Positions 1 to 64,000 of a stretch of DNA of 64,000 nucleotides are shown piece by piece; position 1 is the stretch's first letter; each line of letters begins with the position of its first letter. Below the pieces are notes generated by a model. The model worked only from the letters and a program-made list of their open reading frames with translations, did not search any database and had not been told where the DNA came from. The DNA lies in assembly GCA_963702895.1 (NCBI GenBank), contig OY969767.1, positions 768,001-832,000 of the forward strand, in the 5' to 3' direction. The DNA is from an uncultured Elusimicrobia bacterium. GTDB lineage: Bacteria > Elusimicrobiota > Elusimicrobia > 2-01-FULL-59-12. The translations under genes were made by a program, and so were the position numbers.

Positions 1-3000
1 GACTCCTCCGGCAGGCCGCACCAGCTCCTGCGACGCTACCAGACCCAGCGGGCGCTCTCGGATGATCCCGGCAGGAAATACTGGGTGCCGGTGGAAGTGA
101 CGGACGTGCTCAAGGACGACTGGTCGCGATTGGAGTTCTACAACGCGCGCGGAAATCTTGTGGAGCTTTACGAGCCGTCCGCGTCGGACAAGCACAGCCG
201 GGACGGGATCCATTGGACCAGAGTCGAACGGGACCGGCAGGGCCGGGAAACAAGCCGTGACGTGTACTACTCCGCTTCCGGGGCGATGCCGCGCGTCGCC
301 AGGGTGGATGACCAGGGCCGCCCGGTCTACGAACCGGCTGAGTTGGCCCGGCTTGAACACATGCTGCATGCCAGCATCGGGGGCACCTATCAGGGAGCGC
401 CCATCCAGCGTTACAACCCGGCGGACGGCAGCGCCAACGTGATCATGGAGGACCTCGTTCGCCATCAGACGAGCCTGGAGCGTTACAGCGTGAACGGGCG
501 CCTGAGCGAGCGCACGGTCGGCCGGGAACAGACCTTCTTCGATGCCTCCAAGCCGGTGGAATGGCCCACCCACAAGATCGATACGGTGAGCGGAGAACGT
601 TTGGAAGAGTACGTGGTCATCAACGATCCCAAGGAGATGGAGCGTTACGGGCGTCCGGCCAAAGCTGGCATCGATTACAACATCGTCTCCTCTGGCGTCA
701 TCCTCGTTCGTAGCCACGTGACGCTCTCCAGCAGGGTCGAGATCTATGAACTGGCCCGCGTGACGAGACGCGTGGCCACCCAAGGCACCCTGACGGAGAT
801 CACCAATATCACCTACAGGCCAAACGGAATCGAAGAAGCTTACGATGTCACCGTTTCCAAAGACGGCCGGACCATTGAGCGCCGCCACGTCGAAGACCTG
901 TGGTGGGAGCCCGGAACGGGCATCGGCCATGGGACCGAGACGAAACTGGATACCGGCGAGAAAGTATCCCGCTTGGTTGACATAAACGGTCATCTTTTGG
1001 CCGAATTCTCGGTTGGCCGGGACTTTGGCACGCTCACTTTCGTAGACCGCGATCCGAAAACAAACCATGAATCCGGCCGCCGCACCTACGGCCTGCATCG
1101 CAACGCTGTGAATCTCGACCCCGTTGATCGGGAAAATCTCACGCTGGCCAAGCTCATTGCGCTCTCGAGCAACCCGAGCCTCGCGCAGCTGCGCTCCGGC
1201 TCAGGACCCCCGGTTTATCACGTGGATGGAACGGTGACGGTGCCGATGTGGGATGTTCAAGTGGATGAGAATGGAAACGCGGTTGGAAAAGAATTTCGAG
1301 TCGATCATCGCGACAGCCTGGGACGGCTCCTGCGGCAGGAACGCGGCGACTTCACCATCGAATTTGATCCTGCCCAGCCGGTGGAAGTGCCCCTCTTCAA
1401 ATACCGCACCGCGGATCCCAAGAAGACCCCGGTGGAAACCTATGAGGTCCGTCTCCATCGCACCTTGCTGGGGCGTCTCACGCTGGGGCTTTTCGGACGG
1501 ATCACTGGAACGACGGTCGTTACACGCGACCTGCTCCACAACCAGACCTACGAAGATTCGTATGACCTTTTCGATCCTTACCAAGATCGGCACACCGTTC
1601 GCGACGTCGCTCACGGTGTCACCGGTGTTTCGACTCCTGTCTTCAATTCCTTCGGTCTCCGGACCGGCACCCTCACGGTGTACACCTCACCGGAAGGCCA
1701 GGAAACCACCGAAACACAGATCGAGCGGGGCGGCACCCAAGAGGACCCCTCCACCATCACGCGCGAGGACAATCTCACAACAGGCCTGAGCCTCCGCCGG
1801 CAGACCGATGCCAGCGGCAGGGTGGTGAAGGAAGCCACAGTCAACGCGAAATTCAATACGGTCACCTTCGTCGATTACGACAGCGCGGGCGAGGAAGCCG
1901 CCCGGCGCACCTATCCTGTGCCCGGCGGCATGAGCATAGACCCCGAAGCGTTTGCGCGGCTGTCGGAGCGCGAGGTTGTCTTCGCCCTGCTGGGTCCGGA
2001 GCGCGGCGCCTTGGCGATGGCGGACCGCGTGTCTCGTCCGACCCTGATCCGTTCCGAGGCGCCGCGCTACCGCGCCGACGGGTCCTTTGACCAGGTGCAG
2101 TACGATGCGGTCTATGATGAAAACGGCGAGTTTATGGGGGAAATCAGGAAGGAACAAGTTCGCAGCCGCCTCGGACGACTGGTCACGGAAAAGGTCGGTG
2201 TCCCGGCGACAGGCATTTACGTCACGACCTACAACGCCCGCTGGTCCGTCGCCTTCCCTGTCGAGAAAACCGCAGACGGCCATCCGATGGAACGCTACAC
2301 CCTGCGCCTCGGCCCCGGGATCCCCGGCTTCGACTGGACCGCTGCCATCCTGGATGTCCGGAACACCCGCGACAACAAACAATGGACGGACACCTACGAC
2401 GTCTTTGTTGGCTTGGTGGAGCATGCGATTGCCGGCACCCAGAATGGCGCCTCCGCGACCGAGCGCACCCGCCCGCTGCGCAACGCCCTTGGGATCGTGA
2501 TTGGCGGCGAGACCTTCTTTGAATACGAGAACGGCGAAAGCATCAAGATTTACGACGACCGAAACGTCGGTGTCAACGCCGAAAGGCAGGAAGTGACCGT
2601 TCGGCGGCGGATGACCGCTCCCGCCTCCGTCCGCGGCGAACGTCTGCGCGAAATTACTCCGTATGACGCCTTGATCCTCCAGGCGGCCGGGGACACCGGT
2701 GTTTCCGAACGGTTACTGAAGTCAATCATGCAGGTCGAATCCAGTTTCATAGAGACCGCCCAGTCCGAGAAGGGGGCCAAGGGTCTGATGCAGCTGCATC
2801 TGCCGGAGGGGGATGCGGAAGCCGCGGAATTCTGGCGGACCAACTACGGCGTGAGCGATCCATTTAATCCTGAACAAAACGTCCGAGCCGGGAGCCGGTA
2901 TTTTAGAGACCTACTGGAGCGTTTCAACGGCGATACGGATAAGGCATTGGCGGCCTACAACGCTGGGCCGGGCGCGGTGGAACGGGCGGCGAAAAAATGG

Positions 3001-6000
3001 GCTGCGCAGGTTCCTGGCCGAGACTGGCGGCAGGCCGCGTTCGATCAGCTTTTCCCCTATCTGCCCGTGGAAACGCAGAGCTACGTCTTCAAGGTGACGG
3101 ACCTGGAAGCGGGTTCGCCGGCGCCCGTGGGAACAGCAAACCTTGTCAACGGGTCGATCGTTTATGATGTGGAAAACCGACGGATCAATTCCGGCAGTGA
3201 CCTGGTCGGAATCAGCAACGCCCGCTTCACCAGCGGGATCCACCTCGAACACGCCACCGGCCGCCATACCAGCACTCAGATCCAGCGCGCCACCGGACGG
3301 GTGGTCGTCACCACGATGCTTGATCCTCGGACGCAGACGTCGGAATCGACTTTCTGGTACGACCATGCCCGCCAAATAGAGGCCAGCCGGAGAGTCCAGC
3401 GGCTGAACATCTTTGACCGGCCGGAATCCACTCAGGCGAGCATCAGCCTGAACGGGACAAGACAATTTCGGACCGTCTCCAACCTCACCTACAACCGGCG
3501 GATTCCCACGGCGGTCGGAATGGCGCTGACGCTTCCTGCCGATCCCGTCACCGGAGAGCCGGTGTCGCTGCGGGACCTGGCGCAGCGCGACCCAGCCCAC
3601 TTAAAGAGCAGCCTTCTGCCGCAGCTCACGCGGGACACTGTGAGCGTGATGTCCGGCGGTCTCACCTCAGTTGACCGCGTGAACCTCGTGACCGGCCAAG
3701 CGGCTAACGAAACCCGTCTCTATGGCGACTGGCTCATGGATCGCACCGACCCCGAAGCGTGGGAACAGGAAATCACCTCTTACGATATGGACCGTGGCTT
3801 TAGCTATCCCGTTTTTACAGTGAACGGTCTGGGTGAATTGATCAAACGCTACACCGTCCGGGAAATAACGCTGGATGGCCGGATTGTGCTGGAGGTCACG
3901 GCGCACAAACTGGAGCCGCAGCTCAAGCAGGGACCGAAAGGCCAGTTAACTCCCGAGGAGGCACGGCGGCCGGCGATCGATACGGTGTTTGCCTTTTTGG
4001 AACCTACCGGGCTGGACCGGGCGTCCGAGGCCTTCAACTTCCATGAGGCGAGAGAGCTGAATGCGCGTGGCGATGAAACAGAAAGTACCAAACGACGAAC
4101 CCGGTTCAAACACAAAGATCCCGTTACCGGGGAGACCCAAGAGACGCCGTGGTTTGAATCGTCCTCTTTCCCCCGCAAGCGCGGAGAGATTTCCGGTCAT
4201 GTCGAAGTCGAAACGGTCGAGAACGGTTCCGAACTCCAGGTGACCCTGCGGACGGGCAATCGGATCAGCACGGCCGGGGAGCGCTATGTGGACGCCCAGC
4301 ATTTCCAGATCGTCGTCGAGAGGGATGGCGCCGTGCAGCTGCAGCCGACGGGAGGCTTGATCCCGGAGGCTGTCCTGGAGAGTGAGGTAACCATCCAAGT
4401 GGATGGTCGAATGGTTTTGGTCGACACTCTGCGCGCTCTGGTCAACCGGAATCTTAGAATTAGCGCGCCAAAATATCGGGGAGGCACCGAAGCTCTCGGT
4501 TCGGCGGTGGTGGTGCGTCTGACGGGTGCCGCGGGCACGTTCTTGCCCGACGATGTCGCCGACCGCCAACGCATTTTGACCCAGACCCAGGATCTAGTTT
4601 TCGATACCACTTTTCGCCGGGAGTTTGATCTGCGGGGACGGATCACCAAAAGGGAAATCGCCATCCCCAGTGCCGAGCCGCAGGAAACCACCCGGGACGG
4701 TCTGGTCAGCGTGCAGCAGCGGCCCGAAGGCAGCAACTGGTACACCACCGAGTTCGATTACGGCGCCCGGAAGGACAGTCTTTATGAACAGATGGCCATG
4801 CGCGTGAATGATCAAGTCATCGACCGGGCCTCCTTGAATCGCGATGCCCAAGGTGGGGCTCGCGTGACTCGGGCGGGCGATTTGAACCTTCCCGCGGAGG
4901 TCATGCAGGCGCTGCACTGGACACAGAATTCCCGGCTGGTTTCCTATCGCCACGTGGTGCCGGACCGACAGAATCCGAATGAACCTTCGGTGGCCCGCTA
5001 TTTTGATGAGTATGTTCTTCCGAACTCTGGGTACGGCACGATCATGGTGGAAATCACCCCCGCCGGCACGCAGGGCCGTCACTGGACCCTCGTGCGGACT
5101 TTCCCGGGCACCGACATCTGGTTCCGGTCGACGCTCTATTACCGCAATAATCAAGGCCAACTGGAATGGATCAAGCGCGCCGAATTAAATGTGGACAACC
5201 GCGGTGTGCCCGGCGTCGCTCCCGAACTGCTGGTGGAGCGCGTGACGGATCCTTTGCTCCGCCAGGGCCTGGAGCGGTTTATCGACACCACCATTACCAC
5301 CCGATGGGGCCATACCTATCACGAAATCACGGTGCCCTATCATCCGGTGGGACGCCTGGCCTACAGCTTCCTGGACGGGAACTGGGCCATCAACACCGAG
5401 AATTCCCGCGGGGATTTCCTCGGTGTGGTCAGCCGCGTCAATCCGACGGACGGACGCGCCTACCAGGTGACCCAGACCGAACCGCTCATTCCCACGGGAA
5501 CGGGCTCGCCGGTCCTTTCGGCCCCGATTGGATTTGACCGGGACGGGCATAAAATCTATCTCACGCATGCTGTCGCTAAATCGTTCGGGTGGCGTCAGGG
5601 CGACCTGAGAAGCGCCGCCGGATACTTTCTTAACCCGAACCAAAGATGGTATGTGATGCAGCGCGATCAGGATGTCCTCAATCGGATCGACAAAGAAATC
5701 CGTGGTGATTACACGCTGGTCAATATCTACCTGGATTACCCTTCTGATCAACACCCGCACAATCTGTCGATCGATCGGCTTGATCCCGTGGCCCGGCGAC
5801 GAGCCGAGGCCGCGGGCATCAAACATTCCGCCGTGCCGTTCATGACTCTAATTTTCGACAACCGCGGGAAATCCCCCGAGGATGTCCTCAGGATGACGAC
5901 CGCCGAATTCTTGTCGTCGAACGGCGTCGACAACTTCTTGCGCCGGCAAGGCATCCAGGCAAAAGGTTTGGAGGGAATCAAAGAGTGGGCGGCCCGGCCC

Positions 6001-9000
6001 GCGACATCGATTGATGATTTAGGGACCATGCCGGGGGTGATGGTAGCCAAACGCTGGGCTGGCAATACCAACCTCCTGGTTGATCACGTCAGCGGCCTCC
6101 CCATGAGCATGCTGAATCGCTTCGAAGGGACTGAAGTCGCCAGCCGCTTTGCACGGCGTTTGACTGGCAAGGATCTAAGAACGGTCGTTTCGGAACTGGC
6201 AGGGACTTTGGATCCAGCCAAGCAGCAAATAGCACTGACGCAGATCAAAGGATTAAAAGATGACGCCATTGCGCCGGATGTGTTGACGCGCGCATTGCGC
6301 CTTCTGGATCCGAAGCTGGCTCGCCGCCTCGATGAGTTAACGAAGCCGCCAAGCCGGCAGGAAACAACGAAGGTGAACATTTACGAATCGCGCGACGACA
6401 AGGAAAAATCGCTGCGCTTTGAAGCGTTCCGTGCCAGCGGCCAGTCTCTGTGGAGCGTTTATGAAGGATCATCGGACAGTCCTGGTCACAAGCGGTTGTT
6501 TTTTGACGAGTACGGGGAACCGGTGGCTGACGAAGTGATCAGCACCATCGAACTGGGAAACATTCTTGCCGAACGGCTGGCCCCCTACCCATTCAATATC
6601 TACGACATCGTCTATGAACCCCTGGAGGGCGGAGGAATCAATCCGAACATCGCGATGGTCTACGCCTACGATGTGCGGCCGACGGCGGGGAATCTTCTGC
6701 AGCGTTACCTGCTGGGCCCGGTCAACGGGATTCCCTGGCAGCGCTGGGAATACGGCCGGCTCACGGAGGTGGTGCACAACTTCTGGATTACGGAAACCAA
6801 GTCGGGAGCACCCGGCCCTCAAGGCATTGTGGGACAGATTCTGGCGCCACAAAACAGAGGTCTCTGGGATCGTGTGCGAAGGAGTCCAACGGGTCAGATC
6901 ATAGGGCGAACGTATGACAGTTTCGCTGACTTCGTCCAGAGAAACTTCGATCTCATCAAGAAGGCGCTGCCCAACGAGAATGCTGTGCAAAATCCGCCGA
7001 AGACGCCGTCCGCGCAGGTTCCGCAAACGCCTCCTGCGCCGGCGTCACCCGTTAGAACGCCGGTCCAAGTTGCGCCGCCGCAGGGGACCCCACCGCCAGG
7101 CCGTGGCGGAGAGGCTCAAAATCAGACCGCGACGCCGAACCCGGAGACCACGGGGAGCCGAACTAAAACCGCTGCGCGCATCTTGACCGTTGCGCTGGCG
7201 GTGTTGCTGGGCGGGGCTCAGACGCTCTTAGCCCAAACGGTCGTTCCCGCTGCCACCGGATTACCGGAAAAGCTTTCCATGCCTTCCCATCTGCTGCACA
7301 TGCCCAACGTAGCGTTGGACTCCAACGCCATGTTAACGGCGGCGTGCGCCATCCTGGTAGGAGCCTGGGCGCTCAACCGCATTCGCAGACGTATCGGCCA
7401 GATCCGGGCGATTCCGTCGCGTCCCGACTTGAACGTCGCTCCCGAACGCCTGACGGTGAACGAACTCCTGGCCTCTCCGGACCCGCAGACCTTCCGGGCG
7501 AACCTGTCCCGGGCGTTTCCTGAAGTCAATCGAGGGCTGCAGCAATTGATGGACCAAAACCTGCTCACTCCCGAGAAATTGCGCACCGTGATAGCAGACC
7601 AGGCGAGGACAATGGGGGAAGGAGATCTGCGAGGGCTCCTGAACGAACGGTACCTGGGATTGGAAGTCCTGCAAAAGGTCATCGATGATATCTATAGGCC
7701 GATGATCAACGGTTACTTCAATGAATATGGTTTGACCGAGAACGAAGAGGATTGGGCCCGTCTGGGCATCCTCAAGACCGACCCTGTTGTGCGCAACCGC
7801 CCCCTCGACATCCGCGACGACATCACGCGGAAAATGCTCGACCGGATCCGGGAAGGGCTGCTGGTGGATCCCCGCGACCCGCGCGAGAACCCCGTCGCGG
7901 TTCAAAGAGACGATGGGTATCCGGGTGATGACGGACTCACGGTGCGCGTGCGGCGGTCGGTCCAGGAAGAGGCCTCCGGTTGGGTGGATTACAGCCTGCG
8001 CCGCTTCCACCGCGAGCAGCTGTTCGGCTTTCTAGTCGGCGGCCACCAGCTTCAGCAGGGTTTCCTGGAACATACTCTCTTGGACGCCGATCTATTCGAG
8101 CAGCGCCTGCGCGATGAGGGTCGCGCGGGTCAAGGCCGGACCCCTCCGACGGGCTGGTTGAGCGAGATCCTGACACGGACCCGGGACAAGGCCTGGCGGG
8201 AAATGTTTGTTTTGACCGTGGAGCTGAACGAACAGCTCAGCGCCAGGATCCGCAAAGGATTCGGCATGAACGACCGGACCCTTCAGCGCATCGACGGCCC
8301 CCAGGAGCAAATCTGGCGCCTGCTGCTGGAGGAAGAATATTGGAACTACCTCTTCGACTATGTAGGGTTTAATGATCCGTACGAGGTTTTGGGCGTCACC
8401 AAAGCGCACTTGGAAAGCCTTGTGGTGGATCGCGCGGGCACGACGTTGGGAGATCTCTTGTCTCGCCGCGGGTACAACCGGGAAATTGACCCCGCAAACA
8501 TCCGAGACGGGCAAACCACGTGGACAAACCTGGCACCGTCCGCCGTCCCGTCCGCGGCGCTCCTGCGGCGACTTATGCAGGGCCTCTCGCCATCTCAGCG
8601 CACTGTATTGGTCCAGGAGATCGTGGACACCAAATTTATCCCCTTCTTGATTGCTCATTGGAAGGGAGGGCTCAATGTGAAGGAAGTGCGCGCCATCGCC
8701 GCGGAGATGAATTTGGAGCCGGCCATCATGGCGCAAGTGAACGATATTTTGCGGCGGCATCTGGACACCCTGCGCGGACAGGGAATTGATGTAGACCGCT
8801 ATGGGGATTACCAGATGGTGCCCGAAGACGCCATCCGGACGGCCATGGAAGCCGGCGTGCAGCGTGAAGTGGTGGAACCCGGCGCCGGTCCCCTGGGAGA
8901 TATCAAGCGTCTCCATTCTTCTCTGAGAAGGGGACTGCAGCCTCAGCTCAAGAGCGAAGTCGAGCAGGCTGTCCGAATGAAGCTTCTTCCCCAATTCGAG

Positions 9001-12000
9001 ACCTTCCCTCGGCGTTACTTCAATCCCGTGAGGCTGCCGTTGTTCTGGAAGTCCGGAGTGCGGTGGGCCCTTACGGCCGGGGCCTCGATCTTCTTTTCCT
9101 TGTGGTCGGTGGGACAACCGTTCCTGGGAATCGCCAGCCCTTTTGGGCGCCTGTTCAGCGATGTTCTGGGCGTGGTCGCGGTACGGCACGCCCGCTGGCT
9201 GCTCGTTCCTCTGTTTGATTCTGGCAGCGGTTGGACCATTGGATCACTTCTCATCATTGGCTTGGTGGCGATGCCTCTCGCCTGCGCGGTGTCCTACTTA
9301 TTGTGGAGGCTGGTGTTGCGCTTCGAAGCGCCGATCAACCGGGGAGTCGCCGGTTGGGTGGCGCGGCACGGCCGGGGTCGTCCCGGCCTGATCAATGAAA
9401 TGCTGGAACAGCACATTGACCCGCGGTTCCGCTGGGCCGGTGAGGGTCTCTCAACAGAGGAATGGAACAAACTCTCGCCGGAATCCCAGGAGTGGATCAG
9501 GCAGAGCATCCGAGGCCTGAGGTTCTGGATTGGAAGACTTCTGCCGGCTTTCGCGATCACCATGCTCACGCTGATGAGCATTTACGCGGTACCGGCCGTC
9601 GAAGCGCAGACCGGATTGGGCCCGGTCCTGTTCAACATCTTTGCGATGGGCGGGATGTATGTGCTTTGGGCTTTGTTCACGTATGTGCTGGTGCGCGCTT
9701 TCGGCATGATGGGACAAGCTTTTGTCGCTGCCCGCAGCCACCGCGAGGTGGGCCGGTTCACGGTGCCGACGCGCTGGGAATTGCAGCAATCCTTGAATCT
9801 GTTCCGCAGCCGGGCCGGGATTACGACACCGCAGCCGGCCTCCTTCTGGCGGAACCTGGCGCGTCCGCTGACCCTCGCGGTAATCGTCCTGGGTCTGCTG
9901 GGGATGTTGGCGGCGCTGTTCGGATTCCCGGGGACCGATTGGCTGAACACGGTCCTTTGGCAATGGATTTCCCAGGCCGCGACGTTCCAGGGACAACCGC
10001 TTGCGACAGCGGGATTCGGCCAGCTTCCGGACATCACCGTAACCGTACGCGGGCTGCTGGCTTCCGCCAGCGGGCTGGTGGCGGCCATGGGTGCCGTGTA
10101 TGCGTGGGCGAGACACCGGGAAATGTCCAAACGCTTCGGTTTCTACAACTACCAACTGGCCGGGATGTCGGAAGAGCGCACCCGGGCGCGCTCGATCAAG
10201 CTTTACGCGCGGGTGGTGGACAAGCTCCTCGAGAAATCGCGCATCAGCGCGGAGCAGCACCGGATGCTTCGTCAATACGTTGTCCCGCGGGGTCTGACCG
10301 AAGAAGCGGAGGAAGAATTGAAGTTCTTCATGAACACCTTCTTTACCAAGCGTGATGGCAAAGAAGGTGTTCCCGAAGCCGCACTCCCCTGGGAAGCCGC
10401 GCCGCATCTGGTGGACCAGCTGCAAAGCTACACGGAAATTGTGAGTCCCACGATCGCTGGTCTGACGGCGCTGGTTGGCTACAACGCGGGCGCTCCGCTT
10501 GATCCGCAGAAAAATCCAGCTCCGGGGGCGCGTGCCTATGCGCAGGAAATCCAGAATTTCGCCATCAAGATTTACCCGGCGGACTGGCGCCATTTTGTGG
10601 ACCGAATGCGCCAGATCAAAGGGCGGTGGCTGGAAGACGTGCAAAGGCAGCATGGAGTGGGCAGCCCCGAGGCTTTGGAAGCGGAGCGGAAAATTGACGC
10701 CGACATCGCGGCCCTGGCCAGCCTCGATGAGAACACCGTTTTAATGGTGCTCAATGACCCTGCCCACCTCACCCCCGATGAGGAGAAACTCCAGAGGGCC
10801 TTCGCCCTGGCGGGGTATCCCCATGTGGCGTTGATGCATGCGGGCAACGCGCCTCTGATAGAGGAAATAATTCTCTGGACCACCCCCAAAATGGCGGTGG
10901 TGCGGCGCGCGGTGGAATCGGCGATGCTGACTCGTCAGGTCATGCGGGAATGGGCCGAAGAGGAGCTGGCCGACACGCCGGAAGCCGTGGCTTTGCGCAG
11001 CCGATTTGGCCCCGATTTGGATATCGAAGGCCGTGAAAATCCGGAGCGGGCAGCGCTGCGCAGAAAACTTCGAATTTGGGTGGATGCTATGACCGACCAG
11101 GGACGAAAAGCCAAACTCCTGGATGAATTGAACCGCACGGGATGGATGACGCTCACGTGGCTGACCGATACCGAATTTAATTCCCTTCTGGCGATGCGAG
11201 ATCCCCAAGCGCCTGGACGGCCGCTGTTGAGCAACGATGAAGATCGCTATCTCCGGCTCGATCGAACCATAAACCAAGTTCTGGAAGAGCGCTACCAGAT
11301 GAATTACAACGCCGGCCGCGTCGACCGAGATTGGTTAAGAGAAACCGCGCAACGGCCGGATTACCAAAGGACCGTCCAATACAATGGCTTGTCCGAAGGC
11401 GGCTTGACCCAGAATTACACCTGGGATCAGCTCAATGATTACCATTTTGAGCATCCGGACCGGATTGATGGGTTGACGCTCTTGGAAAGCCTGATGGCGG
11501 CTTACCCAGGAGAATGGGTACGGTTTGTGGATTGGTTGAGGGACCGTTCGCCCAATGCGGATGTGAGAAGAGAGGTCGGTGAAAAACGCGACACGTTGGC
11601 GCATGGAGATCTCGACGGCATTTCCCAGGCGCTTCGCGATCAATTCACGCTCTGGGCAAATGTGCATCCCGGGTTTCATATTTCCACCGATTATATGGGC
11701 AATGATCCCACGGATTGGGCGCGTTTGATGGGGACGGGGATGCTCCGGTTCAATGAAAGCCTGGCTCCGTATAAAGCGTCCTTGTGGACAACGACCGCAC
11801 GCTACCTTACCTCGGCCGTCTTCTACAACGACGCCACGCAGCACCGGGAATTTGACCGTACACTGCTCATCCCCAATGTGATGTCGGAATGGAACAAACC
11901 TCAGTACGGATTCATGTTGATGCCGATGGACGTTGCAGCGCGGGATCTGACGCCCGTCAAAGCCAGTCAGTCTATTGGCGAGAGGACTTGGACGTTCATG

Positions 12001-15000
12001 GTCCAGTTGGGTATGGCCCTGCGCGGGATGGTGCTCTTCTACGGTCGCGGCGGCGGCGGAAAGGTGGACCTTCTGGTGCGTTCCCGCCGGCCGATGCATT
12101 CCACAAGCCGAACACCTGCCTTGCCGGCAGCGTCCTTACCCACCACTACTCCTTCGAGCGCGCCTTCGATCGCAAAGGTCATTGTCGCGCTCGTGCTCGT
12201 CGGCTATACAGTCGCCGTCTTATCTGGATTTGTTGGACCCCCGAACTTCACAGTCACTCTTCTAATACCCATGGTCGCTGTTTCATTGTTTGGCCGGTCT
12301 TCACGATCAGCCGCTATTAGAAAGCAAGATCCTCTGCGAACCCCCGCTTCCCATACCGTCAAATACCTCTGGAATCTGCGCTCCTCCTTCCTGCCGTTCA
12401 GTCTCATTGCCGAAGACGCCTACGCGGCGATGATGCAGATCGTCGAAGGGTCCTGGGTTTTCTATACGCAAGCGATCTCTTTCTTCGGGGACAAGCCGCC
12501 GACCGTCGGAGCGGCCATGAACCCGGAAATGAAATACGTCGCGGACATGGGGGAACTGGTGAACCGCCTGGCGGCCAAACGGATGGCCTACAGCCCCACC
12601 GTGCCGCTCAATGTGAAGCAGGTTCAGCAGTTCACCCCCGGCGCTTTCTACGGGATAAAGCTCGCGGTGCTGGCCTTGAATGTGGCGTTTAATGTCTTGG
12701 CCATCCTTCTGCCGCTCGACCCGGCCCATTCCTTCCCCGTCCCCTGGTTATTCGTGGGCCAGGGAGGCTACTTGTCGCAGGCGATCAATATCGCGACCGT
12801 CCTCCTGTTGAACTTCAAGCTCGGCGCGCCTCTCGGCCTTTTGACCTTCCTGGGAGGCGTGGCCATCAATCCGGGATATTTCTGGATGTTCACTCTGCTG
12901 ATCCCGCTCTATGTGTGGTCCCAAAGCGCTTGGGGTATGACCGGGCTGTTTGATTTCCGGATGACGGCACGGGTGCCCCCGAACGCGCCTATCGGAATCC
13001 GTGATATGTACCGACTGCATCATTTGGGGATCATGCTGGCCGCGCCGCTGCTTCTGCTGATGCACAATTTCGCGGCCTACCATCCGATCGTTTTCTGGGT
13101 GACCGGTCTGCAATACGTGCTGATGCTGGTCGGCTGGATCATCGCGCCGCAGATATTGAACCCGCGAGAAGAGCGCGTGCAGAGCGTCCGGAACCGCCTG
13201 GTGCCCGTCGCGGTGATGACGGTCGTGGGCGTGTACGCGGGTCTCTTGCTGGGGTACAGCGGGGCCCTTTACCTCGCGCTGGGCTGGGCCGCTATGAAGT
13301 TGATCTTCTACAGAGACACTCTCAAGCAGGTCCGGGGCCACACCTCCGACGTGGATTCCCTCGCCATTATTGCTTTGTCGATCGCTTCCTACGGTAATCC
13401 CGTCCTGTTCCTGCTGCCGCTGGCCTGGGTGCTGATGGAGAGAAACCGCCGGCACTGGTTGATCGAACATCCCCGCACCGCCGCACGAATGGTGTGGAAT
13501 TTCATCCTCCGTCGTGGGGCCTGGGATGGGAGAGTCTTCAACGGATATCTCCCCAATTCCCTGCGGATGGCGGGGTGGGGTTTGGCTGACGTCGCGATGT
13601 TTATATTCGGGGGTCAGGAAATCACCCTCGACGGTGTGCGCGCGGTACGCCTGATTTCCTTTGGACCTCAGTGGTTGCAGGATATGACAGTAGTAAGGCC
13701 GATTGATCCGAATCCGGATTACCTGCGCTGGAACTGGAATCCGATGGTGGCGGCCCGCGGCCGGTTCCGCGGCATGGGATTGCTGCTGTTCGCGTCAAGC
13801 TTCCTGGTCTGGTTTGGTGCCAGCATGGAATTGGTCTTGTCGGCATTCTTGGTGTACGCGGCGCTGCGCTTTGGAATGTTTGTTTACCGAATCCGGCTCA
13901 CCCGGGAGCTTCGCGGGATCGTCGATGATTGGTACGCGCAGCGAAGAATTCGGGGCTACGCCACGCTCACCGCACAAGAGATTCACGATGAGATCGCCAG
14001 GGACCCGCGGTTGGGACCGCGCCTGAGGCGCATCGAACCCTTAAGAGGCGCGGCCCGGTCGCGAACGCAGCGGCTGATTGACGACGCCCTGCAGTTCGAC
14101 CGCTCCACCACCTTGTGCGCCATCTTCGACGAACGCTTCGCCTATTCCCTGGAGACCCTGACCCACGAACTGAAGATGGTCCGGGAAAGCTCCACCCTTT
14201 ACAAGATCCTGCCCACGATGTCTGTGGCCAGCCAGCACTACCAAAGCGTCACACCTCCCGCGCCGGTCCCGCCCGCCGTCAATCAAGGCCGACGTCGCTT
14301 CCTCAAACTCACCGGCGCGGCGGCGGCCGCTGTGGCGACCGCGGGAGCCTATAAGGCCCTGAATTCACTTTCTGAATGGGGGGCTGGGAAAGTGAAGGAG
14401 ATAAAACCCGGCGTGGAAAACTGGGCTTTCCCTGGCATGTCCGTTGCGCCGGAGGCATTATTTACGTCGGCGCCAAATGCGGCAAAAAGTGTGGTCATGA
14501 CCGAAGACCGGCAAAGCGGTCCGCAATGGATGGTTGATGGCAGGCGCATTTTGATGCGTCAGGGGGTGGCGTATCAACCGGTGGAACCCGATGAGCGTTA
14601 CTATGAAAACTATGTTTCTCCGAACCGGCTCGATGTGCTCTATGCCAAACTCCTGCCCAAGGAAGAGATCGCGGAGTTGGTGAGGACCAACCCCTACTTC
14701 AACGGGTTCGAGGGGCAGGGACGAAACGATGTGCAGGACCTTGCTCAGATAGGCATCACCGCCATCCGTATTTATCAAATGCCCATCCCCGAAGATGACG
14801 ATATGGCTAAATGGTCCCTGCAGGAACGGTTTGAAGTGCTCCGTTTCAAAGAAATCATGCGCCGGGTGGCGGCCCGCGGGATCCATGTGTATGTGAGCGA
14901 AGATTTGGGCGTCACCCGCCGGTCCCCGAAGGCCGCCGACGAGGCCTGGATCCAGGCGCGCGTGGAAAAGTTGGGGCGGATTTACGGCGACGAACCATGG

Positions 15001-18000
15001 CTGGCAGCCATTTCTCTGAGTAATGAAAACGAGCGTTTCCTGCCGGGCGGGGACGCGCATGAAGTGCGCGTCAATATGGAGCCTGCCGCCTATTACGCGA
15101 TGATGAACCGCGCGGCCGAGAAACTGAAAGCGGTCATAAGTCGAAAAGGTGCCTCCCGCCCAATTTTCCTGGGTCATGGGGATCCCAACCCTGAAGCGGT
15201 GCGCCAATTTTCCAGGTTGAGCGCTTTTGACGGCATTGGGTTTAACCTCTATACCAACCCAGGTGCTGTCCCAGGCCTGCGCGCCCAGGTCCAAAACGCC
15301 ACAGCGGGCCGCCGTGTGCCATTGCATCTCGTGGCGGCAGAATTCGGCCAGCTTGCCCCGACTTTCCGGGGATTGACCAACAGGGAACGGGCGGCGTTCC
15401 GCGCGGAAAGTTTTGAAGCTTGGATCACCGCTCTTGAAAATGACCACTGGGCTTCCCACATGGCTTTTGAGTACACGGATGAACGCGAGAAGGCCTCAGA
15501 CGAGGGGGTTGGAGCGGACAAGTACGGCATTCGCGGCATCGAAGTGATCAATAATGTATTTAAGAAACACGCCGAACCGCCGTTGCCCGCGGCCGCGCCC
15601 GTACCCTCTGCCGCGGCGCCCGTACCCTCCGCCGCCGCGCCGGCGGAGAGGCCGCGTGTGGATCCGGTTTCCGTCCGGAATTCCGGCCGGAATGCTGATG
15701 GAGGGCCATTCTTTGGCCTGTTGGCGCGACTGGCCTCTCCTGCCGGAGCTGTGGTTGGCGCAACGCTCGTCGTTGGCATCATGGCCTGGCTCATTCGAAT
15801 TCGTATTCATCGGCGCACTCAAGGAAACGCGCAAGGGCCCACACTGCGCGATGAGGAACCGCCGCCTGGATCACCACCTCTGCCAGAGGACGTTTCAAGC
15901 GAAGAGCCGACTCCCGCTGGAACTTCCCCTCGCGATCCGAATCCCAGCATGGGTCCAACGGACAATCCGGAGCGCCCGCCAAGAGCTGACGCACAAACGG
16001 TCGAAGGAGACCCCATCGGCAATGATCATGGAACACCCATCATGCGGATTGTGCTCCGGGCTGCTGGACTCTTAAAACAGCTTGATCAGCCTTCCCCGAA
16101 TTTGCCGTTGTTGAGAGATCAATATAGGGAGTTGGAAAGAGACGCACGCGAGGCAGGGGTTGATCGTTCGAATCTCGTTAGCGGAGCCCTGGAGAATCTT
16201 AGAACGAGACTCGGTAGGACCCCCGAATCTTCCCCGCAGCGCGTCGGTGACGAGACCCAAGACCTCGATGAATGGCCAATTAGCAGTCGAAATACCTTCG
16301 CGGCAGCCTTCATCAGCAGTATTGTGGCCTTAACTCCTTTCGCCCTGGCCTATGCCGGTGTCAAAATCGCGGGCTTGCCGGGTGATCCGCTCTACCGGTT
16401 GGCAATTGTTCTTGCGCTTGTGCCCGCCTATGCCGCCCTTCGCGTCTATGGACGAATGGCATGGGCCATCCGCCAAGCCAAACGCCAAGCTATACGCGAA
16501 GTCGAACAAGGCAAGAAAGGCCAATATCCGCTTGACCCCATCCTCGCGGCGGCCGAGAGCTTTGATCCTCGTCAGAACCCGAAGGACTTAAGCGGCGCGA
16601 TGGAAGAATACCGGACCTATATGGCCTTTACGCTCGGCGGCCAGATCCATGCCGACAAGGCGGCGCTCTCCCACATTCCACCGGAGCTCCAGGCCCAGAT
16701 CGTGTCCCACGAGCTTGCTCATGTCCAGCAGGATCGGGCAGGGGTCGTCCGCTTCCGTGAGGTCCGCGCCTTCTGGGCGGAATTGAAGGAATCGCTCCGG
16801 GAAGACTTCGGCTTTGATCTCGACAGACTCCTCACGCGGCGTTTTGGTTTGGGTTCTCTCGTGACTTTGGTCTTGATGGCGCTCGGCGCGCCGCCCGTTT
16901 CAATGGCGGCCATGCCTCCCGCGCATCGTCCACTCGGAACAAATGACATTCATCGTTATTTGTCGTCCTTGGACGTGAGCAACGGAGTCTTTAGTCCCGG
17001 CGACATCTCCACCATTATTCTGTTGGAATCCATGGCCGCGCAGGCAGACCGCTTCAGGGGGGCGCGGGTGTTGGATTTGATGGCGGGGTCCGGCGCGCTC
17101 AGTCTCTATGCGGCGCAGCTCGGCGCCCGAGAAGTTGTCTCGGTCGACATCGACCCACAAGCTCTTGAAGACACGCGCCATAACGCGCGCGCCTTCGGGT
17201 TCGCGGATCGCATTCGAGCGGTCCAGAAAGACGTCATCCATGACCGCTTCGATGATCTCGGGCAATTCGACATCATTCTGTTCTCGCCTCCCCCGTTATA
17301 CATCGAAGGTGTGACAACAAGTTTGGCGGATAGGCTCAAGGAATTGCCCGCGCATGCCGTTGATTCGGACGCCCGCATCCTTGATCGAGTTGTCCAGCAA
17401 GATGGGATTGCCCAGTCGGCGTTGACGCCGGATGGCCACATGATCGCCTTCTTGGCCTACATGACTCCCGTTCTTGAGCGAATCCGCGATGGTGGGTTCG
17501 ATCGGCATCTCCTTAGACCCGTTTCTCTGGATTTTGGAGGCTATGCGGCTTTCGAAATCCGCCGGCAGGGAACCCCAGCGCAACCTTCTCAGAGAGACCC
17601 TTCCAATGGCTCGGTGGACACTTCATTCCCGCAGAGGGTTGATGGTGGGCCGACATCCGACAGTACGCGGAGAACTAATATCAATGCCGCGGTCAAGAAG
17701 CGGTTGGTGGACTACCTGGCGGCGGCGCGGGCGAGGGACAGCTTCGGGGTGCTCAATACTGCCATGGAAATGCCCGTTCTCACCATAGCCGGCAAGGAAC
17801 TCAAGCAGCCGGGGCCGGGCGGCGGCGGGCAGGGCGTGGTCCTCAAGGAACAGCCCCAGGAAGTGGGCAAGCAGGGCGTGGCGACCGCGGTCCTTTCGCA
17901 GCTTCCCAAGGCGTTTGTCGAAGAGCATTACCAGGGCTCGATCGAGAAGTTCCTAGCGGACTACGACCAGGGCCAAAAACTGATGGACATCGAGATCCCG

Positions 18001-20685
18001 GTGGGAAGCGGCACCATCCCGCTGGAAGTGCTCTACGTGGAACAGGAGGGGATGCCGGTGCTCTTCCTCTATGACCCGACGGGCCACCTCTTCCATACGC
18101 TCTACCAAAAGCCCAAGCCCGAATCGCTGGGGGGCTATGTCGAGGCGATTGTCTTGCCGCGCGCGGCCTACGAAATATCGCTTCGGCTCGGGATCCAGTT
18201 TGAGGCCTATCACTTCAACGACTGGCAGACCGCGCTCGGACCGGTGCTCCTGCACGAAGCCTACCGCGACGCGACGTGGGCTCTGGGTCACCGGCCGGCC
18301 GCGATCTTTACCGTTCATAATCTGGAATATCAGGGGATCTTCTCCGGCTGGCTCGGGCAGATGAATCCGGAACTGGTCGATGCGGAACTCTTACGCTATC
18401 TGGCAGAGCGAGGGGCGATTCCGGACTCCTGGGACGGCGATCTGTTTGCCTTGACCGGAATGTCCAGAACTGTCCGCGACAATGTGGAAAACGGCCTGGA
18501 GTACTATTCCAACCATTGGCCGGGGCAGCACAATCTGATGAAAGGCGCACTCCTTTACGCGGACCGGATTCCCTTCGTGAGCGCCGGGCACGCCGAGGAG
18601 GCGCGCACCACTCGCGGCTATTATCTCGAAGGTGTGGTGAACCGCGTTTGGGCTAAGGTGGTCGCGCTCTACAACGGGATTCGCGCGGACCGCCACCGGC
18701 CGCAGAATCTAGCCGCTCTGGACGAAAAGGGAACAGGCGCGCGAGGCGCGCGCTACCGGTTCACACGGCCGAAAAAGAATGGCAAGATCGTGAATTTCGA
18801 CAAAATGAAGGATGAAGAGCTCCTGGAATGGAAGCTGGCAAACAAGGCCGCGCTACAGAGAAAGCTTGGGCTGGACGAAGACCCCAACGCGCTGATCATG
18901 GGATTTGTCAGCCGGTTGGTGAAACAGAAGGGATTCAACATCCTGATGGAAAAGATGCCCAGCGGCAAGACCTTCTTGCAGGACATACTGGACACCCGTG
19001 ACGCGCAGGGTCACAAAGTCCAGATCGTGATCGAGGCGACGGCGCCGAAGACGGATACGATGGGCCAGGCGCAGGCCGCGTTCCTGCGGGAATTTGTCAG
19101 GCTCCATCCGGAATACGCACGCCAGTTTGTGTTTGTCGAGGAATTTAATCCGGCATTGGCCAAGCAGATCGGCGCGGGATCAGACCTGATGGGTATGTTC
19201 TCCATTGATGAGCCGGGGGGCATCGCCAACCAGGAATGGGCGCTGCTTCTGGCCAAGGTGATCGTGACCGACCGGGGCGGTTTAAAGGACTTCATCCTGC
19301 ATCATGGGTCCCCCCTGAAGGTCGTCGAGGGCTTTGGAATTGGAACAGGTTTGACAGACCGGCAACAGCGGCTCCGGACCGCCAATCAAATTCTTGATCG
19401 GATCAAGGATCAGATGTGGATGTATCACCACGATTCCGCCAGTCGCGCGAAATACGTTGCGGAGCTGAGGCAGTTGTCCCATTTCAACCCGGACTGGGGC
19501 GACCGCGCCAAGACCTATGTGCGGGCGTATGCCGAGGCGATCCGCGCGGTCCAAGCGGAAACGGCGGCGGCCGGCAAGGAGAGGAGGGGCGCCATCATTC
19601 GGGCCATGAAGAGGCTGCGGCTCGAGATCGGGATGCATAAGGATACCGCCGGCAGGGCCTACGCCAGCCAGAGCAACGAAGAATTGGTGCGCCGCGCCAA
19701 GGTCCTGATCGGCGAAAGAATCATGCCGGGAACTGATCAGGTGGCGGTTCTGGAGGCCCTGCAGCGCGAGGTGCCGGGAACGAATGTCCCCCGCATCTTC
19801 CTGATGGAAAATCGATTGGATCTCGCGGAAGGCGCGGCCGCGGCGGGCGCTGATGTGTTGAGCGGCTCCAACTTCAGCGAGGACTTTGTGAGGACTTTCC
19901 GGAGCCGCTTCCAGAACGTCGTCTTGATCGCCGAAGTTTCAAACGCCAGTCCGGATATCGAAGCGGACCTGCGCGCGGCGGAGGCGAGCGGCGTTGACGG
20001 GGTCATGCTCAAGCCTTGGAAAGACTGGAAACGGGATCGCCCGACGGGCGAGCTTTCACTCCAGGGGATTAAGGACAGGTATCCGAATTTTCAGTTGGTC
20101 ATCGCCGGTGGGATTTTTCAGGATCAGGTGGCGGATGCTTTGAGGGTTTCGGATGATGTCGTGGTGGCGGTCGGTACGACTCCGGAAGGGTTTGAAGCGC
20201 AGTTGCCGCAGTACGTGGAGAGGGTCCGAGAAGTGTTGTCAGGGCACAAGTCGCTTTGGACGGCCTTCGTCGCGCTGGCGGGTTCATTATCGATGGGCGC
20301 ACTTGCCGGCGGTCTGGGGATGGTTCTCCAGAGCGGCCGGATCGTGGATGGTGCGGTCGTGTGGGCCATCGCCAGCGCTCTCTTGTTCGGCTTGGACCTT
20401 CTCTTCATGGGGCTTGTGGGATCGACTACGATCGGTGAACGGCGCCCGGATGGATCCATTTGGGTTCACCCCGGACTGCCTGGTTTCGCGGCCCGCCGCG
20501 TCGCCTGGCATGAGAAGCTGGTGCACGCCGTTCCCGGCGGCGACGCGGCGGATTTCTTGGTCGCGCCGCTCGCGGACTGGGCGGCGGTCGCGCTCGCGGC
20601 GCTGGGATTGGGTGTTGCCCCGGACCGAGAAGTCTTGTGGCCGGACTGGACAGAAGGAATCAACAGGGTGCGATCCGCCGCATAA
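1..20685 (+). CDS. Giant multidomain membrane protein (ORF1), 5'-truncated by the window edge, >6,890 aa
   Basis: Frame 1 is open from base 1 (GAC TCC TCC GGC...) through the GTG at 85 to TAA at 20683-20685. Contains RHS-like repeats, SLT, many TM helices, GT48-like, GH-A, methyltransferase, GT5 and aldolase-like barrel domains. Confidence 0.93.
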   Translation, partial: DSSGRPHQLLRRYQTQRALSDDPGRKYWVPVEVTDVLKDDWSRLEFYNARGNLVELYEPSASDKHSRDGIHWTRVERDRQGRETSRDVYYSASGAMPRVARVDDQGRPVYEPAELARLEHMLHASIGGTYQGAPIQRYNPADGSANVIMEDLVRHQTSLERYSVNGRLSERTVGREQTFFDASKPVEWPTHKIDTVSGERLEEYVVINDPKEMERYGRPAKAGIDYNIVSSGVILVRSHVTLSSRVEIYELARVTRRVATQGTLTEITNITYRPNGIEEAYDVTVSKDGRTIERRHVEDLWWEPGTGIGHGTETKLDTGEKVSRLVDINGHLLAEFSVGRDFGTLTFVDRDPKTNHESGRRTYGLHRNAVNLDPVDRENLTLAKLIALSSNPSLAQLRSGSGPPVYHVDGTVTVPMWDVQVDENGNAVGKEFRVDHRDSLGRLLRQERGDFTIEFDPAQPVEVPLFKYRTADPKKTPVETYEVRLHRTLLGRLTLGLFGRITGTTVVTRDLLHNQTYEDSYDLFDPYQDRHTVRDVAHGVTGVSTPVFNSFGLRTGTLTVYTSPEGQETTETQIERGGTQEDPSTITREDNLTTGLSLRRQTDASGRVVKEATVNAKFNTVTFVDYDSAGEEAARRTYPVPGGMSIDPEAFARLSEREVVFALLGPERGALAMADRVSRPTLIRSEAPRYRADGSFDQVQYDAVYDENGEFMGEIRKEQVRSRLGRLVTEKVGVPATGIYVTTYNARWSVAFPVEKTADGHPMERYTLRLGPGIPGFDWTAAILDVRNTRDNKQWTDTYDVFVGLVEHAIAGTQNGASATERTRPLRNALGIVIGGETFFEYENGESIKIYDDRNVGVNAERQEVTVRRRMTAPASVRGERLREITPYDALILQAAGDTGVSERLLKSIMQVESSFIETAQSEKGAKGLMQLHLPEGDAEAAEFWRTNYGVSDPFNPEQNVRAGSRYFRDLLERFNGDTDKALAAYNAGPGAVERAAKKWAAQVPGRDWRQAAFDQLFPYLPVETQSYVFKVTDLEAGSPAPVGTANLVNGSIVYDVENRRINSGSDLVGISNARFTSGIHLEHATGRHTSTQIQRATGRVVVTTMLDPRTQTSESTFWYDHARQIEASRRVQRLNIFDRPESTQASISLNGTRQFRTVSNLTYNRRIPTAVGMALTLPADPVTGEPVSLRDLAQRDPAHLKSSLLPQLTRDTVSVMSGGLTSVDRVNLVTGQAANETRLYGDWLMDRTDPEAWEQEITSYDMDRGFSYPVFTVNGLGELIKRYTVREITLDGRIVLEVTAHKLEPQLKQGPKGQLTPEEARRPAIDTVFAFLEPTGLDRASEAFNFHEARELNARGDETESTKRRTRFKHKDPVTGETQETPWFESSSFPRKRGEISGHVEVETVENGSELQVTLRTGNRISTAGERYVDAQHFQIVVERDGAVQLQPTGGLIPEAVLESEVTIQVDGRMVLVDTLRALVNRNLRISAPKYRGGTEALGSAVVVRLTGAAGTFLPDDVADRQRILTQTQDLVFDTTFRREFDLRGRITKREIAIPSAEPQETTRDGLVSVQQRPEGSNWYTTEFDYGARKDSLYEQMAMRVNDQVIDRASLNRDAQGGARVTRAGDLNLPAEVMQALHWTQNSRLVSYRHVVPDRQNPNEPSVARYFDEYVLPNSGYGTIMVEITPAGTQGRHWTLVRTFPGTDIWFRSTLYYRNNQGQLEWIKRAELNVDNRGVPGVAPELLVERVTDPLLRQGLERFIDTTITTRWGHTYHEITVPYHPVGRLAYSFLDGNWAINTENSRGDFLGVVSRVNPTDGRAYQVTQTEPLIPTGTGSPVLSAPIGFDRDGHKIYLTHAVAKSFGWRQGDLRSAAGYFLNPNQRWYVMQRDQDVLNRIDKEIRGDYTLVNIYLDYPSDQHPHNLSIDRLDPVARRRAEAAGIKHSAVPFMTLIFDNRGKSPEDVLRMTTAEFLSSNGVDNFLRRQGIQAKGLEGIKEWAARPATSIDDLGTMPGVMVAKRWAGNTNLLVDHVSGLPMSMLNRFEGTEVASRFARRLTGKDLRTVVSELAGTLDPAKQQIALTQIKGLKDDAIAPDVLTRALRLLDPKLARRLDELTKPPSRQETTKVNIYESRDDKEKSLRFEAFRASGQSLWSVYEGSSDSPGHKRLFFDEYGEPVADEVISTIELGNILAERLAPYPFNIYDIVYEPLEGGGINPNIAMVYAYDVRPTAGNLLQRYLLGPVNGIPWQRWEYGRLTEVVHNFWITETKSGAPGPQGIVGQILAPQNRGLWDRVRRSPTGQIIGRTYDSFADFVQRNFDLIKKALPNENAVQNPPKTPSAQVPQTPPAPASPVRTPVQVAPPQGTPPPGRGGEAQNQTATPNPETTGSRTKTAARILTVALAVLLGGAQTLLAQTVVPAATGLPEKLSMPSHLLHMPNVALDSNAMLTAACAILVGAWALNRIRRRIGQIRAIPSRPDLNVAPERLTVNELLASPDPQTFRANLSRAFPEVNRGLQQLMDQNLLTPEKLRTVIADQARTMGEGDLRGLLNERYLGLEVLQKVIDDIYRPMINGYFNEYGLTENEEDWARLGILKTDPVVRNRPLDIRDDITRKMLDRIREGLLVDPRDPRENPVAVQRDDGYPGDDGLTVRVRRSVQEEASGWVDYSLRRFHREQLFGFLVGGHQLQQGFLEHTLLDADLFEQRLRDEGRAGQGRTPPTGWLSEILTRTRDKAWREMFVLTVELNEQLSARIRKGFGMNDRTLQRIDGPQEQIWRLLLEEEYWNYLFDYVGFNDPYEVLGVTKAHLESLVVDRAGTTLGDLLSRRGYNREIDPANIRDGQTTWTNLAPSAVPSAALLRRLMQGLSPSQRTVLVQEIVDTKFIPFLIAHWKGGLNVKEVRAIAAEMNLEPAIMAQVNDILRRHLDTLRGQGIDVDRYGDYQMVPEDAIRTAMEAGVQREVVEPGAGPLGDIKRLHSSLRRGLQPQLKSEVEQAVRMKLLPQFETFPRRYFNPVRLPLFWKSGVRWALTAGASIFFSLWSVGQPFLGIASPFGRLFSDVLGVVAVRHARWLLVPLFDSGSGWTIGSLLIIGLVAMPLACAVSYLLWRLVLRFEAPINRGVAGWVARHGRGRPGLINEMLEQHIDPRFRWAGEGLSTEEWNKLSPESQEWIRQSIRGLRFWIGRLLPAFAITMLTLMSIYAVPAVEAQTGLGPVLFNIFAMGGMYVLWALFTYVLVRAFGMMGQAFVAARSHREVGRFTVPTRWELQQSLNLFRSRAGITTPQPASFWRNLARPLTLAVIVLGLLGMLAALFGFPGTDWLNTVLWQWISQAATFQGQPLATAGFGQLPDITVTVRGLLASASGLVAAMGAVYAWARHREMSKRFGFYNYQLAGMSEERTRARSIKLYARVVDKLLEKSRISAEQHRMLRQYVVPRGLTEEAEEELKFFMNTFFTKRDGKEGVPEAALPWEAAPHLVDQLQSYTEIVSPTIAGLTALVGYNAGAPLDPQKNPAPGARAYAQEIQNFAIKIYPADWRHFVDRMRQIKGRWLEDVQRQHGVGSPEALEAERKIDADIAALASLDENTVLMVLNDPAHLTPDEEKLQRAFALAGYPHVALMHAGNAPLIEEIILWTTPKMAVVRRAVESAMLTRQVMREWAEEELADTPEAVALRSRFGPDLDIEGRENPERAALRRKLRIWVDAMTDQGRKAKLLDELNRTGWMTLTWLTDTEFNSLLAMRDPQAPGRPLLSNDEDRYLRLDRTINQVLEERYQMNYNAGRVDRDWLRETAQRPDYQRTVQYNGLSEGGLTQNYTWDQLNDYHFEHPDRIDGLTLLESLMAAYPGEWVRFVDWLRDRSPNADVRREVGEKRDTLAHGDLDGISQALRDQFTLWANVHPGFHISTDYMGNDPTDWARLMGTGMLRFNESLAPYKASLWTTTARYLTSAVFYNDATQHREFDRTLLIPNVMSEWNKPQYGFMLMPMDVAARDLTPVKASQSIGERTWTFMVQLGMALRGMVLFYGRGGGGKVDLLVRSRRPMHSTSRTPALPAASLPTTTPSSAPSIAKVIVALVLVGYTVAVLSGFVGPPNFTVTLLIPMVAVSLFGRSSRSAAIRKQDPLRTPASHTVKYLWNLRSSFLPFSLIAEDAYAAMMQIVEGSWVFYTQAISFFGDKPPTVGAAMNPEMKYVADMGELVNRLAAKRMAYSPTVPLNVKQVQQFTPGAFYGIKLAVLALNVAFNVLAILLPLDPAHSFPVPWLFVGQGGYLSQAINIATVLLLNFKLGAPLGLLTFLGGVAINPGYFWMFTLLIPLYVWSQSAWGMTGLFDFRMTARVPPNAPIGIRDMYRLHHLGIMLAAPLLLLMHNFAAYHPIVFWVTGLQYVLMLVGWIIAPQILNPREERVQSVRNRLVPVAVMTVVGVYAGLLLGYSGALYLALGWAAMKLIFYRDTLKQVRGHTSDVDSLAIIALSIASYGNPVLFLLPLAWVLMERNRRHWLIEHPRTAARMVWNFILRRGAWDGRVFNGYLPNSLRMAGWGLADVAMFIFGGQEITLDGVRAVRLISFGPQWLQDMTVVRPIDPNPDYLRWNWNPMVAARGRFRGMGLLLFASSFLVWFGASMELVLSAFLVYAALRFGMFVYRIRLTRELRGIVDDWYAQRRIRGYATLTAQEIHDEIARDPRLGPRLRRIEPLRGAARSRTQRLIDDALQFDRSTTLCAIFDERFAYSLETLTHELKMVRESSTLYKILPTMSVASQHYQSVTPPAPVPPAVNQGRRRFLKLTGAAAAAVATAGAYKALNSLSEWGAGKVKEIKPGVENWAFPGMSVAPEALFTSAPNAAKSVVMTEDRQSGPQWMVDGRRILMRQGVAYQPVEPDERYYENYVSPNRLDVLYAKLLPKEEIAELVRTNPYFNGFEGQGRNDVQDLAQIGITAIRIYQMPIPEDDDMAKWSLQERFEVLRFKEIMRRVAARGIHVYVSEDLGVTRRSPKAADEAWIQARVEKLGRIYGDEPWLAAISLSNENERFLPGGDAHEVRVNMEPAAYYAMMNRAAEKLKAVISRKGASRPIFLGHGDPNPEAVRQFSRLSAFDGIGFNLYTNPGAVPGLRAQVQNATAGRRVPLHLVAAEFGQLAPTFRGLTNRERAAFRAESFEAWITALENDHWASHMAFEYTDEREKASDEGVGADKYGIRGIEVINNVFKKHAEPPLPAAAPVPSAAAPVPSAAAPAERPRVDPVSVRNSGRNADGGPFFGLLARLASPAGAVVGATLVVGIMAWLIRIRIHRRTQGNAQGPTLRDEEPPPGSPPLPEDVSSEEPTPAGTSPRDPNPSMGPTDNPERPPRADAQTVEGDPIGNDHGTPIMRIVLRAAGLLKQLDQPSPNLPLLRDQYRELERDAREAGVDRSNLVSGALENLRTRLGRTPESSPQRVGDETQDLDEWPISSRNTFAAAFISSIVALTPFALAYAGVKIAGLPGDPLYRLAIVLALVPAYAALRVYGRMAWAIRQAKRQAIREVEQGKKGQYPLDPILAAAESFDPRQNPKDLSGAMEEYRTYMAFTLGGQIHADKAALSHIPPELQAQIVSHELAHVQQDRAGVVRFREVRAFWAELKESLREDFGFDLDRLLTRRFGLGSLVTLVLMALGAPPVSMAAMPPAHRPLGTNDIHRYLSSLDVSNGVFSPGDISTIILLESMAAQADRFRGARVLDLMAGSGALSLYAAQLGAREVVSVDIDPQALEDTRHNARAFGFADRIRAVQKDVIHDRFDDLGQFDIILFSPPPLYIEGVTTSLADRLKELPAHAVDSDARILDRVVQQDGIAQSALTPDGHMIAFLAYMTPVLERIRDGGFDRHLLRPVSLDFGGYAAFEIRRQGTPAQPSQRDPSNGSVDTSFPQRVDGGPTSDSTRRTNINAAVKKRLVDYLAAARARDSFGVLNTAMEMPVLTIAGKELKQPGPGGGGQGVVLKEQPQEVGKQGVATAVLSQLPKAFVEEHYQGSIEKFLADYDQGQKLMDIEIPVGSGTIPLEVLYVEQEGMPVLFLYDPTGHLFHTLYQKPKPESLGGYVEAIVLPRAAYEISLRLGIQFEAYHFNDWQTALGPVLLHEAYRDATWALGHRPAAIFTVHNLEYQGIFSGWLGQMNPELVDAELLRYLAERGAIPDSWDGDLFALTGMSRTVRDNVENGLEYYSNHWPGQHNLMKGALLYADRIPFVSAGHAEEARTTRGYYLEGVVNRVWAKVVALYNGIRADRHRPQNLAALDEKGTGARGARYRFTRPKKNGKIVNFDKMKDEELLEWKLANKAALQRKLGLDEDPNALIMGFVSRLVKQKGFNILMEKMPSGKTFLQDILDTRDAQGHKVQIVIEATAPKTDTMGQAQAAFLREFVRLHPEYARQFVFVEEFNPALAKQIGAGSDLMGMFSIDEPGGIANQEWALLLAKVIVTDRGGLKDFILHHGSPLKVVEGFGIGTGLTDRQQRLRTANQILDRIKDQMWMYHHDSASRAKYVAELRQLSHFNPDWGDRAKTYVRAYAEAIRAVQAETAAAGKERRGAIIRAMKRLRLEIGMHKDTAGRAYASQSNEELVRRAKVLIGERIMPGTDQVAVLEALQREVPGTNVPRIFLMENRLDLAEGAAAAGADVLSGSNFSEDFVRTFRSRFQNVVLIAEVSNASPDIEADLRAAEASGVDGVMLKPWKDWKRDRPTGELSLQGIKDRYPNFQLVIAGGIFQDQVADALRVSDDVVVAVGTTPEGFEAQLPQYVERVREVLSGHKSLWTAFVALAGSLSMGALAGGLGMVLQSGRIVDGAVVWAIASALLFGLDLLFMGLVGSTTIGERRPDGSIWVHPGLPGFAARRVAWHEKLVHAVPGGDAADFLVAPLADWAAVALAALGLGVAPDREVLWPDWTEGINRVRSAA
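130..6800 (+). other. ORF1 domain: RHS/YD-like beta-strand repeat region with about 280-aa super-repeats
   Basis: Recurrent motifs RDRQGRETS, DINGHLLAE, RDSLGRLLRQE, TDASGRVVKE, RSRLGRLVTE, FDLRGRITKRE; homologous blocks begin near 138, 976 and 1804. Confidence 0.6.
2659..3099 (+). other. ORF1 domain: soluble lytic transglycosylase (SLT/GH23)
   Basis: PYDALILQAA...IMQVESSF (catalytic Glu)...SEKGAKGLMQL...NVRAGSRY...ALAAYNAGPGAV...ETQSYV, the canonical SLT motifs in order. Confidence 0.93.
10290..13170 (+). other. ORF1 domain: FKS1/callose synthase-like (GT48-like) 1,3-beta-glucan synthase region
   Basis: Ordered motifs EAEEELKFFMNT, IYPADWRHF, LTLLESLMAAYPGEWVRF, NDATQHREFDRTLLIPNVMSEW, GERTW..VLFYG, AEDAYAAM, KYVADMGEL, IAPQILNP, followed by multiple TM helices. 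Confidence 0.7.
14520..15560 (+). other. ORF1 domain: clan GH-A (beta/alpha)8 glycoside hydrolase/transglycosylase (GH72/GH2/GH5-like)
   Basis: GVAYQP, DVQDLAQIGITAIRIY, ISLSNE (acid/base), DGIGFNLY, VAAEFG (nucleophile), MAFEYTDE; preceded by the Tat-like GRRRFLK motif at 14287-14307. Confidence 0.75.
16980..17560 (+). other. ORF1 domain: class I SAM-dependent methyltransferase
   Basis: RVLDLMAGSGALSLYAAQLGAREVVSVDID...FDIILFSPPP. Confidence 0.85.
17760..19545 (+). other. ORF1 domain: glycogen/starch synthase-like (GT5)
   Basis: GGGGQGVV, HFNDWQTAL, FTVHNLEYQG, NLMKGALLYAD, YNGI, NKAALQRKLGL, FVSRLVKQKG, EPGGIAN, GGLKD. Confidence 0.88.
19700..20240 (+). other. ORF1 domain: ribulose-phosphate-binding barrel (KDPG aldolase/HPS-like)
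   Basis: AAAAGADVLS, LIAEV, AAEASGVDGVMLKP, LVIAGGI, VVVAVG pattern. Confidence 0.5.
20491..20609 (+). repeat. Coding repeat copy 1 (ARRVAWHEKLVHAVPGGxAADFxVAPxADW)
   Basis: The 52-bp stretch gcccgccgcgtcgcctggcatgagaagctggtgcacgccgttcccggcggcg is identical in all three copies. Confidence 0.95.
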
Positions 20686-20720
20686 ATAGTTGTACTGAGT
20701 GACGTCGCCCCGGCATGTTG

Positions 20721-20772
20721 TCCCCCTTGAGTCCGGGGGACTGTCCCTTCCTTTAAATTTAGAGGAAGGGGA
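20721..20772 (-). repeat. TCCC/GGGACAGTCCC/GGGA double-hairpin mini-element (reverse orientation)
   Basis: TCCC...GGGACTGTCCC...GGGA lies inside the ccccggc/gccgggg stem after ORF1. Confidence 0.6.
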
Positions 20773-20880
20773 CGTTAGCCGGGGATCTTCGGTTGTATGT
20801 ACCTCCCTCGCCCGCGGGACGCGGGAGAGGGAACGAAAAATGTGAGGATGACATCTTGTGATGACGTGTCAGGAGATCCA

Positions 20881-23800
20881 TTGAAAACATTGCATTCCTT
20901 TATAGCTCTTGTCCTTTCGGTGGTGCTGATCGCCCAACCTGCGGCGGCGTCTTGGCCGCCGCATTCTCAAGCGAGCGGCTCCCAGACTGTCCTTTCAGAA
21001 TCTTCTCCACAGGAACGTGTTACACAAGAAGCCCTTCTTTTGGGTGGATACTGGTTCCGCCAGGCGATCACCACGACCCAGACAGCGTTCCGACTACGTC
21101 GAGCCGTTCCTCGAAGCCTCTCCCCAGTTTTCCTCAGGACCGTCCGGTTTACGCTCGGAATCGCGGCAGCGGCTCTCTCAGGCGGGGCGCTGGGCCTGGC
21201 CTACATTGATGATGTTTACGACAACCCCACACCCAGGACCCCGGCGCCTCAAACCCCTAATTTCTACAAGAACTGGCTGGAGTTTGTGGGGGACAATTCC
21301 CCCGACTGGCAGCGCTTTAACCTTTTAGGGGCGGTGGTCCTTCAGGTGAGCGCGAAAAATGATGGGGGAATCTTTACCTTTGATCAAATCAAGCAAGACA
21401 CCTTGGATAGCTTTGAGAACCACCTCTTGCCCGCCAATGAAGAGAAGATCCAGTCGCTGCTCAGCAAGATGGTCGAATTGCATCTCGTTCGGCAGGATGC
21501 CGAAGGGCGCTATGCGCCACTGGTCGAGCCCGAGGTGATCGCGGTTAAAACGGAAAATGTCGCCTTTATCCAACGCCAGCTCGAACACGCTCTTCGCAAG
21601 GGAGCGCGCGACGGCGTGAAGGCGGAGACGCACCTGTATCAGCTCTTGGAGCATTACGCCAGGATCGTCGAGCGTTGGAAACTTGACCCGCTTGAGGCCC
21701 GCTGGCCGGTCCTGAAGGCTGTGGCGCGACTCTCCCAAGCCGATCAGACGCACCTCCTTAAATTTCTGGATGCACACGCCGACCAACTACAGCATTGGCC
21801 TCTGATGGGCTCGATGCTCCTCATGTTAAGAAGGGAATTTCCCCCCGATTGGCTCCTGAAGCATGCGCCGCACATGGTCGGACGAAATCACTATATCGTG
21901 GGGTCGGAGGGCTGGTATGCCGCGGGCGGGCTGGGCCGCGTCCTTCAGTATAATGCGGCCGCCATCCAGCACCTGGCCCAGGGCCATATGCCGGTGATCA
22001 CCATCGAGCCCTACTATTCCCACTGGCTGGACGGTCAGCGCAAGCTCCATCAAGGGCTGCGCTATGGGCCCGGGGGGCCTCTCATCACCCCTGTCGAAGG
22101 GCTTTCGGAGGTGCCCGTGATGAGCTTTGAAGTGGAGGTTAATCACCGGCAGGTCCTTGCGGAAGTCTTCGAGGGTACCAATGAATACGGCGTGAAGGTC
22201 TATCTCATCCGCGACCGGCAAATCAATCCCGCCAACGGTGAGACTGAAAGCCTGATCACACGGGTGGTCTACAATTATCGGGAAACGGACAAGCTGGCCA
22301 GTGATGAGGCGATCAGCACCGCCGAAGAGTTCACCGAGTTTATGTCCCGTGCTTCTCTTAAGCTGATCCAAAGCCTGGAAGAAAAAAAACAGGAAGCGAT
22401 GCTGGCCGCCGGAGACACGAGCTACAAAGCCCCGGTGATCAGCGTCAACGATGGCCAATTCGGGCCGTTCGCGCTCTTTAAGCGGGACCTCGACCGGGTC
22501 TGGAAGGCGCTCTCAGGCGCGGTGATTTCGTTTGTGACCCATACGTACCGGAACCGGATGTGGTTTCGCGGGGTCGATTCCTCCAGCATGGGCGCGGCCT
22601 TTGCTGATTTCGTTCAGTGTGTGGCCAGCATCCATCGTCAGGAAAAAGCCGCCCCTGCAGACCCCGACATCCGCGTGGTCGCCAATACCAATGGCGACAA
22701 CCGCGCGCTCACGCGAAGGTTGTTCCTGAAGCTCTGGACGCAGCTTTTCGGCCATGCCCATCATGAGCACCCCAGTGACGAGCAGATTCGCAAACTGAAA
22801 TACCAGGCCAAGAAACAAATGCGCTTCGACCGCACGCTCCTGGAAAGCCTTGGAATCTTTCGCGCCGATGAATATGTTCTGGATCCTGACAAGCTCGTGC
22901 TTGTTTTTACCGGCCGCCTGGATCCGGTGAAAGCCGGACGGGAACGCGCGTTGACGGATGACAACATCCGGCTCCTCGTATCCTTGGGCGTGCAGGTGGT
23001 GATCTATGGAAATATCCAAGCCACAACAAAAGAGATGTACGACGATCTCGTGCGTCTAGCCAAGGAAGTGAATCAGGTGCCTGAAGGGACTGACCCGAAG
23101 ACACGAGGCAAGCTGATTGTGCGTTCCGGATGGGGTCAGCCGGAACAGATCGAGCTTCTGGCCGCGGCGGATGTGCTCGTGGTGGACTCCGATCGCGGCA
23201 CCGAGGCCGCGGGCATTTCTGAAACGGATGGCATGGCGACCGGCTGCATTATCGTCGGTCCTGCCGGGCTGGAAGGCATCCTTCAGAAACAGGGTCTGCC
23301 GATCAATCGAGCGGAGGCCTATTCCGGCAATACGGCAATACCAGAGGAATCGACCCAGGTCGGCTATGCCAAAGTCTATCAATGGCTGCTCGAGCTCTAT
23401 GAAAAGGACCCGGTCCGATTCGCGTCCTATCAGGCGGCTTCCGTCCGCTTGAGCCGGATTCTGGAGGCGGAACTGCCCGCCGCCGAAAACCTTCGCCAAT
23501 ATGACCGGGCTGTCCAAAGAAAAGACGATCCTCTCTATCTCTTGACCGAAATCAGGCAACGCTTAACAGAGGCAGACAAATACCTGTGGTCCTATAGGGT
23601 CAAGACCGAGTTACTCAACTTCCTGGCATCCTCCCTTATTTCGCACTCCATCGCGTTCGAGAGGGAGGACATCAAGACCTCCATCATTCGATTGGAGAAC
23701 GGAGAGGTCCTTTTGCTTGCGGTGGATCGAACGGACACGCGGCCCAGCCCTTGGGGAGAGAAGAAATTTGGGCGGCTCCTTTTCAACGCCTCAGTCGACG

Positions 23801-26800
23801 CAAAGCAGCTGCAAGAACTCTTGGGTGTCGCAGAATTAGACCCTGAGAAAGAGTTTATTGTCGCAGACGCCGCGACGGGAGAGATCTACGGGCAGCACAA
23901 AATACAGAAAATCTTAGAACAAGAGTTCAAAGTGGGTGTCCCTGTCGGGAAATTCCAGATGCTGCAGTTTTTGCCCGTGACAGCTCCCACCGCTGAGGGC
24001 GAAACGGTGGCCGAGAAGTCACTCCGGACCGTTCCAGCCTCCTGGTCGGGTAACGCGCTCTACTCGGCACTTCTGGCCATCGCGGGGTACTTCTCAGGCA
24101 TCGAAGCATTGGAGTCGGCTGCGCTGGCGTCCTTTATCGCAGGATCGGTCCTCTTCGTTGAGGAATACCTTTATATGAAGCGCCGAGGACTGGATCGGTT
24201 GGGTTGGAGGGACGCGAAGGGAGCCATTGGGACCGTTCCCGGTATGAGTCCGTTCCGCGCCCGCCGCGTCGCCTGGCATGAGAAGCTGGTGCACGCCGTT
24301 CCCGGCGGCGCCGCGGCGGATTTCTTCGTCGCGCCCTTCGCGGACTGGGCGGCGCTCGCGCTGGCGGCACTGGGATTTACCGTTGACTCCGAGGTTTGGA
24401 CGCGGGTGCGACAGTTCCGCGGTCTTCTGGCCCACGAATGGGGGCATTATGGGGCTGCCAAACGTCATGGTCTTGCTGTGGGAACGTCCTTAGGGACCCT
24501 GTTTCGCGAAGCTTGGCAGGGTGAAGGCCGCGTTACCGTTCCCGAGATGGATACGAGTCAGTACCTTGGCCGCACCGATCGGGTCTATCATCGCAAGGCC
24601 CTGCGGGTTGCTCAGGGCGGGATCCGGGCCAATTTTAATGCAGCGGTTCGCGACAGTGTGATCGCGGCGGCCGGCAGTTTCTATGCCTGGCATTCGCTAA
24701 GCGGCTTAACGGCCGCTGTCATCACCGCAGCGCTCGCCGCCTGGATGGCGTATTCCATTGACAGCAACCGGCTCCTCACGCTCAACGAGTTGCACCGGCT
24801 TGAGGTGAACAGCGATACGCGGCGGATGCAGTATCACCTGCGCGAGCTTCACCCCGAACCGCCCGCACGGAACTGGTTCCAGCGATGGATCATATTCCCC
24901 GCGATCATCGTTCACGAGCGCGGTCACTACCACGCGTCCCGGCGCCTCGGCCTGAAGCCAAAAGGCTGGCTCATCCCGACACTCCGCTACCTATGGACGG
25001 GGAAAGGGATGCCCTTCGTCACCCACAGGCAAACGGCGTTGATGGATATCACGACCATAGGCGAGGCGATCGCTGCGCAGCGGGATCTCCTGGAGGTCTA
25101 CCGCGCGGGAGCGATCGCCAACTTCGACGCCGGCTGGAAAGTGATCCTTCCCATGGCAGCCCTGCTGGCCGGTACACTGTCGATAGGCGGTCCGATCGGT
25201 TCGGCGCTGACGGGATCCGTTCTGGCAGGCTCGATCTGGTTTCTTTGGAACAACGGTCATGGATTTATCCGAAGCGCCGGCGTGCCTTGGGACAGGGGTG
25301 ATCCCTTCGGGTCGCAGATGGGACAGGCCGCCATCCAAATCTTGTCGGACATTGAAGCCAGAGAAAGGAAAAAACTCGGGGAAGCGGGGCGCGAGGCCCC
25401 CATCCCGATGCGTCCTCACCTGGATGAGTTGTTCGTAAGACTCTTCCGCTTCACGGGCCCAGCACCGATTCCAACGAGCGCGGAGATAAGAGCTCAATCT
25501 TCCGGAAAAACAAGGGGCAGCGCGCCTGACGATCGCCAGCCGGCCGCAGCGGCTCGCTCCGGCGCCGGGAAGGACTGGGAGAGTCAGAAACAGGATTTCT
25601 TGAGGCGCATCGCTGCGGCCCCTACGGAAGAGGATCTCAAACACGTCTATCGAGCGATGGCCGTGGAATTCCATCCCGACAAGAATTTGGGCGATCCAAG
25701 GGGTGCAGAAGAAATATTCAAGCAGCTGTGCAACGCCATCGCCCGAAGGGTCAAACCTGGTTCCGAGGACGAGTCGCCAGAGGAAGTCCAAGGGTCCGAC
25801 AATCTCGAATGGCTAAAGCAATGGCTCGACGGTGAATTGCGTGGCAGCGGCTTTAGGGTCGTCCGGTGGCCGGAGGACCTCGGGCCGGAAACGAGCGCTC
25901 CTTATGCCCGAGATAATCAACGCGTTGTCGGCGGAGCGATCCGCGCGCTGAAAGAACGTTCGAACGGACCCGGCGCGAGGCCCGGTCGCGCTGATCACGA
26001 TCAGCGCTTGTCGCGGGGCGACTCAACGCTGGCGTCGGCGATTTCAGCGGAGGAGGCGTTGGCCACCTTGCCAGGATCCGGAGCCGACCGTGGAGGCGCA
26101 GAATCTGTCCCAGGTGACCCGCTTGGGTCGGCTCGTTTCACAGCGGAAAAATTGCACAAGGCCAGAACCCTGCGCGTCGGCGAGATTGTCCACCTCCGAC
26201 GGGGGGACCAGCTGTTCAGGACCGTTGTGCTCGGAGCGATGACGGCGGCGCATCCTACCCTGGAACTGATCAAAGTTCCAGCTCCGTTCGGGGTTGTGGG
26301 CGATATGCTTTTTCCGGAACCACTACCTGCGGAGTTCTTTGACTTGGATCCTGCCGAAATCGCTTCCGTCGCGATAGACCTTGAACGGGAACCAATCCGC
26401 CAGAGCAAGAAAGTCATTACGATCGGCGACCAGCTGGAGGTCACCTATGATTACGGACGAAGAGCCAGGGTGACCGTCGTGGCATATAACGATGGAATGT
26501 TCGTGTGCATTGGACATCAGCGCTTGTGGGACCGGCCGGACCACTATGGGGGCTATGGAATGTCGTTCGGCGAGCAATATGCTCGTGAAGAACTTGAGAG
26601 GTCGGGTGGAAACCTGCGCAAGGCCCCGCTCCAACCGGTTGATGAACCTTCCCTGCCCGCGGAGCATCCTGGCCAGCCGGCCCAGGCCAATGTCTCGGAG
26701 ACGCATACCTTGAGCTTCGGCACTCTCACCGTCCATTCTGCGCGGGAGACCGTTCCGGGATTGTGGAGGATCGAGTTCAGCGTTGAAGGGGGGGATGTTC

Positions 26801-29800
26801 GGGCGAACCACGGCGTCGTCTTATCGATGGATCCAGGGCGGTTTCGGATTGAACCCGTCGTTTCGAGGAAGGTTCTCGAACGGAACTTTGATCCCCGGAA
26901 CGGCGAACCGCTCGTCCAAACTCCCGATCTCCGTATGGGATACACGGTTCGGGACATGGCGGAGGGCCGAGCGCCCGAAGAGGACCTGATTCGACCCGCG
27001 GGTGCGCGGCCAGACCGGGAAGCGCTTGTCTTGGCCGTCCCCGCGACGGATAACATCTTGTCGCGCAACGCCCTTCTTGGGATCGACGGGAAGCTGGTGG
27101 CCAGGCCGAAGCAGGCCGTCGGCCTGACGGAATCGCGCATACAACCCCCTATGGGGTGGCATTCGATGTTGAGCCTGGACCCGAACAAGCCCGTCGTGTT
27201 CAAGCTGAGATTGAGCCTGAACAACGTTACTTTTGTCGACGAGGATGGGGCCACCGAAGCCACCGAATTTTCGAAGGTCCCTTTTGATCCACCCTTGGTC
27301 ATTAGGGATGAACAGCGACGGCAGGTGGACAAACTGCCCGTGCGGAACTTCGTGTCTGGGCAGAGGGTGGTTGAAGGGGGCCGCAATGTGGCTGGCGAGC
27401 TGCGGCGCGACCCCGAAACGATGTCGACGGGAGATTCGGTCAATTGGGGAAATGTCGACGAGCCCATGGCCTTCAGTCTCAATGGATACACCCGCGCCGG
27501 GCGGTTGGGTGTCCTCCAGGTTTGGGGAAATCCTGATCCCGAACAAAACGGCGGGAAAGCCGAACTGAATATCAAGCAAGCCGCCGAAGTGGCCTTGGCG
27601 TTCGGCTTCGAGGATGCGATTCTGGGCGCGGCAAGCGGTGGCGTGTACCGCGCTGAGCGGTCCCCTCAGGCGCAGGCAACGGAATTCATCGCGGAGGGTG
27701 CCCCGGGGAAGAGAAATAGTCGCCTCGATCAACATCTGAGGGTCCGCGGGAAGCCCGGCGATCCGGGCCTTCGTTTGGGAGCGGCCTTTCTCATGATTTA
27801 TCAGCGCGCCGGCCTGAATAAGGGAGCAACGAGGCATGGCATTGAGACGGGCTCGGGTCAAACGGCCCCTCTCAGGCGCGGGCTCCCTGCGGTTTCCCAC
27901 CGCCCGGCCGAGAAATCCTTGGCGACGGTCAAGGCCGCCTGGGCGGGCAGTGCGGCTTACACCGCGGTGGCCTTGGCCGTCGGGATCTTTTTCCGGCATG
28001 GGGAATGGGCCGCGGCGGCGGCGCTTTTCCTGATTGCCTCTTCGCTCCTTTTCGGCGAGGAGCATCGGTTCATGAGCCGGACAGGCCTGGACCGCTTGGG
28101 GCAGAAAACGGCTGACGGCGCCACCTGGATCGCCCCGGAGTTGGGCCGCGGCTTCCGCGCCCGCCGCGTCGCCTGGCATGAGAAGCTGGTGCACGCCGTT
28201 CCCGGCGGCGCCGCGGCAGATTTCTTCGTCGCGCCCTTCGCGGACTGGCTGGCCCTCGCGCTAGCGGCGCTGGGATTTGAGGTCAGAATGGCCTTGGCTG
28301 AACTCAGAGAAACCCTGGAGGCCGAACAGCCCGCCGTCGCTCCGATTCCAATTGAAGCGGCCGATCAGGCGGATTCCCTCGTTGTGGGCACGATTGAGGC
28401 TCGATGGCCGCTGGAGGAGCAAAAGGAGCTGTTGGCCCGTCTCGTTCCCCAGGCCGCCAAGCAGGATGTGGTGGTGGTGCTGCAGGAGCCGCTGGCGGAA
28501 GGGCTGCCGATGAAGGTGACTCTCACCCGCCGCGAATGGACCGCAAACGCCAGCGATCCCTTCAGCACCCTGATGCAGCTCTTGGAGTCCCAGGAGAAGG
28601 CGGTAGACGGGACCGGTTCGGGCTTTTTTAAGATCTACGATGACGGGCAAAGCCTCGAGACGGTTCGTCTTCCCGTTCCCGGGGTCGCCGGAGTAGAAGC
28701 GGAGTATACCGTGAATCTCTTGCGGGCGAACCGTCCGGGCGGAGGCGGCCGTTCGACGGAATGCACCTTGTGCGGGGGAGTGATCAAAGAGAGATTCCCG
28801 AATGAGCTGGGGATGCGCATGGGGCCGCTGACGGTTTATTTTAATCCCTTCTCGTTCTGGCCGTCGCGCCACGATCAGGATCCCCTGACGTCGGCTTGCC
28901 ATGTGGTTGCCGTCTGGGGGGATGAACACCTGTCCCAAACGCGGCTCGCCGAGATCCGCTCGTTGCGTGCGCTGCGCGAAGAGTGGATGCGGCTGAATGA
29001 ATCGCCGCGCCTGCGGAATCAAACCAAGTTCCGTATGTTTTTGAACGGATGGAATTACGATCCCGAGCGCCCCGAAAATAGCGGGGGAGCGACCCAAGAT
29101 CATATCCATGCGCACTGGGCACGCAAGCCCTTCGCTTCGGAGGCATGTCCGGTGGCGTCGAGGGCTTTACCCAGCGGCGTGCGGGTGGGCCTCGTGAATT
29201 TGCTGCCGGATGCCGATGGCCAGAAGTCCTTCGATCACGTGGCGCTCTCGCTCGAAGCCGATCGGGAGCATCTGTCCGAACTTGATGAGGAAATCGCGAG
29301 AGCCCTTAAGCTCATTACAGGCGAAAAAGATTCCTTTAATGTCCTCTATTTCGAAGTGCCAGCGGAAGGGTCACGCCCTTCTTCTATTCGTGCCCTGGTG
29401 ACGGGACGCAACCGGGGAGTCCCGATGACGGGCCATGGGGCCTATGGCGCTCCGCAAGTGCTCGGGTTGAACCAAGTCATTGGAGACCGGCCGGGTCATT
29501 TTTATGATTTGTCACCAGAACAGCAGGTTTCCCTTGAAGCGCTACCCTTGGGAAAGGTGCTTGAGTGGGTTCGTCTTGAGCGAGCGCAAGGGCGTTTGCG
29601 GGTTCGATCTCCCGAAGATTTACAGAACCGCTATCGGCAGGCACTGCGGGAAACAGCCTACTCCCGAGGTCAAGTGGAAAATCTGATGAGACGCATCATC
29701 GATGCTGCCGAATCGGGATGGCGAAACAAAATCGGCAAATTCATGAGTTCATTGGTTTTACCGATTTGGCGGCAATGGAATGCGCTCCGCCGAGATAAAA

Positions 29801-29835
29801 CCGTTGAAAATAAAAGAATATGGAGTTCCGCCTGA
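20881..29835 (+). CDS. Giant modular exported/membrane protein (ORF2), about 2,980 aa
   Basis: TTG at 20881 follows AGGAGA; signal peptide MKTLHSFIALVLSVVLIAQPAAA; the ORF track uses an upstream ATG at 20797. Confidence 0.88.
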   Translation: MKTLHSFIALVLSVVLIAQPAAASWPPHSQASGSQTVLSESSPQERVTQEALLLGGYWFRQAITTTQTAFRLRRAVPRSLSPVFLRTVRFTLGIAAAALSGGALGLAYIDDVYDNPTPRTPAPQTPNFYKNWLEFVGDNSPDWQRFNLLGAVVLQVSAKNDGGIFTFDQIKQDTLDSFENHLLPANEEKIQSLLSKMVELHLVRQDAEGRYAPLVEPEVIAVKTENVAFIQRQLEHALRKGARDGVKAETHLYQLLEHYARIVERWKLDPLEARWPVLKAVARLSQADQTHLLKFLDAHADQLQHWPLMGSMLLMLRREFPPDWLLKHAPHMVGRNHYIVGSEGWYAAGGLGRVLQYNAAAIQHLAQGHMPVITIEPYYSHWLDGQRKLHQGLRYGPGGPLITPVEGLSEVPVMSFEVEVNHRQVLAEVFEGTNEYGVKVYLIRDRQINPANGETESLITRVVYNYRETDKLASDEAISTAEEFTEFMSRASLKLIQSLEEKKQEAMLAAGDTSYKAPVISVNDGQFGPFALFKRDLDRVWKALSGAVISFVTHTYRNRMWFRGVDSSSMGAAFADFVQCVASIHRQEKAAPADPDIRVVANTNGDNRALTRRLFLKLWTQLFGHAHHEHPSDEQIRKLKYQAKKQMRFDRTLLESLGIFRADEYVLDPDKLVLVFTGRLDPVKAGRERALTDDNIRLLVSLGVQVVIYGNIQATTKEMYDDLVRLAKEVNQVPEGTDPKTRGKLIVRSGWGQPEQIELLAAADVLVVDSDRGTEAAGISETDGMATGCIIVGPAGLEGILQKQGLPINRAEAYSGNTAIPEESTQVGYAKVYQWLLELYEKDPVRFASYQAASVRLSRILEAELPAAENLRQYDRAVQRKDDPLYLLTEIRQRLTEADKYLWSYRVKTELLNFLASSLISHSIAFEREDIKTSIIRLENGEVLLLAVDRTDTRPSPWGEKKFGRLLFNASVDAKQLQELLGVAELDPEKEFIVADAATGEIYGQHKIQKILEQEFKVGVPVGKFQMLQFLPVTAPTAEGETVAEKSLRTVPASWSGNALYSALLAIAGYFSGIEALESAALASFIAGSVLFVEEYLYMKRRGLDRLGWRDAKGAIGTVPGMSPFRARRVAWHEKLVHAVPGGAAADFFVAPFADWAALALAALGFTVDSEVWTRVRQFRGLLAHEWGHYGAAKRHGLAVGTSLGTLFREAWQGEGRVTVPEMDTSQYLGRTDRVYHRKALRVAQGGIRANFNAAVRDSVIAAAGSFYAWHSLSGLTAAVITAALAAWMAYSIDSNRLLTLNELHRLEVNSDTRRMQYHLRELHPEPPARNWFQRWIIFPAIIVHERGHYHASRRLGLKPKGWLIPTLRYLWTGKGMPFVTHRQTALMDITTIGEAIAAQRDLLEVYRAGAIANFDAGWKVILPMAALLAGTLSIGGPIGSALTGSVLAGSIWFLWNNGHGFIRSAGVPWDRGDPFGSQMGQAAIQILSDIEARERKKLGEAGREAPIPMRPHLDELFVRLFRFTGPAPIPTSAEIRAQSSGKTRGSAPDDRQPAAAARSGAGKDWESQKQDFLRRIAAAPTEEDLKHVYRAMAVEFHPDKNLGDPRGAEEIFKQLCNAIARRVKPGSEDESPEEVQGSDNLEWLKQWLDGELRGSGFRVVRWPEDLGPETSAPYARDNQRVVGGAIRALKERSNGPGARPGRADHDQRLSRGDSTLASAISAEEALATLPGSGADRGGAESVPGDPLGSARFTAEKLHKARTLRVGEIVHLRRGDQLFRTVVLGAMTAAHPTLELIKVPAPFGVVGDMLFPEPLPAEFFDLDPAEIASVAIDLEREPIRQSKKVITIGDQLEVTYDYGRRARVTVVAYNDGMFVCIGHQRLWDRPDHYGGYGMSFGEQYAREELERSGGNLRKAPLQPVDEPSLPAEHPGQPAQANVSETHTLSFGTLTVHSARETVPGLWRIEFSVEGGDVRANHGVVLSMDPGRFRIEPVVSRKVLERNFDPRNGEPLVQTPDLRMGYTVRDMAEGRAPEEDLIRPAGARPDREALVLAVPATDNILSRNALLGIDGKLVARPKQAVGLTESRIQPPMGWHSMLSLDPNKPVVFKLRLSLNNVTFVDEDGATEATEFSKVPFDPPLVIRDEQRRQVDKLPVRNFVSGQRVVEGGRNVAGELRRDPETMSTGDSVNWGNVDEPMAFSLNGYTRAGRLGVLQVWGNPDPEQNGGKAELNIKQAAEVALAFGFEDAILGAASGGVYRAERSPQAQATEFIAEGAPGKRNSRLDQHLRVRGKPGDPGLRLGAAFLMIYQRAGLNKGATRHGIETGSGQTAPLRRGLPAVSHRPAEKSLATVKAAWAGSAAYTAVALAVGIFFRHGEWAAAAALFLIASSLLFGEEHRFMSRTGLDRLGQKTADGATWIAPELGRGFRARRVAWHEKLVHAVPGGAAADFFVAPFADWLALALAALGFEVRMALAELRETLEAEQPAVAPIPIEAADQADSLVVGTIEARWPLEEQKELLARLVPQAAKQDVVVVLQEPLAEGLPMKVTLTRREWTANASDPFSTLMQLLESQEKAVDGTGSGFFKIYDDGQSLETVRLPVPGVAGVEAEYTVNLLRANRPGGGGRSTECTLCGGVIKERFPNELGMRMGPLTVYFNPFSFWPSRHDQDPLTSACHVVAVWGDEHLSQTRLAEIRSLRALREEWMRLNESPRLRNQTKFRMFLNGWNYDPERPENSGGATQDHIHAHWARKPFASEACPVASRALPSGVRVGLVNLLPDADGQKSFDHVALSLEADREHLSELDEEIARALKLITGEKDSFNVLYFEVPAEGSRPSSIRALVTGRNRGVPMTGHGAYGAPQVLGLNQVIGDRPGHFYDLSPEQQVSLEALPLGKVLEWVRLERAQGRLRVRSPEDLQNRYRQALRETAYSRGQVENLMRRIIDAAESGWRNKIGKFMSSLVLPIWRQWNALRRDKTVENKRIWSSA
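21890..23520 (+). other. ORF2 domain: GT-B alpha-glucan enzyme (GT5 glycogen synthase/GT35 phosphorylase-like)
   Basis: AAGGLGRV, VISVNDGQ, FVTHTY, NTNGD, LDPDKLVLVFTGRL, AADVLV..S...TEAAGISE. Confidence 0.7.
24253..24378 (+). repeat. Coding repeat copy 2
   Basis: Near-identical to 28153-28278 (exactly 3,900 bp downstream) and to 20491-20609. Confidence 0.95.
24420..25320 (+). other. ORF2 domain: two tandem membrane metallopeptidase (M50/site-2 protease-like) units
   Basis: LAHEWGHYGAAKRHGL...VAQGGIRANF and IVHERGHYHASRRLGL...VYRAGAIANF, each followed by TM helices. Confidence 0.6.
25615..25740 (+). other. ORF2 domain: J-domain (DnaJ-like)
   Basis: EEDLKHVYRAMAVEFHPDKN...AEEIFKQL with an intact HPD motif. 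Confidence 0.85.
26790..27800 (+). other. ORF2 domain: divergent phosphodiester glycosidase (NAGPA/DUF2233-like)
   Basis: VLSMDPGRFRIEP, TVRDMA, LGIDGKLV, VVEGG, GYTRAGRLGVLQVWG, LNIKQAAEVALAFGFEDAIL; lacks the canonical LDGGGS. Confidence 0.45.
28153..28278 (+). repeat. Coding repeat copy 3
   Basis: Near-identical to 24253-24378. Confidence 0.95.
28760..29460 (+). other. ORF2 domain: HIT-superfamily nucleotide-sugar phosphorylase/transferase-like
   Basis: CTLC, YFNPF, HVVAV...EHLSQ, FLNG, GGATQDHIHAH (HxHxH triad at 29101-29115). Confidence 0.65.
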
Positions 29836-30004
29836 TGCCCCGTCTAAGAGGTCGCAAGAGGGGCCAGGGGGAAATGTAGGTCTATCGGGCAAGGAAATTT
29901 AGCCGAAGGTTTGATTGTTTTAGAGCGAAATAGAGGTCACAATATTGAGAGCCGTAGGTCGCAAACATCACGTTTGTGCATAGCCGAGGAGGCATTGGAA
30001 TTCC

Positions 30005-33000
30005 ATGTTTACTAACAACATTGTCAACAAACTGAAAAAATCTTTAGCTTCGCTTTTAGCGGGGCTTATGCTGCTTCCGTCCTTGCCGGCCTCGTCCAAT
30101 GCCTTCGGACCATCGGTCGCAAACCCCTTTGCTTCGCTCACGCCGCCTCCCCAGGTGGCCACGCTGGTTTCGACCTCCGCCTCCAAGAAGTCCGCCGAGC
30201 GCCAACCCCAAGTCATTCTCATTCAAGATTTGCACTTCAACTACTCCGTGCAGCGCAACATTGCGCGGCTGTTGGATTTTCTGGGCCAGCAAGGCGTGGT
30301 CGGATCGCGCATTGCTGTGGAAGGCGCGGTCGGCGAAGTCGACAACAGCCTTTTGACGGAGGTCAAGAACCTCAAAGTCCGCGGGGAACTGGCGGACTTC
30401 CTGATGCACAACGGCGAGCTCACGGGCTCGCAGTACTACTCGGTGATGTCTGGCCAGCCGAAGATTTTGCAGGGTGTGGAAGATCCCGCCTTCTTCCAGG
30501 CCAACCGTGATGTCTTCCGTCTCTCTTATGGCAACCGGCGACAGGCTTCTCGACAGATTTCCCAGCTTCGAGCGCGCCTGGAAACGCTCGTGCCGACGGT
30601 CTGCTCGGGGTCCGTCCGCCGCTTGCAGAGCGCGGGGAAACGCTTTGAAGCCGGCAGACTCTCCATGGAGAGGTATTGGAACCGGCTGCACACCTTGGGC
30701 CAGAGCGCCAATGTCCCGCTGCCCGTGCCGCTCGAGAATTATCTGCTGGGGACGCCGGAGCGCCGCAGCGAGCTTTTGCTCACGAGTGACCTCTACCAGG
30801 CGCTCGGCGACTACGCGCTCGCCGTCCAGGCCGCGCTCGCCAAGACCCCGGTGGAGAAGAACCTTATCCGTCTGATCAACGAATTTACCCTGGTCGAACG
30901 CGCCCTGAACCAGCACACCACCCTGGAAGAAATCCGGCACGTCGTGGGACGGATGGACCAGACGGCGGCGCTGGTGCAGCTCCTGGCGAAAGACCTGAAG
31001 GCAGACCTTGGTTTTGACGTTGAACGGTTCAAGGAAGCCCTGAGGGCCAGCGTTGATTTCTATGTCGCCGCCCTGATGCGCAACGAGCCGATGCTGGAGA
31101 ATACGCTTGCGCTTGTACGGCAGAGCAACCCAACAACGGAGCTATCGAACAGCGGAGCAACCAAACGGCGGATCAGTCGTCCGGCGGGCCCGAAGTCTGG
31201 CAGCTCTGACTCACGGTTGTTCCGCCCCACGTCAGCTCCGCCGTCTGGTAGGTCCATCGTTCTTGTTGTGGGCGGCTTCCACACCGACTACTTCACGCGC
31301 GAGCTCTCCCGCCGCGGTGTCTCCTACGCCGTCTACGCGCCGCAGGTGGACTCACACACTCCTGCCGATGATGCGCTCTATGTTAAGCGCTTCATGGGTG
31401 AGCGTATGACGGTCAATGAAGCCACTGCCTGGATCAAAGCCCACGGTGGAATTCGTGGCTCTCCGCGTGCGTATCAAGGAGCGGGGTGGGTTCCGCCGCT
31501 TCGTGGCATTCAGGGGTGGCTGACTCCACTTGCGAGGGAATCTGAGAGAATCGGATCGTTATACGGGCTTGCGCCAACTCGATTCCTTACAAGACTACGA
31601 GATCAAAAACGATCATTAGATTTCGCGAAACGCCAACAGGTTCGAACAGGCACTCTAGACGATCTCGCTGATCCCGCCTTCGAAGATGATGAACTTGTCC
31701 CAGGTGGTATTGAACTGAAATCCGTGTTGGCTCTCCTGCTGAGACTCAGCAGCGAGTCGGATAGTTTCCCCACTTTCCCTATCAAGGAAATGGAGTTTAC
31801 TGCGGACGAAGAATTGGTTGTTGTGCGGAATCAGCCGCAAATCGAGAGAGTAAGTGTTGAGACCTGGAGAACCAAAGATCGAAGCAAATTTATTGCGATC
31901 GTTCCACGCGAAGGGAATGAGACAACCTTTAAGGCCATTATTCATGTTGACGCTATCAGGCACAACCCGACTTTCAAGGCCAACCCCTATATCTTTTGGA
32001 CAAAGTTTGTGCTTCATGAAACGGCAGAGTTTGGGATGAATGGTCAAAGCGTCAGCCATGAAGTCCTGGAAGAGAACGGGTTGGATGCCGATGGCGATTC
32101 CAACATCACGCTCATGCAGCTCTATAAAAAGTTCTCTCAATTTATCCCGACGATCGAACAAGAACTGATTAATCATCATGGACGTCGTCAGGAAGCTGAA
32201 TTCGCTATGAAGGCTTGGAAGTATATTCGCGAACAACGCCAAGAAGCCCCCGCTGATCCCGAGAAGCTCATAGAAACCAACGGGCCGCTAGACGAGCCTG
32301 GTCGCCCAGCAAGACCCGATCTTCATATGGGAAATCTGACTCCTGAGGATATTAAGGTGATTAGTTCCTTCGCGCGGCGTAAGGGTCTAGTACCACAGAC
32401 CGGTTTTCGCCCTGCGAGATTACAGGACTTAGAACCCATAGACCCCACTCGTTCTCCTGACGAAGCGGTTCGAGCTCATTTGAATGGATTTGTGATTACC
32501 CAGTTCTTCGATGGCGGAAATGCAAGTCGTATGAAAAAAGGGTTAGCAAGTCGAGGGTTGAACAACGTCTTAACAGCAACAGAAAACCTAGCATTACATT
32601 TCCTGCCGCCCGGAAAAGTCTTGGATGGAGTTCCAGATCCAATTTACTGGGGGGCCAGAACTCTCTTGCGCCTCAATCAATCGGTTCGGAAGTTGGCAAG
32701 AAATAACCCTAAATACGGTGTTTCGGAGCTGCAGGCCTTAAAAAATCAGAGAATCATTCTCCATGTGAATGATCAAATGTTGCCATATATCGAGCAAGAT
32801 TTACTTGACCACTATTTCTATGGGTTTGAACCAGAGAACATCTATATCCTGGTCAGTCGTACATATAACAAGCTGGTCTACGATGCTAAGTTAAAGTTGT
32901 GGGTCCAAGGAAGAATGAATGAAGACCCTGACTCGCAGTCTGTGCTGGGCAACGGCACCCCCATCGAAATGTTGCTAGAGGACAGACAAGTTTATAATGC

Positions 33001-34594
33001 CTCCAGCCTCACGGGGCCGTTCCATATTCTGGAACCCAGCCTGTTAAGCCTCCTAAGGGCGCTCTATGAACAGGACCGTTACTCCGTTCAAGGATTAGTC
33101 CCTTATATTCGACAGGTCCGGATCAACAACATAAAGGCATGGGATCCTCAAGTCATAGAATTGGACCGTTCCGCTTTTATCATCGATCGAATTCGGCATG
33201 GAATAGGAAATGTCATAGAAATGGTGGAGAACCCTCCTCTGTATGATTCCGAAGATGAAAAACAAAAGGCTTTGCGTGGAGAATTGAAGCCTCAAAAAGG
33301 CGGTCTCCCTCAAGTCGTGATTGGCAAAGACCAGACCTATCTGATGGGGCCAGAAAAGCTTTCTTTGGCTGATCAAAAGAGCGATGCGGTGCAAACTGCC
33401 GGAGAAAAGGAGGCTTTGTCCCGAGAGGAACCTCCTATGCTCAATCTGATGGGGGGTGCTATGGGTTTGGAAGCACTCGCCGTAGCGCTTCCTAAACGAT
33501 TGGAGCCGGGATTTGTCCCTGGAAATGATCAGAGAGGAAATCTTCAATACATAGAAGGGCAATATGTCGTCTTGGAAATGACCCTGGATCTTGGGTTCCG
33601 CAGTTGCTTCTTTTATGTGCCAGGCGCTAAGCTGGAAGATTGGAAGGAAAGAAAATTGAGTCAGGACGACAAGGCTCGTGAAAAACTCGTCTTGATGAAC
33701 AGCGACAAGAAATTCCTCACACTGGCTGCTTATTATGGTTTTAATCCAGCACCCATTGCACAGCGTCACGGAGTGACTATCGAAGATTTAGTAAAGGAGC
33801 TGAGCGAATTCGAATCGAATGAGTACGGAATGGTCGATGTGAGATCTTCCAGAAGCCTGCTGGAAATAAGAGGCCGAGTTGTCGCCGCAGAGGCTATTTT
33901 GAAAGGAAGCACTTCGCCTTCTCCAGTCAACGGCGGTGCCCTGCGCCCCACCGAGGCGCACTGGTTTGCCGGGATCGCAGGAGCAGGCTTAGTCCTGGGA
34001 GCTCTGGTTCAGTTGCCTGTGATGCTCCTCGGCATCTTGGGCGCGTTTGCGGTCGCTGCAGCGGGTCAAGAAATCGCAGTTGTCTCGCGCGCTGTGGCAA
34101 CGCGTGATATCACGGTCCTCACATCTCAGCATCCCATCGCCTGGTATGACTTCACCACCCAGACCGAAGATGTTGAATCGGTACCGGCTATTGCGCGCGT
34201 CTTCGCTCACGCCCATGAGATGGCCAGGGCCTTGACCCAATCACGCGGTGCTGTGGCTCCTCGCTTGGTCGCTCCCTTGACGCTGCCTCTGGCGGTTTTG
34301 GATTACGCCGTGGCGGGTGTCTCTCATGGGATCAACCTGGCGCTTTCGAAGCTGACCCGTGGCCAGATCCCGGTTCCCGATCTGCAAATGTTGAAGAAGA
34401 TGAGGGACGAGCTGCCCAAAATTGAGCATCAGCTCGCTCCCACACGTCAAGCTTTAGCCCCACCTGCCAGCGGCGCATGGAAGAAGGTCTGGGCGGGCAT
34501 TCAAACACGGGCCGGCGCCGTCTGGAAGAACTCCAACGCCCGAACGGAAGCCGCTGAACTCGCCGCGCGAAGGGCTCTAACCACCGCCGCCTAA
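30005..34594 (+). CDS. Large exported protein (ORF3): conserved N-terminal domain, UDP-sugar pyrophosphorylase-like cargo, C-terminal TM hairpin
   Basis: AGGAGG upstream and a signal peptide; IQDLH/AVEGA/GELTG/GVED/VGGFHT domain shared with ORF4; cargo at about 32480-33700 with DGGNASRM, YGFEPENI, LGNG, INN, QKGG. Confidence 0.88.
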   Translation: MFTNNIVNKLKKSLASLLAGLMLLPSLPASSNAFGPSVANPFASLTPPPQVATLVSTSASKKSAERQPQVILIQDLHFNYSVQRNIARLLDFLGQQGVVGSRIAVEGAVGEVDNSLLTEVKNLKVRGELADFLMHNGELTGSQYYSVMSGQPKILQGVEDPAFFQANRDVFRLSYGNRRQASRQISQLRARLETLVPTVCSGSVRRLQSAGKRFEAGRLSMERYWNRLHTLGQSANVPLPVPLENYLLGTPERRSELLLTSDLYQALGDYALAVQAALAKTPVEKNLIRLINEFTLVERALNQHTTLEEIRHVVGRMDQTAALVQLLAKDLKADLGFDVERFKEALRASVDFYVAALMRNEPMLENTLALVRQSNPTTELSNSGATKRRISRPAGPKSGSSDSRLFRPTSAPPSGRSIVLVVGGFHTDYFTRELSRRGVSYAVYAPQVDSHTPADDALYVKRFMGERMTVNEATAWIKAHGGIRGSPRAYQGAGWVPPLRGIQGWLTPLARESERIGSLYGLAPTRFLTRLRDQKRSLDFAKRQQVRTGTLDDLADPAFEDDELVPGGIELKSVLALLLRLSSESDSFPTFPIKEMEFTADEELVVVRNQPQIERVSVETWRTKDRSKFIAIVPREGNETTFKAIIHVDAIRHNPTFKANPYIFWTKFVLHETAEFGMNGQSVSHEVLEENGLDADGDSNITLMQLYKKFSQFIPTIEQELINHHGRRQEAEFAMKAWKYIREQRQEAPADPEKLIETNGPLDEPGRPARPDLHMGNLTPEDIKVISSFARRKGLVPQTGFRPARLQDLEPIDPTRSPDEAVRAHLNGFVITQFFDGGNASRMKKGLASRGLNNVLTATENLALHFLPPGKVLDGVPDPIYWGARTLLRLNQSVRKLARNNPKYGVSELQALKNQRIILHVNDQMLPYIEQDLLDHYFYGFEPENIYILVSRTYNKLVYDAKLKLWVQGRMNEDPDSQSVLGNGTPIEMLLEDRQVYNASSLTGPFHILEPSLLSLLRALYEQDRYSVQGLVPYIRQVRINNIKAWDPQVIELDRSAFIIDRIRHGIGNVIEMVENPPLYDSEDEKQKALRGELKPQKGGLPQVVIGKDQTYLMGPEKLSLADQKSDAVQTAGEKEALSREEPPMLNLMGGAMGLEALAVALPKRLEPGFVPGNDQRGNLQYIEGQYVVLEMTLDLGFRSCFFYVPGAKLEDWKERKLSQDDKAREKLVLMNSDKKFLTLAAYYGFNPAPIAQRHGVTIEDLVKELSEFESNEYGMVDVRSSRSLLEIRGRVVAAEAILKGSTSPSPVNGGALRPTEAHWFAGIAGAGLVLGALVQLPVMLLGILGAFAVAAAGQEIAVVSRAVATRDITVLTSQHPIAWYDFTTQTEDVESVPAIARVFAHAHEMARALTQSRGAVAPRLVAPLTLPLAVLDYAVAGVSHGINLALSKLTRGQIPVPDLQMLKKMRDELPKIEHQLAPTRQALAPPASGAWKKVWAGIQTRAGAVWKNSNARTEAAELAARRALTTAA

Positions 34595-34780
34595 AGCGAC
34601 CGTGGCAGAGTCAATAAAGGGCCCTCCAGTCATATGGGCCTATTGGTCCTGAATAATTAGCTTTTCGCTCTATTCATGCAAAGCTCTGATTACCCTATAC
34701 TTTTCTATGCAAGCTCCCGTTCAGAAGTTGCGACGATGATCAATCGCCGGAACGATGGCGCATCTCAAAAGGAGAATCAC

Positions 34781-37700
34781 ATGGCACGTCCCTTCTTCAA
34801 CAAAGCCCAGCGCGAACGCTTCACCAAGGCCCTCAGCCTTACGCTTTGCCTTGCTTTCATTTTCAGCTCCTCGGTGACCCCGGCCGCAGCAAGCGTGGAA
34901 AACCCCGCCGCACAGGCGGAGTCCGCCCGCGTCGCCCAGTTGACGCCCCCCAGCGAGCTGGGGACCGTGGTGGACGCGCACATTGCGTCCCAAGATCTGA
35001 GTTCTCCGCTCGTCATCCATATCCAGGATCTGCACGCCAATTTCGATGTTCAAACCAAGATCGCCCGGCTCATCGAGTTCTACGATTCGCACCTCCCTCC
35101 CTATAAGGTAGCGGTGGAAGGCGCGGAAGGCCCGATCACCGCGACCCAATTGGGCAAAGTGTCTGACCGCGCTTTTAAGACCAAGGTCTGTGACCGCCTC
35201 ATGAAAAACGCCGAAATCACGGGAACGGAGTACTTCTCGATCGTGAATGGCAAACCCGACCTGCTGTGGGGCGTGGAAGACCATCGCTACCATGAGGCCA
35301 ACATTGCTCTATTCCGGTCTACCTATAAGGGTAAGCGCGAACTCGCTCGCGCCCTGGGCAAGCTCCAGGCGGAATTTGCCCCTATTAAACAGAAGGCCTA
35401 TTCTCGATCCATGCGCAGGCTGGACCGAAAGGCCGCAGCGTACGAGTCTGGAAAAATCGATATTGTGAAATACATCCGTGTTCTGGTGAAACAGGCTTCC
35501 AAGCAGGGTATCGATATCGCCGGTCGCTATCCCGAGATTGCCAAGTGGACCGGATACGCCAAAGCCGATCAATACGCGAACATGGACAAGCTCATGACTG
35601 AGCAAGCGGCCTTGTTGACAGAAGTCCAAACCAGCCTTGCTAAGACAGACCTGCAACGTAACATCGCCTCAACATCCGTTGAGCTGGATGTGCTTCGCCG
35701 TATGTTGACGGAAGAAGTCACAACGGAAGAGGTCCGGCATCTGGCTCCAGAGCTGTCACAGGTGGCCGGCCGGGCGCAGTTTCTCATGGATCAAGCTGGG
35801 GTTTCTTATGAAAAGCAGGGCGCGGCGGATCTCGTGAGCGCCAGCCTCGACTTTTATGCCGTGGCCTTGCTCCGCGATCAACATCTAACGGAAAATGCCT
35901 TAAAACTCATTCAAAGCCCGACCTCTAAAACCCACCATGTAATTTTAGTCGCCGGTGGGTTTCATACGCCGGGGATCACGAAGATCCTGAATCAAAAAGG
36001 TGTTTCCTACATCACCGTCGCGCCCAACGTCACAACCCACACTGCCAGGGACAAACAGCTTTATGTTGCCCGACTCATGGGACGGCATGGGGATCCGGAC
36101 GATATGGCTGCTGGAAATGACATGCTTTCGTGGATGCTCAATACGCCATTCGGTGAGTGGGTCGTGGCCAGGACAGCGCTTCGAACGGCACAGGCTGACA
36201 AAAACCCTCAGATGGCGCGTGAAGTAACGGATGTTTTCGGAGCTCAGACGGCCCTTGCCGTTAATCCGCCTCCCCGTGGGAAACTGCGCGACTACACGGG
36301 CGCGGGTAACACCTCGATTCATATAGCGCTCGATCGTGCAAGAGGTTTATTCTACAGTGACAAATCTGCGGCCGCGTTGCTCCTCTGGGAGCTCAGAGAC
36401 GACATTGCTCTGGCAATGAAATCGAATGATATCGTCCCTTTAATGGATAAATGGAATGAACGGTATCCCCTGAGCAGTGTCAGTGACCCAGGCGTTGATC
36501 TAATGCTGTCAGACCTTCCCCGGGCGTTCGAGGATGCCAACCTACTATTGAGTAGTCTCCCACCCGAGATTGTTGGAGAGGCTGCTTTGGCCATCGCAGC
36601 GCGTGTCCAAGCTGCTGCCGCAGCCAAACAACGAGAAGGAGCGGTGGCGAAACGCGTGACGGCAACAGTCCTGGAATACAATGTGGGTCATTTGTTCGGA
36701 GATGGAACCTTTACGCTCACCGACGCTGTGCTCGATGCCGCGCGTAAAGTTCTGCAGGAACTCAAAGACGCGGGAGTGATCAAAGACTTTGTGGTGAATG
36801 GGTTTGGGCAGGATCTTCACATGCAAATTAATACCTATGGCCGAGGAACGCAAGACCTAACAGTCCAAAGCGTGGGACTCAAAGCGGCACAAGCGGCTGT
36901 TCGAGCGGGTAAGGAGGCGGGCTTGCTGAGGCCGGTTACTTTGGACGATATTACGGCTGACTTCTTTGATCTGAATGCCGCGATGCAGGTTGAAGCCCTG
37001 TTGACACGTCATTCGGAGTTGCCTTTTACGGAACGTGGAGCCGAGCCGATCTCCGTTTCAAAGGCGATCGGAGGCGGAATTGGGTTCTTTAACCGCGCTC
37101 TGGTGAACCTCTATTTTTCCGAGAACGTGTCGGGACCTCGACTGGAAGGCGCCGGGGTCTTTTTTACCGTGGAAAGCGCTGCGGATATACGCGCGGGCAA
37201 CAAGAACCGCAAAGTCTATGTGTTTGGTGATACGCCTTCGTGGCCGGAAGACGGCATTGATTTAGTCCGCCCCAACAGCGACCGGCCTCTCCATGTGCGG
37301 AAAGATCAAATCGGGACGTTTAAGCAGATGTCCGTTCTGATTGGCGATCCTACGACGTGGGTTGTCACGGCCGTCTACGCGGCGCAGGGACGCATGGCGG
37401 AAAGCAAAGAGACAAGAGTGGAACCCATAGCGGTCGTTGGGGTGGAGCGTGTTTACCCGACCAACACGGCTATTCCAACGAGCCCGGTATTGATTGTTCG
37501 CGGACAAGGCGGCGCTCCGGCCATTGGGGAAACTCATATGGCCACGTCAAAGTTTTATTTTGGTCCTGGTGGTGACCACGAAGGGTATTACACGGGATTA
37601 CTTCCTGTAACGCTTGAACAGGCACGCTCGATGCCAGATACCCACATGGTGACCAAAGTCGCCACGTATCACTATCAATCGAAGAAAAAAGGTGAGATGC

Positions 37701-39853
37701 CTCACGGGGACATTTATGACCAAATGGCCGCCGACACAAAGGAGACGGTCGCCCTCCAAACCTCGGCCATGGGGCTCGTGCGCGAAGCAGCGGAGGTCGA
37801 CAACATGGTCCCCTTTATGACGACGGATGAGGCCGAGCGCCAAATGGCTCCTGTGCGCACACGCGTGGCCGATCGTTTCGAACCAGTGCCGGATTATAAA
37901 AAGGGCGAAAAGGATCCTAAAGTTGATAGCGCCAATGCCTTATCGAAGGGTCGCACGCTCTCCGATATCAAAGCGGATGCGGGCGGAAAAGTTGGGCATA
38001 CCGTGGTTCCGAGCTACTTTATTCCTGTGGCCGAAGCCAGTCTCCAGGCCGCCAAGGAAAGCGGTCTTATCGACGATTACAAGGTGTTCTATGCCGGTGA
38101 CGATCTGCACTTGCTCATCACGCATAATCACGGGATCGATAGCAGCATCGTTCATACATTAGCCTGGGAAACATTCATGCGGATTATTTGGGTGGCGAAA
38201 TCCTTGGAGGATAAATGGTATGGATTGGGTCAGGATTTCCCTAATATGCGCGGCCGCCCTGTACACCAAGACGCTAAACTCAATGATGCTTTCATGGCTC
38301 TCTTGAAGGAGAAGCTTCCTCGGGAGCAGTTGATGCAATGGGGTGTCTTGGAATACGCTTACAAGAACCAGACGCCCGTGCAAGGTGAAAGCCCGTTCTC
38401 GGGTAATGTGCAAGGTCAGGGACCTGGATTTGCCGAAATCAATATTCCCGATGAAGGTCCCGTGACCTTCGGTATTTTCGCCGCCGATAAAGCAGGTCCG
38501 GATGCTTTCAATGTTCCTTTGTGGTATGCCCTGCGCAAAGCGGCAGAAGAAGGAACCCTCTCAAGACAATTCGGCGATGTCATTGCCGAAGTCTGGGATA
38601 TTCATCATGCTCAACGCGGAGACTTTAGCTATGCTAACGAAAAGGCGACGCTTCAGGCCTTATTGGCTCCGACGCATCTGAACAGCGTGAAGCGGATCTG
38701 GCAGGCGGGTGCGTCACGGATCCTCGCGGCGCTCTCTGTTGAAAAGCTCGGAATCATCGCAGGGGGCGAATACGTTGGGAAGGACGACCCCGTCTTGATA
38801 GCGACGCCGGAGATCATTAAGGGGTTCTTTCAATTCGCGCGCGACCACTTCTACATGACCCAGGGCAACGCGCGCGGTTCGCATAACGCAGCTCCGAAGC
38901 CCCGCTCATTAAGAGATGGAATCGCAACCGTGAATAGCAAGCCGGTTCAGCTGGGACTGATGGTGCAAGTTGATGGAAAGAACGGTTTGATTGTCAAAGA
39001 TATGTTTGATGACCCAACCTTTCAGAACGCGTATGACCGAGTGGACCGGATCAATAAAGAAGTCTGGAATGCACAAGGCCTCTCCGGCGGGCTCGTCAGC
39101 GTTCCGGCAGCCCAGGTGGAAGCAAACTACCCACTCAGAAAAGAATTGGAGAAGATCACAGGCGAGAATTCACCACATGCAATCGCAACAACCGTGACGA
39201 CACGAGAGGTCTATAACCAGATCGCGGCCGCCAACCGGCCGATCCGGTCGCTGGCCTTCTTAGCTCTTGGCGTCGCCATGACCTTTTTCGGTCCGGTGAT
39301 GGCCGTTGTCGGGTCGATCTACGCGGCCTATCACCTGGTGGCGTTCGGTGCGGGAATGTTTCAAACTCACGGCAATCTCTTCGCCCGCGCGGCGACGCAC
39401 GACAACTGGAAGAACGTGAGTTTCGCGCTTTTTGGCGAGGAAGCGGCGCATGAAGGCCTTTCGCGGATTCCAATCGTCGGCGCCTGGTTGTCCGGCGATT
39501 TGAGAAGCACGGTCCCCGCCAACCGGCGAGTCCTCGGAGCCTTGGCCGGGGCTTGGGATGAAACGTTTGGCGAAGTGTTCAGTAACGCCGTAGCGCCGTT
39601 GCTGATGCTCACGGCCGCTCTAAGCGCTCTCCTCGTGCGGCCGATCGTCAACCGGGGTCTGGTGCCCGACGCCCGGATCAATTCAGGTCTGGTGGGCGGC
39701 ATCGAAGCTCTCAGTCAAGCAAAGGCAATGCTAATGGACCTCACACAGCTTACGGAATGGGCCATTCAGTCCCTCAGGAACGCGGGTGTAAGTGCGAGAG
39801 AAATTGAAGCGATCCAGCAACGTGGCCGACAGGCGATTCTTCGGGCGGCCTGA
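34781..39853 (+). CDS. Large exported protein (ORF4): conserved N-terminal domain plus tandem class V FBP aldolase/phosphatase domains
   Basis: AAGGAG before ATG 34781 and a signal peptide ending PAAA; intact-looking copy at about 37955-39150 (IKADAGGKVGH, GDDLHL, YGLGQD, FSGNV, ADK, EYVGKDDP, RGSH, DMFDDP); degenerate copy at about 36656-37860. Confidence 0.9.
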   Translation: MARPFFNKAQRERFTKALSLTLCLAFIFSSSVTPAAASVENPAAQAESARVAQLTPPSELGTVVDAHIASQDLSSPLVIHIQDLHANFDVQTKIARLIEFYDSHLPPYKVAVEGAEGPITATQLGKVSDRAFKTKVCDRLMKNAEITGTEYFSIVNGKPDLLWGVEDHRYHEANIALFRSTYKGKRELARALGKLQAEFAPIKQKAYSRSMRRLDRKAAAYESGKIDIVKYIRVLVKQASKQGIDIAGRYPEIAKWTGYAKADQYANMDKLMTEQAALLTEVQTSLAKTDLQRNIASTSVELDVLRRMLTEEVTTEEVRHLAPELSQVAGRAQFLMDQAGVSYEKQGAADLVSASLDFYAVALLRDQHLTENALKLIQSPTSKTHHVILVAGGFHTPGITKILNQKGVSYITVAPNVTTHTARDKQLYVARLMGRHGDPDDMAAGNDMLSWMLNTPFGEWVVARTALRTAQADKNPQMAREVTDVFGAQTALAVNPPPRGKLRDYTGAGNTSIHIALDRARGLFYSDKSAAALLLWELRDDIALAMKSNDIVPLMDKWNERYPLSSVSDPGVDLMLSDLPRAFEDANLLLSSLPPEIVGEAALAIAARVQAAAAAKQREGAVAKRVTATVLEYNVGHLFGDGTFTLTDAVLDAARKVLQELKDAGVIKDFVVNGFGQDLHMQINTYGRGTQDLTVQSVGLKAAQAAVRAGKEAGLLRPVTLDDITADFFDLNAAMQVEALLTRHSELPFTERGAEPISVSKAIGGGIGFFNRALVNLYFSENVSGPRLEGAGVFFTVESAADIRAGNKNRKVYVFGDTPSWPEDGIDLVRPNSDRPLHVRKDQIGTFKQMSVLIGDPTTWVVTAVYAAQGRMAESKETRVEPIAVVGVERVYPTNTAIPTSPVLIVRGQGGAPAIGETHMATSKFYFGPGGDHEGYYTGLLPVTLEQARSMPDTHMVTKVATYHYQSKKKGEMPHGDIYDQMAADTKETVALQTSAMGLVREAAEVDNMVPFMTTDEAERQMAPVRTRVADRFEPVPDYKKGEKDPKVDSANALSKGRTLSDIKADAGGKVGHTVVPSYFIPVAEASLQAAKESGLIDDYKVFYAGDDLHLLITHNHGIDSSIVHTLAWETFMRIIWVAKSLEDKWYGLGQDFPNMRGRPVHQDAKLNDAFMALLKEKLPREQLMQWGVLEYAYKNQTPVQGESPFSGNVQGQGPGFAEINIPDEGPVTFGIFAADKAGPDAFNVPLWYALRKAAEEGTLSRQFGDVIAEVWDIHHAQRGDFSYANEKATLQALLAPTHLNSVKRIWQAGASRILAALSVEKLGIIAGGEYVGKDDPVLIATPEIIKGFFQFARDHFYMTQGNARGSHNAAPKPRSLRDGIATVNSKPVQLGLMVQVDGKNGLIVKDMFDDPTFQNAYDRVDRINKEVWNAQGLSGGLVSVPAAQVEANYPLRKELEKITGENSPHAIATTVTTREVYNQIAAANRPIRSLAFLALGVAMTFFGPVMAVVGSIYAAYHLVAFGAGMFQTHGNLFARAATHDNWKNVSFALFGEEAAHEGLSRIPIVGAWLSGDLRSTVPANRRVLGALAGAWDETFGEVFSNAVAPLLMLTAALSALLVRPIVNRGLVPDARINSGLVGGIEALSQAKAMLMDLTQLTEWAIQSLRNAGVSAREIEAIQQRGRQAILRAA

Positions 39854-39912
39854 GCCTCTTGCCCCTTCGATCTGATGCCTGCGCGAGCCGAGCGGCTCCC
39901 GGGTCATCGCAC

Positions 39913-39947
39913 GAGATCCTCGTCGAAAGACGGGGATTTCTTGTTTT
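39913..39947 (+). terminator. Rho-independent terminator after ORF4
   Basis: Stem gagatcctcgtc-GAAA-gacggggatttc followed by ttgtttt. Confidence 0.75.
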
Positions 39948-39953
39948 AGGGGG

Positions 39954-41341
39954 GAGTTCTTGTCAAATGTACTGGAAATAGGGCAACGCCCCTTTCGTTG
40001 AATGTCTCTTAGGCCGCGACCTCCAGCTTCTCTCTTTCCACAAATAGTACTTCAACCAATTCCGGCTTTGCGATCGGCTTCCAGAACTGCGCTAAACGCT
40101 CAATGACCTTGTAGACGAATGCCACGCCTGTTCGGGATTTCTGGAACCGGCGCACGACTCGCGTCCGCAACCGCACTCCCGCGAAGACCGACTCAATCGG
40201 ATTGCTCGTCTTCAAATGGACCCAGTGCTCCTTCGGAAAGTCGAAGTACCTCAGCAACGTGTCATGATCCTTGCGCACACAAGCCGCAGCCTTCGGATAG
40301 CGAATTTCAAGATCCTCAGCCAACAAGGCCAACTGGTTCTCCGCGTCTTCGCGGCGCTCCGCCTGATAGGCCACCCGCAGGCGATTGAGGACTTCATCCT
40401 GCTTAGCCTTCGGCACTTTATCCACGACGTTGCGCATCTTGTGCTTCCAACACCGTTGATCCTTCGCCGAGGGATACACCTCTGCCACCGCCTCCCAGAG
40501 CCCTCCGATCCCGTCGCCGATGACCAACAGCGGAGCAGGCATACCGCGCTCCGCGACCCCTCTCCAGATTTCCTTCCAGGAATCCCGGCTCTCCCGGTAG
40601 CCTTCCATCAGCGCGATCAGTTCCTTCTGGCCTTTCGCGTTGACGCCCACCAGAACCAGAAGCGCTGTGTTCTCTTTTTCCAGCCCCGCTTTTAAATACA
40701 CGCCGTCTGCCCAGACATAGGCGTAACGCGTCTCCGATAGGTCCCGGCGACTGAACGTAGCCAGGTCCGACTGAAACTTCGCCGATAGACGCAGGATCGT
40801 GCTGGCTGATAAGGTGGCTCCATCCCCGATCAGTGCTCGCAACGCCGGCTCAAAGTCCCGACTCGAGAGTCCCTCCAGGTACAGCCGCCGGAATAACTCC
40901 TCGACCCCTTCCGTCCGCCGCTGGTAGGGCCGCAAGATGCTCGACTCAAACTCGCCTCCGTCCACCTGGGGCACCGATAGCTTCAGCCCCGCCCCCAACA
41001 CCGTCACCTTCCGCTCCCGCGTTCCGTTCCGATAGCCTTTCTCCAGATTCTTCGCCCGTTCATAGCGCCGACGCTCTAAATACATCGTCACTTCTTCTTC
41101 CAGGGCCTCCACCAGCATCTTGCGCGCTCCTTCACGGGCCAGATAATCCACCATGCTCTCGCCTTTGTGCTGAGTCCCTTTCTCGTTTACAATGGTTTCC
41201 ATAACGGCGTCTCCTTTTCGTTTATTGTCCGCTCGAACGGACAGGTTTGTGTGTTTCAACGAAAGGGTACGCCGTTTCTATTTCCTAAGGCAAATCCTTC
41301 CTTGCCTTAAAACCTATTTCCAGCACTTTTGATGGTAACTC
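39954..41341 (-). mobile_element. IS256-family insertion sequence, complete
   Basis: Imperfect 29-bp TIRs (gagttcttgtcaaatgtactggaaatagg vs reverse complement gagttaccatcaaaagtgctggaaatagg); 9-bp TSD tttaggggg at 39945-39953 and 41342-41350. Confidence 0.95.
40009..41202 (-). CDS. IS256 (Mutator-family) transposase
   Basis: YRNG, LYLEGLSSRD, YVWADGVYLK, IGDG, QRCWKHK, KTSNPIES; AAGGAG RBS before ATG 41202. Confidence 0.93.
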   Translation of the reverse strand: METIVNEKGTQHKGESMVDYLAREGARKMLVEALEEEVTMYLERRRYERAKNLEKGYRNGTRERKVTVLGAGLKLSVPQVDGGEFESSILRPYQRRTEGVEELFRRLYLEGLSSRDFEPALRALIGDGATLSASTILRLSAKFQSDLATFSRRDLSETRYAYVWADGVYLKAGLEKENTALLVLVGVNAKGQKELIALMEGYRESRDSWKEIWRGVAERGMPAPLLVIGDGIGGLWEAVAEVYPSAKDQRCWKHKMRNVVDKVPKAKQDEVLNRLRVAYQAERREDAENQLALLAEDLEIRYPKAAACVRKDHDTLLRYFDFPKEHWVHLKTSNPIESVFAGVRLRTRVVRRFQKSRTGVAFVYKVIERLAQFWKPIAKPELVEVLFVEREKLEVAA

Positions 41342-41447
41342 TTTAGGGGGGCTGTATGAGGCCCACAGACGCGATGGGACCTTTGGGACGAGATTTATGG
41401 CCATAAGACGGATGGATTGCACGGGAAGAAAGTGACATCCTCATGGT

Positions 41448-41861
41448 ATGAACACGCCATCCTCCAAGACCCATCAGGCCACGATCGTCGTGATTGACGA
41501 TGATTTCGGCATCCGAGAATCCGTCAAAGACATGCTCGCCCTCGAAAACTGGGACTGCGTGATGGCGGAATCCGGCAAAGAAGGCCTGGAACTCATCAAA
41601 GCCCTGAAACCGGAGCTGGTCGTGGTGGACCTTCAGCTTCCGGACATGTCCGGCTTTCATCTTTGCAAGAGGATTAAGCGTGACCCCGCGATGCGCGAGA
41701 CGCCGATTGTCATCATCACAGGGCGCTTTACGGAGCTGCAGGACAAAATTCAGGGATTTGAGTTTGGCGCCGATGAATACTTTTATAAGCCGTTTGAACC
41801 GGCCTTCTTTATCTCGAAAATACGGAGCATTTTGAGGGGGCTGGCGACGAAGGCGGCGTAG
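41448..41861 (+). CDS. Single-domain response regulator
   Basis: IVVIDDD, VVVDLQLPDMSG, IIT, GADEYFYKPF. Confidence 0.9.
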   Translation: MNTPSSKTHQATIVVIDDDFGIRESVKDMLALENWDCVMAESGKEGLELIKALKPELVVVDLQLPDMSGFHLCKRIKRDPAMRETPIVIITGRFTELQDKIQGFEFGADEYFYKPFEPAFFISKIRSILRGLATKAA

Positions 41862-42032
41862 GGAACGTCAACGGCAAACGGCGTCCCCGCGCTGAGTCTC
41901 TGCGGGGACAGTCCCGCGACCTTTAAGAAATAGGATGCGGGACGACAATCGAAAATAGACAATAGACAATTTCTGTGGTGGGGGAAAAAGACGCTTCATT
42001 GCCTGGGACAGGCTATCAAGCGTCTTTTTTAT
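41860..42032. repeat. Direct-repeat unit A (with mini-element at 41884-41942 and a bidirectional terminator-like hairpin at 41985-42030)
   Basis: agggaacgtcaacggcaaacggcg...aatagac...gtggtgggggaaaaagacgct...gcgtctttttt, repeated at 43534-43643. Confidence 0.85.
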
Positions 42033-42060
42033 GGGTGCATGGCCATCCAATCAAATGAAA

Positions 42061-42888
42061 TCAGGAAGGAGGCTGCTCCGGCAGCAGTTTCTTGAAGACG
42101 GCGGGAAAGTCTTTGAGCCACCGCAGATCGGAGGGATCTTCCAGAAACGGCCGCAAATCCTTGGTCAATGAGCCGGTGTCCAGCGCTGTGACTTTTTTTT
42201 CGATCTTGGCGAGGACCTCTTGCCAGCTCCGACACGTGATGTTTTGTTTCTTTGATTGCGCCAGCCCATTCTGGAAATAAGCAAGATTGCCGGCGACACG
42301 CTGGGAAAGAAACCAGATCAGATCATAGTAATCCCTCCCGCGTTCATAAGGCCTCAGAAGGATCGCCAAGGCCTTCCCCGCAAAGAGCGTGGGCAGGTCG
42401 TACTTGAGGACCGGAAACAACTCGTTCATGCGGGCGACAAAATGGGTTTCCACCACGCCGCGCGCGGGCGGCCGGACATCGACTTCCAGCTTGATGGAGA
42501 GCTTTTGATTAGGAGGAAGTGTCAGTCCGACCCTTTCGGGGAGGCCGCCGATACGAATAAAGGCTTTCTGGACGACCTTATCTTCCGAGAAGTTGCCGCT
42601 CACATCATACCCCAGCCGGGCGAGGTCTTTGAGGGCGGAGGCGTGCAAGTCCCTCATCGAGTAGCGGGCGTTTTTCTTAAGGAGTGAAAAATCGAGATCT
42701 TCCGAGTAGCGTCTGAGCTGATGGCAAATCCGCAGGCAGGTCCCCCCCTGAAAGGCGAGCGAAGCCCCCGTGGGGGTATTGAACACAGAGCGCAGGACCA
42801 CCAGTTGCAGGTATTCGCGGCAAAAGTTCCACTTTTCCAGCTCGGAGGCTGGGGCAGCGGCCTTCAGCAGATCAAGCAGTTTTTGCAT
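42061..42888 (-). CDS. abiEii: AbiEii-family nucleotidyltransferase toxin (type IV TA)
   Basis: REYLQ, AFQGGTCLR, RYSEDLDF, KLEVD, GKALA, GRDYYDL; start MQKLL overlaps the antitoxin stop. Confidence 0.9.
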   Translation of the reverse strand: MQKLLDLLKAAAPASELEKWNFCREYLQLVVLRSVFNTPTGASLAFQGGTCLRICHQLRRYSEDLDFSLLKKNARYSMRDLHASALKDLARLGYDVSGNFSEDKVVQKAFIRIGGLPERVGLTLPPNQKLSIKLEVDVRPPARGVVETHFVARMNELFPVLKYDLPTLFAGKALAILLRPYERGRDYYDLIWFLSQRVAGNLAYFQNGLAQSKKQNITCRSWQEVLAKIEKKVTALDTGSLTKDLRPFLEDPSDLRWLKDFPAVFKKLLPEQPPS

Positions 42889-43465
42889 AATCCTTGAGGC
42901 TTTCCCAAAGGGCCAAGACCCGACTCCCAGGATAGGGTTTGACGAGCTTGTCTCCTCGTTTCCAATCCAGGCCCTTGAGGTTTTGGAAGCGCGCTTCTCT
43001 CCAGAAGGATTTTTCCGTTTTGAGCGAATGACCCCGGAGATAGAAGTAGTCGAGGAGCGCTTTTTCCGGTTCAGCGAGGAGCCGGCTCGAATCATAGCCG
43101 AAAAAGAGGCCCGTTTGAATATGATGAAAGTGAAAACGTCCCCAGGGTGTTTGAAAAGACCGTGGAGGGCGCGTGGTGACGAGTGTTGTTTCAAAAGGAA
43201 CATCGGGCACCAGACCATGCTGGTTCAGGGCGGTCTCCATGCTGATGTAGGCAGGAGCATAGAGCGCGAGGATTCTCTCTGGTAATGAGCAGTGCCGTCC
43301 GGGAAAGGCATACACCTCGCGCCGGATTCTCTGAAGATGGCCGGCTTTGACCCAGCGGTGAAGGTTGAGCCGCAGGCCTTGAGCGTTTTCCCGGGTCGTG
43401 AGGAGCGCCTCTCGGAAGGAAAAGGCCGATTTCTTCATCAAGGCTTCAAACGCGCTGTATTTCAT
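42872..43465 (-). CDS. abiEi: AbiEi-family antitoxin/transcriptional regulator
   Basis: LHRWVKAGHLQRIRREVY, PAYISMETALNQHGLVPD, AEPEKALLDY. Confidence 0.88.
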   Translation of the reverse strand: MKYSAFEALMKKSAFSFREALLTTRENAQGLRLNLHRWVKAGHLQRIRREVYAFPGRHCSLPERILALYAPAYISMETALNQHGLVPDVPFETTLVTTRPPRSFQTPWGRFHFHHIQTGLFFGYDSSRLLAEPEKALLDYFYLRGHSLKTEKSFWREARFQNLKGLDWKRGDKLVKPYPGSRVLALWESLKDYAKTA

Positions 43466-43467
43466 AA

Positions 43468-43501
43468 TTACGTTAATTATCATAAATGATAATTAACGTA
43501 A
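43468..43501. promoter_or_regulatory. Perfect 16-bp inverted repeat, probable AbiEi operator
   Basis: ttacgttaattatcat-aa-atgataattaacgtaa, AT-rich, 2 bp upstream of the abiEi ATG. Confidence 0.75.
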
Positions 43502-43533
43502 ATGGAAGGGGGGATGCGCGACGGGGGCGGAGC

Positions 43534-43643
43534 AGGGAACGTCAACGGCAAACGGCGATAATAGAAAATAGAAAATAGACCATTTGAGTGGTGGGGGAAA
43601 AGACGCTGGGTTGCCTGCGGAAGGCGAAAAGGCGTCTTTTTTA
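43534..43643. repeat. Direct-repeat unit B with terminator-like hairpin
   Basis: Homologous to 41860-42032 but without the mini-element. Confidence 0.85.
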
Positions 43644-43994
43644 TTTCTGTGTCTGAATGAGGCGCGTGATCATTTTGCCAATCAAATCGAGGTCTCCTTT
43701 CAGTCGCGGATAGTCCTCTGCACGAATCAGGCCATGCTGAACGGCGAATTGCAGGTGTGTGACGCATTCATTGGTTGATCCTCGTGACACCCAAAAGAAT
43801 TGTTTCCGATCGCCGATGTGCCACCGGCCAGACCCCTCAGCCAAATTTGCAGGAATCGACATGACCGCTCTGCGGAATTGGTCGCAGAGGACGGGGTTTC
43901 GACTTCGGGGTGCCTTTTCGAGGGATTGGAGAATTTCCGTAGCAAATGACATGCTTTTCTTGTAAACGCGCATCTCCTCAAACAAAAAGCCCAT
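43641..43994 (-). CDS. Four-helix-bundle protein (23S rRNA IVP/Avd-like family)
   Basis: FEEMRVYKKS, LCDQFRRAVMSIPANLAEGSGR, FFWVSRGSTNEC. Confidence 0.9.
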   Translation of the reverse strand: MGFLFEEMRVYKKSMSFATEILQSLEKAPRSRNPVLCDQFRRAVMSIPANLAEGSGRWHIGDRKQFFWVSRGSTNECVTHLQFAVQHGLIRAEDYPRLKGDLDLIGKMITRLIQTQK

Positions 43995-44042
43995 ACATCC
44001 CTTAGATGCAAAAACCTCGAAAATATTCACGATTCATTTAAC

Positions 44043-44377
44043 ACGGCATACGGCGAAAATAGACAATAGAAAATAGTGGTTCCAGGCTTTTTTACGGCAT
44101 CCGGCGCGCGGGTTGATCTTTCAGGGTCGCTGTATGCGTAGAGAAAACGTCAAAGGCAAACGGCGAAAATAGAGAATAGAAAATAGTAGTTCCAGGCTTT
44201 TTTTCCGGCATCCGGCGCGCGGGTTGATCTTTCAGGGTCGCTGTATGCGTAGAGAAAACGTCAAAGGCAAACGGCGAAAATAGAGAATAGAAAATAGTAG
44301 TTCCAGGCTTTTTTTCCGGCATCCGGCGCTATTGTCTATTTTCTATTTTCGCCGTATGCCGTAAAAAAAGCCTGGAA
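44043..44377. repeat. About 2.5 tandem copies of a 110-111-bp unit plus an inverted partial copy
   Basis: cggcgaaaatag starts at 44051, 44161 and 44272; 44329-44377 is a reverse-complement version of unit segments. Confidence 0.92.
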
Positions 44378-44475
44378 GAGGGAGGGGGTTTCTTCCAGGC
44401 TAAAGTGGGTATTCAATTGTATTTCTGAGCTCTGAGTTTAAAACTCTGAGAGAACAGATCAGAACTCAGAGAGCC

Positions 44476-44625
44476 CTACTGGTAACACGGCGGCGCTTCT
44501 TCCATCCTTCGGCTGATGACTTCGCGAATGCCGCAGCGCGTACAAATCAAGTCATAGCCTTCCAAGAGTATGTCCAAAACCGCCATGGGACTGCCGCATC
44601 GACGACAAACGCCGTAGGTCTGCAT
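44476..44625 (-). CDS. 49-aa zinc-ribbon microprotein (absent from the ORF track)
   Basis: MQTYGVCRRCGSPMAVLDILLEGYDLICTRCGIREVISRRMEEAPPCYQ* with two CxxC motifs and an AAGGGGG RBS. Confidence 0.65.
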   Translation of the reverse strand: MQTYGVCRRCGSPMAVLDILLEGYDLICTRCGIREVISRRMEEAPPCYQ

Positions 44626-44827
44626 AACGCCCCCTTGCGTAATGCTTGCCATCACTCCAAGGGTAGCGACTTTGTGTTACGCCAGTGTTACTCGAATGTA
44701 AAAGTCGTGTAACGTAAGAGTTGTTAACCTTCCTCCGTCGAGGATCGGGAGGGGTCGCCGTTACAAGGGCCCTCGGGTGGGCCGGTCTTGACCCCGAGAT
44801 CCGTGCCCAGGAAGGCGAAGTCTGAGG

Positions 44828-45232
44828 CTAGCGTCGAGCGGAAATCTTCTTCAGTGTGTCCCAGCTGTCCAAAACGTCCTGAGACGTGCGCAGGGAGCGT
44901 TTCTTGAGGAGCTTCCGGTGCTCGCGTGTGTACCCGAAGACGTGGGGGTGTCGGAGGGTGAGTTTGCGGATGAGGGTCCTGATCACATGGTCGATCGTGA
45001 AACGGCCCTTTTCTTTGGCGAGTTGGGCATGGAAAACAACCTGCAAGAGCAGGTCGCCCAGCTCTTCTTCCATGTTGCGGTAATCCTTTTTGTGGACGGA
45101 CTGCTTGAATTCCCGGGCCTCCGCGAAGAGGTATTTCAATAGACTGGCGTGGGTTTGTTTGCGGTCCCACGGGCAGCCCTTGGGGGACCTGAGCCGGGCC
45201 ATCACCTGAACCAGTTTTTGAAAGGAAGTCAT
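44828..45232 (-). CDS. mazG: Single-domain MazG nucleotide pyrophosphohydrolase
   Basis: MARLRSPKGCPWDRKQTH, EEELGDLLLQVVFHAQ, RHPHVF. Confidence 0.9.
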   Translation of the reverse strand: MTSFQKLVQVMARLRSPKGCPWDRKQTHASLLKYLFAEAREFKQSVHKKDYRNMEEELGDLLLQVVFHAQLAKEKGRFTIDHVIRTLIRKLTLRHPHVFGYTREHRKLLKKRSLRTSQDVLDSWDTLKKISARR

Positions 45233-45293
45233 AAGCTGTTCACGAAGAGTGCGAATTGTATAAAATCTTCCATGTTTTACCGGGTGTTCTTGT

Positions 45294-45686
45294 GGACTGG
45301 TGGCGTCCCGTATCCTGTATACGCTAAGGACGGGACAGTCCCGCGGCGTAAGCACGTAGGTGCGCGGGACGGAACTGGCATACGCTTTCTAGCGTATGAT
45401 GTTTAGAGGCGGTTTGGTGGACTGGTGGCGGAATTGGCATACGCGTACGGCTCAGGACCGTATTCCGAAAGGATTGCGGGTTCAACTCCCGCCCAGTCCA
45501 CCAAACCGCCTCAATATTTTAAGCCTACGGCTCAGGACCGTATTCCGAAAGGATTGCGCCCGCCACGACTTCGCGGCGGGCGTCCGCCGAGACTTAGTGG
45601 CGGCCGGGTTCATCCCCACGCAACGCGCAGGGATAGTCCCACCCCGTAAGGGCAGAGGAAGGTGGGACAACTCCCGCCCAGTCCAC
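45294..45686 (+). pseudogene. Decayed outer tRNA-Leu(CAG) copy enclosing the intact gene
   Basis: tRNA nt 1-26 at 45294-45385 (interrupted at 45306-45369); nt 28 onward at 45526-45686 (interrupted at 45559-45604 and 45613-45667). Confidence 0.85.
45419..45503 (+). tRNA. tRNA-Leu(CAG)
   Basis: GGACTGG/CCAGTCC acceptor stem, TACGG-CTCAGGA-CCGTA anticodon arm, long variable arm, GGTTCAAC, encoded CCA. Confidence 0.95.
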
Positions 45687-45715
45687 TGGAGCACTTTTAA
45701 AACACTGGACTTCGC

Positions 45716-46192
45716 ATGAAACCGAAAGCTCCCGCGCCTCCTCCGGCGATCTCCAACCGCAAGGCCCGTCATGACTATCACATCCTGGAAACCTATGAGG
45801 CGGGCATCGCCCTGAAGGGGCCCGAAGTAAAATCCCTGCGCAACGGCAAAGCCAGCCTCCAGGACTCTTTCGCCCGCGTGGAGAAGGGCGAAGTACTTCT
45901 TTACAACATGCACATCAACCCTTATGCTTTTACGCACCACACGGATTTAAGCCCCACAAGGTCGCGCAAACTCCTGCTTCATGCGCAGGAGATTAAAAAA
46001 CTCACCGGGCGGGTTCAAGAGAAGGGATTGACGCTCGTGCCTCTGGAAGTCTTCTTCAACGGAAAGGGGATCGCCAAGGTGAGCCTCGCGCTCGCCAAAG
46101 GCAAGCTCGCACCGGACCGCCGCGACGACATCAAGAAGCGGGACCTCGAACGCGAAGCCCGCAGGGACTATCGAGCCAGGACAAAGTTTTAG
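45716..46192 (+). CDS. smpB: SsrA-binding protein
   Basis: NRKARHDYHILETYEAGIALKGPEVKSLR, RKLLLH, GLTLVPL. Confidence 0.97.
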   Translation: MKPKAPAPPPAISNRKARHDYHILETYEAGIALKGPEVKSLRNGKASLQDSFARVEKGEVLLYNMHINPYAFTHHTDLSPTRSRKLLLHAQEIKKLTGRVQEKGLTLVPLEVFFNGKGIAKVSLALAKGKLAPDRRDDIKKRDLEREARRDYRARTKF

Positions 46193-46263
46193 ATAGAATG
46201 ATTCCAGTTCGTGCGGAGGGATGAGTGAGCAGCTTGGGCCTGCTCTCAAATAATGTATTGTGC

Positions 46264-46350
46264 GGAGAGATGGCCGAGCGGTTGAAGGCGCCGCTCTCGA
46301 AAAGCGGTAGGGGTGCAAGCTCCTCGTGGGTTCGAATCCCACTCTCTCCG
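46264..46350 (+). tRNA. tRNA-Ser(CGA)
   Basis: GGAGAGA/TCTCTCC acceptor, CCGCT-CTCGAAA-AGCGG anticodon arm, GGTTCGAATCC; CCA not encoded. Confidence 0.95.
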
Positions 46351-46417
46351 CAGAATGCACCGAGAAGCAGGCCAACGAACCCTCACGCTCATCTCAGGAG
46401 GGGAAAGATAGAAGGAT

Positions 46418-48355
46418 ATGAAACGACTTTTTAAAATCTTATCGATCATCTTGGCCATTGTGCTTGGGCTGCTTGTGGCGGCGAGCGTCGCGCTTCGGAT
46501 CTTCTTGCCGCCCGAGAAGGCCAAGGCCCTCGTGCTCAAGCACCTGAGCGAGCAGCTCAGGCGTGAGGTGGAGGTCGGTTCGGTGTCCGTGGGCGTGTTT
46601 TCGGGCCTTCAGATCTCCAAACTCAAAATCTCGGAATCCCCCACCTTTGCCAAGGGGACATTTTTGTCCAGCGAGCTCTTTACACTTCAAGTCGCGCTCC
46701 TTCCCCTCCTGTCGAAACAGGTGATCGTCCGTCAAGCCGTTCTGAAAGAACCCACCGTGACGATCCTCCGAATGGCGGACGGTAAAACATTCAATTTCTC
46801 AGACCTGACCAAGACGGTCCAGCCAACGCCGCCGGGCCAAAAGTCCACGGACGCCGGCGCGAACAAACCGTCAGAAAAGGGAACGCCCTTTGTCTTTGTC
46901 GTGTCGCACGCGGAAATCGCCCGCGGCGCCTTGCATTTTGTGGACCGATCACCGGCCAAGCAAAGCGTCGACATCGAACCCTTCGATCTCAAGCTCAAGG
47001 GGGTCAGCTTAACCGATCCCTTCAGCCTGAAGATGGGGCTTCGCGTGAAATATAGAGGGTCCGATCTCGGCATTCGTTTGGGCGGCAAAGCGAACCTCAA
47101 GGAGAGCAGTTTCCATATTTCCGAGGGCTCTCTGAGCTCCGGCGCGGCCCACGTCACGGTCTCCGGTCTCCTCAGCCAACTCCAGTCAGCACAACCGGTC
47201 TTCAAGCTGCACCTTCAGACCAATGACGTCCCCATCCAGGACCTTCTTCGGTTCGTGCCGTCTGCTCTGCCGAAGGGGGTTGTCCTCGATGGGACCACGC
47301 GGCTGGCCGTCGACCTTTCGGGGACAACGGACACGCAGCAGTTCGCCTCGAAATGGACGGGTACGGGCCTGCGCATCGCCAAGGGAGAAGATTTCCAAAA
47401 GCCCGTGGGTGTACCCCTGGAGCTGACCCTCCTCGGTGACCGGGCGGCTTCGGGGGCCATCCAGCTCAAGATGATGAACGCGAAGATTTCAAACAATACG
47501 CTCGCCGGGTCCGGCACCTATGAGCCGCGCGGTCAGGATGCCCAGATCCATTTCAGCTTCAAAGGCGTCGGTTGGTCCGTTCAGGATTTGGCCACGATGT
47601 CGCCCGCGATCGTCCCTTTCCAGCCTTCCGGGACCCTTTCCTTTGATGGTCGCGCGACCGGCCGGCTGAGCGCCCCCCAAACCAGCCTTCACACAGCGGC
47701 CAAGATCAAACTGGGAAAGATCCAGCACCCTTATTACGAAGGCCAGGGGCTCGAGATGGACTGGGACCTCTCGAACGTAACGCCCGAGCTGTCCAAAGTC
47801 TCGGGTCTGGTCCATCTCACGCAAGGCCCCGGCAAAATCCTCCAGCTGGATAAACTTGCTGCGAGCTCCCGTGCGGGGAAGATCGCGCTCCTGCCGCTTG
47901 AGTCTCTGGCGAAACTTCAAAAGAAGGGCGTGCTCCAGCAAGTCAACCTTCCTTCGCTGCAGTCGATTCCTTTCGATTCCATCGTTGGAGATTACGCTCT
48001 GAAAAATGGCGATATGGAGATTAAACGATTCGATCTCGTCGGCCAAGACCTCAGTGTCCAGACCCGGGGCCATGTGGGTTTGGCAGGAGCGCAACCGGTC
48101 CAGATGAAGGTCGCGCTCAAGCTCGCTCCTGATGCCGTGGGTGGCACGTTGGGGGCGTTGATCCGGGATGAAACAGGCCGACCCACGGTCAAGTTCACGG
48201 CGTCCGGAACCCTCTCCGATCCTAAGGTGAAATGGGACTTGGATGATACAGGCAAGAAGGCGCTCCAGCAGGCGGGGCAAGAACTGATGAAGAACAAGGA
48301 TGTCCAGAAAGCCGTGGATGATATCCAAAACACACTCAAGGGCATCTTCCGATAA
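46418..48355 (+). CDS. AsmA-family protein
   Basis: N-terminal TM anchor, LSEQLRREVEVGSV, LLPLLSKQV, NFSDL, C-terminal GTLSDPKV. Confidence 0.8.
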   Translation: MKRLFKILSIILAIVLGLLVAASVALRIFLPPEKAKALVLKHLSEQLRREVEVGSVSVGVFSGLQISKLKISESPTFAKGTFLSSELFTLQVALLPLLSKQVIVRQAVLKEPTVTILRMADGKTFNFSDLTKTVQPTPPGQKSTDAGANKPSEKGTPFVFVVSHAEIARGALHFVDRSPAKQSVDIEPFDLKLKGVSLTDPFSLKMGLRVKYRGSDLGIRLGGKANLKESSFHISEGSLSSGAAHVTVSGLLSQLQSAQPVFKLHLQTNDVPIQDLLRFVPSALPKGVVLDGTTRLAVDLSGTTDTQQFASKWTGTGLRIAKGEDFQKPVGVPLELTLLGDRAASGAIQLKMMNAKISNNTLAGSGTYEPRGQDAQIHFSFKGVGWSVQDLATMSPAIVPFQPSGTLSFDGRATGRLSAPQTSLHTAAKIKLGKIQHPYYEGQGLEMDWDLSNVTPELSKVSGLVHLTQGPGKILQLDKLAASSRAGKIALLPLESLAKLQKKGVLQQVNLPSLQSIPFDSIVGDYALKNGDMEIKRFDLVGQDLSVQTRGHVGLAGAQPVQMKVALKLAPDAVGGTLGALIRDETGRPTVKFTASGTLSDPKVKWDLDDTGKKALQQAGQELMKNKDVQKAVDDIQNTLKGIFR

Positions 48356-48729
48356 TGCTCAAAAAAATATTAATTGTGGATGATGACCGACTTCTGGTCG
48401 ATTCCTTGAAGGATTATCTGGAAGATTGTGGGTATGAAGTTTTAACAGCCTATGATGGCGCGGGAACACCCGAACTGGTCCGCACCCATCTGCCCGCGCT
48501 GATTATCCTGGATGTCGATATGCCCGTGGTGAATGGAATCCAGACGCTACAGAAATTACGCATGGATCCCGCAACGTGTCGTATCCCGGTCATTCTCATG
48601 ACTGGCGTCGCTTCCGCGCAGGTCTATCCCGCCATCGCATCGATGCCGATGGTTTCACACATCAAGAAGCCGATCGAACCCGAAGATCTTCTCTCCGTCG
48701 TAAAATACTACGTCCCCTCTCCTCATTAA
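48355..48729 (+). CDS. Single-domain response regulator (CheY-like)
   Basis: KILIVDDD, LDVDMPVVNG, ILMT, KKP. Confidence 0.9.
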   Translation: MLKKILIVDDDRLLVDSLKDYLEDCGYEVLTAYDGAGTPELVRTHLPALIILDVDMPVVNGIQTLQKLRMDPATCRIPVILMTGVASAQVYPAIASMPMVSHIKKPIEPEDLLSVVKYYVPSPH

Positions 48730-48914
48730 GCTGACTTGAACGAGTAAGGAAGCTGGGATGATCCCCTCCATCCGAGTCACTCCCCGCCGCCCGAAGAGAG
48801 GACGGAACAGAGCTGAATCGGTATAATACGCCCCTCGGTCGCTCCCGTTCCTTTTAGAATAGGGATGCGGGACGCCGGCCAAACTTCAGGCAAGGCGATC
48901 GCTGTGGTCTTGAT

Positions 48915-49001
48915 GGAGAGATGCGAGAGCGGTTGAATCGGCTCCCCTGGAAAGGGAGTAGGGGTGAAAGCTCCTCGAGGGTTCGAATCCCTCTCTCTCC
49001 G
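48915..49001 (+). tRNA. tRNA-Ser(GGA)
   Basis: GGAGAGA/TCTCTCC acceptor, CTCCC-CTGGAAA-GGGAG anticodon arm, GGTTCGAATCC. Confidence 0.95.
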
Positions 49002-49187
49002 CTGAGACCATCGTGCGGGCGCGTGACACACATCCGTAGCGTCCGCCTGACTTGAGGTGGGAGTCGCCGGGTGTGTGGCGCTCCCCGCCACTCCATCTCA
49101 AGACAGCATGCGAGGATCCCTCCGCTGGAGGGGCCTGTTGTAGGTAGTTTGTATAATGAGCACCGATTTCGGTTTTGGAATGTTGCT

Positions 49188-49277
49188 GGGGGTGTAGCTC
49201 AGCTGGGAGAGCCTCGCCAGACTACAGGCGAGCCCGCCGGCTGTCTGGCGGGGGTCGCCGCGGCGACAGGTCGCCGG
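49188..49277 (+). pseudogene. Partial decayed tRNA-Ala copy
   Basis: gggggtgtagctcagctgggagagc, then a double-hairpin insert, a degenerate anticodon arm and aggtcgccgg. Confidence 0.75.
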
Positions 49278-49313
49278 CGTAGGGTGTTTCAGGAGCAATT
49301 TTTGGGAGTTGGT

Positions 49314-49602
49314 GGGGGTGTAGCTCAGCATATGAAAGAAGGCGCGTTGCTGGGGGTGTAGCTCAGCTGGGAGAGCGCATCGTTCGCAACGATGAGGTCG
49401 CCGGTTCGATCCCGGTCACCTCCAGCAACGCGCTTCATTTGGGAGAGCCTCGCCAGACTACGGCGAGCCCGCCGGCTGTCTGGCGGGGGTCGCCGCGGCG
49501 ACAGGTCGAGGGTTCGTCCCGCATTCTTAGACTCTTACGATGCGGGACAGTCCCAACCCATAAGGATGGAGGAAGGTGGGACGAGCCCCTTCACCTCCAC
49601 CA
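49314..49602 (+). pseudogene. Decayed outer tRNA-Ala copy enclosing the intact gene
   Basis: nt 1-16 at 49314-49329; nt 17 onward from 49440 to ...cacctccacca at 49602; its own flanking IR gggagttggt/accaactccc. Confidence 0.85.
49352..49424 (+). tRNA. tRNA-Ala(CGC)
   Basis: GGGGGTG/CACCTCC acceptor with G3:U70, CATCG-TTCGCAA-CGATG anticodon arm, GGTTCGATCC; CCA not encoded. Confidence 0.95.
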
Positions 49603-49629
49603 ACTCCCCGTCTATTTCCAAATTCATCT

Positions 49630-51381
49630 ATGAGCTATCAAGTTCTTGCGCGTAAATATCGGCCTCAAACTTTTGAGGAAATCGTTGGCCAGGCGCACGT
49701 GGCCACGACGCTTGCCAATGCGCTCAAAAACCAGAAGGTCGCCCATGCCTACCTCTTCTCCGGGCCGCGCGGCGTCGGCAAGACCACCACCGCCAGGATC
49801 CTTGCGAAGGCCCTGAACTGCGTCAAAGGCCCAACCCCCGTTCCCTGCAATCAATGCGATTCCTGTCAGCGCATCGCGCAGGGGCAGGAGATCGTGGATG
49901 TGCTTGAAATTGATGCGGCCTCCAACCGCGGCATTGAGGAAATCCGCGAGCTCCGCGAGAACGTCCGGTACGCGCCGGCCCGCAGCCGGTTTAAGGTTTA
50001 CATCGTGGACGAGGCGCATCAGATCACCCATGACGCCTTCAACGCTTTTTTGAAAACGCTGGAGGAGCCGCCGGAGCACGCCATTTTTGTGCTGGCGACC
50101 ACGGAGTACCAGAAAATCCCCGCCACGATCCTCTCGCGCTGCCAGCTTTTTCGGTTCAAACGGGTCTCCGCAGAAGATATTTCCAAACACCTCGAAAAAA
50201 TCCTGGGCCGTGAAAAAATCACGTATGAAAGCGCTGCCCTTTCCCGGCTGGGACGTGCCGCCGGAGGGTCCCTGCGCGACGCGTTAAGCCTCCTGGATCA
50301 GGCGCTCGCGTATGCTTCGGGCGCGCTCTCGGCCAAACAGGTGGAAATGCTCTTGGGTTTTTTGCCGGAGGAATTTTTGGTGGGTTTTGTGTCCGCCCTT
50401 CTTGAGCGCAAGCCAGCGGGGATCCTCGAATGGGTGAAGCAGCTGGTGGAGGAGGGATGGGATATCCCTCAGTTTGTGCGAGACTTCAGGGAATTCTTAC
50501 GGCAGTCTTTGGTCGATCAACTTGGATCGTCCGACGCCCCACGCTCGACGTCAGACGTCGCACGCCGCACGTCGGAGGAGCTCTTGATCGCGGGGCGTTC
50601 CGTTTCTCTTCCGGAAGTTCTCCACATGATCAAAGTGATGGGGCAGTGCGTGGACGAAATGCGTTGGAACGACAACCCGCGCCTCGTCCTGGAACTCTAC
50701 AGCCTGCGACTGACGCAGCCGTTTGTGGACGCCGGTGTGTTGCTCAAGAGAATTGAAGAACTTGAGGAGAAGAGTGGCGTATCGGAGTATCGGAGTACCG
50801 GAGTATCGGAGTCACAGCCCAGTAGCGTAACGGAGTACCAGGGTACCGGCGTCCCGGGGTCACAGCCCAATAACGTAACGGAGTATCGGAGTGCCGGAGT
50901 ATCGGAGTCACGCCAAGGCCGTGACCCCGTGACCCCGTTACGCCGATACCCCGATACTGCTGTTACCCCGACACCCCGACACCCCGACACTCCGTTACAG
51001 GCCTCCGCCTCTGAATTGTGGAAGCGCCTGCTGGCTGAACTCTGGAAGAAGCCGACGGTCGCTTCCCATATGGAACGAGCGGCGCTCAAATCCGCGACGG
51101 ACAAAGTGTGGGTCATCGAGTTTGCGGACGCTTTTGCGCTGTCGACCATGGAGCGAAACAAAGTGTTTTTAACCGAGACGCTCGCGGTCCTGGCGGGACA
51201 GGCTCTTGAGCTGCGTCTTGTCCAAGGGGCTCCGGACCAGAGAGAACGGGATGACGCGACGGTAGTCGTGCCGTCTCCCGCTTCGGAAGGGCGTCCGGTT
51301 GTGGAGCAGAACGCTCATGTCCAAAAGGTTCTGGGTGTTTTTAAGGGGCGCGTTCGGGAGGAGGAGCGGCCTGCATCATGA
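49630..51381 (+). CDS. dnaX: DNA polymerase III subunit gamma/tau
   Basis: MSYQVLARKYRPQ, GPRGVGKTT, EIDAASN, LKTLEEPP, SRC, GSLRDA. Confidence 0.97.
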   Translation: MSYQVLARKYRPQTFEEIVGQAHVATTLANALKNQKVAHAYLFSGPRGVGKTTTARILAKALNCVKGPTPVPCNQCDSCQRIAQGQEIVDVLEIDAASNRGIEEIRELRENVRYAPARSRFKVYIVDEAHQITHDAFNAFLKTLEEPPEHAIFVLATTEYQKIPATILSRCQLFRFKRVSAEDISKHLEKILGREKITYESAALSRLGRAAGGSLRDALSLLDQALAYASGALSAKQVEMLLGFLPEEFLVGFVSALLERKPAGILEWVKQLVEEGWDIPQFVRDFREFLRQSLVDQLGSSDAPRSTSDVARRTSEELLIAGRSVSLPEVLHMIKVMGQCVDEMRWNDNPRLVLELYSLRLTQPFVDAGVLLKRIEELEEKSGVSEYRSTGVSESQPSSVTEYQGTGVPGSQPNNVTEYRSAGVSESRQGRDPVTPLRRYPDTAVTPTPRHPDTPLQASASELWKRLLAELWKKPTVASHMERAALKSATDKVWVIEFADAFALSTMERNKVFLTETLAVLAGQALELRLVQGAPDQRERDDATVVVPSPASEGRPVVEQNAHVQKVLGVFKGRVREEERPAS

Positions 51382-51977
51382 TCGGCATGGCATCCTCTCT
51401 TGAACAGTTAAGGCAGCGCCTCGCGCTCCTCCCCAATGTCGGGCCTAAAATGGCGGAGCGGCTCGCTCTTTATCTCTTGCGCGCGCCGGACCACGAGGTC
51501 CAGGCGCTGGTACGGTCCCTGGAAGAGGCCCGGCGGCACATCCACTATTGTCCTATCTGCTATACCTACACCGAGGAAACGCCTTGCTGGATTTGCGCCG
51601 ACGTCACCCGGGACGCGCAGCTCATTTGTGTGGTGGAACATCCGCCCGATGTGGACGCGATTGAGAAGACGAAGGCTTTTCGCGGACGCTATCACGTTCT
51701 CCACGGGGCGCTCTCGCCTTTGGACGGGATTGGCCCGCAGGAATTGAAGATCGCCGAACTCTTAAAGCGCGTTCAGGCGGAGGACATTCGGGAAGTCATC
51801 ATCTCGACGGATCCAACGCTCCCTGGCGAGACCACCGCAACTTACTTGGCAGAGAAAATCCATCCCTTTGGCGCGCGCGTGACCCGCATCGGGTATGGCG
51901 TGCCGATGGGGGGCGATATCGAATACACGGATGAGCTCACGCTCACGCGCGCGCTCGAAGGCCGCCGCGACATCTAG
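51378..51977 (+). CDS. recR: Recombination mediator RecR
   Basis: LPNVGPKMAERLA, C4 zinc finger, YHVLHGALSPLDG, GVPMGGDIEYTD. Confidence 0.97.
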   Translation: MIGMASSLEQLRQRLALLPNVGPKMAERLALYLLRAPDHEVQALVRSLEEARRHIHYCPICYTYTEETPCWICADVTRDAQLICVVEHPPDVDAIEKTKAFRGRYHVLHGALSPLDGIGPQELKIAELLKRVQAEDIREVIISTDPTLPGETTATYLAEKIHPFGARVTRIGYGVPMGGDIEYTDELTLTRALEGRRDI

Positions 51978-52076
51978 AAACAACGGCAGAAACGAGAGAA
52001 GAGAAGCGAGAGAAGAGAGACGACGATGGGCTCTGTGCTCTCGCTTCTCGTTTCTTGCTTCTGCTGCAGGGTTCGC

Positions 52077-53426
52077 TTAGAGGGCAGAGAGAAGTTCGGG
52101 GGATCTGGGGCTGGTGACCACGGCCGTTGCGGGACCCTCGTCCTCGGGGAGCGCGTCGAACGGTCGTTCGACCGTGCGCACGGATTTGGCCTTGGTCTTA
52201 AAACTGGGTCGGATGACGCCGACGTGCGGCCAACCTAAGAGGGCGCGATTCTTTTCTTCGAGCCCAAGGTCCACAATCTGTCCCTGCTGGAAGGTCATGA
52301 GCCCCCGGTCTTCAGGGTCAAACCGATACCCTTGTGCCTGCAAGATGTTCCAATCCTGGTGCGTCGCGCCCAGGCCGTGCAAGATCTCGTGCATCAGGAC
52401 CAGCGGCTCGAACTTCGAAGCGGAGAGTTGAATGATCCCATCTCCCATATACGCCGCTTCGTCTTCAGAGGAAGTCCGGTAGTCGATCAGAACGACGAAG
52501 GCTTCCCCGGAGAGCTTGTAGAGTTGAGGAAGGGTGTGGACATAGACCCTGGAGGTCAGAAGATGGCCGCCGGAGGAGGCGGGATCCATATCGCCTTCGG
52601 AGATGTAAAGTGTCTCCACGCCCAGGAAGCTCAGGGAGAACTCACTCCCGCTGATGTAATCAAAGCCGCGATTCATCTCTGCGACTTGTTCTTCAAAATA
52701 AAGATCGCTTTCATGCAGGCCGGCCAGCATCGGTCGACGCAGCTGGCCGCTGGGACGCGCCGGAATGAGTTTAAAGAAACGGATCGGGACGTGGCTTTGC
52801 TTGCTCCAATGACGCAGACTGTCCGGAACGGAAGCGGTGAAAATGGACTTGCCGATGGGACCGTTCATTCTTTCCAAGTTTGACAGATGCTTTTGGAGAA
52901 ACTGAATGCTGCGCACATCCGTTTCAAAGCGCGTCCCGGGAACGCCATCGGCAGCGTAGAGCACAAGCCAATCGTCGACCACAGTCCGCGCGGAGCGAAA
53001 CAGGCCCTTGGCAAGAAGCGCCTGGACGCGAATTTCGAGGAGCTTCAAGTCCCGCAAGAGATCCCTTTCTGGACCTGAAGCGGCCGCGGTCGCGCGGAGG
53101 ACATCGTTGTATTTCCCCGCTCGAAGGAGAAGCTCAAAAAGTTTAAAATCGATCGCGCGGCCGGCGCCTGGTTCCGGGCGCATCTGCCGATACTGCTGAA
53201 GGGCCTCGTCGTAGCGGTTGGCGTTCATCAACAGGTGGATGAGCTGTTGCCTGGCGGGAGCTGTCACCGCGTGGGTAGGATAGGCCTGGGTGAGACGCTT
53301 CAGGATCGCGATTTTTTCAGGCACAGAAACGTAATCGCGGGCCATGCTCAGGAACTGTTCCGGGGTATACGGTGTTACGGCCATAAAGGAAGCGGCCAAA
53401 AGACATGTTAGACGAGAGGGGGGCAT
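52077..53426 (-). CDS. Hypothetical protein: TPR-like N-terminus and C-terminal zincin-like domain
   Basis: Helical N-terminal half; VLMHEILHGLGA and GLM motifs; start codon uncertain. Confidence 0.65.
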   Translation of the reverse strand: MPPSRLTCLLAASFMAVTPYTPEQFLSMARDYVSVPEKIAILKRLTQAYPTHAVTAPARQQLIHLLMNANRYDEALQQYRQMRPEPGAGRAIDFKLFELLLRAGKYNDVLRATAAASGPERDLLRDLKLLEIRVQALLAKGLFRSARTVVDDWLVLYAADGVPGTRFETDVRSIQFLQKHLSNLERMNGPIGKSIFTASVPDSLRHWSKQSHVPIRFFKLIPARPSGQLRRPMLAGLHESDLYFEEQVAEMNRGFDYISGSEFSLSFLGVETLYISEGDMDPASSGGHLLTSRVYVHTLPQLYKLSGEAFVVLIDYRTSSEDEAAYMGDGIIQLSASKFEPLVLMHEILHGLGATHQDWNILQAQGYRFDPEDRGLMTFQQGQIVDLGLEEKNRALLGWPHVGVIRPSFKTKAKSVRTVERPFDALPEDEGPATAVVTSPRSPELLSAL

Positions 53427-53599
53427 GTTTGAGATGGGTGTATCGCCCGTCGAAGGTGGACACAAGTAACTTATTTGTAAAATGGTGCCGCATCCCTCTA
53501 TATCGAATTTTCGATGGGAAAACGCGGCACCACCCCGGCATGTTGTAAGCCGGGGTCTATCGAGAGAAATGATGGATCCCCAGCTTACAACCGCGGGGG

Positions 53600-54229
53600 A
53601 TGACGGAAGAGGTCAGGACCATGGAACAACAGATCAAGATTACGGCTGAAATCCTTCAGCACGACCCGTCCGGTTGTCGATTTATCGTCGAGAGGGCTGT
53701 TCTGCCCAAGGGCTTTGCGCGCTTCCGTGATCCCGACAGGGCCAAGGGATCGCCCTTGGTGGAAAGACTCTTTGCCATCGACGGTGTGATGGGCGTGATG
53801 GTTCAAGAAAATGAAATCACGGTCACCCATCGCTTGCCGGTGGATTGGCGCATCACCGGGCCCCTGGTGGGAGCCGCGATACGGACGCATCTCGAAACAG
53901 GGCAGCCCGCCGTGTCGGAAGAAGCCCTGAAGAGCGCTCCCGAAGAAGACGTTCTCCGTCAAAAAGTGCAGAAGTTCCTCGATGAAAACATTAACCCCGC
54001 GGTGGCCTCCCATGGGGGCTTCATCTCGCTGCTCGATGTTCGAGACAAGGACCTCTTTATTCAGATGGGGGGTGGATGTCAGGGATGCGGGATGGCCAAT
54101 GTGACGCTTCGCGAGGGCGTTGAAACAGCCATCCGCCAAAATTTCCCTGAAGTCGGCAAAATCCTGGACATTACGGACCACACCTCCGGCGAAACTCCCT
54201 ACTACACCAATCGCTATCCAGAAAGATGA
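53600..54229 (+). CDS. Nfu/NifU-family Fe-S carrier
   Basis: Nfu N-terminal domain (SPLVERLFAIDGV) plus INPAVASHGG, MGGGCQGC. Confidence 0.9.
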   Translation: MTEEVRTMEQQIKITAEILQHDPSGCRFIVERAVLPKGFARFRDPDRAKGSPLVERLFAIDGVMGVMVQENEITVTHRLPVDWRITGPLVGAAIRTHLETGQPAVSEEALKSAPEEDVLRQKVQKFLDENINPAVASHGGFISLLDVRDKDLFIQMGGGCQGCGMANVTLREGVETAIRQNFPEVGKILDITDHTSGETPYYTNRYPER

Positions 54230-54266
54230 TTGATATCAAAACATACTCATAAATAGATATGAAAAA

Positions 54267-54291
54267 ATACATGACATGTCGTGTCATGTAT
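54267..54291. promoter_or_regulatory. Palindromic Rrf2/IscR-type box upstream of sufB
   Basis: atacatgaca-tgtcg-tgtcatgtat (25 bp), similar to 61838-61862. Confidence 0.6.
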
Positions 54292-54316
54292 GTGTTATAC
54301 TGATCTATCTTGATTT

Positions 54317-55756
54317 ATGGCTAATGAAGCGTTAGAGCACATCGCCAGCCAGGAGTATAAGTGGGGGTTTACCTCCGAGATTGAGTCCGATGTGGTGCAG
54401 GCCGGCCTCAACGAGGAGGTCATCCGGTTTATTTCCGCTAAGAAAAAGGAGCCCGCGTGGCTTCTGGACTGGCGCTTGAGAGCTTTTGAGATCTGGAAGA
54501 CCATGAAGGAGCCGCACTGGGCCAATATCACCTACCCCCCGATCGATTACCAGGCCATCCGCTATTATGCTGCCCCCAAACAGAAAGCGGTTCCCAAGAG
54601 TCTCGAAGAGCTCGATCCGGAAATTCGCCGCACCTTTGAAAAGCTCGGTATTTCGCTCCAGGAGCAGGAAAGACTCTCCGGCATCGCGGTGGACGCCGTG
54701 CTCGACAGCGTCTCCGTCGCGACCACTTTCAAAGATAAGCTCAAAGGGTTGGGCATCCTCTTTTGCTCCTTCTCCGAGGCCGTCCGCGAGCACCCGGACC
54801 TCGTACGCCAGCACCTGGGCACGGTCGTTCCCCAGGGAGACAACTTCTTCGCCGCGCTCAACTCGGCTGTTTTTACGGACGGCTCCTTCTGCTACATTCC
54901 GAAAGGGGTGCGCTGCCCGATGGAGCTCTCCACCTATTTTCGAATCAACGCTTCCGAGACGGGCCAGTTCGAACGCACCCTGATTGTCGCGGAGGAAGGG
55001 GCCTCCGTCAGCTATCTCGAAGGCTGCACGGCGCCCAGGCGCGATGAAAACCAGCTCCATGCGGCCGTTGTCGAGCTGGTGGCCATGGACCATGCGCAAA
55101 TCAAATATTCCACGATCCAGAACTGGTACCCGGGGGACAAGACGGGCAAGGGCGGCATCTTCAACTTCGTGACCAAGCGCGGGCTTTGCAAAGGGATCAG
55201 TTCCAAAATCTCCTGGACGCAGGTGGAGACGGGCTCCTCGATCACCTGGAAATACCCGAGCTGCATTCTGAAGGGTGATCACTCGACAGGCGAGTTTTAT
55301 TCCGTGGCCCTTGCCGCTAATTATCAGCAGGCCGATACCGGCACCAAGATGATCCACGTGGGCAAGAATACGCGGAGCACCATCATCTCCAAAGGCATCT
55401 CCGCGGGGCATGGACAGAACAGTTATCGCGGCATGGTGAAGATTCTGGCCGGCGCCACAGGAGCGCGCAACTACTCCCAGTGCGACTCGCTTCTGATGAG
55501 CCCCACCTGCGGCGCGCATACCTTTCCCAATATCGACGTGCAGGAGCCTACGGCGCAGATGGAACATGAGGCCACGACGTCGAAGATCAGCGAGGACCAG
55601 CTCTTCTACGCCAAGAGCCGCGGCATCCCGACGGAAGACGCCGTGGGAATGATCGTGAACGGATTCTGCAAGCAGGTGTTTCGAGAGTTGCCTATGGAGT
55701 TTGCTGTGGAGGCGCAAAAACTATTGAGTCTCAGTTTAGAGGGGACGGTCGGATAG
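54317..55756 (+). CDS. sufB: Fe-S cluster assembly protein SufB
   Basis: [55 protein letters not shown]. Confidence 0.97.
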
Positions 55757-55757
55757 A

Positions 55758-55870
55758 CTCCTTCTCCCGGCGGATGCGACGGGAGAAGGGTGGGATGAGG
55801 GCGCGGGCCCTCACCCGGCCGCTGAGCATCGGGCGGCCGCCCTCTCCCACCTGACGGCGGGAGAGGGGAG
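55758..55870. repeat. Pair of inverted REP-like palindromes between sufB and sufC
   Basis: ccttctccc...gggagaagg-gatgaggg / ccctcaccc...ccctctccc...gggagaggg. Confidence 0.65.
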
Positions 55871-55888
55871 AAAACAAAGGAAACGTTT

Positions 55889-56650
55889 ATGTTAGAAATC
55901 AATAATCTGCACGCCTCTGTGGGTGAAAAACCCATTCTGAAAGGCATCACCCTGAACGTCAAGAAGGGTGAAGTCCATGCCATCATGGGCCCCAACGGGT
56001 CCGGGAAGTCGACGCTCGCCAATGTCCTCTCCGGACGAGAGGGCTATACCGCCACGGCGGGGCAGGTTCTCTTGGAGGGGGAGGATCTCCTCAAGCTCAC
56101 CCCCGAAGAGCGCGCGGTCAAAGGAGTCTTTCTCGCCTTCCAGTATCCCGTGGAGATCCCCGGTGTGACCAACAGCTACTTCATGAAGACAGCGCTCAAC
56201 GCCATTCACAAGGCCCGCGGCGAAAAGGAAATCGACGCGATCGACTTTCTGAAGATCATCAAGGAAAAAGCCAGGCAGGTGGAGATGCCCGAAGGCATGC
56301 TCACCCGCTCCGTGAACGAGGGGTTCTCGGGCGGCGAGAAGAAACGCAATGAAGTTTTGCAAATGACGATTCTCGCGCCCAAGCTCTGTGTCATGGACGA
56401 GACCGATTCAGGGCTCGATATTGACGCCCTGCAGGTGGTCGCCCGGGGCATCAACGCGATGCGCTCTGCCGAGCGCGCCTTTATCGTGGTGACCCATTAC
56501 CAGAGACTCTTGAATTATGTCCAGCCTGATTTTGTGCACGTTCTTTCCGGCGGTCGGATCGTGAAATCCGGCGGCAAGGAACTGGCCCATGAGCTGGAGA
56601 AGAAAGGCTATGGCTGGGTCACGGGAGACCCCGCTCAGGAGATCGCCTGA
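55889..56650 (+). CDS. sufC: Fe-S cluster assembly ATPase SufC
   Basis: GPNGSGKST, AFQYPVEIPGV, FSGGEKKRNE, DETDSGLDIDA. Confidence 0.97.
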   Translation: MLEINNLHASVGEKPILKGITLNVKKGEVHAIMGPNGSGKSTLANVLSGREGYTATAGQVLLEGEDLLKLTPEERAVKGVFLAFQYPVEIPGVTNSYFMKTALNAIHKARGEKEIDAIDFLKIIKEKARQVEMPEGMLTRSVNEGFSGGEKKRNEVLQMTILAPKLCVMDETDSGLDIDALQVVARGINAMRSAERAFIVVTHYQRLLNYVQPDFVHVLSGGRIVKSGGKELAHELEKKGYGWVTGDPAQEIA

Positions 56651-57478
56651 ATGAGAAGCGCCACCACCCATCTGAGTTTTCTGCCGGCGACGGCACCCGT
56701 GCGCGTCGCAGAAAAAGATGGTGTCGTCCATCTCACGGTACCGCAGGGCGAACAGGTCACTTTGGTCGAGAAATTTCAGCGGAGAGACCCGGAACCCTAT
56801 CGCACAGAGTCCCGGATCGCGCTTCGAATTGAAGAGGGCGCACGTGTGAAGCACTACAAACTTGTTTTGGAAGGATCGCATGCCGATCATCAATCGTCCC
56901 TTGAAGTCGAAGCGGGGCGCCATGCGGCCTTCTATTCCAATGTGTTCTTGATGGGCGGGGAGCATGTGCGCAACACGATCCAAGTCCATCTGGCCGGCGA
57001 GTACGGGGCATGTCAACTCAACGGTCTTTATGTCGGGCGCGGTCAGCAAAACATCGAAACGCACACCCTCATTGACCATCAGAAACCGCACGGGACAAGC
57101 CATGAGTTCTATAAAGGGATCTTGGACGATGAGGCGCAAGGCACCTTCGACGGACTGATCGTCGTCGCGAAAGAAGCCCAAAAAACAGATTCCGCCCAAA
57201 TCAACAAGAATCTCCTGCTCTCCCCGAGGGCCAAGGCGCACTCGTTGCCGGAGCTCAAAATCTTCGCCCACGATGTGAAATGCAAGCACGGTTCGACCAT
57301 CGGTCAGTTGGACGAGCAACAGCTTTTCTACTTACGCTCACGCGGCGTGGCTTTCCACGAGGCGAGGCGTCTGCTCATCAATGCTTTCGCCAGCGAGATG
57401 ATCGAGCTCGTGGAAATCGATGAGCTCAAGGCGGCTTTACTCCCATGTCTGAACTTCACGACCTCTATCAGGAAGTAA
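56651..57478 (+). CDS. sufD: SufD lacking the usual N-terminal part
   Basis: YKGILDD, AQKTDS, NLLLS, PELKIFAHDVKCKHGSTIGQLD, FYLRSRG; only 275 aa. Confidence 0.85.
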   Translation: MRSATTHLSFLPATAPVRVAEKDGVVHLTVPQGEQVTLVEKFQRRDPEPYRTESRIALRIEEGARVKHYKLVLEGSHADHQSSLEVEAGRHAAFYSNVFLMGGEHVRNTIQVHLAGEYGACQLNGLYVGRGQQNIETHTLIDHQKPHGTSHEFYKGILDDEAQGTFDGLIVVAKEAQKTDSAQINKNLLLSPRAKAHSLPELKIFAHDVKCKHGSTIGQLDEQQLFYLRSRGVAFHEARRLLINAFASEMIELVEIDELKAALLPCLNFTTSIRK

Positions 57479-57897
57479 TACTGGACCATAGCCGGCACCC
57501 GCACAACTACCGTGCGATGACGGACGCCACACGCCAGGCCGAGGGGTATAACCCCCTCTGCGGGGACCAAGTCACCGTTTATTTGAAACTCCACGGAGAC
57601 CGTATTGAAGAGGTCAGTTTTCAGGGGAACGGCTGCGCCATCTCGAAATCCTCCGCCTCGGTTATGACTGACTTGGTCCAAGGACGGTCCAAACAGGAAG
57701 CGGCGGCCCTTTTTGAAAAATTTCGCCAGCTCGTCACGGGCGAGAACCCACCTCCCGAAGACCCCACGGATAAAATGGCGATCTTTGCCGGGGTCTCGGA
57801 ATTTCCCGCTCGCGTCAAATGCGCGGTGCTCGGCTGGCACACGCTTCGCTCGGCGCTTGAAGAAAAGAAAGGGCAGGTCAACACCGAATCGCTATGA
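57445..57897 (+). CDS. sufU: SufU (NifU-like) scaffold
   Basis: LYQEVILDH, NPLCGD, GCAISKSSAS, FPARVKCA. Confidence 0.95.
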   Translation: MSELHDLYQEVILDHSRHPHNYRAMTDATRQAEGYNPLCGDQVTVYLKLHGDRIEEVSFQGNGCAISKSSASVMTDLVQGRSKQEAAALFEKFRQLVTGENPPPEDPTDKMAIFAGVSEFPARVKCAVLGWHTLRSALEEKKGQVNTESL

Positions 57898-58454
57898 GCG
57901 TCAAAGACCCGGTTAAAGTCTCACGCGATCTGGAAGTGGTCCAAATCCCGGAAGGGTTGAAGGTCCGACTCATCCGAGGAACATCGGTGCGCCTGACCCA
58001 GGCCTTGGGTGACACTTTTACGGTGGTGACGGAATACGGGACGATGGTCCGGGTTTCGGGGCAGGATGCCGATGCCATCGGCGAGGCGCCCCTGGGTCCG
58101 GTGACCGTGTCGAACCCGGTCACGGACGCCCCTCAAAGCGCAGACGAACTCCAAGCACGCGTTTGGGAGGCGCTTCGGGGCGTGTATGATCCCGAAATCC
58201 CGGTCAATGTTGTGGAGCTGGGTCTGGTTTACGCCAACGATGTCACAGCCCTCGCCGAAGGCGGATACCAAGTCCATGTCAAACTGACGCTCACCGCGCC
58301 AGGCTGCGGTATGGGCCCCGTGATGCAGGCTGACGCGGAGCGCCGCATGAAAGCCATCCCCGGTGTCAAGGCGGCACAGGTCGAACTCGTGATTGATCCG
58401 CCCTGGAACGCCTCCATGATGTCGGAGGCGGCACGATTACAGTTAGGCCTTTAA
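57894..58454 (+). CDS. sufT: SufT (DUF59) Fe-S assembly protein
   Basis: TQALG N-terminal extension, VYDPEIPVNVVELGLVY, TLTAPGCGMG, PPW. Confidence 0.9.
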   Translation: MSVKDPVKVSRDLEVVQIPEGLKVRLIRGTSVRLTQALGDTFTVVTEYGTMVRVSGQDADAIGEAPLGPVTVSNPVTDAPQSADELQARVWEALRGVYDPEIPVNVVELGLVYANDVTALAEGGYQVHVKLTLTAPGCGMGPVMQADAERRMKAIPGVKAAQVELVIDPPWNASMMSEAARLQLGL

Positions 58455-58782
58455 GCCGCCTCCGCCGCGCGCCTCCAGCTGGGCCTCTAAGACAGCCCAT
58501 CCCTGCTTTGCTTTCGATGGTGGGCCTGAAGGGCTTCCCAAATAATCCGATAAGCCACCCCTGACGTCATCCCCCGCGGCCGTCAGCGGGGGATCCATCG
58601 ACGGCCTTGGTGTAGGTGTTGGTGGCGGGATCGAAGACGAAGGGTTTCACTTATTGGGTGAAAAATGAGGGGTCAACACAGGAGGCTTTGAAAAAGGGTG
58701 CAGCGCGTGATTTTACAGCGACGCGCAGAGGCAATAAAATACCTCGCAAGCCAGAGTGGAATCTGAACTGCGAGGTGCTTTT

Positions 58783-60102
58783 ATGTTACTGAAGAACTTG
58801 GACGTATACAAGGTCTCGACGACGGATCAAGCGGTGACGAGTTTTGCAGGGCTGCCGTTGTTGTTGGGGACGGCACGGAGCCTGGGGTTGGAGGAGCGGC
58901 TCAATGCGCTGCCGGTGAAGGAGCGGGCGCGGGGATACGATCCTGCCGAGAGTATTTTGGGGTTGATGGGATCGATCCAGGCGGGCGGGGAAGCGCTCGA
59001 AGACATCGGGCTGCTGCAAGGGGACGAGGGGATACGGCGCTTGCTGGGGGATTTTCCGGCAGCGAACACGTTGGGCGAATTTCTTCGGCGTTTTGGGCGC
59101 AAGACGATTCATGGGTTGGGATGGGTCCAGCTCAAGACGGCGGCGAAGGTGATCCGGGCCTGCGAGCTGTCTATTGTGACGATCGATATCGACGCTTATT
59201 TTTTGGAGTCACAGAAGGAAGGCGTCTTGATGAATTACGATGGACTGGAAGGGTATTGTCCGGTGATGGTCAGTTGCGCGGAGCTGAAGATGCCGCTGGC
59301 CGGGGCGTTTCGGGCAGGCAATGCGAGCCCGATGGCGAACCTGGCGAGTTTGTTGCGGCGGGTCTTGCGGCAGTTTTCCGGTTTGCGGATGAGGGCGCGC
59401 TCAGACAGCGCGGGGTATCAGGCGAAGGTGGTTCGGGAATTGGATCGGGCCGGGGTGGACTTCACCATCACGGCGCGCAAGGATGATGCCGTTTTGGAAG
59501 CGATTCGGTCGATTCCGGAGAAGGCCTGGAAGAAGTACAACTCGCCGGTCTATCCCCATAAGGGATCTGAGATTGCCGAGACGGTGCATGCTTTTGGGGA
59601 GGCGGACAAGGATATCGCCGCATTTCGGTTGGTCGTGGTGCGCTGGCAGCAGGAGCCGCAAGGCGAGCTTTTCGATAAGGAGCACTTTGAATACCATGCG
59701 GTGGCGACGCGGTTCACATGGGAACCGGGATTGGTTCTGCAATTTCACCGTAACCGGCAGGATGGGTCGGAGAACGTGAACCGGGAGATGAAGAGCGAGG
59801 GTGGGTTTGGATTATCCAAGCTGCCGTGCCGGGATTTTATGGCCAATGCCGCCTATTTCCAGATCGCGATGTTGGCGTCGGTGGTCACGGCAGCCTTCAA
59901 GCATTTGGTTCTGCCGAAAGCCTGGCAGAGCTTCACGATCCAGACGCTGCGGCACCGGCTGATCCGCTTGGCCGGGACAGTGTGCCGGAAGTCGCGCTAT
60001 CTGTGGTTAAAGATTCCGGAAAACTACCCGTTCCGGCGGGTTTTTGAAGAGGCGCGCTATGGCGTGTTGGGGCTGTCTGTGGTGATCGCGTCTACCGGTT
60101 GA
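58783..60102 (+). mobile_element. IS1380-family transposase (element ends not resolved)
   Basis: TSFAGL, TIDID, GYCP, RAGNA, RSDSAGY, FHRNR..SENVNREMK, LPCRDFMANAAY, TLRHRLI. Confidence 0.85.
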
Positions 60103-60366
60103 TTGACGGGACGGCGACACCGAAGGCATCGACGGAGGGAAAGAACCGAACAGAGGGTCGGAGCGGCGAAAACTGCCGCAAAAGGCCGACAATTGATCAG
60201 ACGGTAGTCTGAACCGCCTCCGAGGGAAGCCAAGGGTACCCGAAGCAGGCGAGAAACCTGGTCGCCGCGGCGACCGAGCGGTGAAAAATTGGGACCTATG
60301 TGTGGCCTACGTCAAAACGCAGCGCTGCAGAAAATTACCGGAGCTTTTGGGAGGGCTTCCTGCTGT

Positions 60367-60395
60367 TTGACACTCCACAACAGGCAATGTAGAAT
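60367..60395 (+). promoter_or_regulatory. Sigma70-type promoter
   Basis: TTGACA-17 bp-TAGAAT upstream of the PilZ gene. Confidence 0.75.
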
Positions 60396-60405
60396 TCACT
60401 CCACG

Positions 60406-60762
60406 ATGGTCCTCGATACAGAGCATTCCCAGGAAAGACGTCAACTCAAGCGTGTCACCATCAAACTTCCGGTCACTGTCGAAGGGATCGGGGTCAACAA
60501 GTTCACCTGCGAGACCCTCAACCTCCATGAGCAGGGAATGGCGGTCACGTCCACCACGTTTTTGACCGAGGGCACGAAAGTCCAGGTCGCGATTGCCTTT
60601 CCGCGTTCCCAGATCGTGATCGATGCGATGGTGGCCTGGTCAACAGCGCTCAACATTATGGCGCTCAAACCCACGCGGTGTGCCATTGGATTTAAGTTCT
60701 CCGTCGCCTCATCCAAAGACATCGCCGCGATCAAGCGGTTTGTCCGCAACCACAAAGATTAG
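60406..60762 (+). CDS. PilZ-domain protein
   Basis: ERRQLKR (RxxxR), NLHEQG (D/NxSxxG-like), VAW, GFKF. Confidence 0.8.
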   Translation: MVLDTEHSQERRQLKRVTIKLPVTVEGIGVNKFTCETLNLHEQGMAVTSTTFLTEGTKVQVAIAFPRSQIVIDAMVAWSTALNIMALKPTRCAIGFKFSVASSKDIAAIKRFVRNHKD

Positions 60763-61828
60763 TTCCCTCTTTTCTCTTTTCGCCCTTCTCCCTTCTCTCT
60801 TCGGCACTCCGGCGACGCCTGCGCCCGAGCCGCCCGTGGTCACCGTCTTGTGCTATCACACCTTTGGCTTGTCCCTCGAGACGCCCTATAACGTTTCCAG
60901 CCGTCGTTTCGAGGATCAGATGCGCTACTTGGCCGTGCAAAAAATCCCGGTCATTTCTCTTGCTCAATTCCTGGAACATCAGCAAAACCACACGCCTTTG
61001 CCGGAGCGCTCCGTCCTCATCACCATCGACGATGGCTACAAGACGGCCAAGACGGTCGCCTGGCCGATCCTGAAAAAGTACGGCCACCCCTTTACGCTCT
61101 ATGTCTATCCCCACGCCATCAGCCGATACCCCTCCTCTCTCACCTGGGAGGACCTGCAGGCGATGGCCCAAGAGGGGGTCTCGGTCCAAAGCCATTCCTT
61201 GACACATCCCCTGCTCACCCATCCCGGTCAGCCGATGAGCCGTCCGGCGTACGTCGCTTGGATCGATCGGGAATTAGGCGAATCGAAAGAACTTCTGGAG
61301 TCCCATCTCCATCAGCCGGTGACGTCCCTCGCCTATCCTTACGGTGGTTATGATGAGTTGGTCGTCGAAAGGGCGCAACAGGCCGGCTACCGCACAGCCT
61401 TCACTTGCGTGGATGGCAATATCACAGGTCGTATGGACCCCCTGAAGCTGGCGCGCCGTCTCGTCTTTCGGAAAACGTCTTTGAAAACCTTTGTTCAATA
61501 TTTTCAGCCCAAGCCTATCGAGCTGAGCGACTTGTCGCCTCGGGACGGTGAAAGGACACAGCACATTCCGCAGGAAATCCGCGCCAAAATCCAGAATTTG
61601 CAGGATATCATTCCCGAATCCGCCCAAATCCTCGTAGACAAATTGGGGAAGGATTGGCACGTCGCGCCCATCGATCCTAAAACAGGCGAGATGCGATTTG
61701 TGATGTCTCAGAGCAACCGGACAGGCTACCATTACGTGAGTCTCGTCGCTCGCGACCGCCGCAACCCTTCTTTCCAGCGAGAAGCATCATGGCTTTTTAT
61801 AGTCAAGCAAAACGCATCTAAAAGATAG
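60740..61828 (+). CDS. Polysaccharide deacetylase (CE4/NodB)
   Basis: VLCYH, ITIDDGY, QSHSLTHP, LAYPYG; start codon uncertain (TTG 60740 before a signal-like segment). Confidence 0.88.
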   Translation: MSATTKISSLFSLFALLPSLFGTPATPAPEPPVVTVLCYHTFGLSLETPYNVSSRRFEDQMRYLAVQKIPVISLAQFLEHQQNHTPLPERSVLITIDDGYKTAKTVAWPILKKYGHPFTLYVYPHAISRYPSSLTWEDLQAMAQEGVSVQSHSLTHPLLTHPGQPMSRPAYVAWIDRELGESKELLESHLHQPVTSLAYPYGGYDELVVERAQQAGYRTAFTCVDGNITGRMDPLKLARRLVFRKTSLKTFVQYFQPKPIELSDLSPRDGERTQHIPQEIRAKIQNLQDIIPESAQILVDKLGKDWHVAPIDPKTGEMRFVMSQSNRTGYHYVSLVARDRRNPSFQREASWLFIVKQNASKR

Positions 61829-61837
61829 CAATATTCA

Positions 61838-61862
61838 ATTCTTGATAGATTAAGTCATGTAT
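61838..61862. promoter_or_regulatory. Rrf2/IscR-type box upstream of the rrf2 gene
   Basis: attcttgatagattaagtcatgtat resembles the IscR type-1 site and shares gtcatgtat with the sufB box. Confidence 0.55.
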
Positions 61863-61882
61863 GGTATCCTATTAGCCATCCG

Positions 61883-62350
61883 ATGATGCAAATTAGCTCA
61901 AAGACGGAGTATGGACTTCGCTGCCTCTTGCGCTTGGCCCGAGAAGCAGAAGGCGAAGCCTTGTCCATCACGGAAATCTCCAAGTCCGAACATGTGCCCA
62001 AGCAATTCGCTCAACAGATTTTGCTTCAACTTCGGCGCGCCGGGATCGTGCGGAGCCTCCGCGGCACCGAAGGGGGGTTCGCCCTGGCGGACCAACCCGC
62101 AAGAATCACCTTGGCTCAGATCGTCCGGGTGCTCGAAGGAGCCCCTTTTCAGGACACCTGCGATCATTTCAATAAGCGTGTGGATTGCGGCCACCAGGGA
62201 AGCTGCAGCATCCGGCCCATCTGGCAGATCATCGCCCGCCGGCTTTGGCAGGCGCTGGATCGTATTTCTCTGGCGCAGCTGGTGGCGGATGAGAAGACGG
62301 TCGGCGAGAAACTGGAAATGGATTTGCCTTTTTTGAGGTTCCAAGTATGA
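61883..62350 (+). CDS. Rrf2-family regulator (IscR-like, three Cys)
   Basis: KTEYGLR, VRSLRGTEGGFALA, VLEG, C-x8-C-x5-C. Confidence 0.92.
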   Translation: MMQISSKTEYGLRCLLRLAREAEGEALSITEISKSEHVPKQFAQQILLQLRRAGIVRSLRGTEGGFALADQPARITLAQIVRVLEGAPFQDTCDHFNKRVDCGHQGSCSIRPIWQIIARRLWQALDRISLAQLVADEKTVGEKLEMDLPFLRFQV

Positions 62351-62375
62351 GGTCTCACCCTCCCAACGGATACGA

Positions 62376-63194
62376 ATGAAGACGCAGAATCCCTTTAGCC
62401 GAGCCTCGGTCCTGAGGCTCTCGGAGTCCGTCCAGGAACCTGGCTGGATGGTCGATCTGCGTGTTTCGGCTTGGGAAGCTTATGAGTCGTCCGACGTCCA
62501 ACGTCCGACGTCGATCGGCCTCTCCGCTTACGCTGAGCCCCCGAGCGAGTCTGTTCCCAGCCACCAGTGGCCGCGTGACTTGAAAGACGTCATCGAAGAA
62601 CGCGGGGATGAAGAAGGTCTGATTATCCAGCGTGATGCCACCGTTCTGTCGCGCTCGATGACCAAAGAGCAAGCCAAGCGAGGTGTCTTGTTCATGGATT
62701 TGAATACCGCGGTGCGTGAGGTGCCGGAACTGGTCCAGCGCTACTTGGCCCGTCAATTGGGGAGCGAGGACCCCTTTGCGGCACTCAGCACGGCTTTTTG
62801 GAAGGGGGGGACGTTCCTCTTCGTTCCAGCGCATGTTGAGATTGAGCTCCCTTTTCATACCTGCTACTGGATGACGACTCCTCATGCGGCCGTCTTTCCG
62901 CGCACCTTGCTCATTGCCGAGCGCGGAAGCCAGGTCTCCTTCCTGGATGATTTCTTGTCCTTGGACTGGGACCAAGAGGCTCTGGCGATCAGCGCGGTCG
63001 AACTTTATGTCCAAGAAGTGGCCCGCGTGAACTACCGGCAACTTCATCATTGGGGGCGGGGCGTCCGGCACGAGAACCGGCAGGTGTCGAGCGTCGCACC
63101 CTCGGGGATGCTGGACGCACGCCACACGAAGGAGCCGCGCCCCGCGATGTCGCTGGAGCGGGCCGCTCTGCTCTACCCCGAGGTGCGCGCATGA
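62376..63194 (+). CDS. SufB/SufD-family protein, N-terminal portion only
   Basis: EPGWMVDLR, GVLFMDL..AVRE.PELV, FAALSTA...GTFLFVP, FPRTLLIAE, AVELYV; lacks the C-terminal HG/FYLxSRG region. Confidence 0.75.
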   Translation: MKTQNPFSRASVLRLSESVQEPGWMVDLRVSAWEAYESSDVQRPTSIGLSAYAEPPSESVPSHQWPRDLKDVIEERGDEEGLIIQRDATVLSRSMTKEQAKRGVLFMDLNTAVREVPELVQRYLARQLGSEDPFAALSTAFWKGGTFLFVPAHVEIELPFHTCYWMTTPHAAVFPRTLLIAERGSQVSFLDDFLSLDWDQEALAISAVELYVQEVARVNYRQLHHWGRGVRHENRQVSSVAPSGMLDARHTKEPRPAMSLERAALLYPEVRA

Positions 63195-64000
63195 TCGATC
63201 CCGCGAAGATCCGCCAAGATTTCCCGATCCTCTCGCGAAAAGTGCACGGGAAGCGCCTCGTGTATCTGGATAACGCTGCGACGACGCAGAAGCCGCTCGC
63301 CGTGATCGAAGCGGAAGCCCGTTATTACACGGAATCGAACGCCAACATTCATCGTGGCCTTCACACTTTAAGTGAAGAAGCCACAGCCCAATACGAAGGG
63401 GTACGCCGGAAGATCGCGGCCTGGATTGGCGCGCCCGCGACCGAAAGCATTGTCTTCACGCGCGGCACCACCGAAAGCATCAACCTCGTGGCCCAGAGCT
63501 GGGGGGGAAAATTTCTGAAGGCAGGCGATGAGATCTTGCTGTCAACCGTTGAACATCACTCCAATCTCATTCCCTGGCAGAGGGTGGCACAGGCGACCGG
63601 AGCGAGGCTCCACTTTCTGCCCCTGAGGGCCGATGGGCTCCTCGATTTAGCTTCCGTCGACAAGGCCCTTTCAGGCCGGACGAAGCTCCTCGCCATCACG
63701 GCCATGTCGAATGCTCTAGGGAGTATATTCCCTGTCCAGGAGATCACCCGCAAGGCGCACGCCGCGGGGGCCAAGGTCCTCATCGACGGGGCACAGTCGG
63801 TGCCGCATCTCGAGACACGGGTGGTCGAGCTGGGATGCGATTTTCTCGCCTTTTCCGCGCACAAGATGCTTGGCCCCACCGGGGTGGGCGTGCTTTACGG
63901 GCGTCCTGAACTTCTGGATGCCATGGATCCTTATCAGGGTGGTGGGGACATGATCCTGGAAGTGTGGCGTGAGCGAGCCAGCTGGAATGAGCTTCCTTGG
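63191..64000 (+). CDS. sufS: Cysteine desulfurase SufS (3'-truncated by the window edge)
   Basis: MIDPAKIRQDFPIL, VYLDNAATTQKP, NANIHRG, FTRGTTE, EHHSN, DGAQ, AFSAHKMLGPTG. Confidence 0.95.
   Translation, partial: MIDPAKIRQDFPILSRKVHGKRLVYLDNAATTQKPLAVIEAEARYYTESNANIHRGLHTLSEEATAQYEGVRRKIAAWIGAPATESIVFTRGTTESINLVAQSWGGKFLKAGDEILLSTVEHHSNLIPWQRVAQATGARLHFLPLRADGLLDLASVDKALSGRTKLLAITAMSNALGSIFPVQEITRKAHAAGAKVLIDGAQSVPHLETRVVELGCDFLAFSAHKMLGPTGVGVLYGRPELLDAMDPYQGGGDMILEVWRERASWNELPW

Follow-up and report, generated by a model that had tools for sequence, protein, structure and literature searches.

A four-gene locus of giant multidomain proteins in an Elusimicrobia bacterium: a possible line of glucan synthesis and export

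Genes and modules of the locus

Four giant genes, ORF1 to ORF4, occupy the first 40 kb of the window, the 64,000-nucleotide stretch of DNA from an uncultured Elusimicrobia bacterium that was analysed here. They are co-directional, the gaps between them are 111, 169 and 81 bp, and no small immunity-like genes lie among them (Table 1). All four are real, as the first-pass annotation had it, but its ORF1 is the second half of a 12,887-aa gene (G000:C1:750022-788685; G000 is the source genome) that starts 18 kb upstream of the window. The upstream half has its own leader, a head as in ORF3 and ORF4, LysM and a long helical region. An upstream segment of ORF1 resembles by eye outer-membrane channel or barrel proteins, a likeness that HMMs do not support. 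The database entry of ORF4 begins at Met36 and comprises 1690 aa. The gene upstream of the locus (4,068 aa) shows a weak ResIII helicase match, and Rfam yielded three tRNAs only, all beyond the locus. All four proteins end in x-Ala (AA/SA type). The alpha-2-macroglobulin and TamB genes, first taken as family candidates, were dropped before the tails were counted; one ends in Q and the other in K, not in x-Ala of the AA/SA type.

Table 1. Genes and modules of the locus (positions in the window)
Feature	Position	Strand	Remarks
ORF1	1-20685	+	open at 5' end in window; C-terminal 6,894 aa of the 12,887-aa gene
Beta-rich, low-helix region	1-6900	+	composition; 35% identity in G301, 27% in G064
SLT lytic transglycosylase domain	2671-2994	+	PF01464 E 5e-24; G301 ortholog has SLT too
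GT48 (Fks1/callose synthase)-like module	9055-13896	+	six predicted helices, GT-A core, then channel helices
Internal twin-arginine (Tat) signal motif	14290-14346	+	TIGR01409; same place in G301
Clan GH-A-like glycoside hydrolase barrel	14488-15570	+	by eye; two conserved glutamate motifs; 47% identity in G301
Class I SAM methyltransferase	16978-17448	+	HMM E 1e-11
GT5 glycogen/starch synthase-like, both lobes	17824-19536	+	HMM; 52% identity in G301
Small aldolase-type barrel fragment	19801-20250	+	weak HxlA match E 1e-3; kept in G301
ORF2	20797-29835	+	3012 aa; leader, no TIKI head
GT-B, GT35/GT5-like region	21817-23991	+	by eye
Membrane zinc-protease-like motif (weak M50)	24424-24498	+	PF02163 E 2e-4; second copy nearby
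J-domain	25624-25740	+	PF00226 (DnaJ) E 6e-8
HIT/GalT-type nucleotide-sugar phosphorylase-like region	28405-29700	+	by eye; histidine triad and CxxC kept in G301
ORF3	30005-34594	+	1529 aa; leader, head, UDPGP-like domain, C-terminal membrane module
EreA/ChaN/TIKI-fold head of ORF3	30140-31414	+	
UDPGP-like domain of ORF3	32312-33874	+	no membrane helix between head and this domain
ORF4	34676-39853	+	1725 aa; leader, head, two FBP aldolase/phosphatase copies, C-terminal membrane module
EreA/ChaN/TIKI-fold head of ORF4	34940-36088	+	long helical insert
Type V FBP aldolase/phosphatase copy 1	36653-37768	+	FBPase_3 E 8e-8, 3e-7; degenerate
Type V FBP aldolase/phosphatase copy 2	37955-39064	+	FBPase_3; catalytic residues kept

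The enzymatic cargo that had been read from the letters fared unevenly in HMM searches. The SLT, methyltransferase and J-domain calls were confirmed, as was GT5 in ORF1 (GT5+GT1, GlgA, E 3e-24; TIGR02095 E 7e-43 but under its cut-off), and both FBP aldolase/phosphatase copies were recognized by FBPase_3. Copy 2 aligns to PDB 1UMG/3T2B with E 2e-38, and copy 1 scores no better than 1e-7. Copy 2 is the sole recognisable FBPase in G000, where no class I or GlpX FBPase was found. Its metal-binding Asp, His and Gln, Schiff-base Lys and Tyr positions are identical to those of ST0318, and we take these residues to have the roles known from type V FBP aldolase/phosphatase. The aldolase barrel goes no further than its HxlA match. 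Neither the HIT phosphorylase-like nor the GT35-like call in ORF2 received HMM or PDB support, although a relative has the HIT-like region at 47% identity, and the GH-A-like barrel likewise gave no HMM or PDB match. An NAGPA-like call (ORF2, about 26719-27816) and peptidoglycan-binding, TolC-like and barrel-like calls, all made by eye, were HMM-negative. For the UDPGP-like domain of ORF3, Pfam, NCBIfam and PDB searches were negative, and what stands is a language-model lead: PF01704 clusters stand at ranks 2, 3, 8 and 10 among the ESM Atlas neighbours, with values of 0.86-0.88 and thus under the lead line of 0.9. ORF2 has two copies of the membrane module flanking the M50-like motif, and ORF1 ends with another one. 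The Tat motif of ORF1 is the only one in G000 above the TIGR01409 cut-off, and the beta-rich region is a candidate for a hollow beta-helix tube of the kind described for Omnitrophota giants.

The GT48-like module drew no direct match: the ORF1 window sequence was negative with PF02364 in Pfam and with phmmer against the PDB, a single-protein search of 300 other genomes of the phylum gave 0 matches, and neither a word-index search confined to 1456-4155 aa nor a genome-contig scan detected the module directly. The call is nevertheless backed by homologs, since PF02364 lies above cut-off in the syntenic ortholog of relative G302 (58.4 bits vs 37.2) and in homolog P0020, and a profile of the module searched against the PDB returned Fks1/Gsc2 in 6 of 6 rows and nothing else, with E 0.3-0.5. 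Alignments of P0020 with Fks1 and with ORF1, together with a 17-row alignment, place D3944 and E4138/D4139 of ORF1 as the equivalents of Fks1 D1102 and E1221/D1222 in a colinear core. This GT-A core (about 10288-12630) has an added helical-hairpin insert of about 100 aa ahead of the Glu-Asp pair. At the columns of Fks1 K1246/R1248, ORF1 has Gly and Lys, and the pair is kept in G302 and P0020; in G301 the catalytic Glu-Asp pair is deleted. An AlphaFold model of the module (pLDDT 45) was too low in confidence for a meaningful Foldseek comparison. Through its homologs and the syntenic ortholog the module is supported as a GT48 relative, and its putative activity may be the formation of beta-1,3-glucan from UDP-glucose.

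The head common to ORF1, ORF3 and ORF4 could be modelled with pLDDT 87. Its top five matches among 48,161 chains all belong to the EreA/ChaN/TIKI superfamily (Z 8.9-7.9, rmsd 3.8-6.2, 147-182 aligned residues), and the next, unrelated chain has Z 6.9. Residues D30, H32, E60, R312 and H342 are invariant in 21 of 21 heads and E97 is present in at least 90%. Two head homologs match PF04187 (E 2-5e-4); a head profile found nothing among PDB sequences, and scanning metagenomes for the head of ORF4 was likewise negative. The labels of the head homologs read Elusimicrobia, Endomicrobiales and Omnitrophota. The head would be a hydrolase, perhaps with peptidase or esterase activity.

Conservation of the locus and variation of its cargo

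The core of ORF1 is colinear in G301 and G064, and it is found again, followed by an ORF3 ortholog, in other genera of the family. A GT48-bearing giant precedes an ORF3 ortholog in G301 and G302, in the latter directly, and full-length ORF3 orthologs are present in G302, G304 and G308. The C-terminal part of ORF2 is fused onto the end of the ORF1 ortholog in G301. The locus adjoins an AsmA-like gene, dnaX and recR in G064 and an AsmA-like gene in G307. The colinear core and the kept neighbours fit inheritance like that of a housekeeping machine.

The cargo varies between close relatives. The GT48-like module occurs in 5 of 11 family genomes and type V FBPase in 1 of 11. In close relatives of ORF4 the same slot is filled by type V FBPase or by class I FBP aldolase (the latter in 2 relatives), and the ORF3 slot of G301 holds a fucose-pyrophosphorylase-like domain with two colinear weak Pfam matches (E 0.018 and 0.011), which our own NTP-transferase profile did not detect. 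GlpX-like cargo seen by eye in relative P0025 was unsupported on checking and is not counted as evidence. Among the paralogs, sigma-70 region 4, HTH, receiver and PP2C domains also occur as cargo. The view that the cargo is carbohydrate metabolism holds for 15 of 31 annotated family homologs, which carry enzymes of glycolysis/gluconeogenesis or sugar-phosphate metabolism, but for only 2 of 12 other family giants of G000, so that such cargo is common without being the rule. Among stand-alone genes, glgA and triosephosphate isomerase exist in G000, which makes some of the locus cargo redundant, whereas fbp (class I, GlpX) was not found there and neither GalU nor GlgC exceeded the cut-off in any of 11 family genomes. 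The proposed metabolic route from triose phosphate to glucan remains coherent in the gene order of G301 and G302 and in the related enzymes of the ORF4 slot; its UDPGP, HIT and GT35 links are unconfirmed.

Differing cargo among close relatives, many domains far from their families, and the degeneration of FBP aldolase/phosphatase copy 1 and of the G301 GT48 would suit a reading in which the envelope core of ORF1 alone is functional and the enzymes are decaying passengers fused behind a shared leader and head. This is highly improbable in view of the catalytic residues kept in copy 2, the full-length ORF3 in three other genomes and the related reaction retained by replaced cargo in two slots.

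Membrane topology and the site of assembly

Helices were called by our own hydrophobicity script, and the count covers family proteins only: of 80 head-bearing proteins, 60 have a helix past the head and 20 have no later helix. At the first helix past the head (n=60) the head side has an excess of K/R in 36, a deficit in 14 and a tie in 10, with a nominal p of 0.003 among kin that are not independent. The flanks of 21 first hairpins have a K/R density of 0.175, their loops one of 0.073. The full ORF1 chain has about 40 hydrophobic helices. By their alternation, the parts outside are LysM, aa 1500-4600, the beta-rich/SLT region and the GH-A-like domain; inside lie the head, the GT48 core, the methyltransferase, GT5 and the barrel. 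Each module type falls on the side of its normal working place; the alternation is broken once, the helices at 4639 and 8387 both running in to out. ORF3 and ORF4 have no helix between head and cargo. The proteins had been described as exported, and their leaders do look like ordinary Sec signals (K/R ahead of the hydrophobic stretch in 63 of 75), but the charge of the later helices places head and enzymes on the cytoplasmic side. The paradox of exported cytoplasmic cargo may therefore stem from the leader.

In the reading to which we give an even chance, the locus is a polyprotein line for glucan synthesis and export in the cell's own membrane, with NDP-sugar supply and with its enzymes on the cytoplasmic side. 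ORF4 would convert triose phosphates to fructose 6-phosphate, ORF3 would supply an NDP-glucose, and the GT48 module of ORF1 would polymerise it and pass the chain through its own helices. The Tat-led GH-A-like domain would trim or remodel the glucan in the periplasm, LysM and SLT would hold and open the cell's own wall, and the beta-rich tube and barrel-like parts would form the conduit out of the cell, the polymer perhaps serving attachment to host, prey or a surface. GT5 would store the surplus as alpha-glucan. The TIKI head may act in the cytoplasm as the hydrolase by which the chain is cut or matured. The leaders are Sec-like and 20 of 80 proteins lack any helix further on, which obliges the model to assume a leader that leaves the following part unexported; in a genome in which no Ffh domain was found, it may anchor the chain at the membrane and leave the head on the cytoplasmic side. 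Membrane proteins that use both Sec and Tat are described (in the available parts of PMC5449189 and PMC3471235), as is the block of SecA-dependent export by fast-folding domains (likewise PMC5674894).

Of the two options first offered, a membrane-tethered metabolon and delivery into a host, the former gains from the positive-inside map, and the latter stays as a doubtful rival. Here the chains would be exported by the leader into the cytoplasm of a host or prey, whose Sec and Tat would assemble them in its inner membrane. This possibility, tentative as it is, would reconcile a true Sec leader with helices that read head side in. It also draws on the clean deletion of tatC in G000, of which 138 bp are left between the flanking genes while the Tat motif is intact, on the regulatory domains among paralog cargo and on the duplicates of housekeeping enzymes. 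In the portions of the literature available, TIKI folds occur in the delivered effectors HopBA1 and RRSP (PMC6254334), Chlamydia secretes glycogen enzymes that sequester host UDP-glucose (PMC4829429), and Omnitrophota giants are tied to predation (10.1101/2023.11.21.568195). Host sugar phosphates might be turned into glucan harvested through the tube, the TIKI head freeing cargo in the manner of MARTX, which is likewise no more probable than a tentative suggestion allows. The more specific version, in which host-assembled machines make NDP-glucose and beta-1,3-glucan from the host's own triose phosphates and pump the product via the tube to the attached bacterium, is unlikely. As proof of host assembly the absence of tatC is weakened by the presence of TatC in 8 of 10 family relatives: the deletion may be of recent date and the motif a relic. 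Moreover, a 12,887-aa chain would have to pass the producer's Sec channel with none of its helices released into the membrane, the reading has to suppose both a delivery machine and a host, and the locus behaves as a fixed chromosomal machine.

The Sec-like leaders, and the succession of head and cargo in ORF3 and ORF4 with no helix interposed, would also fit export to the periplasm or contact zone, where the proteins would process metabolites leaking from breached prey before their uptake. West-Roberts et al. and Nielsen and Lui read signal-peptide giants in this way, and the topology predictions in the available text put such enzymes outside; SLT and LysM would suit an attack on the wall. 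By contrast, the charge pattern groups the enzymes with the GT48 core on one side, and this core depends on UDP-glucose from the cytoplasm; the gluconeogenic and synthase cargo builds polymer and does not degrade it, and J-domain and sigma-like cargo would be useless outside. We consider leakage processing quite improbable.

Counted for assembly in the cell's own membrane, and leaving it evenly balanced between right and wrong, are the charge map, the Tat motif before the GH-A-like domain together with TatC in 8 of 10 relatives, the conserved order with no immunity-like genes, the lack of GalU and GlgC and of a class I or GlpX FBPase, the slot replacements and the lack of Ffh. The other column of the ledger holds the Sec-like leaders, the one break in the ORF1 alternation, the loss of tatC, the redundant cargo, the 1/11 and 5/11 spread of FBPase and GT48, the deleted pair in G301, the Gly at K1246, the 100-aa insert, and the putative tube, barrel, GH-A, UDPGP, HIT and GT35, which have neither HMM nor fold support.

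Comparison with known systems

In the secretion of cellulose (BcsA-BcsZ-BcsC) and curdlan, NDP-sugar is supplied in the cytoplasm, the synthase sits in the inner membrane, a glycosidase acts in the periplasm and a conduit crosses the envelope. The locus has the same predicted work order and would be the one-chain counterpart of these systems, although here a single polypeptide is involved, GT48 replaces GT2 and the conduit is putative. Chlamydia (PMC4829429, as far as its available text goes) likewise has glucan enzymes possibly acting beyond the producer on host sugar, but these are single enzymes that leave by type III secretion, whereas the locus encodes giant membrane polyproteins whose delivery is putative. 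Traits of polymorphic toxin systems were not found, there being no toxin-family match in ORF1-4 and no room for small genes between them. The head shares the fold and the His, Glu, Arg and His of the EreA/ChaN/TraB/TIKI superfamily (ChaN 2G5G, EreC 6XCQ, BcR135/136, HopBA1 5T09, RRSP) and differs in its long helical insert, its fixed place at the N-terminus of the giants and its several copies per genome.

Giant multidomain genes are known in host-associated or predatory lineages such as Omnitrophota, and this type of cargo is indeed already in print for the Archaeovorins, or 'multi-enzyme metabolic cluster' giants (10.1101/2023.11.21.568195; 10.64898/2026.06.07.730766). According to the available parts of these preprints, they share with ORF1-4 a leader with many membrane helices and the GT5/GT1, methyltransferase, SLT, FBPase and aldolase cargo; the beta-helix tube is described there (West-Roberts et al.), and the same puzzle of inside or outside is stated. 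Archaeovorins have at least 30,000 aa and belong to Omnitrophota, whereas the present proteins have 1.5-12.9 kaa in four genes of Elusimicrobiota, and the SecA-DEAD-like or C39/S8 peptidase domains given for the former have no Pfam match in ORF1-4. Conversely, the accessible Archaeovorin texts yielded no TIKI head, GT48 module, internal Tat motif or x-Ala tail; in that of 10.64898/2026.06.07.730766 there was no mention of PF02364, glucan synthase, Tiki or twin-arginine. The giant multi-enzyme proteins of Omnitrophota and Elusimicrobiota pose a problem: cytoplasmic enzymes in proteins with export signals are a puzzle in both preprints, as far as their available text goes. ORF3 and ORF4, as small complete members (leader, head, one enzyme, tail), open it to direct test, a topology based on charge assigns each recognisable module of ORF1 to the side where it is usually found, and the natural tatC deletion separates assembly in the own membrane from assembly in that of a host.

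Fks1/callose synthase (CAZy GT48, PF02364; PDB 7XE4; PMC10499315, in its available text) has a GT-A core and helices colinear with ORF1. The ORF1 module differs in being bacterial, part of a polyprotein, under HMM detection and equipped with the extra helical hairpin in its core. Substrate supply and candidate export parts accompany this bacterial relative of the fungal and plant glucan synthase in a conserved setting, which is of interest for the question of how GT48 arose.

The giant-protein locus and its enzymes

The genome under study (G000; 2.72 Mb, single contig, 98% complete) includes the window as G000:C1:768001-832000 and, according to homolog labels, probably belongs to Elusimicrobiota. 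It carries four long plus-strand ORFs that occupy window positions 1-39853, as the first-pass annotation had described; the locus is real and that observation is largely confirmed. ORF1 extends beyond the window edge: its start lies at 750022, and the full-length product has 12,887 aa. Pfam and NCBIfam support SLT, methyltransferase and GT5 domains in ORF1, DnaJ and, more weakly, an M50 motif in ORF2, and FBPase_3 twice in ORF4; they place LysM in the part of ORF1 upstream of the window. The HIT, GT35 and barrel assignments are by-eye or weak, and a UDPGP-like domain in ORF3 is suggested only by ESM Atlas neighbours below the 0.9 line. Copy 2 in ORF4 matches archaeal FBP aldolase/phosphatase at its active-site residues; copy 1 is degenerate.

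A GT48-like module (GT48: Fks1/callose synthase, PF02364) lies in ORF1. When ORF1 residues 3420-4400 (window numbering) were compared with 1.84 billion representative sequences, 17 matches were returned; the ten whose labels were read first are Omnitrophota (five), Planctomycetota (one) or have no taxon (four). One of the 17, P0020, matched PF02364 with E 5e-20 and Fks1 with E 3.5e-10; another reached PF02364 at 1e-6, and a 15-sequence profile returned from the PDB, weakly, only Fks1/Gsc2. The alignment is colinear and retains equivalents of D1102 and E1221/D1222 but not of K1246 (roles as given in PMC10499315); the ORF1 module also has a 100-aa hairpin insert. The module occurs in 5 of 11 family genomes.

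Features and their coordinates
Feature	Reference	Position	Strand
ORF1	window	1-20685	+
ORF2	window	20797-29835	+
ORF3	window	30005-34594	+
ORF4	window	34676-39853	+
Phosphodiester glycosidase (NAGPA)-like by eye, HMM search negative (ORF2)	window	26719-27816	
Mutator-family transposase and AbiEii gene, directly after ORF4	window	40009-43218	-
DDE transposase and polysaccharide deacetylase, breaking up suf cluster	window	58756-60102	+
Fifth giant of the family (4,068 aa), 7 kb 5' of ORF1	G000:C1	730476-742682 (L002:476-12682)	
Low-complexity repeat-like coding insertions	L001	22-1400	
Giants without TIKI head (four of ten)	G000	93226, 222921, 1099294, 1417356	
Stand-alone glgA, adjoining GalT-like gene (by eye)	G000:C1	1303548-1306206	
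Clean tatC deletion between the two genes flanking tatC in same-genus G304	G000:C1	1359145-1359283	
Large proteins with a common C-terminal domain	G000:C1	1846582-1849896, 2189054-2232109, 2328273-2337197	
NadD/PPAT-like nucleotidyltransferase by eye, Pfam negative; 3' of GT48 giant, in place of UDPGP	G064:C1	597177-600125	

Head, tail and membrane topology

ORF1, ORF3, ORF4 and two further G000 genes, but not ORF2, begin with a common head of ~400 aa. An AlphaFold model from a 21-row alignment (pLDDT 87) found ChaN, BcR136, EreC, BcR135 and HopBA1 as the best five of 48,161 chains (Z 8.9-7.9; next 6.9); Foldseek ranked BcR135 and EreC at the top, yet with E 0.01-0.1. The invariant residues D30, H32, E60, R312 and H342 agree with the His/Glu/Arg set of TIKI enzymes as described in PMC6254334. 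The head is present in 79 of 301 phylum genomes, mostly in several copies and opening long frames, and is found in proteins labelled Omnitrophota. At the other end, all 16 G000 family giants terminate in x-Ala (11 AA, 3 SA, 1 TA, 1 NA), whereas Ala is the last residue in 11.9% of 1,413 ORFs; 41 of 66 homologs, many of them partial, also terminate in Ala.

Family giants make up 6% of the G000 genome, and ten located elsewhere have the conserved leader and x-Ala tail without the head. The fifth giant has a weak ResIII helicase match (E 5e-5) that may represent a diverged SecA-DEAD domain, and is separated from ORF1 by AAA_14/DUF4143 and AbiEii-like genes. The head of ORF1, the N-termini of several large genes and other giants contain short repeated peptides, which suggest a coding repeat element. 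About a dozen large G000 proteins share a C-terminal domain that we take to resemble type IX secretion tails; they would form a second class of large exported proteins, separate from the family giants.

Topology was estimated for 80 head-bearing proteins by a simple hydrophobicity script, without a control set. By this measure, 63 of 75 leaders have K/R ahead of their hydrophobic stretch, no helix follows the head in 20 of 80 proteins, and the first post-head helix of the remaining 60 has a K/R excess on the head side in 36, a deficit in 14 and ties in 10. In the first hairpins the flanks are charged and the loops are not. If the head were exported, the K/R pattern would be expected to be reversed. 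In ORF1, helix alternation would place LysM, aa 1500-4600, the beta-rich/SLT region and the GH-A-like domain (a putative glycoside hydrolase barrel) outside, and the head, GT48 core, methyltransferase and GT5 inside; the alternation breaks once, at 4639/8387. It is most likely that the enzymes face a cytoplasm. A reading in which they process prey leakage in the periplasm fits less well than assembly in the producer's or a host's membrane and is improbable.

The simplest owner of that cytoplasm, to which we give an even chance, is the producer, with a line for glucan synthesis and export in its own membrane. ORF4 and ORF3 would supply NDP-glucose to the ORF1 GT48 synthase, and the outer ORF1 modules would open the wall and both remodel the chain and guide it out. 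This requires a leader that docks without exporting; the blocking of SecA-dependent export by fast folding (PMC5674894) offers an analogy. No Ffh domain was found in G000.

A Tat motif directly precedes the GH-A-like domain in both G000 and the relative G301. TatC is present in 8 of 10 relatives and is deleted from its locus in G000. The orphaned motif and true Sec leaders would be consistent with export followed by assembly in the membrane of a host, a possible but less probable reading that would need a delivery route. The ORF1 motif is the sole one over the cut-off left in G000. In the phylum sample, uncorrected for kinship or genome reduction, 89 genomes of family f14 have head and TatC (38), head only (10), TatC only (5) or neither (36), and family f7 has TatC in 26 of 27 without the head.

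Cargo and gene order among relatives

Carbohydrate cargo, expected to be enriched across homologous loci, was found in part: central-carbon or sugar-phosphate enzymes occur in 15 of the 31 annotated among 66 homologs but in just 2 of the 12 other G000 giants. The others carry methyltransferases, receiver, HTH, sigma-70 region 4, PP2C, HD, TPR/HEAT or nothing recognisable. The closest ORF4 heads (46-62% identical) bear type V FBPase (one), class I FBP aldolase (two) or unannotated cargo (five). Among the family genomes type V FBPase is confined to G000. That the enzymes are mere passengers fits less well than either membrane assembly and is very unlikely.

As stand-alone genes, G000 has glgA, two PFKs and a triosephosphate isomerase. 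Neither a class I nor a GlpX FBPase was found in it, and neither GalU nor GlgC exceeded the cut-off in the 11 family genomes searched.

The ORF1 ortholog of G301 is colinear from head to GT5 over several frames and continues into the HIT-like end of ORF2; the ORF3 ortholog follows, with fucose-pyrophosphorylase-like cargo. A canonical GT48 (PF02364, E 6e-16) lies immediately upstream of a full-length ORF3 ortholog in G302, and in G304 the gene ahead of the ORF3 ortholog has an ORF1/ORF2-like end. G064 has the head, beta-rich region and GT48 beside an AsmA-like gene, dnaX, recR and suf, an arrangement also seen in the window.

Comparison with published giants

In the open-access text searched, no paper was found that links GT48 or the TIKI head to these phyla, although bioRxiv domain catalogues may hold PF02364 rows. 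ORF1-4 are giant multi-enzyme proteins of a known kind, also mentioned in PMC12419801. West-Roberts et al. catalogue GT5, methyltransferase, SLT, FBPase and aldolase cargo in Archaeovorins and voice doubt over localisation; Nielsen and Lui describe a sugar-metabolism module and give both inside and outside readings. The present variant adds the conserved GT48-plus-NDP-sugar gene order, the replacement of the enzyme in a given slot by related ones, a charge-based topology and the loss of tatC.

Follow-up and report, generated by a model that had tools for sequence, protein, structure and literature searches.

We propose that three cassettes in two adjacent giant genes of an uncultured Elusimicrobia bacterium (G000) are one conserved domain set between unrelated cargo blocks, and that the back half of this domain is a likely substrate for homologous recombination in giant Elusimicrobiota proteins (probability of roughly 65%). 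The window analysed is a stretch of 64,000 nucleotides, and its features are collected in Table 1.

Cassette copies and their setting

One cassette of ∼125 aa lies in ORF1 and two lie in ORF2, each a small domain of membrane type. ORF1 measures 12,935 codons from stop to stop, with its start about 18 kb upstream of the window. As the initial annotation had described, 52 bp are identical in all three copies (20491-20542, 24259-24310, and 28159-28210); copies 2 and 3 share 65 identical bp. BLASTN between copies aligned 127 bp at 92.9%, 119 bp at 91.6%, and 126 bp at 95.2% (E 2e-47 to 5e-43 and 3e-52). The back halves are thus near-identical, whereas the DNA identity of the front halves is only 45 to 55%. 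BLASTN of the core across the 2.72-Mb genome counted three copies and no fourth, the remaining matches being at most 34 bp long (E at least 0.1).

Table 1. Features of the window and their positions
Feature	Position	Strand	Remark
ORF1, 3' part of giant multi-cargo membrane protein	1..20685	+	Ends Ala-Ala
Hydrophobic hairpin + HExxH module (VSHELAH), ORF1	16285..16827	+	Motif
SAM methyltransferase cargo, ORF1	16978..17334	+	Pfam MTS, E 5.7e-11
Starch/glycogen synthase (GT5) cargo, ORF1	17824..18642	+	Pfam PF08323, E 7.8e-23
Hexulose-phosphate-synthase-like block	19954..20172	+	Adjoins copy 1; NCBIfam TIGR03128, E 0.0016, below cut-off
Cassette copy 1, C-terminal in ORF1	about 20245..20622	+	Front half orthologous to single G005 copy
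Homogenised core of copy 1	20491..20609	+	First 52 bp common to all three copies
Block from core 1 to core 3, 7,668 bp	20491..28158	+	Absent at this locus in G005
ORF2, 3,012 aa	20797..29835	+	Same protein class as ORF1; ends Ser-Ala
ORF2 head (hydrophobic signal-like start) + front block	20797..24009	+	
Cassette copy 2, internal in ORF2	24010..24390	+	Core 24253-24378
HExxH module, weakly M50-like	24421..24849	+	Directly after copy 2; Pfam PF02163, E 0.0009, below cut-off
DnaJ J-domain cargo, ORF2	25624..25740	+	Pfam PF00226, E 3.3e-7
Cassette copy 3, internal in ORF2	27907..28290	+	Core 28153-28278
ORF2 tail block	28291..29835	+	47% identical to G005 block after cassette
ORF3, 1,529 aa	30005..34594	+	C-terminal module 33932-34354
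ORF4, 1,725 aa	34676..39853	+	FBPase_3 cargo; C-terminal module 39218-39685

Orthologs of the GT5 block stand ahead of the cassette in relatives G005 and G003, and in both the ORF3 ortholog lies immediately 3' of the cassette-bearing gene. The hexulose-phosphate-synthase-like block is present in G005 and missing at the same place in G003. From motifs only, we take the ORF2 front block to have the look of a GT-B glycosyltransferase (no match in Pfam, NCBIfam, or PDB); the tail block is presumably HIT/GalT-like, likewise from its motif only (no match in Pfam or PDB).

Ancestry of the core

Can constraint on the protein account for the identity of the core? We counted identical codons among codons for the same amino acid in the 42-codon core. 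Between copies within G000, 30 of 33, 28 of 32, and 34 of 38 such codons were identical, compared with the 11 to 13 matches predicted by codon usage alone. The same copies compared with G005 gave 12/26, 14/30, and 12/31. Because synonymous codons match within G000 and not against G005, protein constraint does not account for the identity. Same-codon counts were 14/22, 11/28, and 14/35 in the front half of the cassette and 181/431 and 87/193 in orthologous cargo of G000 and G005.

The ancestry of the front half conflicts with that of the core. In the front-half tree, copy 1 grouped with G005 (UFboot 95) and the alternative tree was rejected (AU p 0.02); with the core only, neither topology was rejected (AU p 0.25 and 0.75), the outgroups being saturated. 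Site patterns were 66:34 and 64:33 in the front half versus 0:25 and 2:24 in the core (Fisher p 2e-10 and 6e-8, with the breakpoint picked after the data were seen). Since the front half of copy 1 goes with G005 but its core is alike within G000, these data point to recent gene conversion at the core, in support of the recombination or conversion proposed initially. The genome carries recA. In G006, two distant cassette copies flank one cargo block and share 667 bp at 90%, with the longest exact run (77 bp) over the same HExxxH helix.

A fused gene in a relative and the movement of cargo

In G005, the ORF1 tail is joined to the ORF2 tail via one cassette, the one cassette match in that genome. 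A single open frame matches ORF1 aa 11920-12911 (53%) and then ORF2 aa 2370-2967 (46%), the best match passing from the copy 1 side to the copy 3 side within the cassette, and the ORF3 ortholog comes next. The 7,668-bp block missing from this locus holds the ORF1 stop, the spacer, the ORF2 head, cargo, copy 2, further cargo, and the front of copy 3; two of three queries from it had no match in G005. The junction is known from one genome and one assembly (a second record proved to be the same assembly), which is fragmented (about 80 contigs, 92% complete), with scaffold gaps 4.6 kb upstream and 8 kb downstream. The junction looks real and is a candidate swap. The initial annotation had set itself the test of whether cargo differs at this site in relatives, and G005 is the one case found.

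The data do not extend to the further claim that the core is a hotspot: a single event was seen, and cargo blocks also shift without the cassette. In G008 and G002 the ORF2 front block stands at the start of different genes, among other neighbours and with no cassette, and a homologue of the M50-like block (33%) occurs in another giant G005 protein with no cassette ahead. A cassette search across 10 family genomes gave no match in six. What stands of the earlier interpretation is conversion or recombination, one junction, and a metal-type site judged by residue conservation only.

The cassette domain and a model of its recombination

The cassette is an unannotated domain with 12 copies in six genomes, marked by the motifs HExxxH and DxxxAPxxD. 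Eleven family copies (23 to 61% identity) all carry H91, E92, H96, D105, A109, P110, and D113; the twelfth copy (G402) has a canonical HExxH and a Glu at the D105 column. Sequence searches returned no known family or structure, and the confident AlphaFold model (pLDDT 93, pTM 0.82) matched no known fold. From its conserved residues the domain, for which a membrane anchor is predicted, may be a metal-binding protease derivative. Its descent from a minimal zincin, in which both His and an acidic residue of the next helix would bind metal beside two membrane helices, has slightly less than an even chance. Since 8 of the 12 copies are internal, the cassette is unlikely to be purely a C-terminal sorting signal.

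Looser relatives had been claimed in the VSHELAH module of ORF1, which we take to be zincin-like by motif, in ORF3, and in ORF4. Their motifs are in place, but homology to the cassette was not confirmed: profiles of 8 and 11 cassette sequences gave no match even with hmmsearch --max, and hhalign probabilities were 1.7, 1.6, and 9.8. In the one ORF4 ortholog, the motif's His is not conserved. The ORF3 and ORF4 modules are at most remote relatives.

The near-identical back halves, together with the G005 fusion inside a cassette, suggest that the cassette is likely an in-frame joint for the gain, loss, or swap of enzyme blocks. Selection on the HExxxH helix would hold about 120 bp alike enough for pairing, and RecA-type conversion would restore identity over those bases, with tracts stopping at the indel immediately upstream. 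If copies 1 and 3 crossed over, 7,668 bp would be lost, or gained in reverse, and the frame would hold since the codons that pair are homologous; the excised circle would itself form a single complete gene of the same class. Ordinary homologous recombination may thus both keep the copies alike and occasionally fuse or split genes in frame. The identities of 52 to 65 bp seen here reach the minimal homologous segments of 23 to 27 and 44 to 90 bp quoted in PMC12074656.

Giant genes and the near-identical cassette cores

Four consecutive giant genes (ORF1 to ORF4) are separated by gaps of 81 to 169 bp that contain no small genes. Pfam domains were recognized in the window part of ORF1 (SLT, methyltransferase, and starch synthase), in ORF2 (DnaJ), and in ORF4 (FBPase_3). 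Toxin families were absent from the Pfam matches of all four, and the Pfam search of ORF1 after its first 6,041 codons returned no C39 or S8 peptidase or SecA-like domain. A simple hydropathy scan marked 32 hydrophobic segments in ORF1. The SLT lytic transglycosylase domain of ORF1 lies within a long region that looks RHS/YD-repeat-like by eye, and FBPase_3 matched ORF4 in four stretches, apparently two tandem enzyme copies.

Coordinates of the giant genes, the cassette copies, and other features of the window
Feature	Position	Strand	Size or remark
ORF1	start ~18 kb before window, end 20685	+	12,935 codons stop to stop
ORF2	20797-29835	+	3,012 aa
ORF3	30005-34594	+	
ORF4	34676-39853	+	
ORF1 region with SLT domain	1-7500		
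Cassette copy 1	20245-20622		end of ORF1
Cassette copy 2	24010-24390		inside ORF2
Cassette copy 3	27907-28290		inside ORF2
Identical bases, core 1	20491-20542		52 bases
Identical bases, core 2	24259-24310		52 bases
Identical bases, core 3	28159-28210		52 bases
Tail after copy 1	20623-20685		20 residues
Spacer after copy 2	24385-24420		
Terminator-like hairpin	20735-20751		ORF1-ORF2 gap
Mutator-family transposase	40009-41259		
AbiEii-type and four-helix-bundle genes	41844-44377		
tRNA-Ala duplications	49182-49508		
8-nt tandem repeats	50765-50924		dnaX-like gene

The initial annotation had described a cassette, here a domain of ~125 aa, occurring three times at cargo boundaries with a DNA-identical core, and our data agree with that description. 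The 52 core bases are identical in all three copies, copies 2 and 3 are identical over 65 bases, and the similar stretch extends over 119 to 127 bp with 92 to 95% identity. The front halves of the cassette have diverged, with 45 to 55% DNA identity between copies and 22 to 36 of about 80 residues in common. No fourth copy of the core was detected in the full genome (G000) by BLASTN, TBLASTN, or an exact 15-mer search, and profile searches of all its reading frames likewise recovered no further cassette. Could the identity of the cores be an artefact of assembly or polishing? We find this scarcely credible, since the copies differ at 11 sites over the 119 bp compared, with private bases in each, and are embedded in unique flanks of a genome that forms a single contig of 2.72 Mb with zero N. 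The same pattern is also found, with different DNA, in a related genome (G006).

Comparison of codons separated the core from what protein constraint would produce. Among positions of the 42-codon core at which two copies of G000 encode the same amino acid, the same codon was used in 30/33, 28/32, and 34/38 cases, with 11 to 13 expected from codon usage. When the three cores were compared with the single cassette of G005, a genome of another genus in the same family, the counts were 12/26, 14/30, and 12/31; within G000, the front halves gave 14/22, 11/28, and 14/35. Cargo orthologs of G000 and G005 have synonymous identities of 0.42 and 0.45, so the core has diverged from that of G005 like ordinary sequence while its paralogs are near-identical. 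The DNA identity of the cores exceeds what protein constraint would give.

In the tree of the front halves, copy 1 was nearest to the G005 copy (43/80 aa; UFboot 95), and the alternative tree was rejected (AU p 0.02). The core had site patterns of 0:25 and 2:24, against 66:34 and 64:33 in the front, with Fisher p values of 2e-10 and 6e-8 that are overstated because the breakpoint was picked after viewing the data and the sites are not independent. A tree test of the core only gave AU p values of 0.25 and 0.75 for the two topologies, with saturated outgroups. Three old front halves are thus joined to one young core, and at least two copying events must therefore have occurred since the split from G005. 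We infer that these events were gene conversion, an interpretation that is well supported.

The left boundary of the core is sharp, in that its first 52 bp are perfect and 11/11 variable sites fall in the 67 bp that follow toward the 3' end. Such a boundary is what might be expected if the 52 bp were an element acting at the DNA level, either a site-specific recombination site or a protein-binding site, that is in frame by chance. We consider this very improbable. An indel directly upstream of the left boundary can account for its sharpness, and across genomes the core DNA is kept no more than the protein demands. No consistent hairpin was found at the cores (z of -1.7, 1.0, and -0.5; 0.4 in G005), and 0 of the 15 inverted repeats listed coincide with them; an att/attC-type site or a DNA hairpin was rejected on these grounds. 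Searches of viral contigs (0/44 candidate stretches), phages, and plasmids detected no relative, and an origin from a mobile element was rejected on this basis. A scan of the 8 ORFs downstream identified a Mutator-family transposase gene ~12 kb from copy 3 and no integrase among them.

Other repeats were observed elsewhere in the window. An AbiEii-type gene and a four-helix-bundle gene (23S rRNA IVP family) lie between 111-bp direct repeats, accompanied by an inverted repeat copy and short repeats of the ATAGAAA/ATAGACA type. Around tRNA-Ala(CGC), the 5' end of the tRNA gene is partly duplicated and a 47-bp exact repeat is present, possibly an integration scar. Tandem repeats of 8 nt are translated within a dnaX-like gene, and similar ones occur in the N-terminal linkers of ORF1.

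A fused frame in a related genome

One giant gene of G005 matches ORF1 lengthwise, across scaffold gaps. In this genome, a single open frame runs from ORF1 aa 11920-12911 (53%) into ORF2 aa 2370-2967 (46%) and is followed by the ORF3 ortholog; relative to G005, G000 is longer by the 7,668 bp that separate cores 1 and 3. In windows of 25 residues, G005 was best matched by the copy 1 side up to cassette residue 50, by a mixture over the loop and core, and by the copy 3 side thereafter. Query searches of G005 returned no match to the ORF2 front block or to the block before copy 3. The M50-like module that follows copy 2 has a 33% homologue in another G005 giant, where the neighbours differ and there is no cassette. 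The cargo variation at the cassette that the initial annotation looked for in relatives is clear in one case, this fused frame. A deletion in the G005 line and an insertion in the G000 line require equal numbers of steps. That the genes were fused or split once at the cassette is likely.

Two observations concern the ORF1-ORF2 junction of G000. A terminator-like hairpin with a T-rich tail lies in the gap and is part of the block missing from G005. A few residues recur in the same order in the tail that follows copy 1 and in the spacer behind copy 2, a weak hint that the beginning of the M50-like block and the end of ORF1 may be of common origin.

Cargo at the cassette was also compared in other relatives. 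In G003, of the same genus as G000, the order is GT5, cassette, stop, and then ORF3, and the upstream block differs at the front edge of the cassette, not within it. In G009, a GH77 block is followed by the cassette and a stop. A giant gene of this genome (L037:2-5014) has proline dehydrogenase and pyruvate-dehydrogenase-E1/transketolase domains directly 5' of the cassette, and therefore central-metabolism enzymes also serve as cargo. A single cargo block of G006 lies between two distant copies (667 bp, 90%), which are identical without interruption over at most 77 bp, a tract that spans the HExxxH helix. In G008 and G002, genes that lack the cassette begin with the ORF2 front block and continue into different tails. 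Two further matches are not independent: L012 belongs to the assembly of G005, and P0002 (99.97% match to ORF2) is the window's own protein. Of the proposal that the core is a recombination or gene conversion hotspot for cargo shuffling, conversion and recombination at the core are upheld; the hotspot is not, given one event in one fragmented assembly and a front block that moves without the cassette. A role as a general hotspot is unproven.

One potential explanation for these data accepts the conversion as real yet treats it as a by-product, the cassette being no more than a membrane staple or structural linker under protein selection and the G005 fusion a one-off deletion or assembly mis-join with no wider role in how these proteins are built. 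The single junction, the relocation of blocks without the cassette, and the G003 change at the front edge would fit such an account. So would the homogenization of other linkers. Across G000, 105 near-identical pairs were found in which each member lies in a long ORF, and 9 of these pairs belong to Ala-ending cargo giants. The 9 comprise the cassette cores (3 pairs), hydrophobic linkers of a different giant, the gene at genome position 1,417,320 (2 pairs), low-complexity repeats (3 pairs), and an adjacent duplication (1 pair); by reading, 0/9 fall in an enzyme domain. However, the divergence from G000 is nearly the same on the two flanks in G005 (the 0.42 and 0.45 of the cargo orthologs), as old vertical descent of both would predict, no second G005 cassette that could cause a mis-join was found, and the cassette-cargo-cassette order is seen independently in G006. 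We regard the by-product account as unlikely.

Conversion and crossover at the core would be explained most simply by ordinary homologous recombination that starts from the helix under the strongest constraint (HExxxH). RecA is encoded in G000, and the identical core tracts are long enough for the minimal recombination segments of 23 to 27 and 44 to 90 bp quoted in an excerpt of PMC12074656. The products would be in frame because homologous codons pair. A circle formed from the 7,668-bp block, joined at the core, would constitute one whole gene of the giant class, ending in a cassette and Ala-Ala, with a layout like that of G006.

The cassette domain and its putative metal site

Iterated searches of 301 genomes of the class recovered 12 cassettes in 6 genomes: besides G000, these were 4/10 other genomes of its family and 1/15 in a second family. 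The cassette is the terminal module of its protein in 4/12 copies and internal in 8/12. A three-sequence profile run against 1.84 billion proteins gave 5 matches, namely ORF2 itself, two with the layouts of G003 and G009, and two repeat proteins that were dropped as false positives. Word-index searches of proteins of ≤2,000 aa gave 1 and 2 matches, all at loci already in the set. A weak match in G296 was dropped, as it sits in an ORF that reads as DNA-ligase-like, and weak matches in G423 and G426 had an E value of 0.03. Literature searches listed no paper that describes the domain or recombination among the giant genes of Elusimicrobiota.

The 11 copies of the family, at 23 to 61% identity, share invariant K3, S4, T7, G14, G71, H91, E92, H96, D105, A109, P110, and D113. 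The motif, on a predicted helix, is HExxxH in 11/12 copies; the copy in G402 has a canonical HExxH after a two-strand-like segment and a Glu in the D105 column. The AlphaFold model is a compact unit (pLDDT 93, pTM 0.82) in which a strand (2-4) is followed by two long hydrophobic helices, two strands (63-67 and 73-75), the His-Glu helix, and two short helices, an order that we take to be reminiscent of membrane zincins. The cassette sequence matched nothing in Pfam, NCBIfam, or PDB, and the Pfam peptidase profiles (M50/M48) matched 0/12 members at E ≤ 5; the separate module after copy 2 has an M50 match below the Pfam cutoff. Five fold searches with models of pLDDT 93 and 75 gave no Foldseek match at E ≤ 0.001 in PDB or a viral library, the best VIA Z scores for two cassette models (5.4 and 6.1) were, like all the others, generic helical matches, and a search of the ESM Atlas gave nothing usable. 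These model-based negatives do not amount to a new fold. The chance that the cassette carries a zincin-derived metal site is a little short of even.

The initial annotation had also named looser relatives in ORF1, ORF3, and ORF4. These are present as motifs; their homology to the cassette was not supported, with no profile match and hhalign probabilities of 1.7, 1.6, and 9.8, respectively. In the alignment of the ORF3 module to the cassette, the His-Glu and AP motifs are in register.

Ala is the last residue in 18/33 G000 ORFs of at least 1,400 codons, and Ala-Ala in 12, including ORF1, ORF3, and ORF4. Ala is also terminal in all 10 proteins that carry a cassette, and Ala-Ala in 7 of them. These endings resemble a degradation tag or an end signal specific to the class.

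Alternatively, the cassette could be a catalytically active metalloprotease that acts on its own giant chain at the membrane and divides it into the cargo enzymes; the joint would then be both genetic and proteolytic. The invariant His, Glu, His, and Asp and the canonical HExxH with Glu in G402 would suit such an activity, as would the zincin-like MPTases, some with HEXXXH, that are interspersed among the domains of polyvalent proteins and for which autoproteolysis has been proposed (excerpts of Iyer et al. 2017, PMC5512222). On the other hand, the domain is very small, with just three short predicted strands, 4/12 copies are the last module of the protein with little downstream to set free, and 12/12 members lack a Pfam peptidase match. 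We rate this reading as improbable, and a protease role is unproven. A further scheme, which we likewise offer as a long shot, would make the cassette the standard joint of giant-polyprotein assembly: a membrane-embedded domain that depends on metal and cleaves itself, its catalytic helix doubling as the recombination seed. Enzyme blocks between cassettes could then leave as complete circular genes, enter other giants in frame, and be set free once more through cleavage at the cassette. The cassette feature itself is real.

Comparison with known systems

The sections consulted of two archaeovorin preprints (bioRxiv 10.1101/2023.11.21.568195 and 10.64898/2026.06.07.730766), in which the terms "HExxH" and "recombination" occur 0 times, do not explain how Omnitrophota and Elusimicrobiota add unrelated domains to their giant multi-enzyme membrane proteins or reorder them. 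Conserved linker domains, held identical by gene conversion and serving as in-frame crossover points, offer a concrete and testable route, with G005 as the predicted fused product. The unannotated domain, with its invariant His-Glu-His-Asp, might provide the site for processing or metal binding that giants of this kind supposedly need. In those sections, the archaeovorin-type giants of Omnitrophota are similarly rich in membrane helices, carry glycosyltransferase, methyltransferase, and peptidase cargo, and are proposed to be cleaved. However, their genes exceed 90 kb, whereas the host here is one of the Elusimicrobiota and its chains are of 1,500 to 13,000 aa, with ORF1 at the upper end. Nucleotide tandems between archaeovorin repeats are described as mostly dissolved (10.64898/2026.06.07.730766), unlike the cassette cores.

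Polyvalent proteins, in the text available from PMC5512222, likewise combine many unrelated enzyme domains per chain with a His-Glu domain that is present once or several times, at a terminus or between other domains. They are encoded by phages and conjugative elements, whereas the cassette is chromosomal, has a hydrophobic hairpin, and lacks a profile or fold match; homogenization of MPTase DNA is not reported in that text. For the acidic third ligand that MPTases have on the following helix, the candidate residue in the cassette is Asp105 in 11/11 family copies and Glu in G402. For the three-stranded sheet with flanking helices, the cassette model has three strands and five helices with no clear fold match.

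There are precedents for recombination at conserved segments, in polymorphic toxins (PMC3482391) and PKS modules (PMC8256042), and for interspersed His-Glu domains, in polyvalent proteins. The tips of polymorphic toxins and Rhs proteins are similarly exchanged, the sequence after a constant segment being replaced by recombination at that segment. The giant genes differ in that neither toxin-immunity pairs nor orphan cassettes were observed, in their metabolic-type cargo, and in a joint that is also internal and repeated. A parallel in pattern is PKS module conversion and GRINS, where patches near-identical within a genome and modestly similar to orthologs are read as recent conversion. We rejected the core as a GRINS: its identity (92 to 95%) exceeds 80%, but its length (119 to 127 bp) falls short of >500 bp and its GC skew (-0.01 to 0.09) is near 0, with a TA skew of 0.38 to 0.40, when both must exceed 0.15 in absolute value. 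The PKS patch lies in modules and the cassette core in a linker domain between non-homologous cargo, and a crossover in the core therefore alters gene architecture, not module specificity as in PKS.
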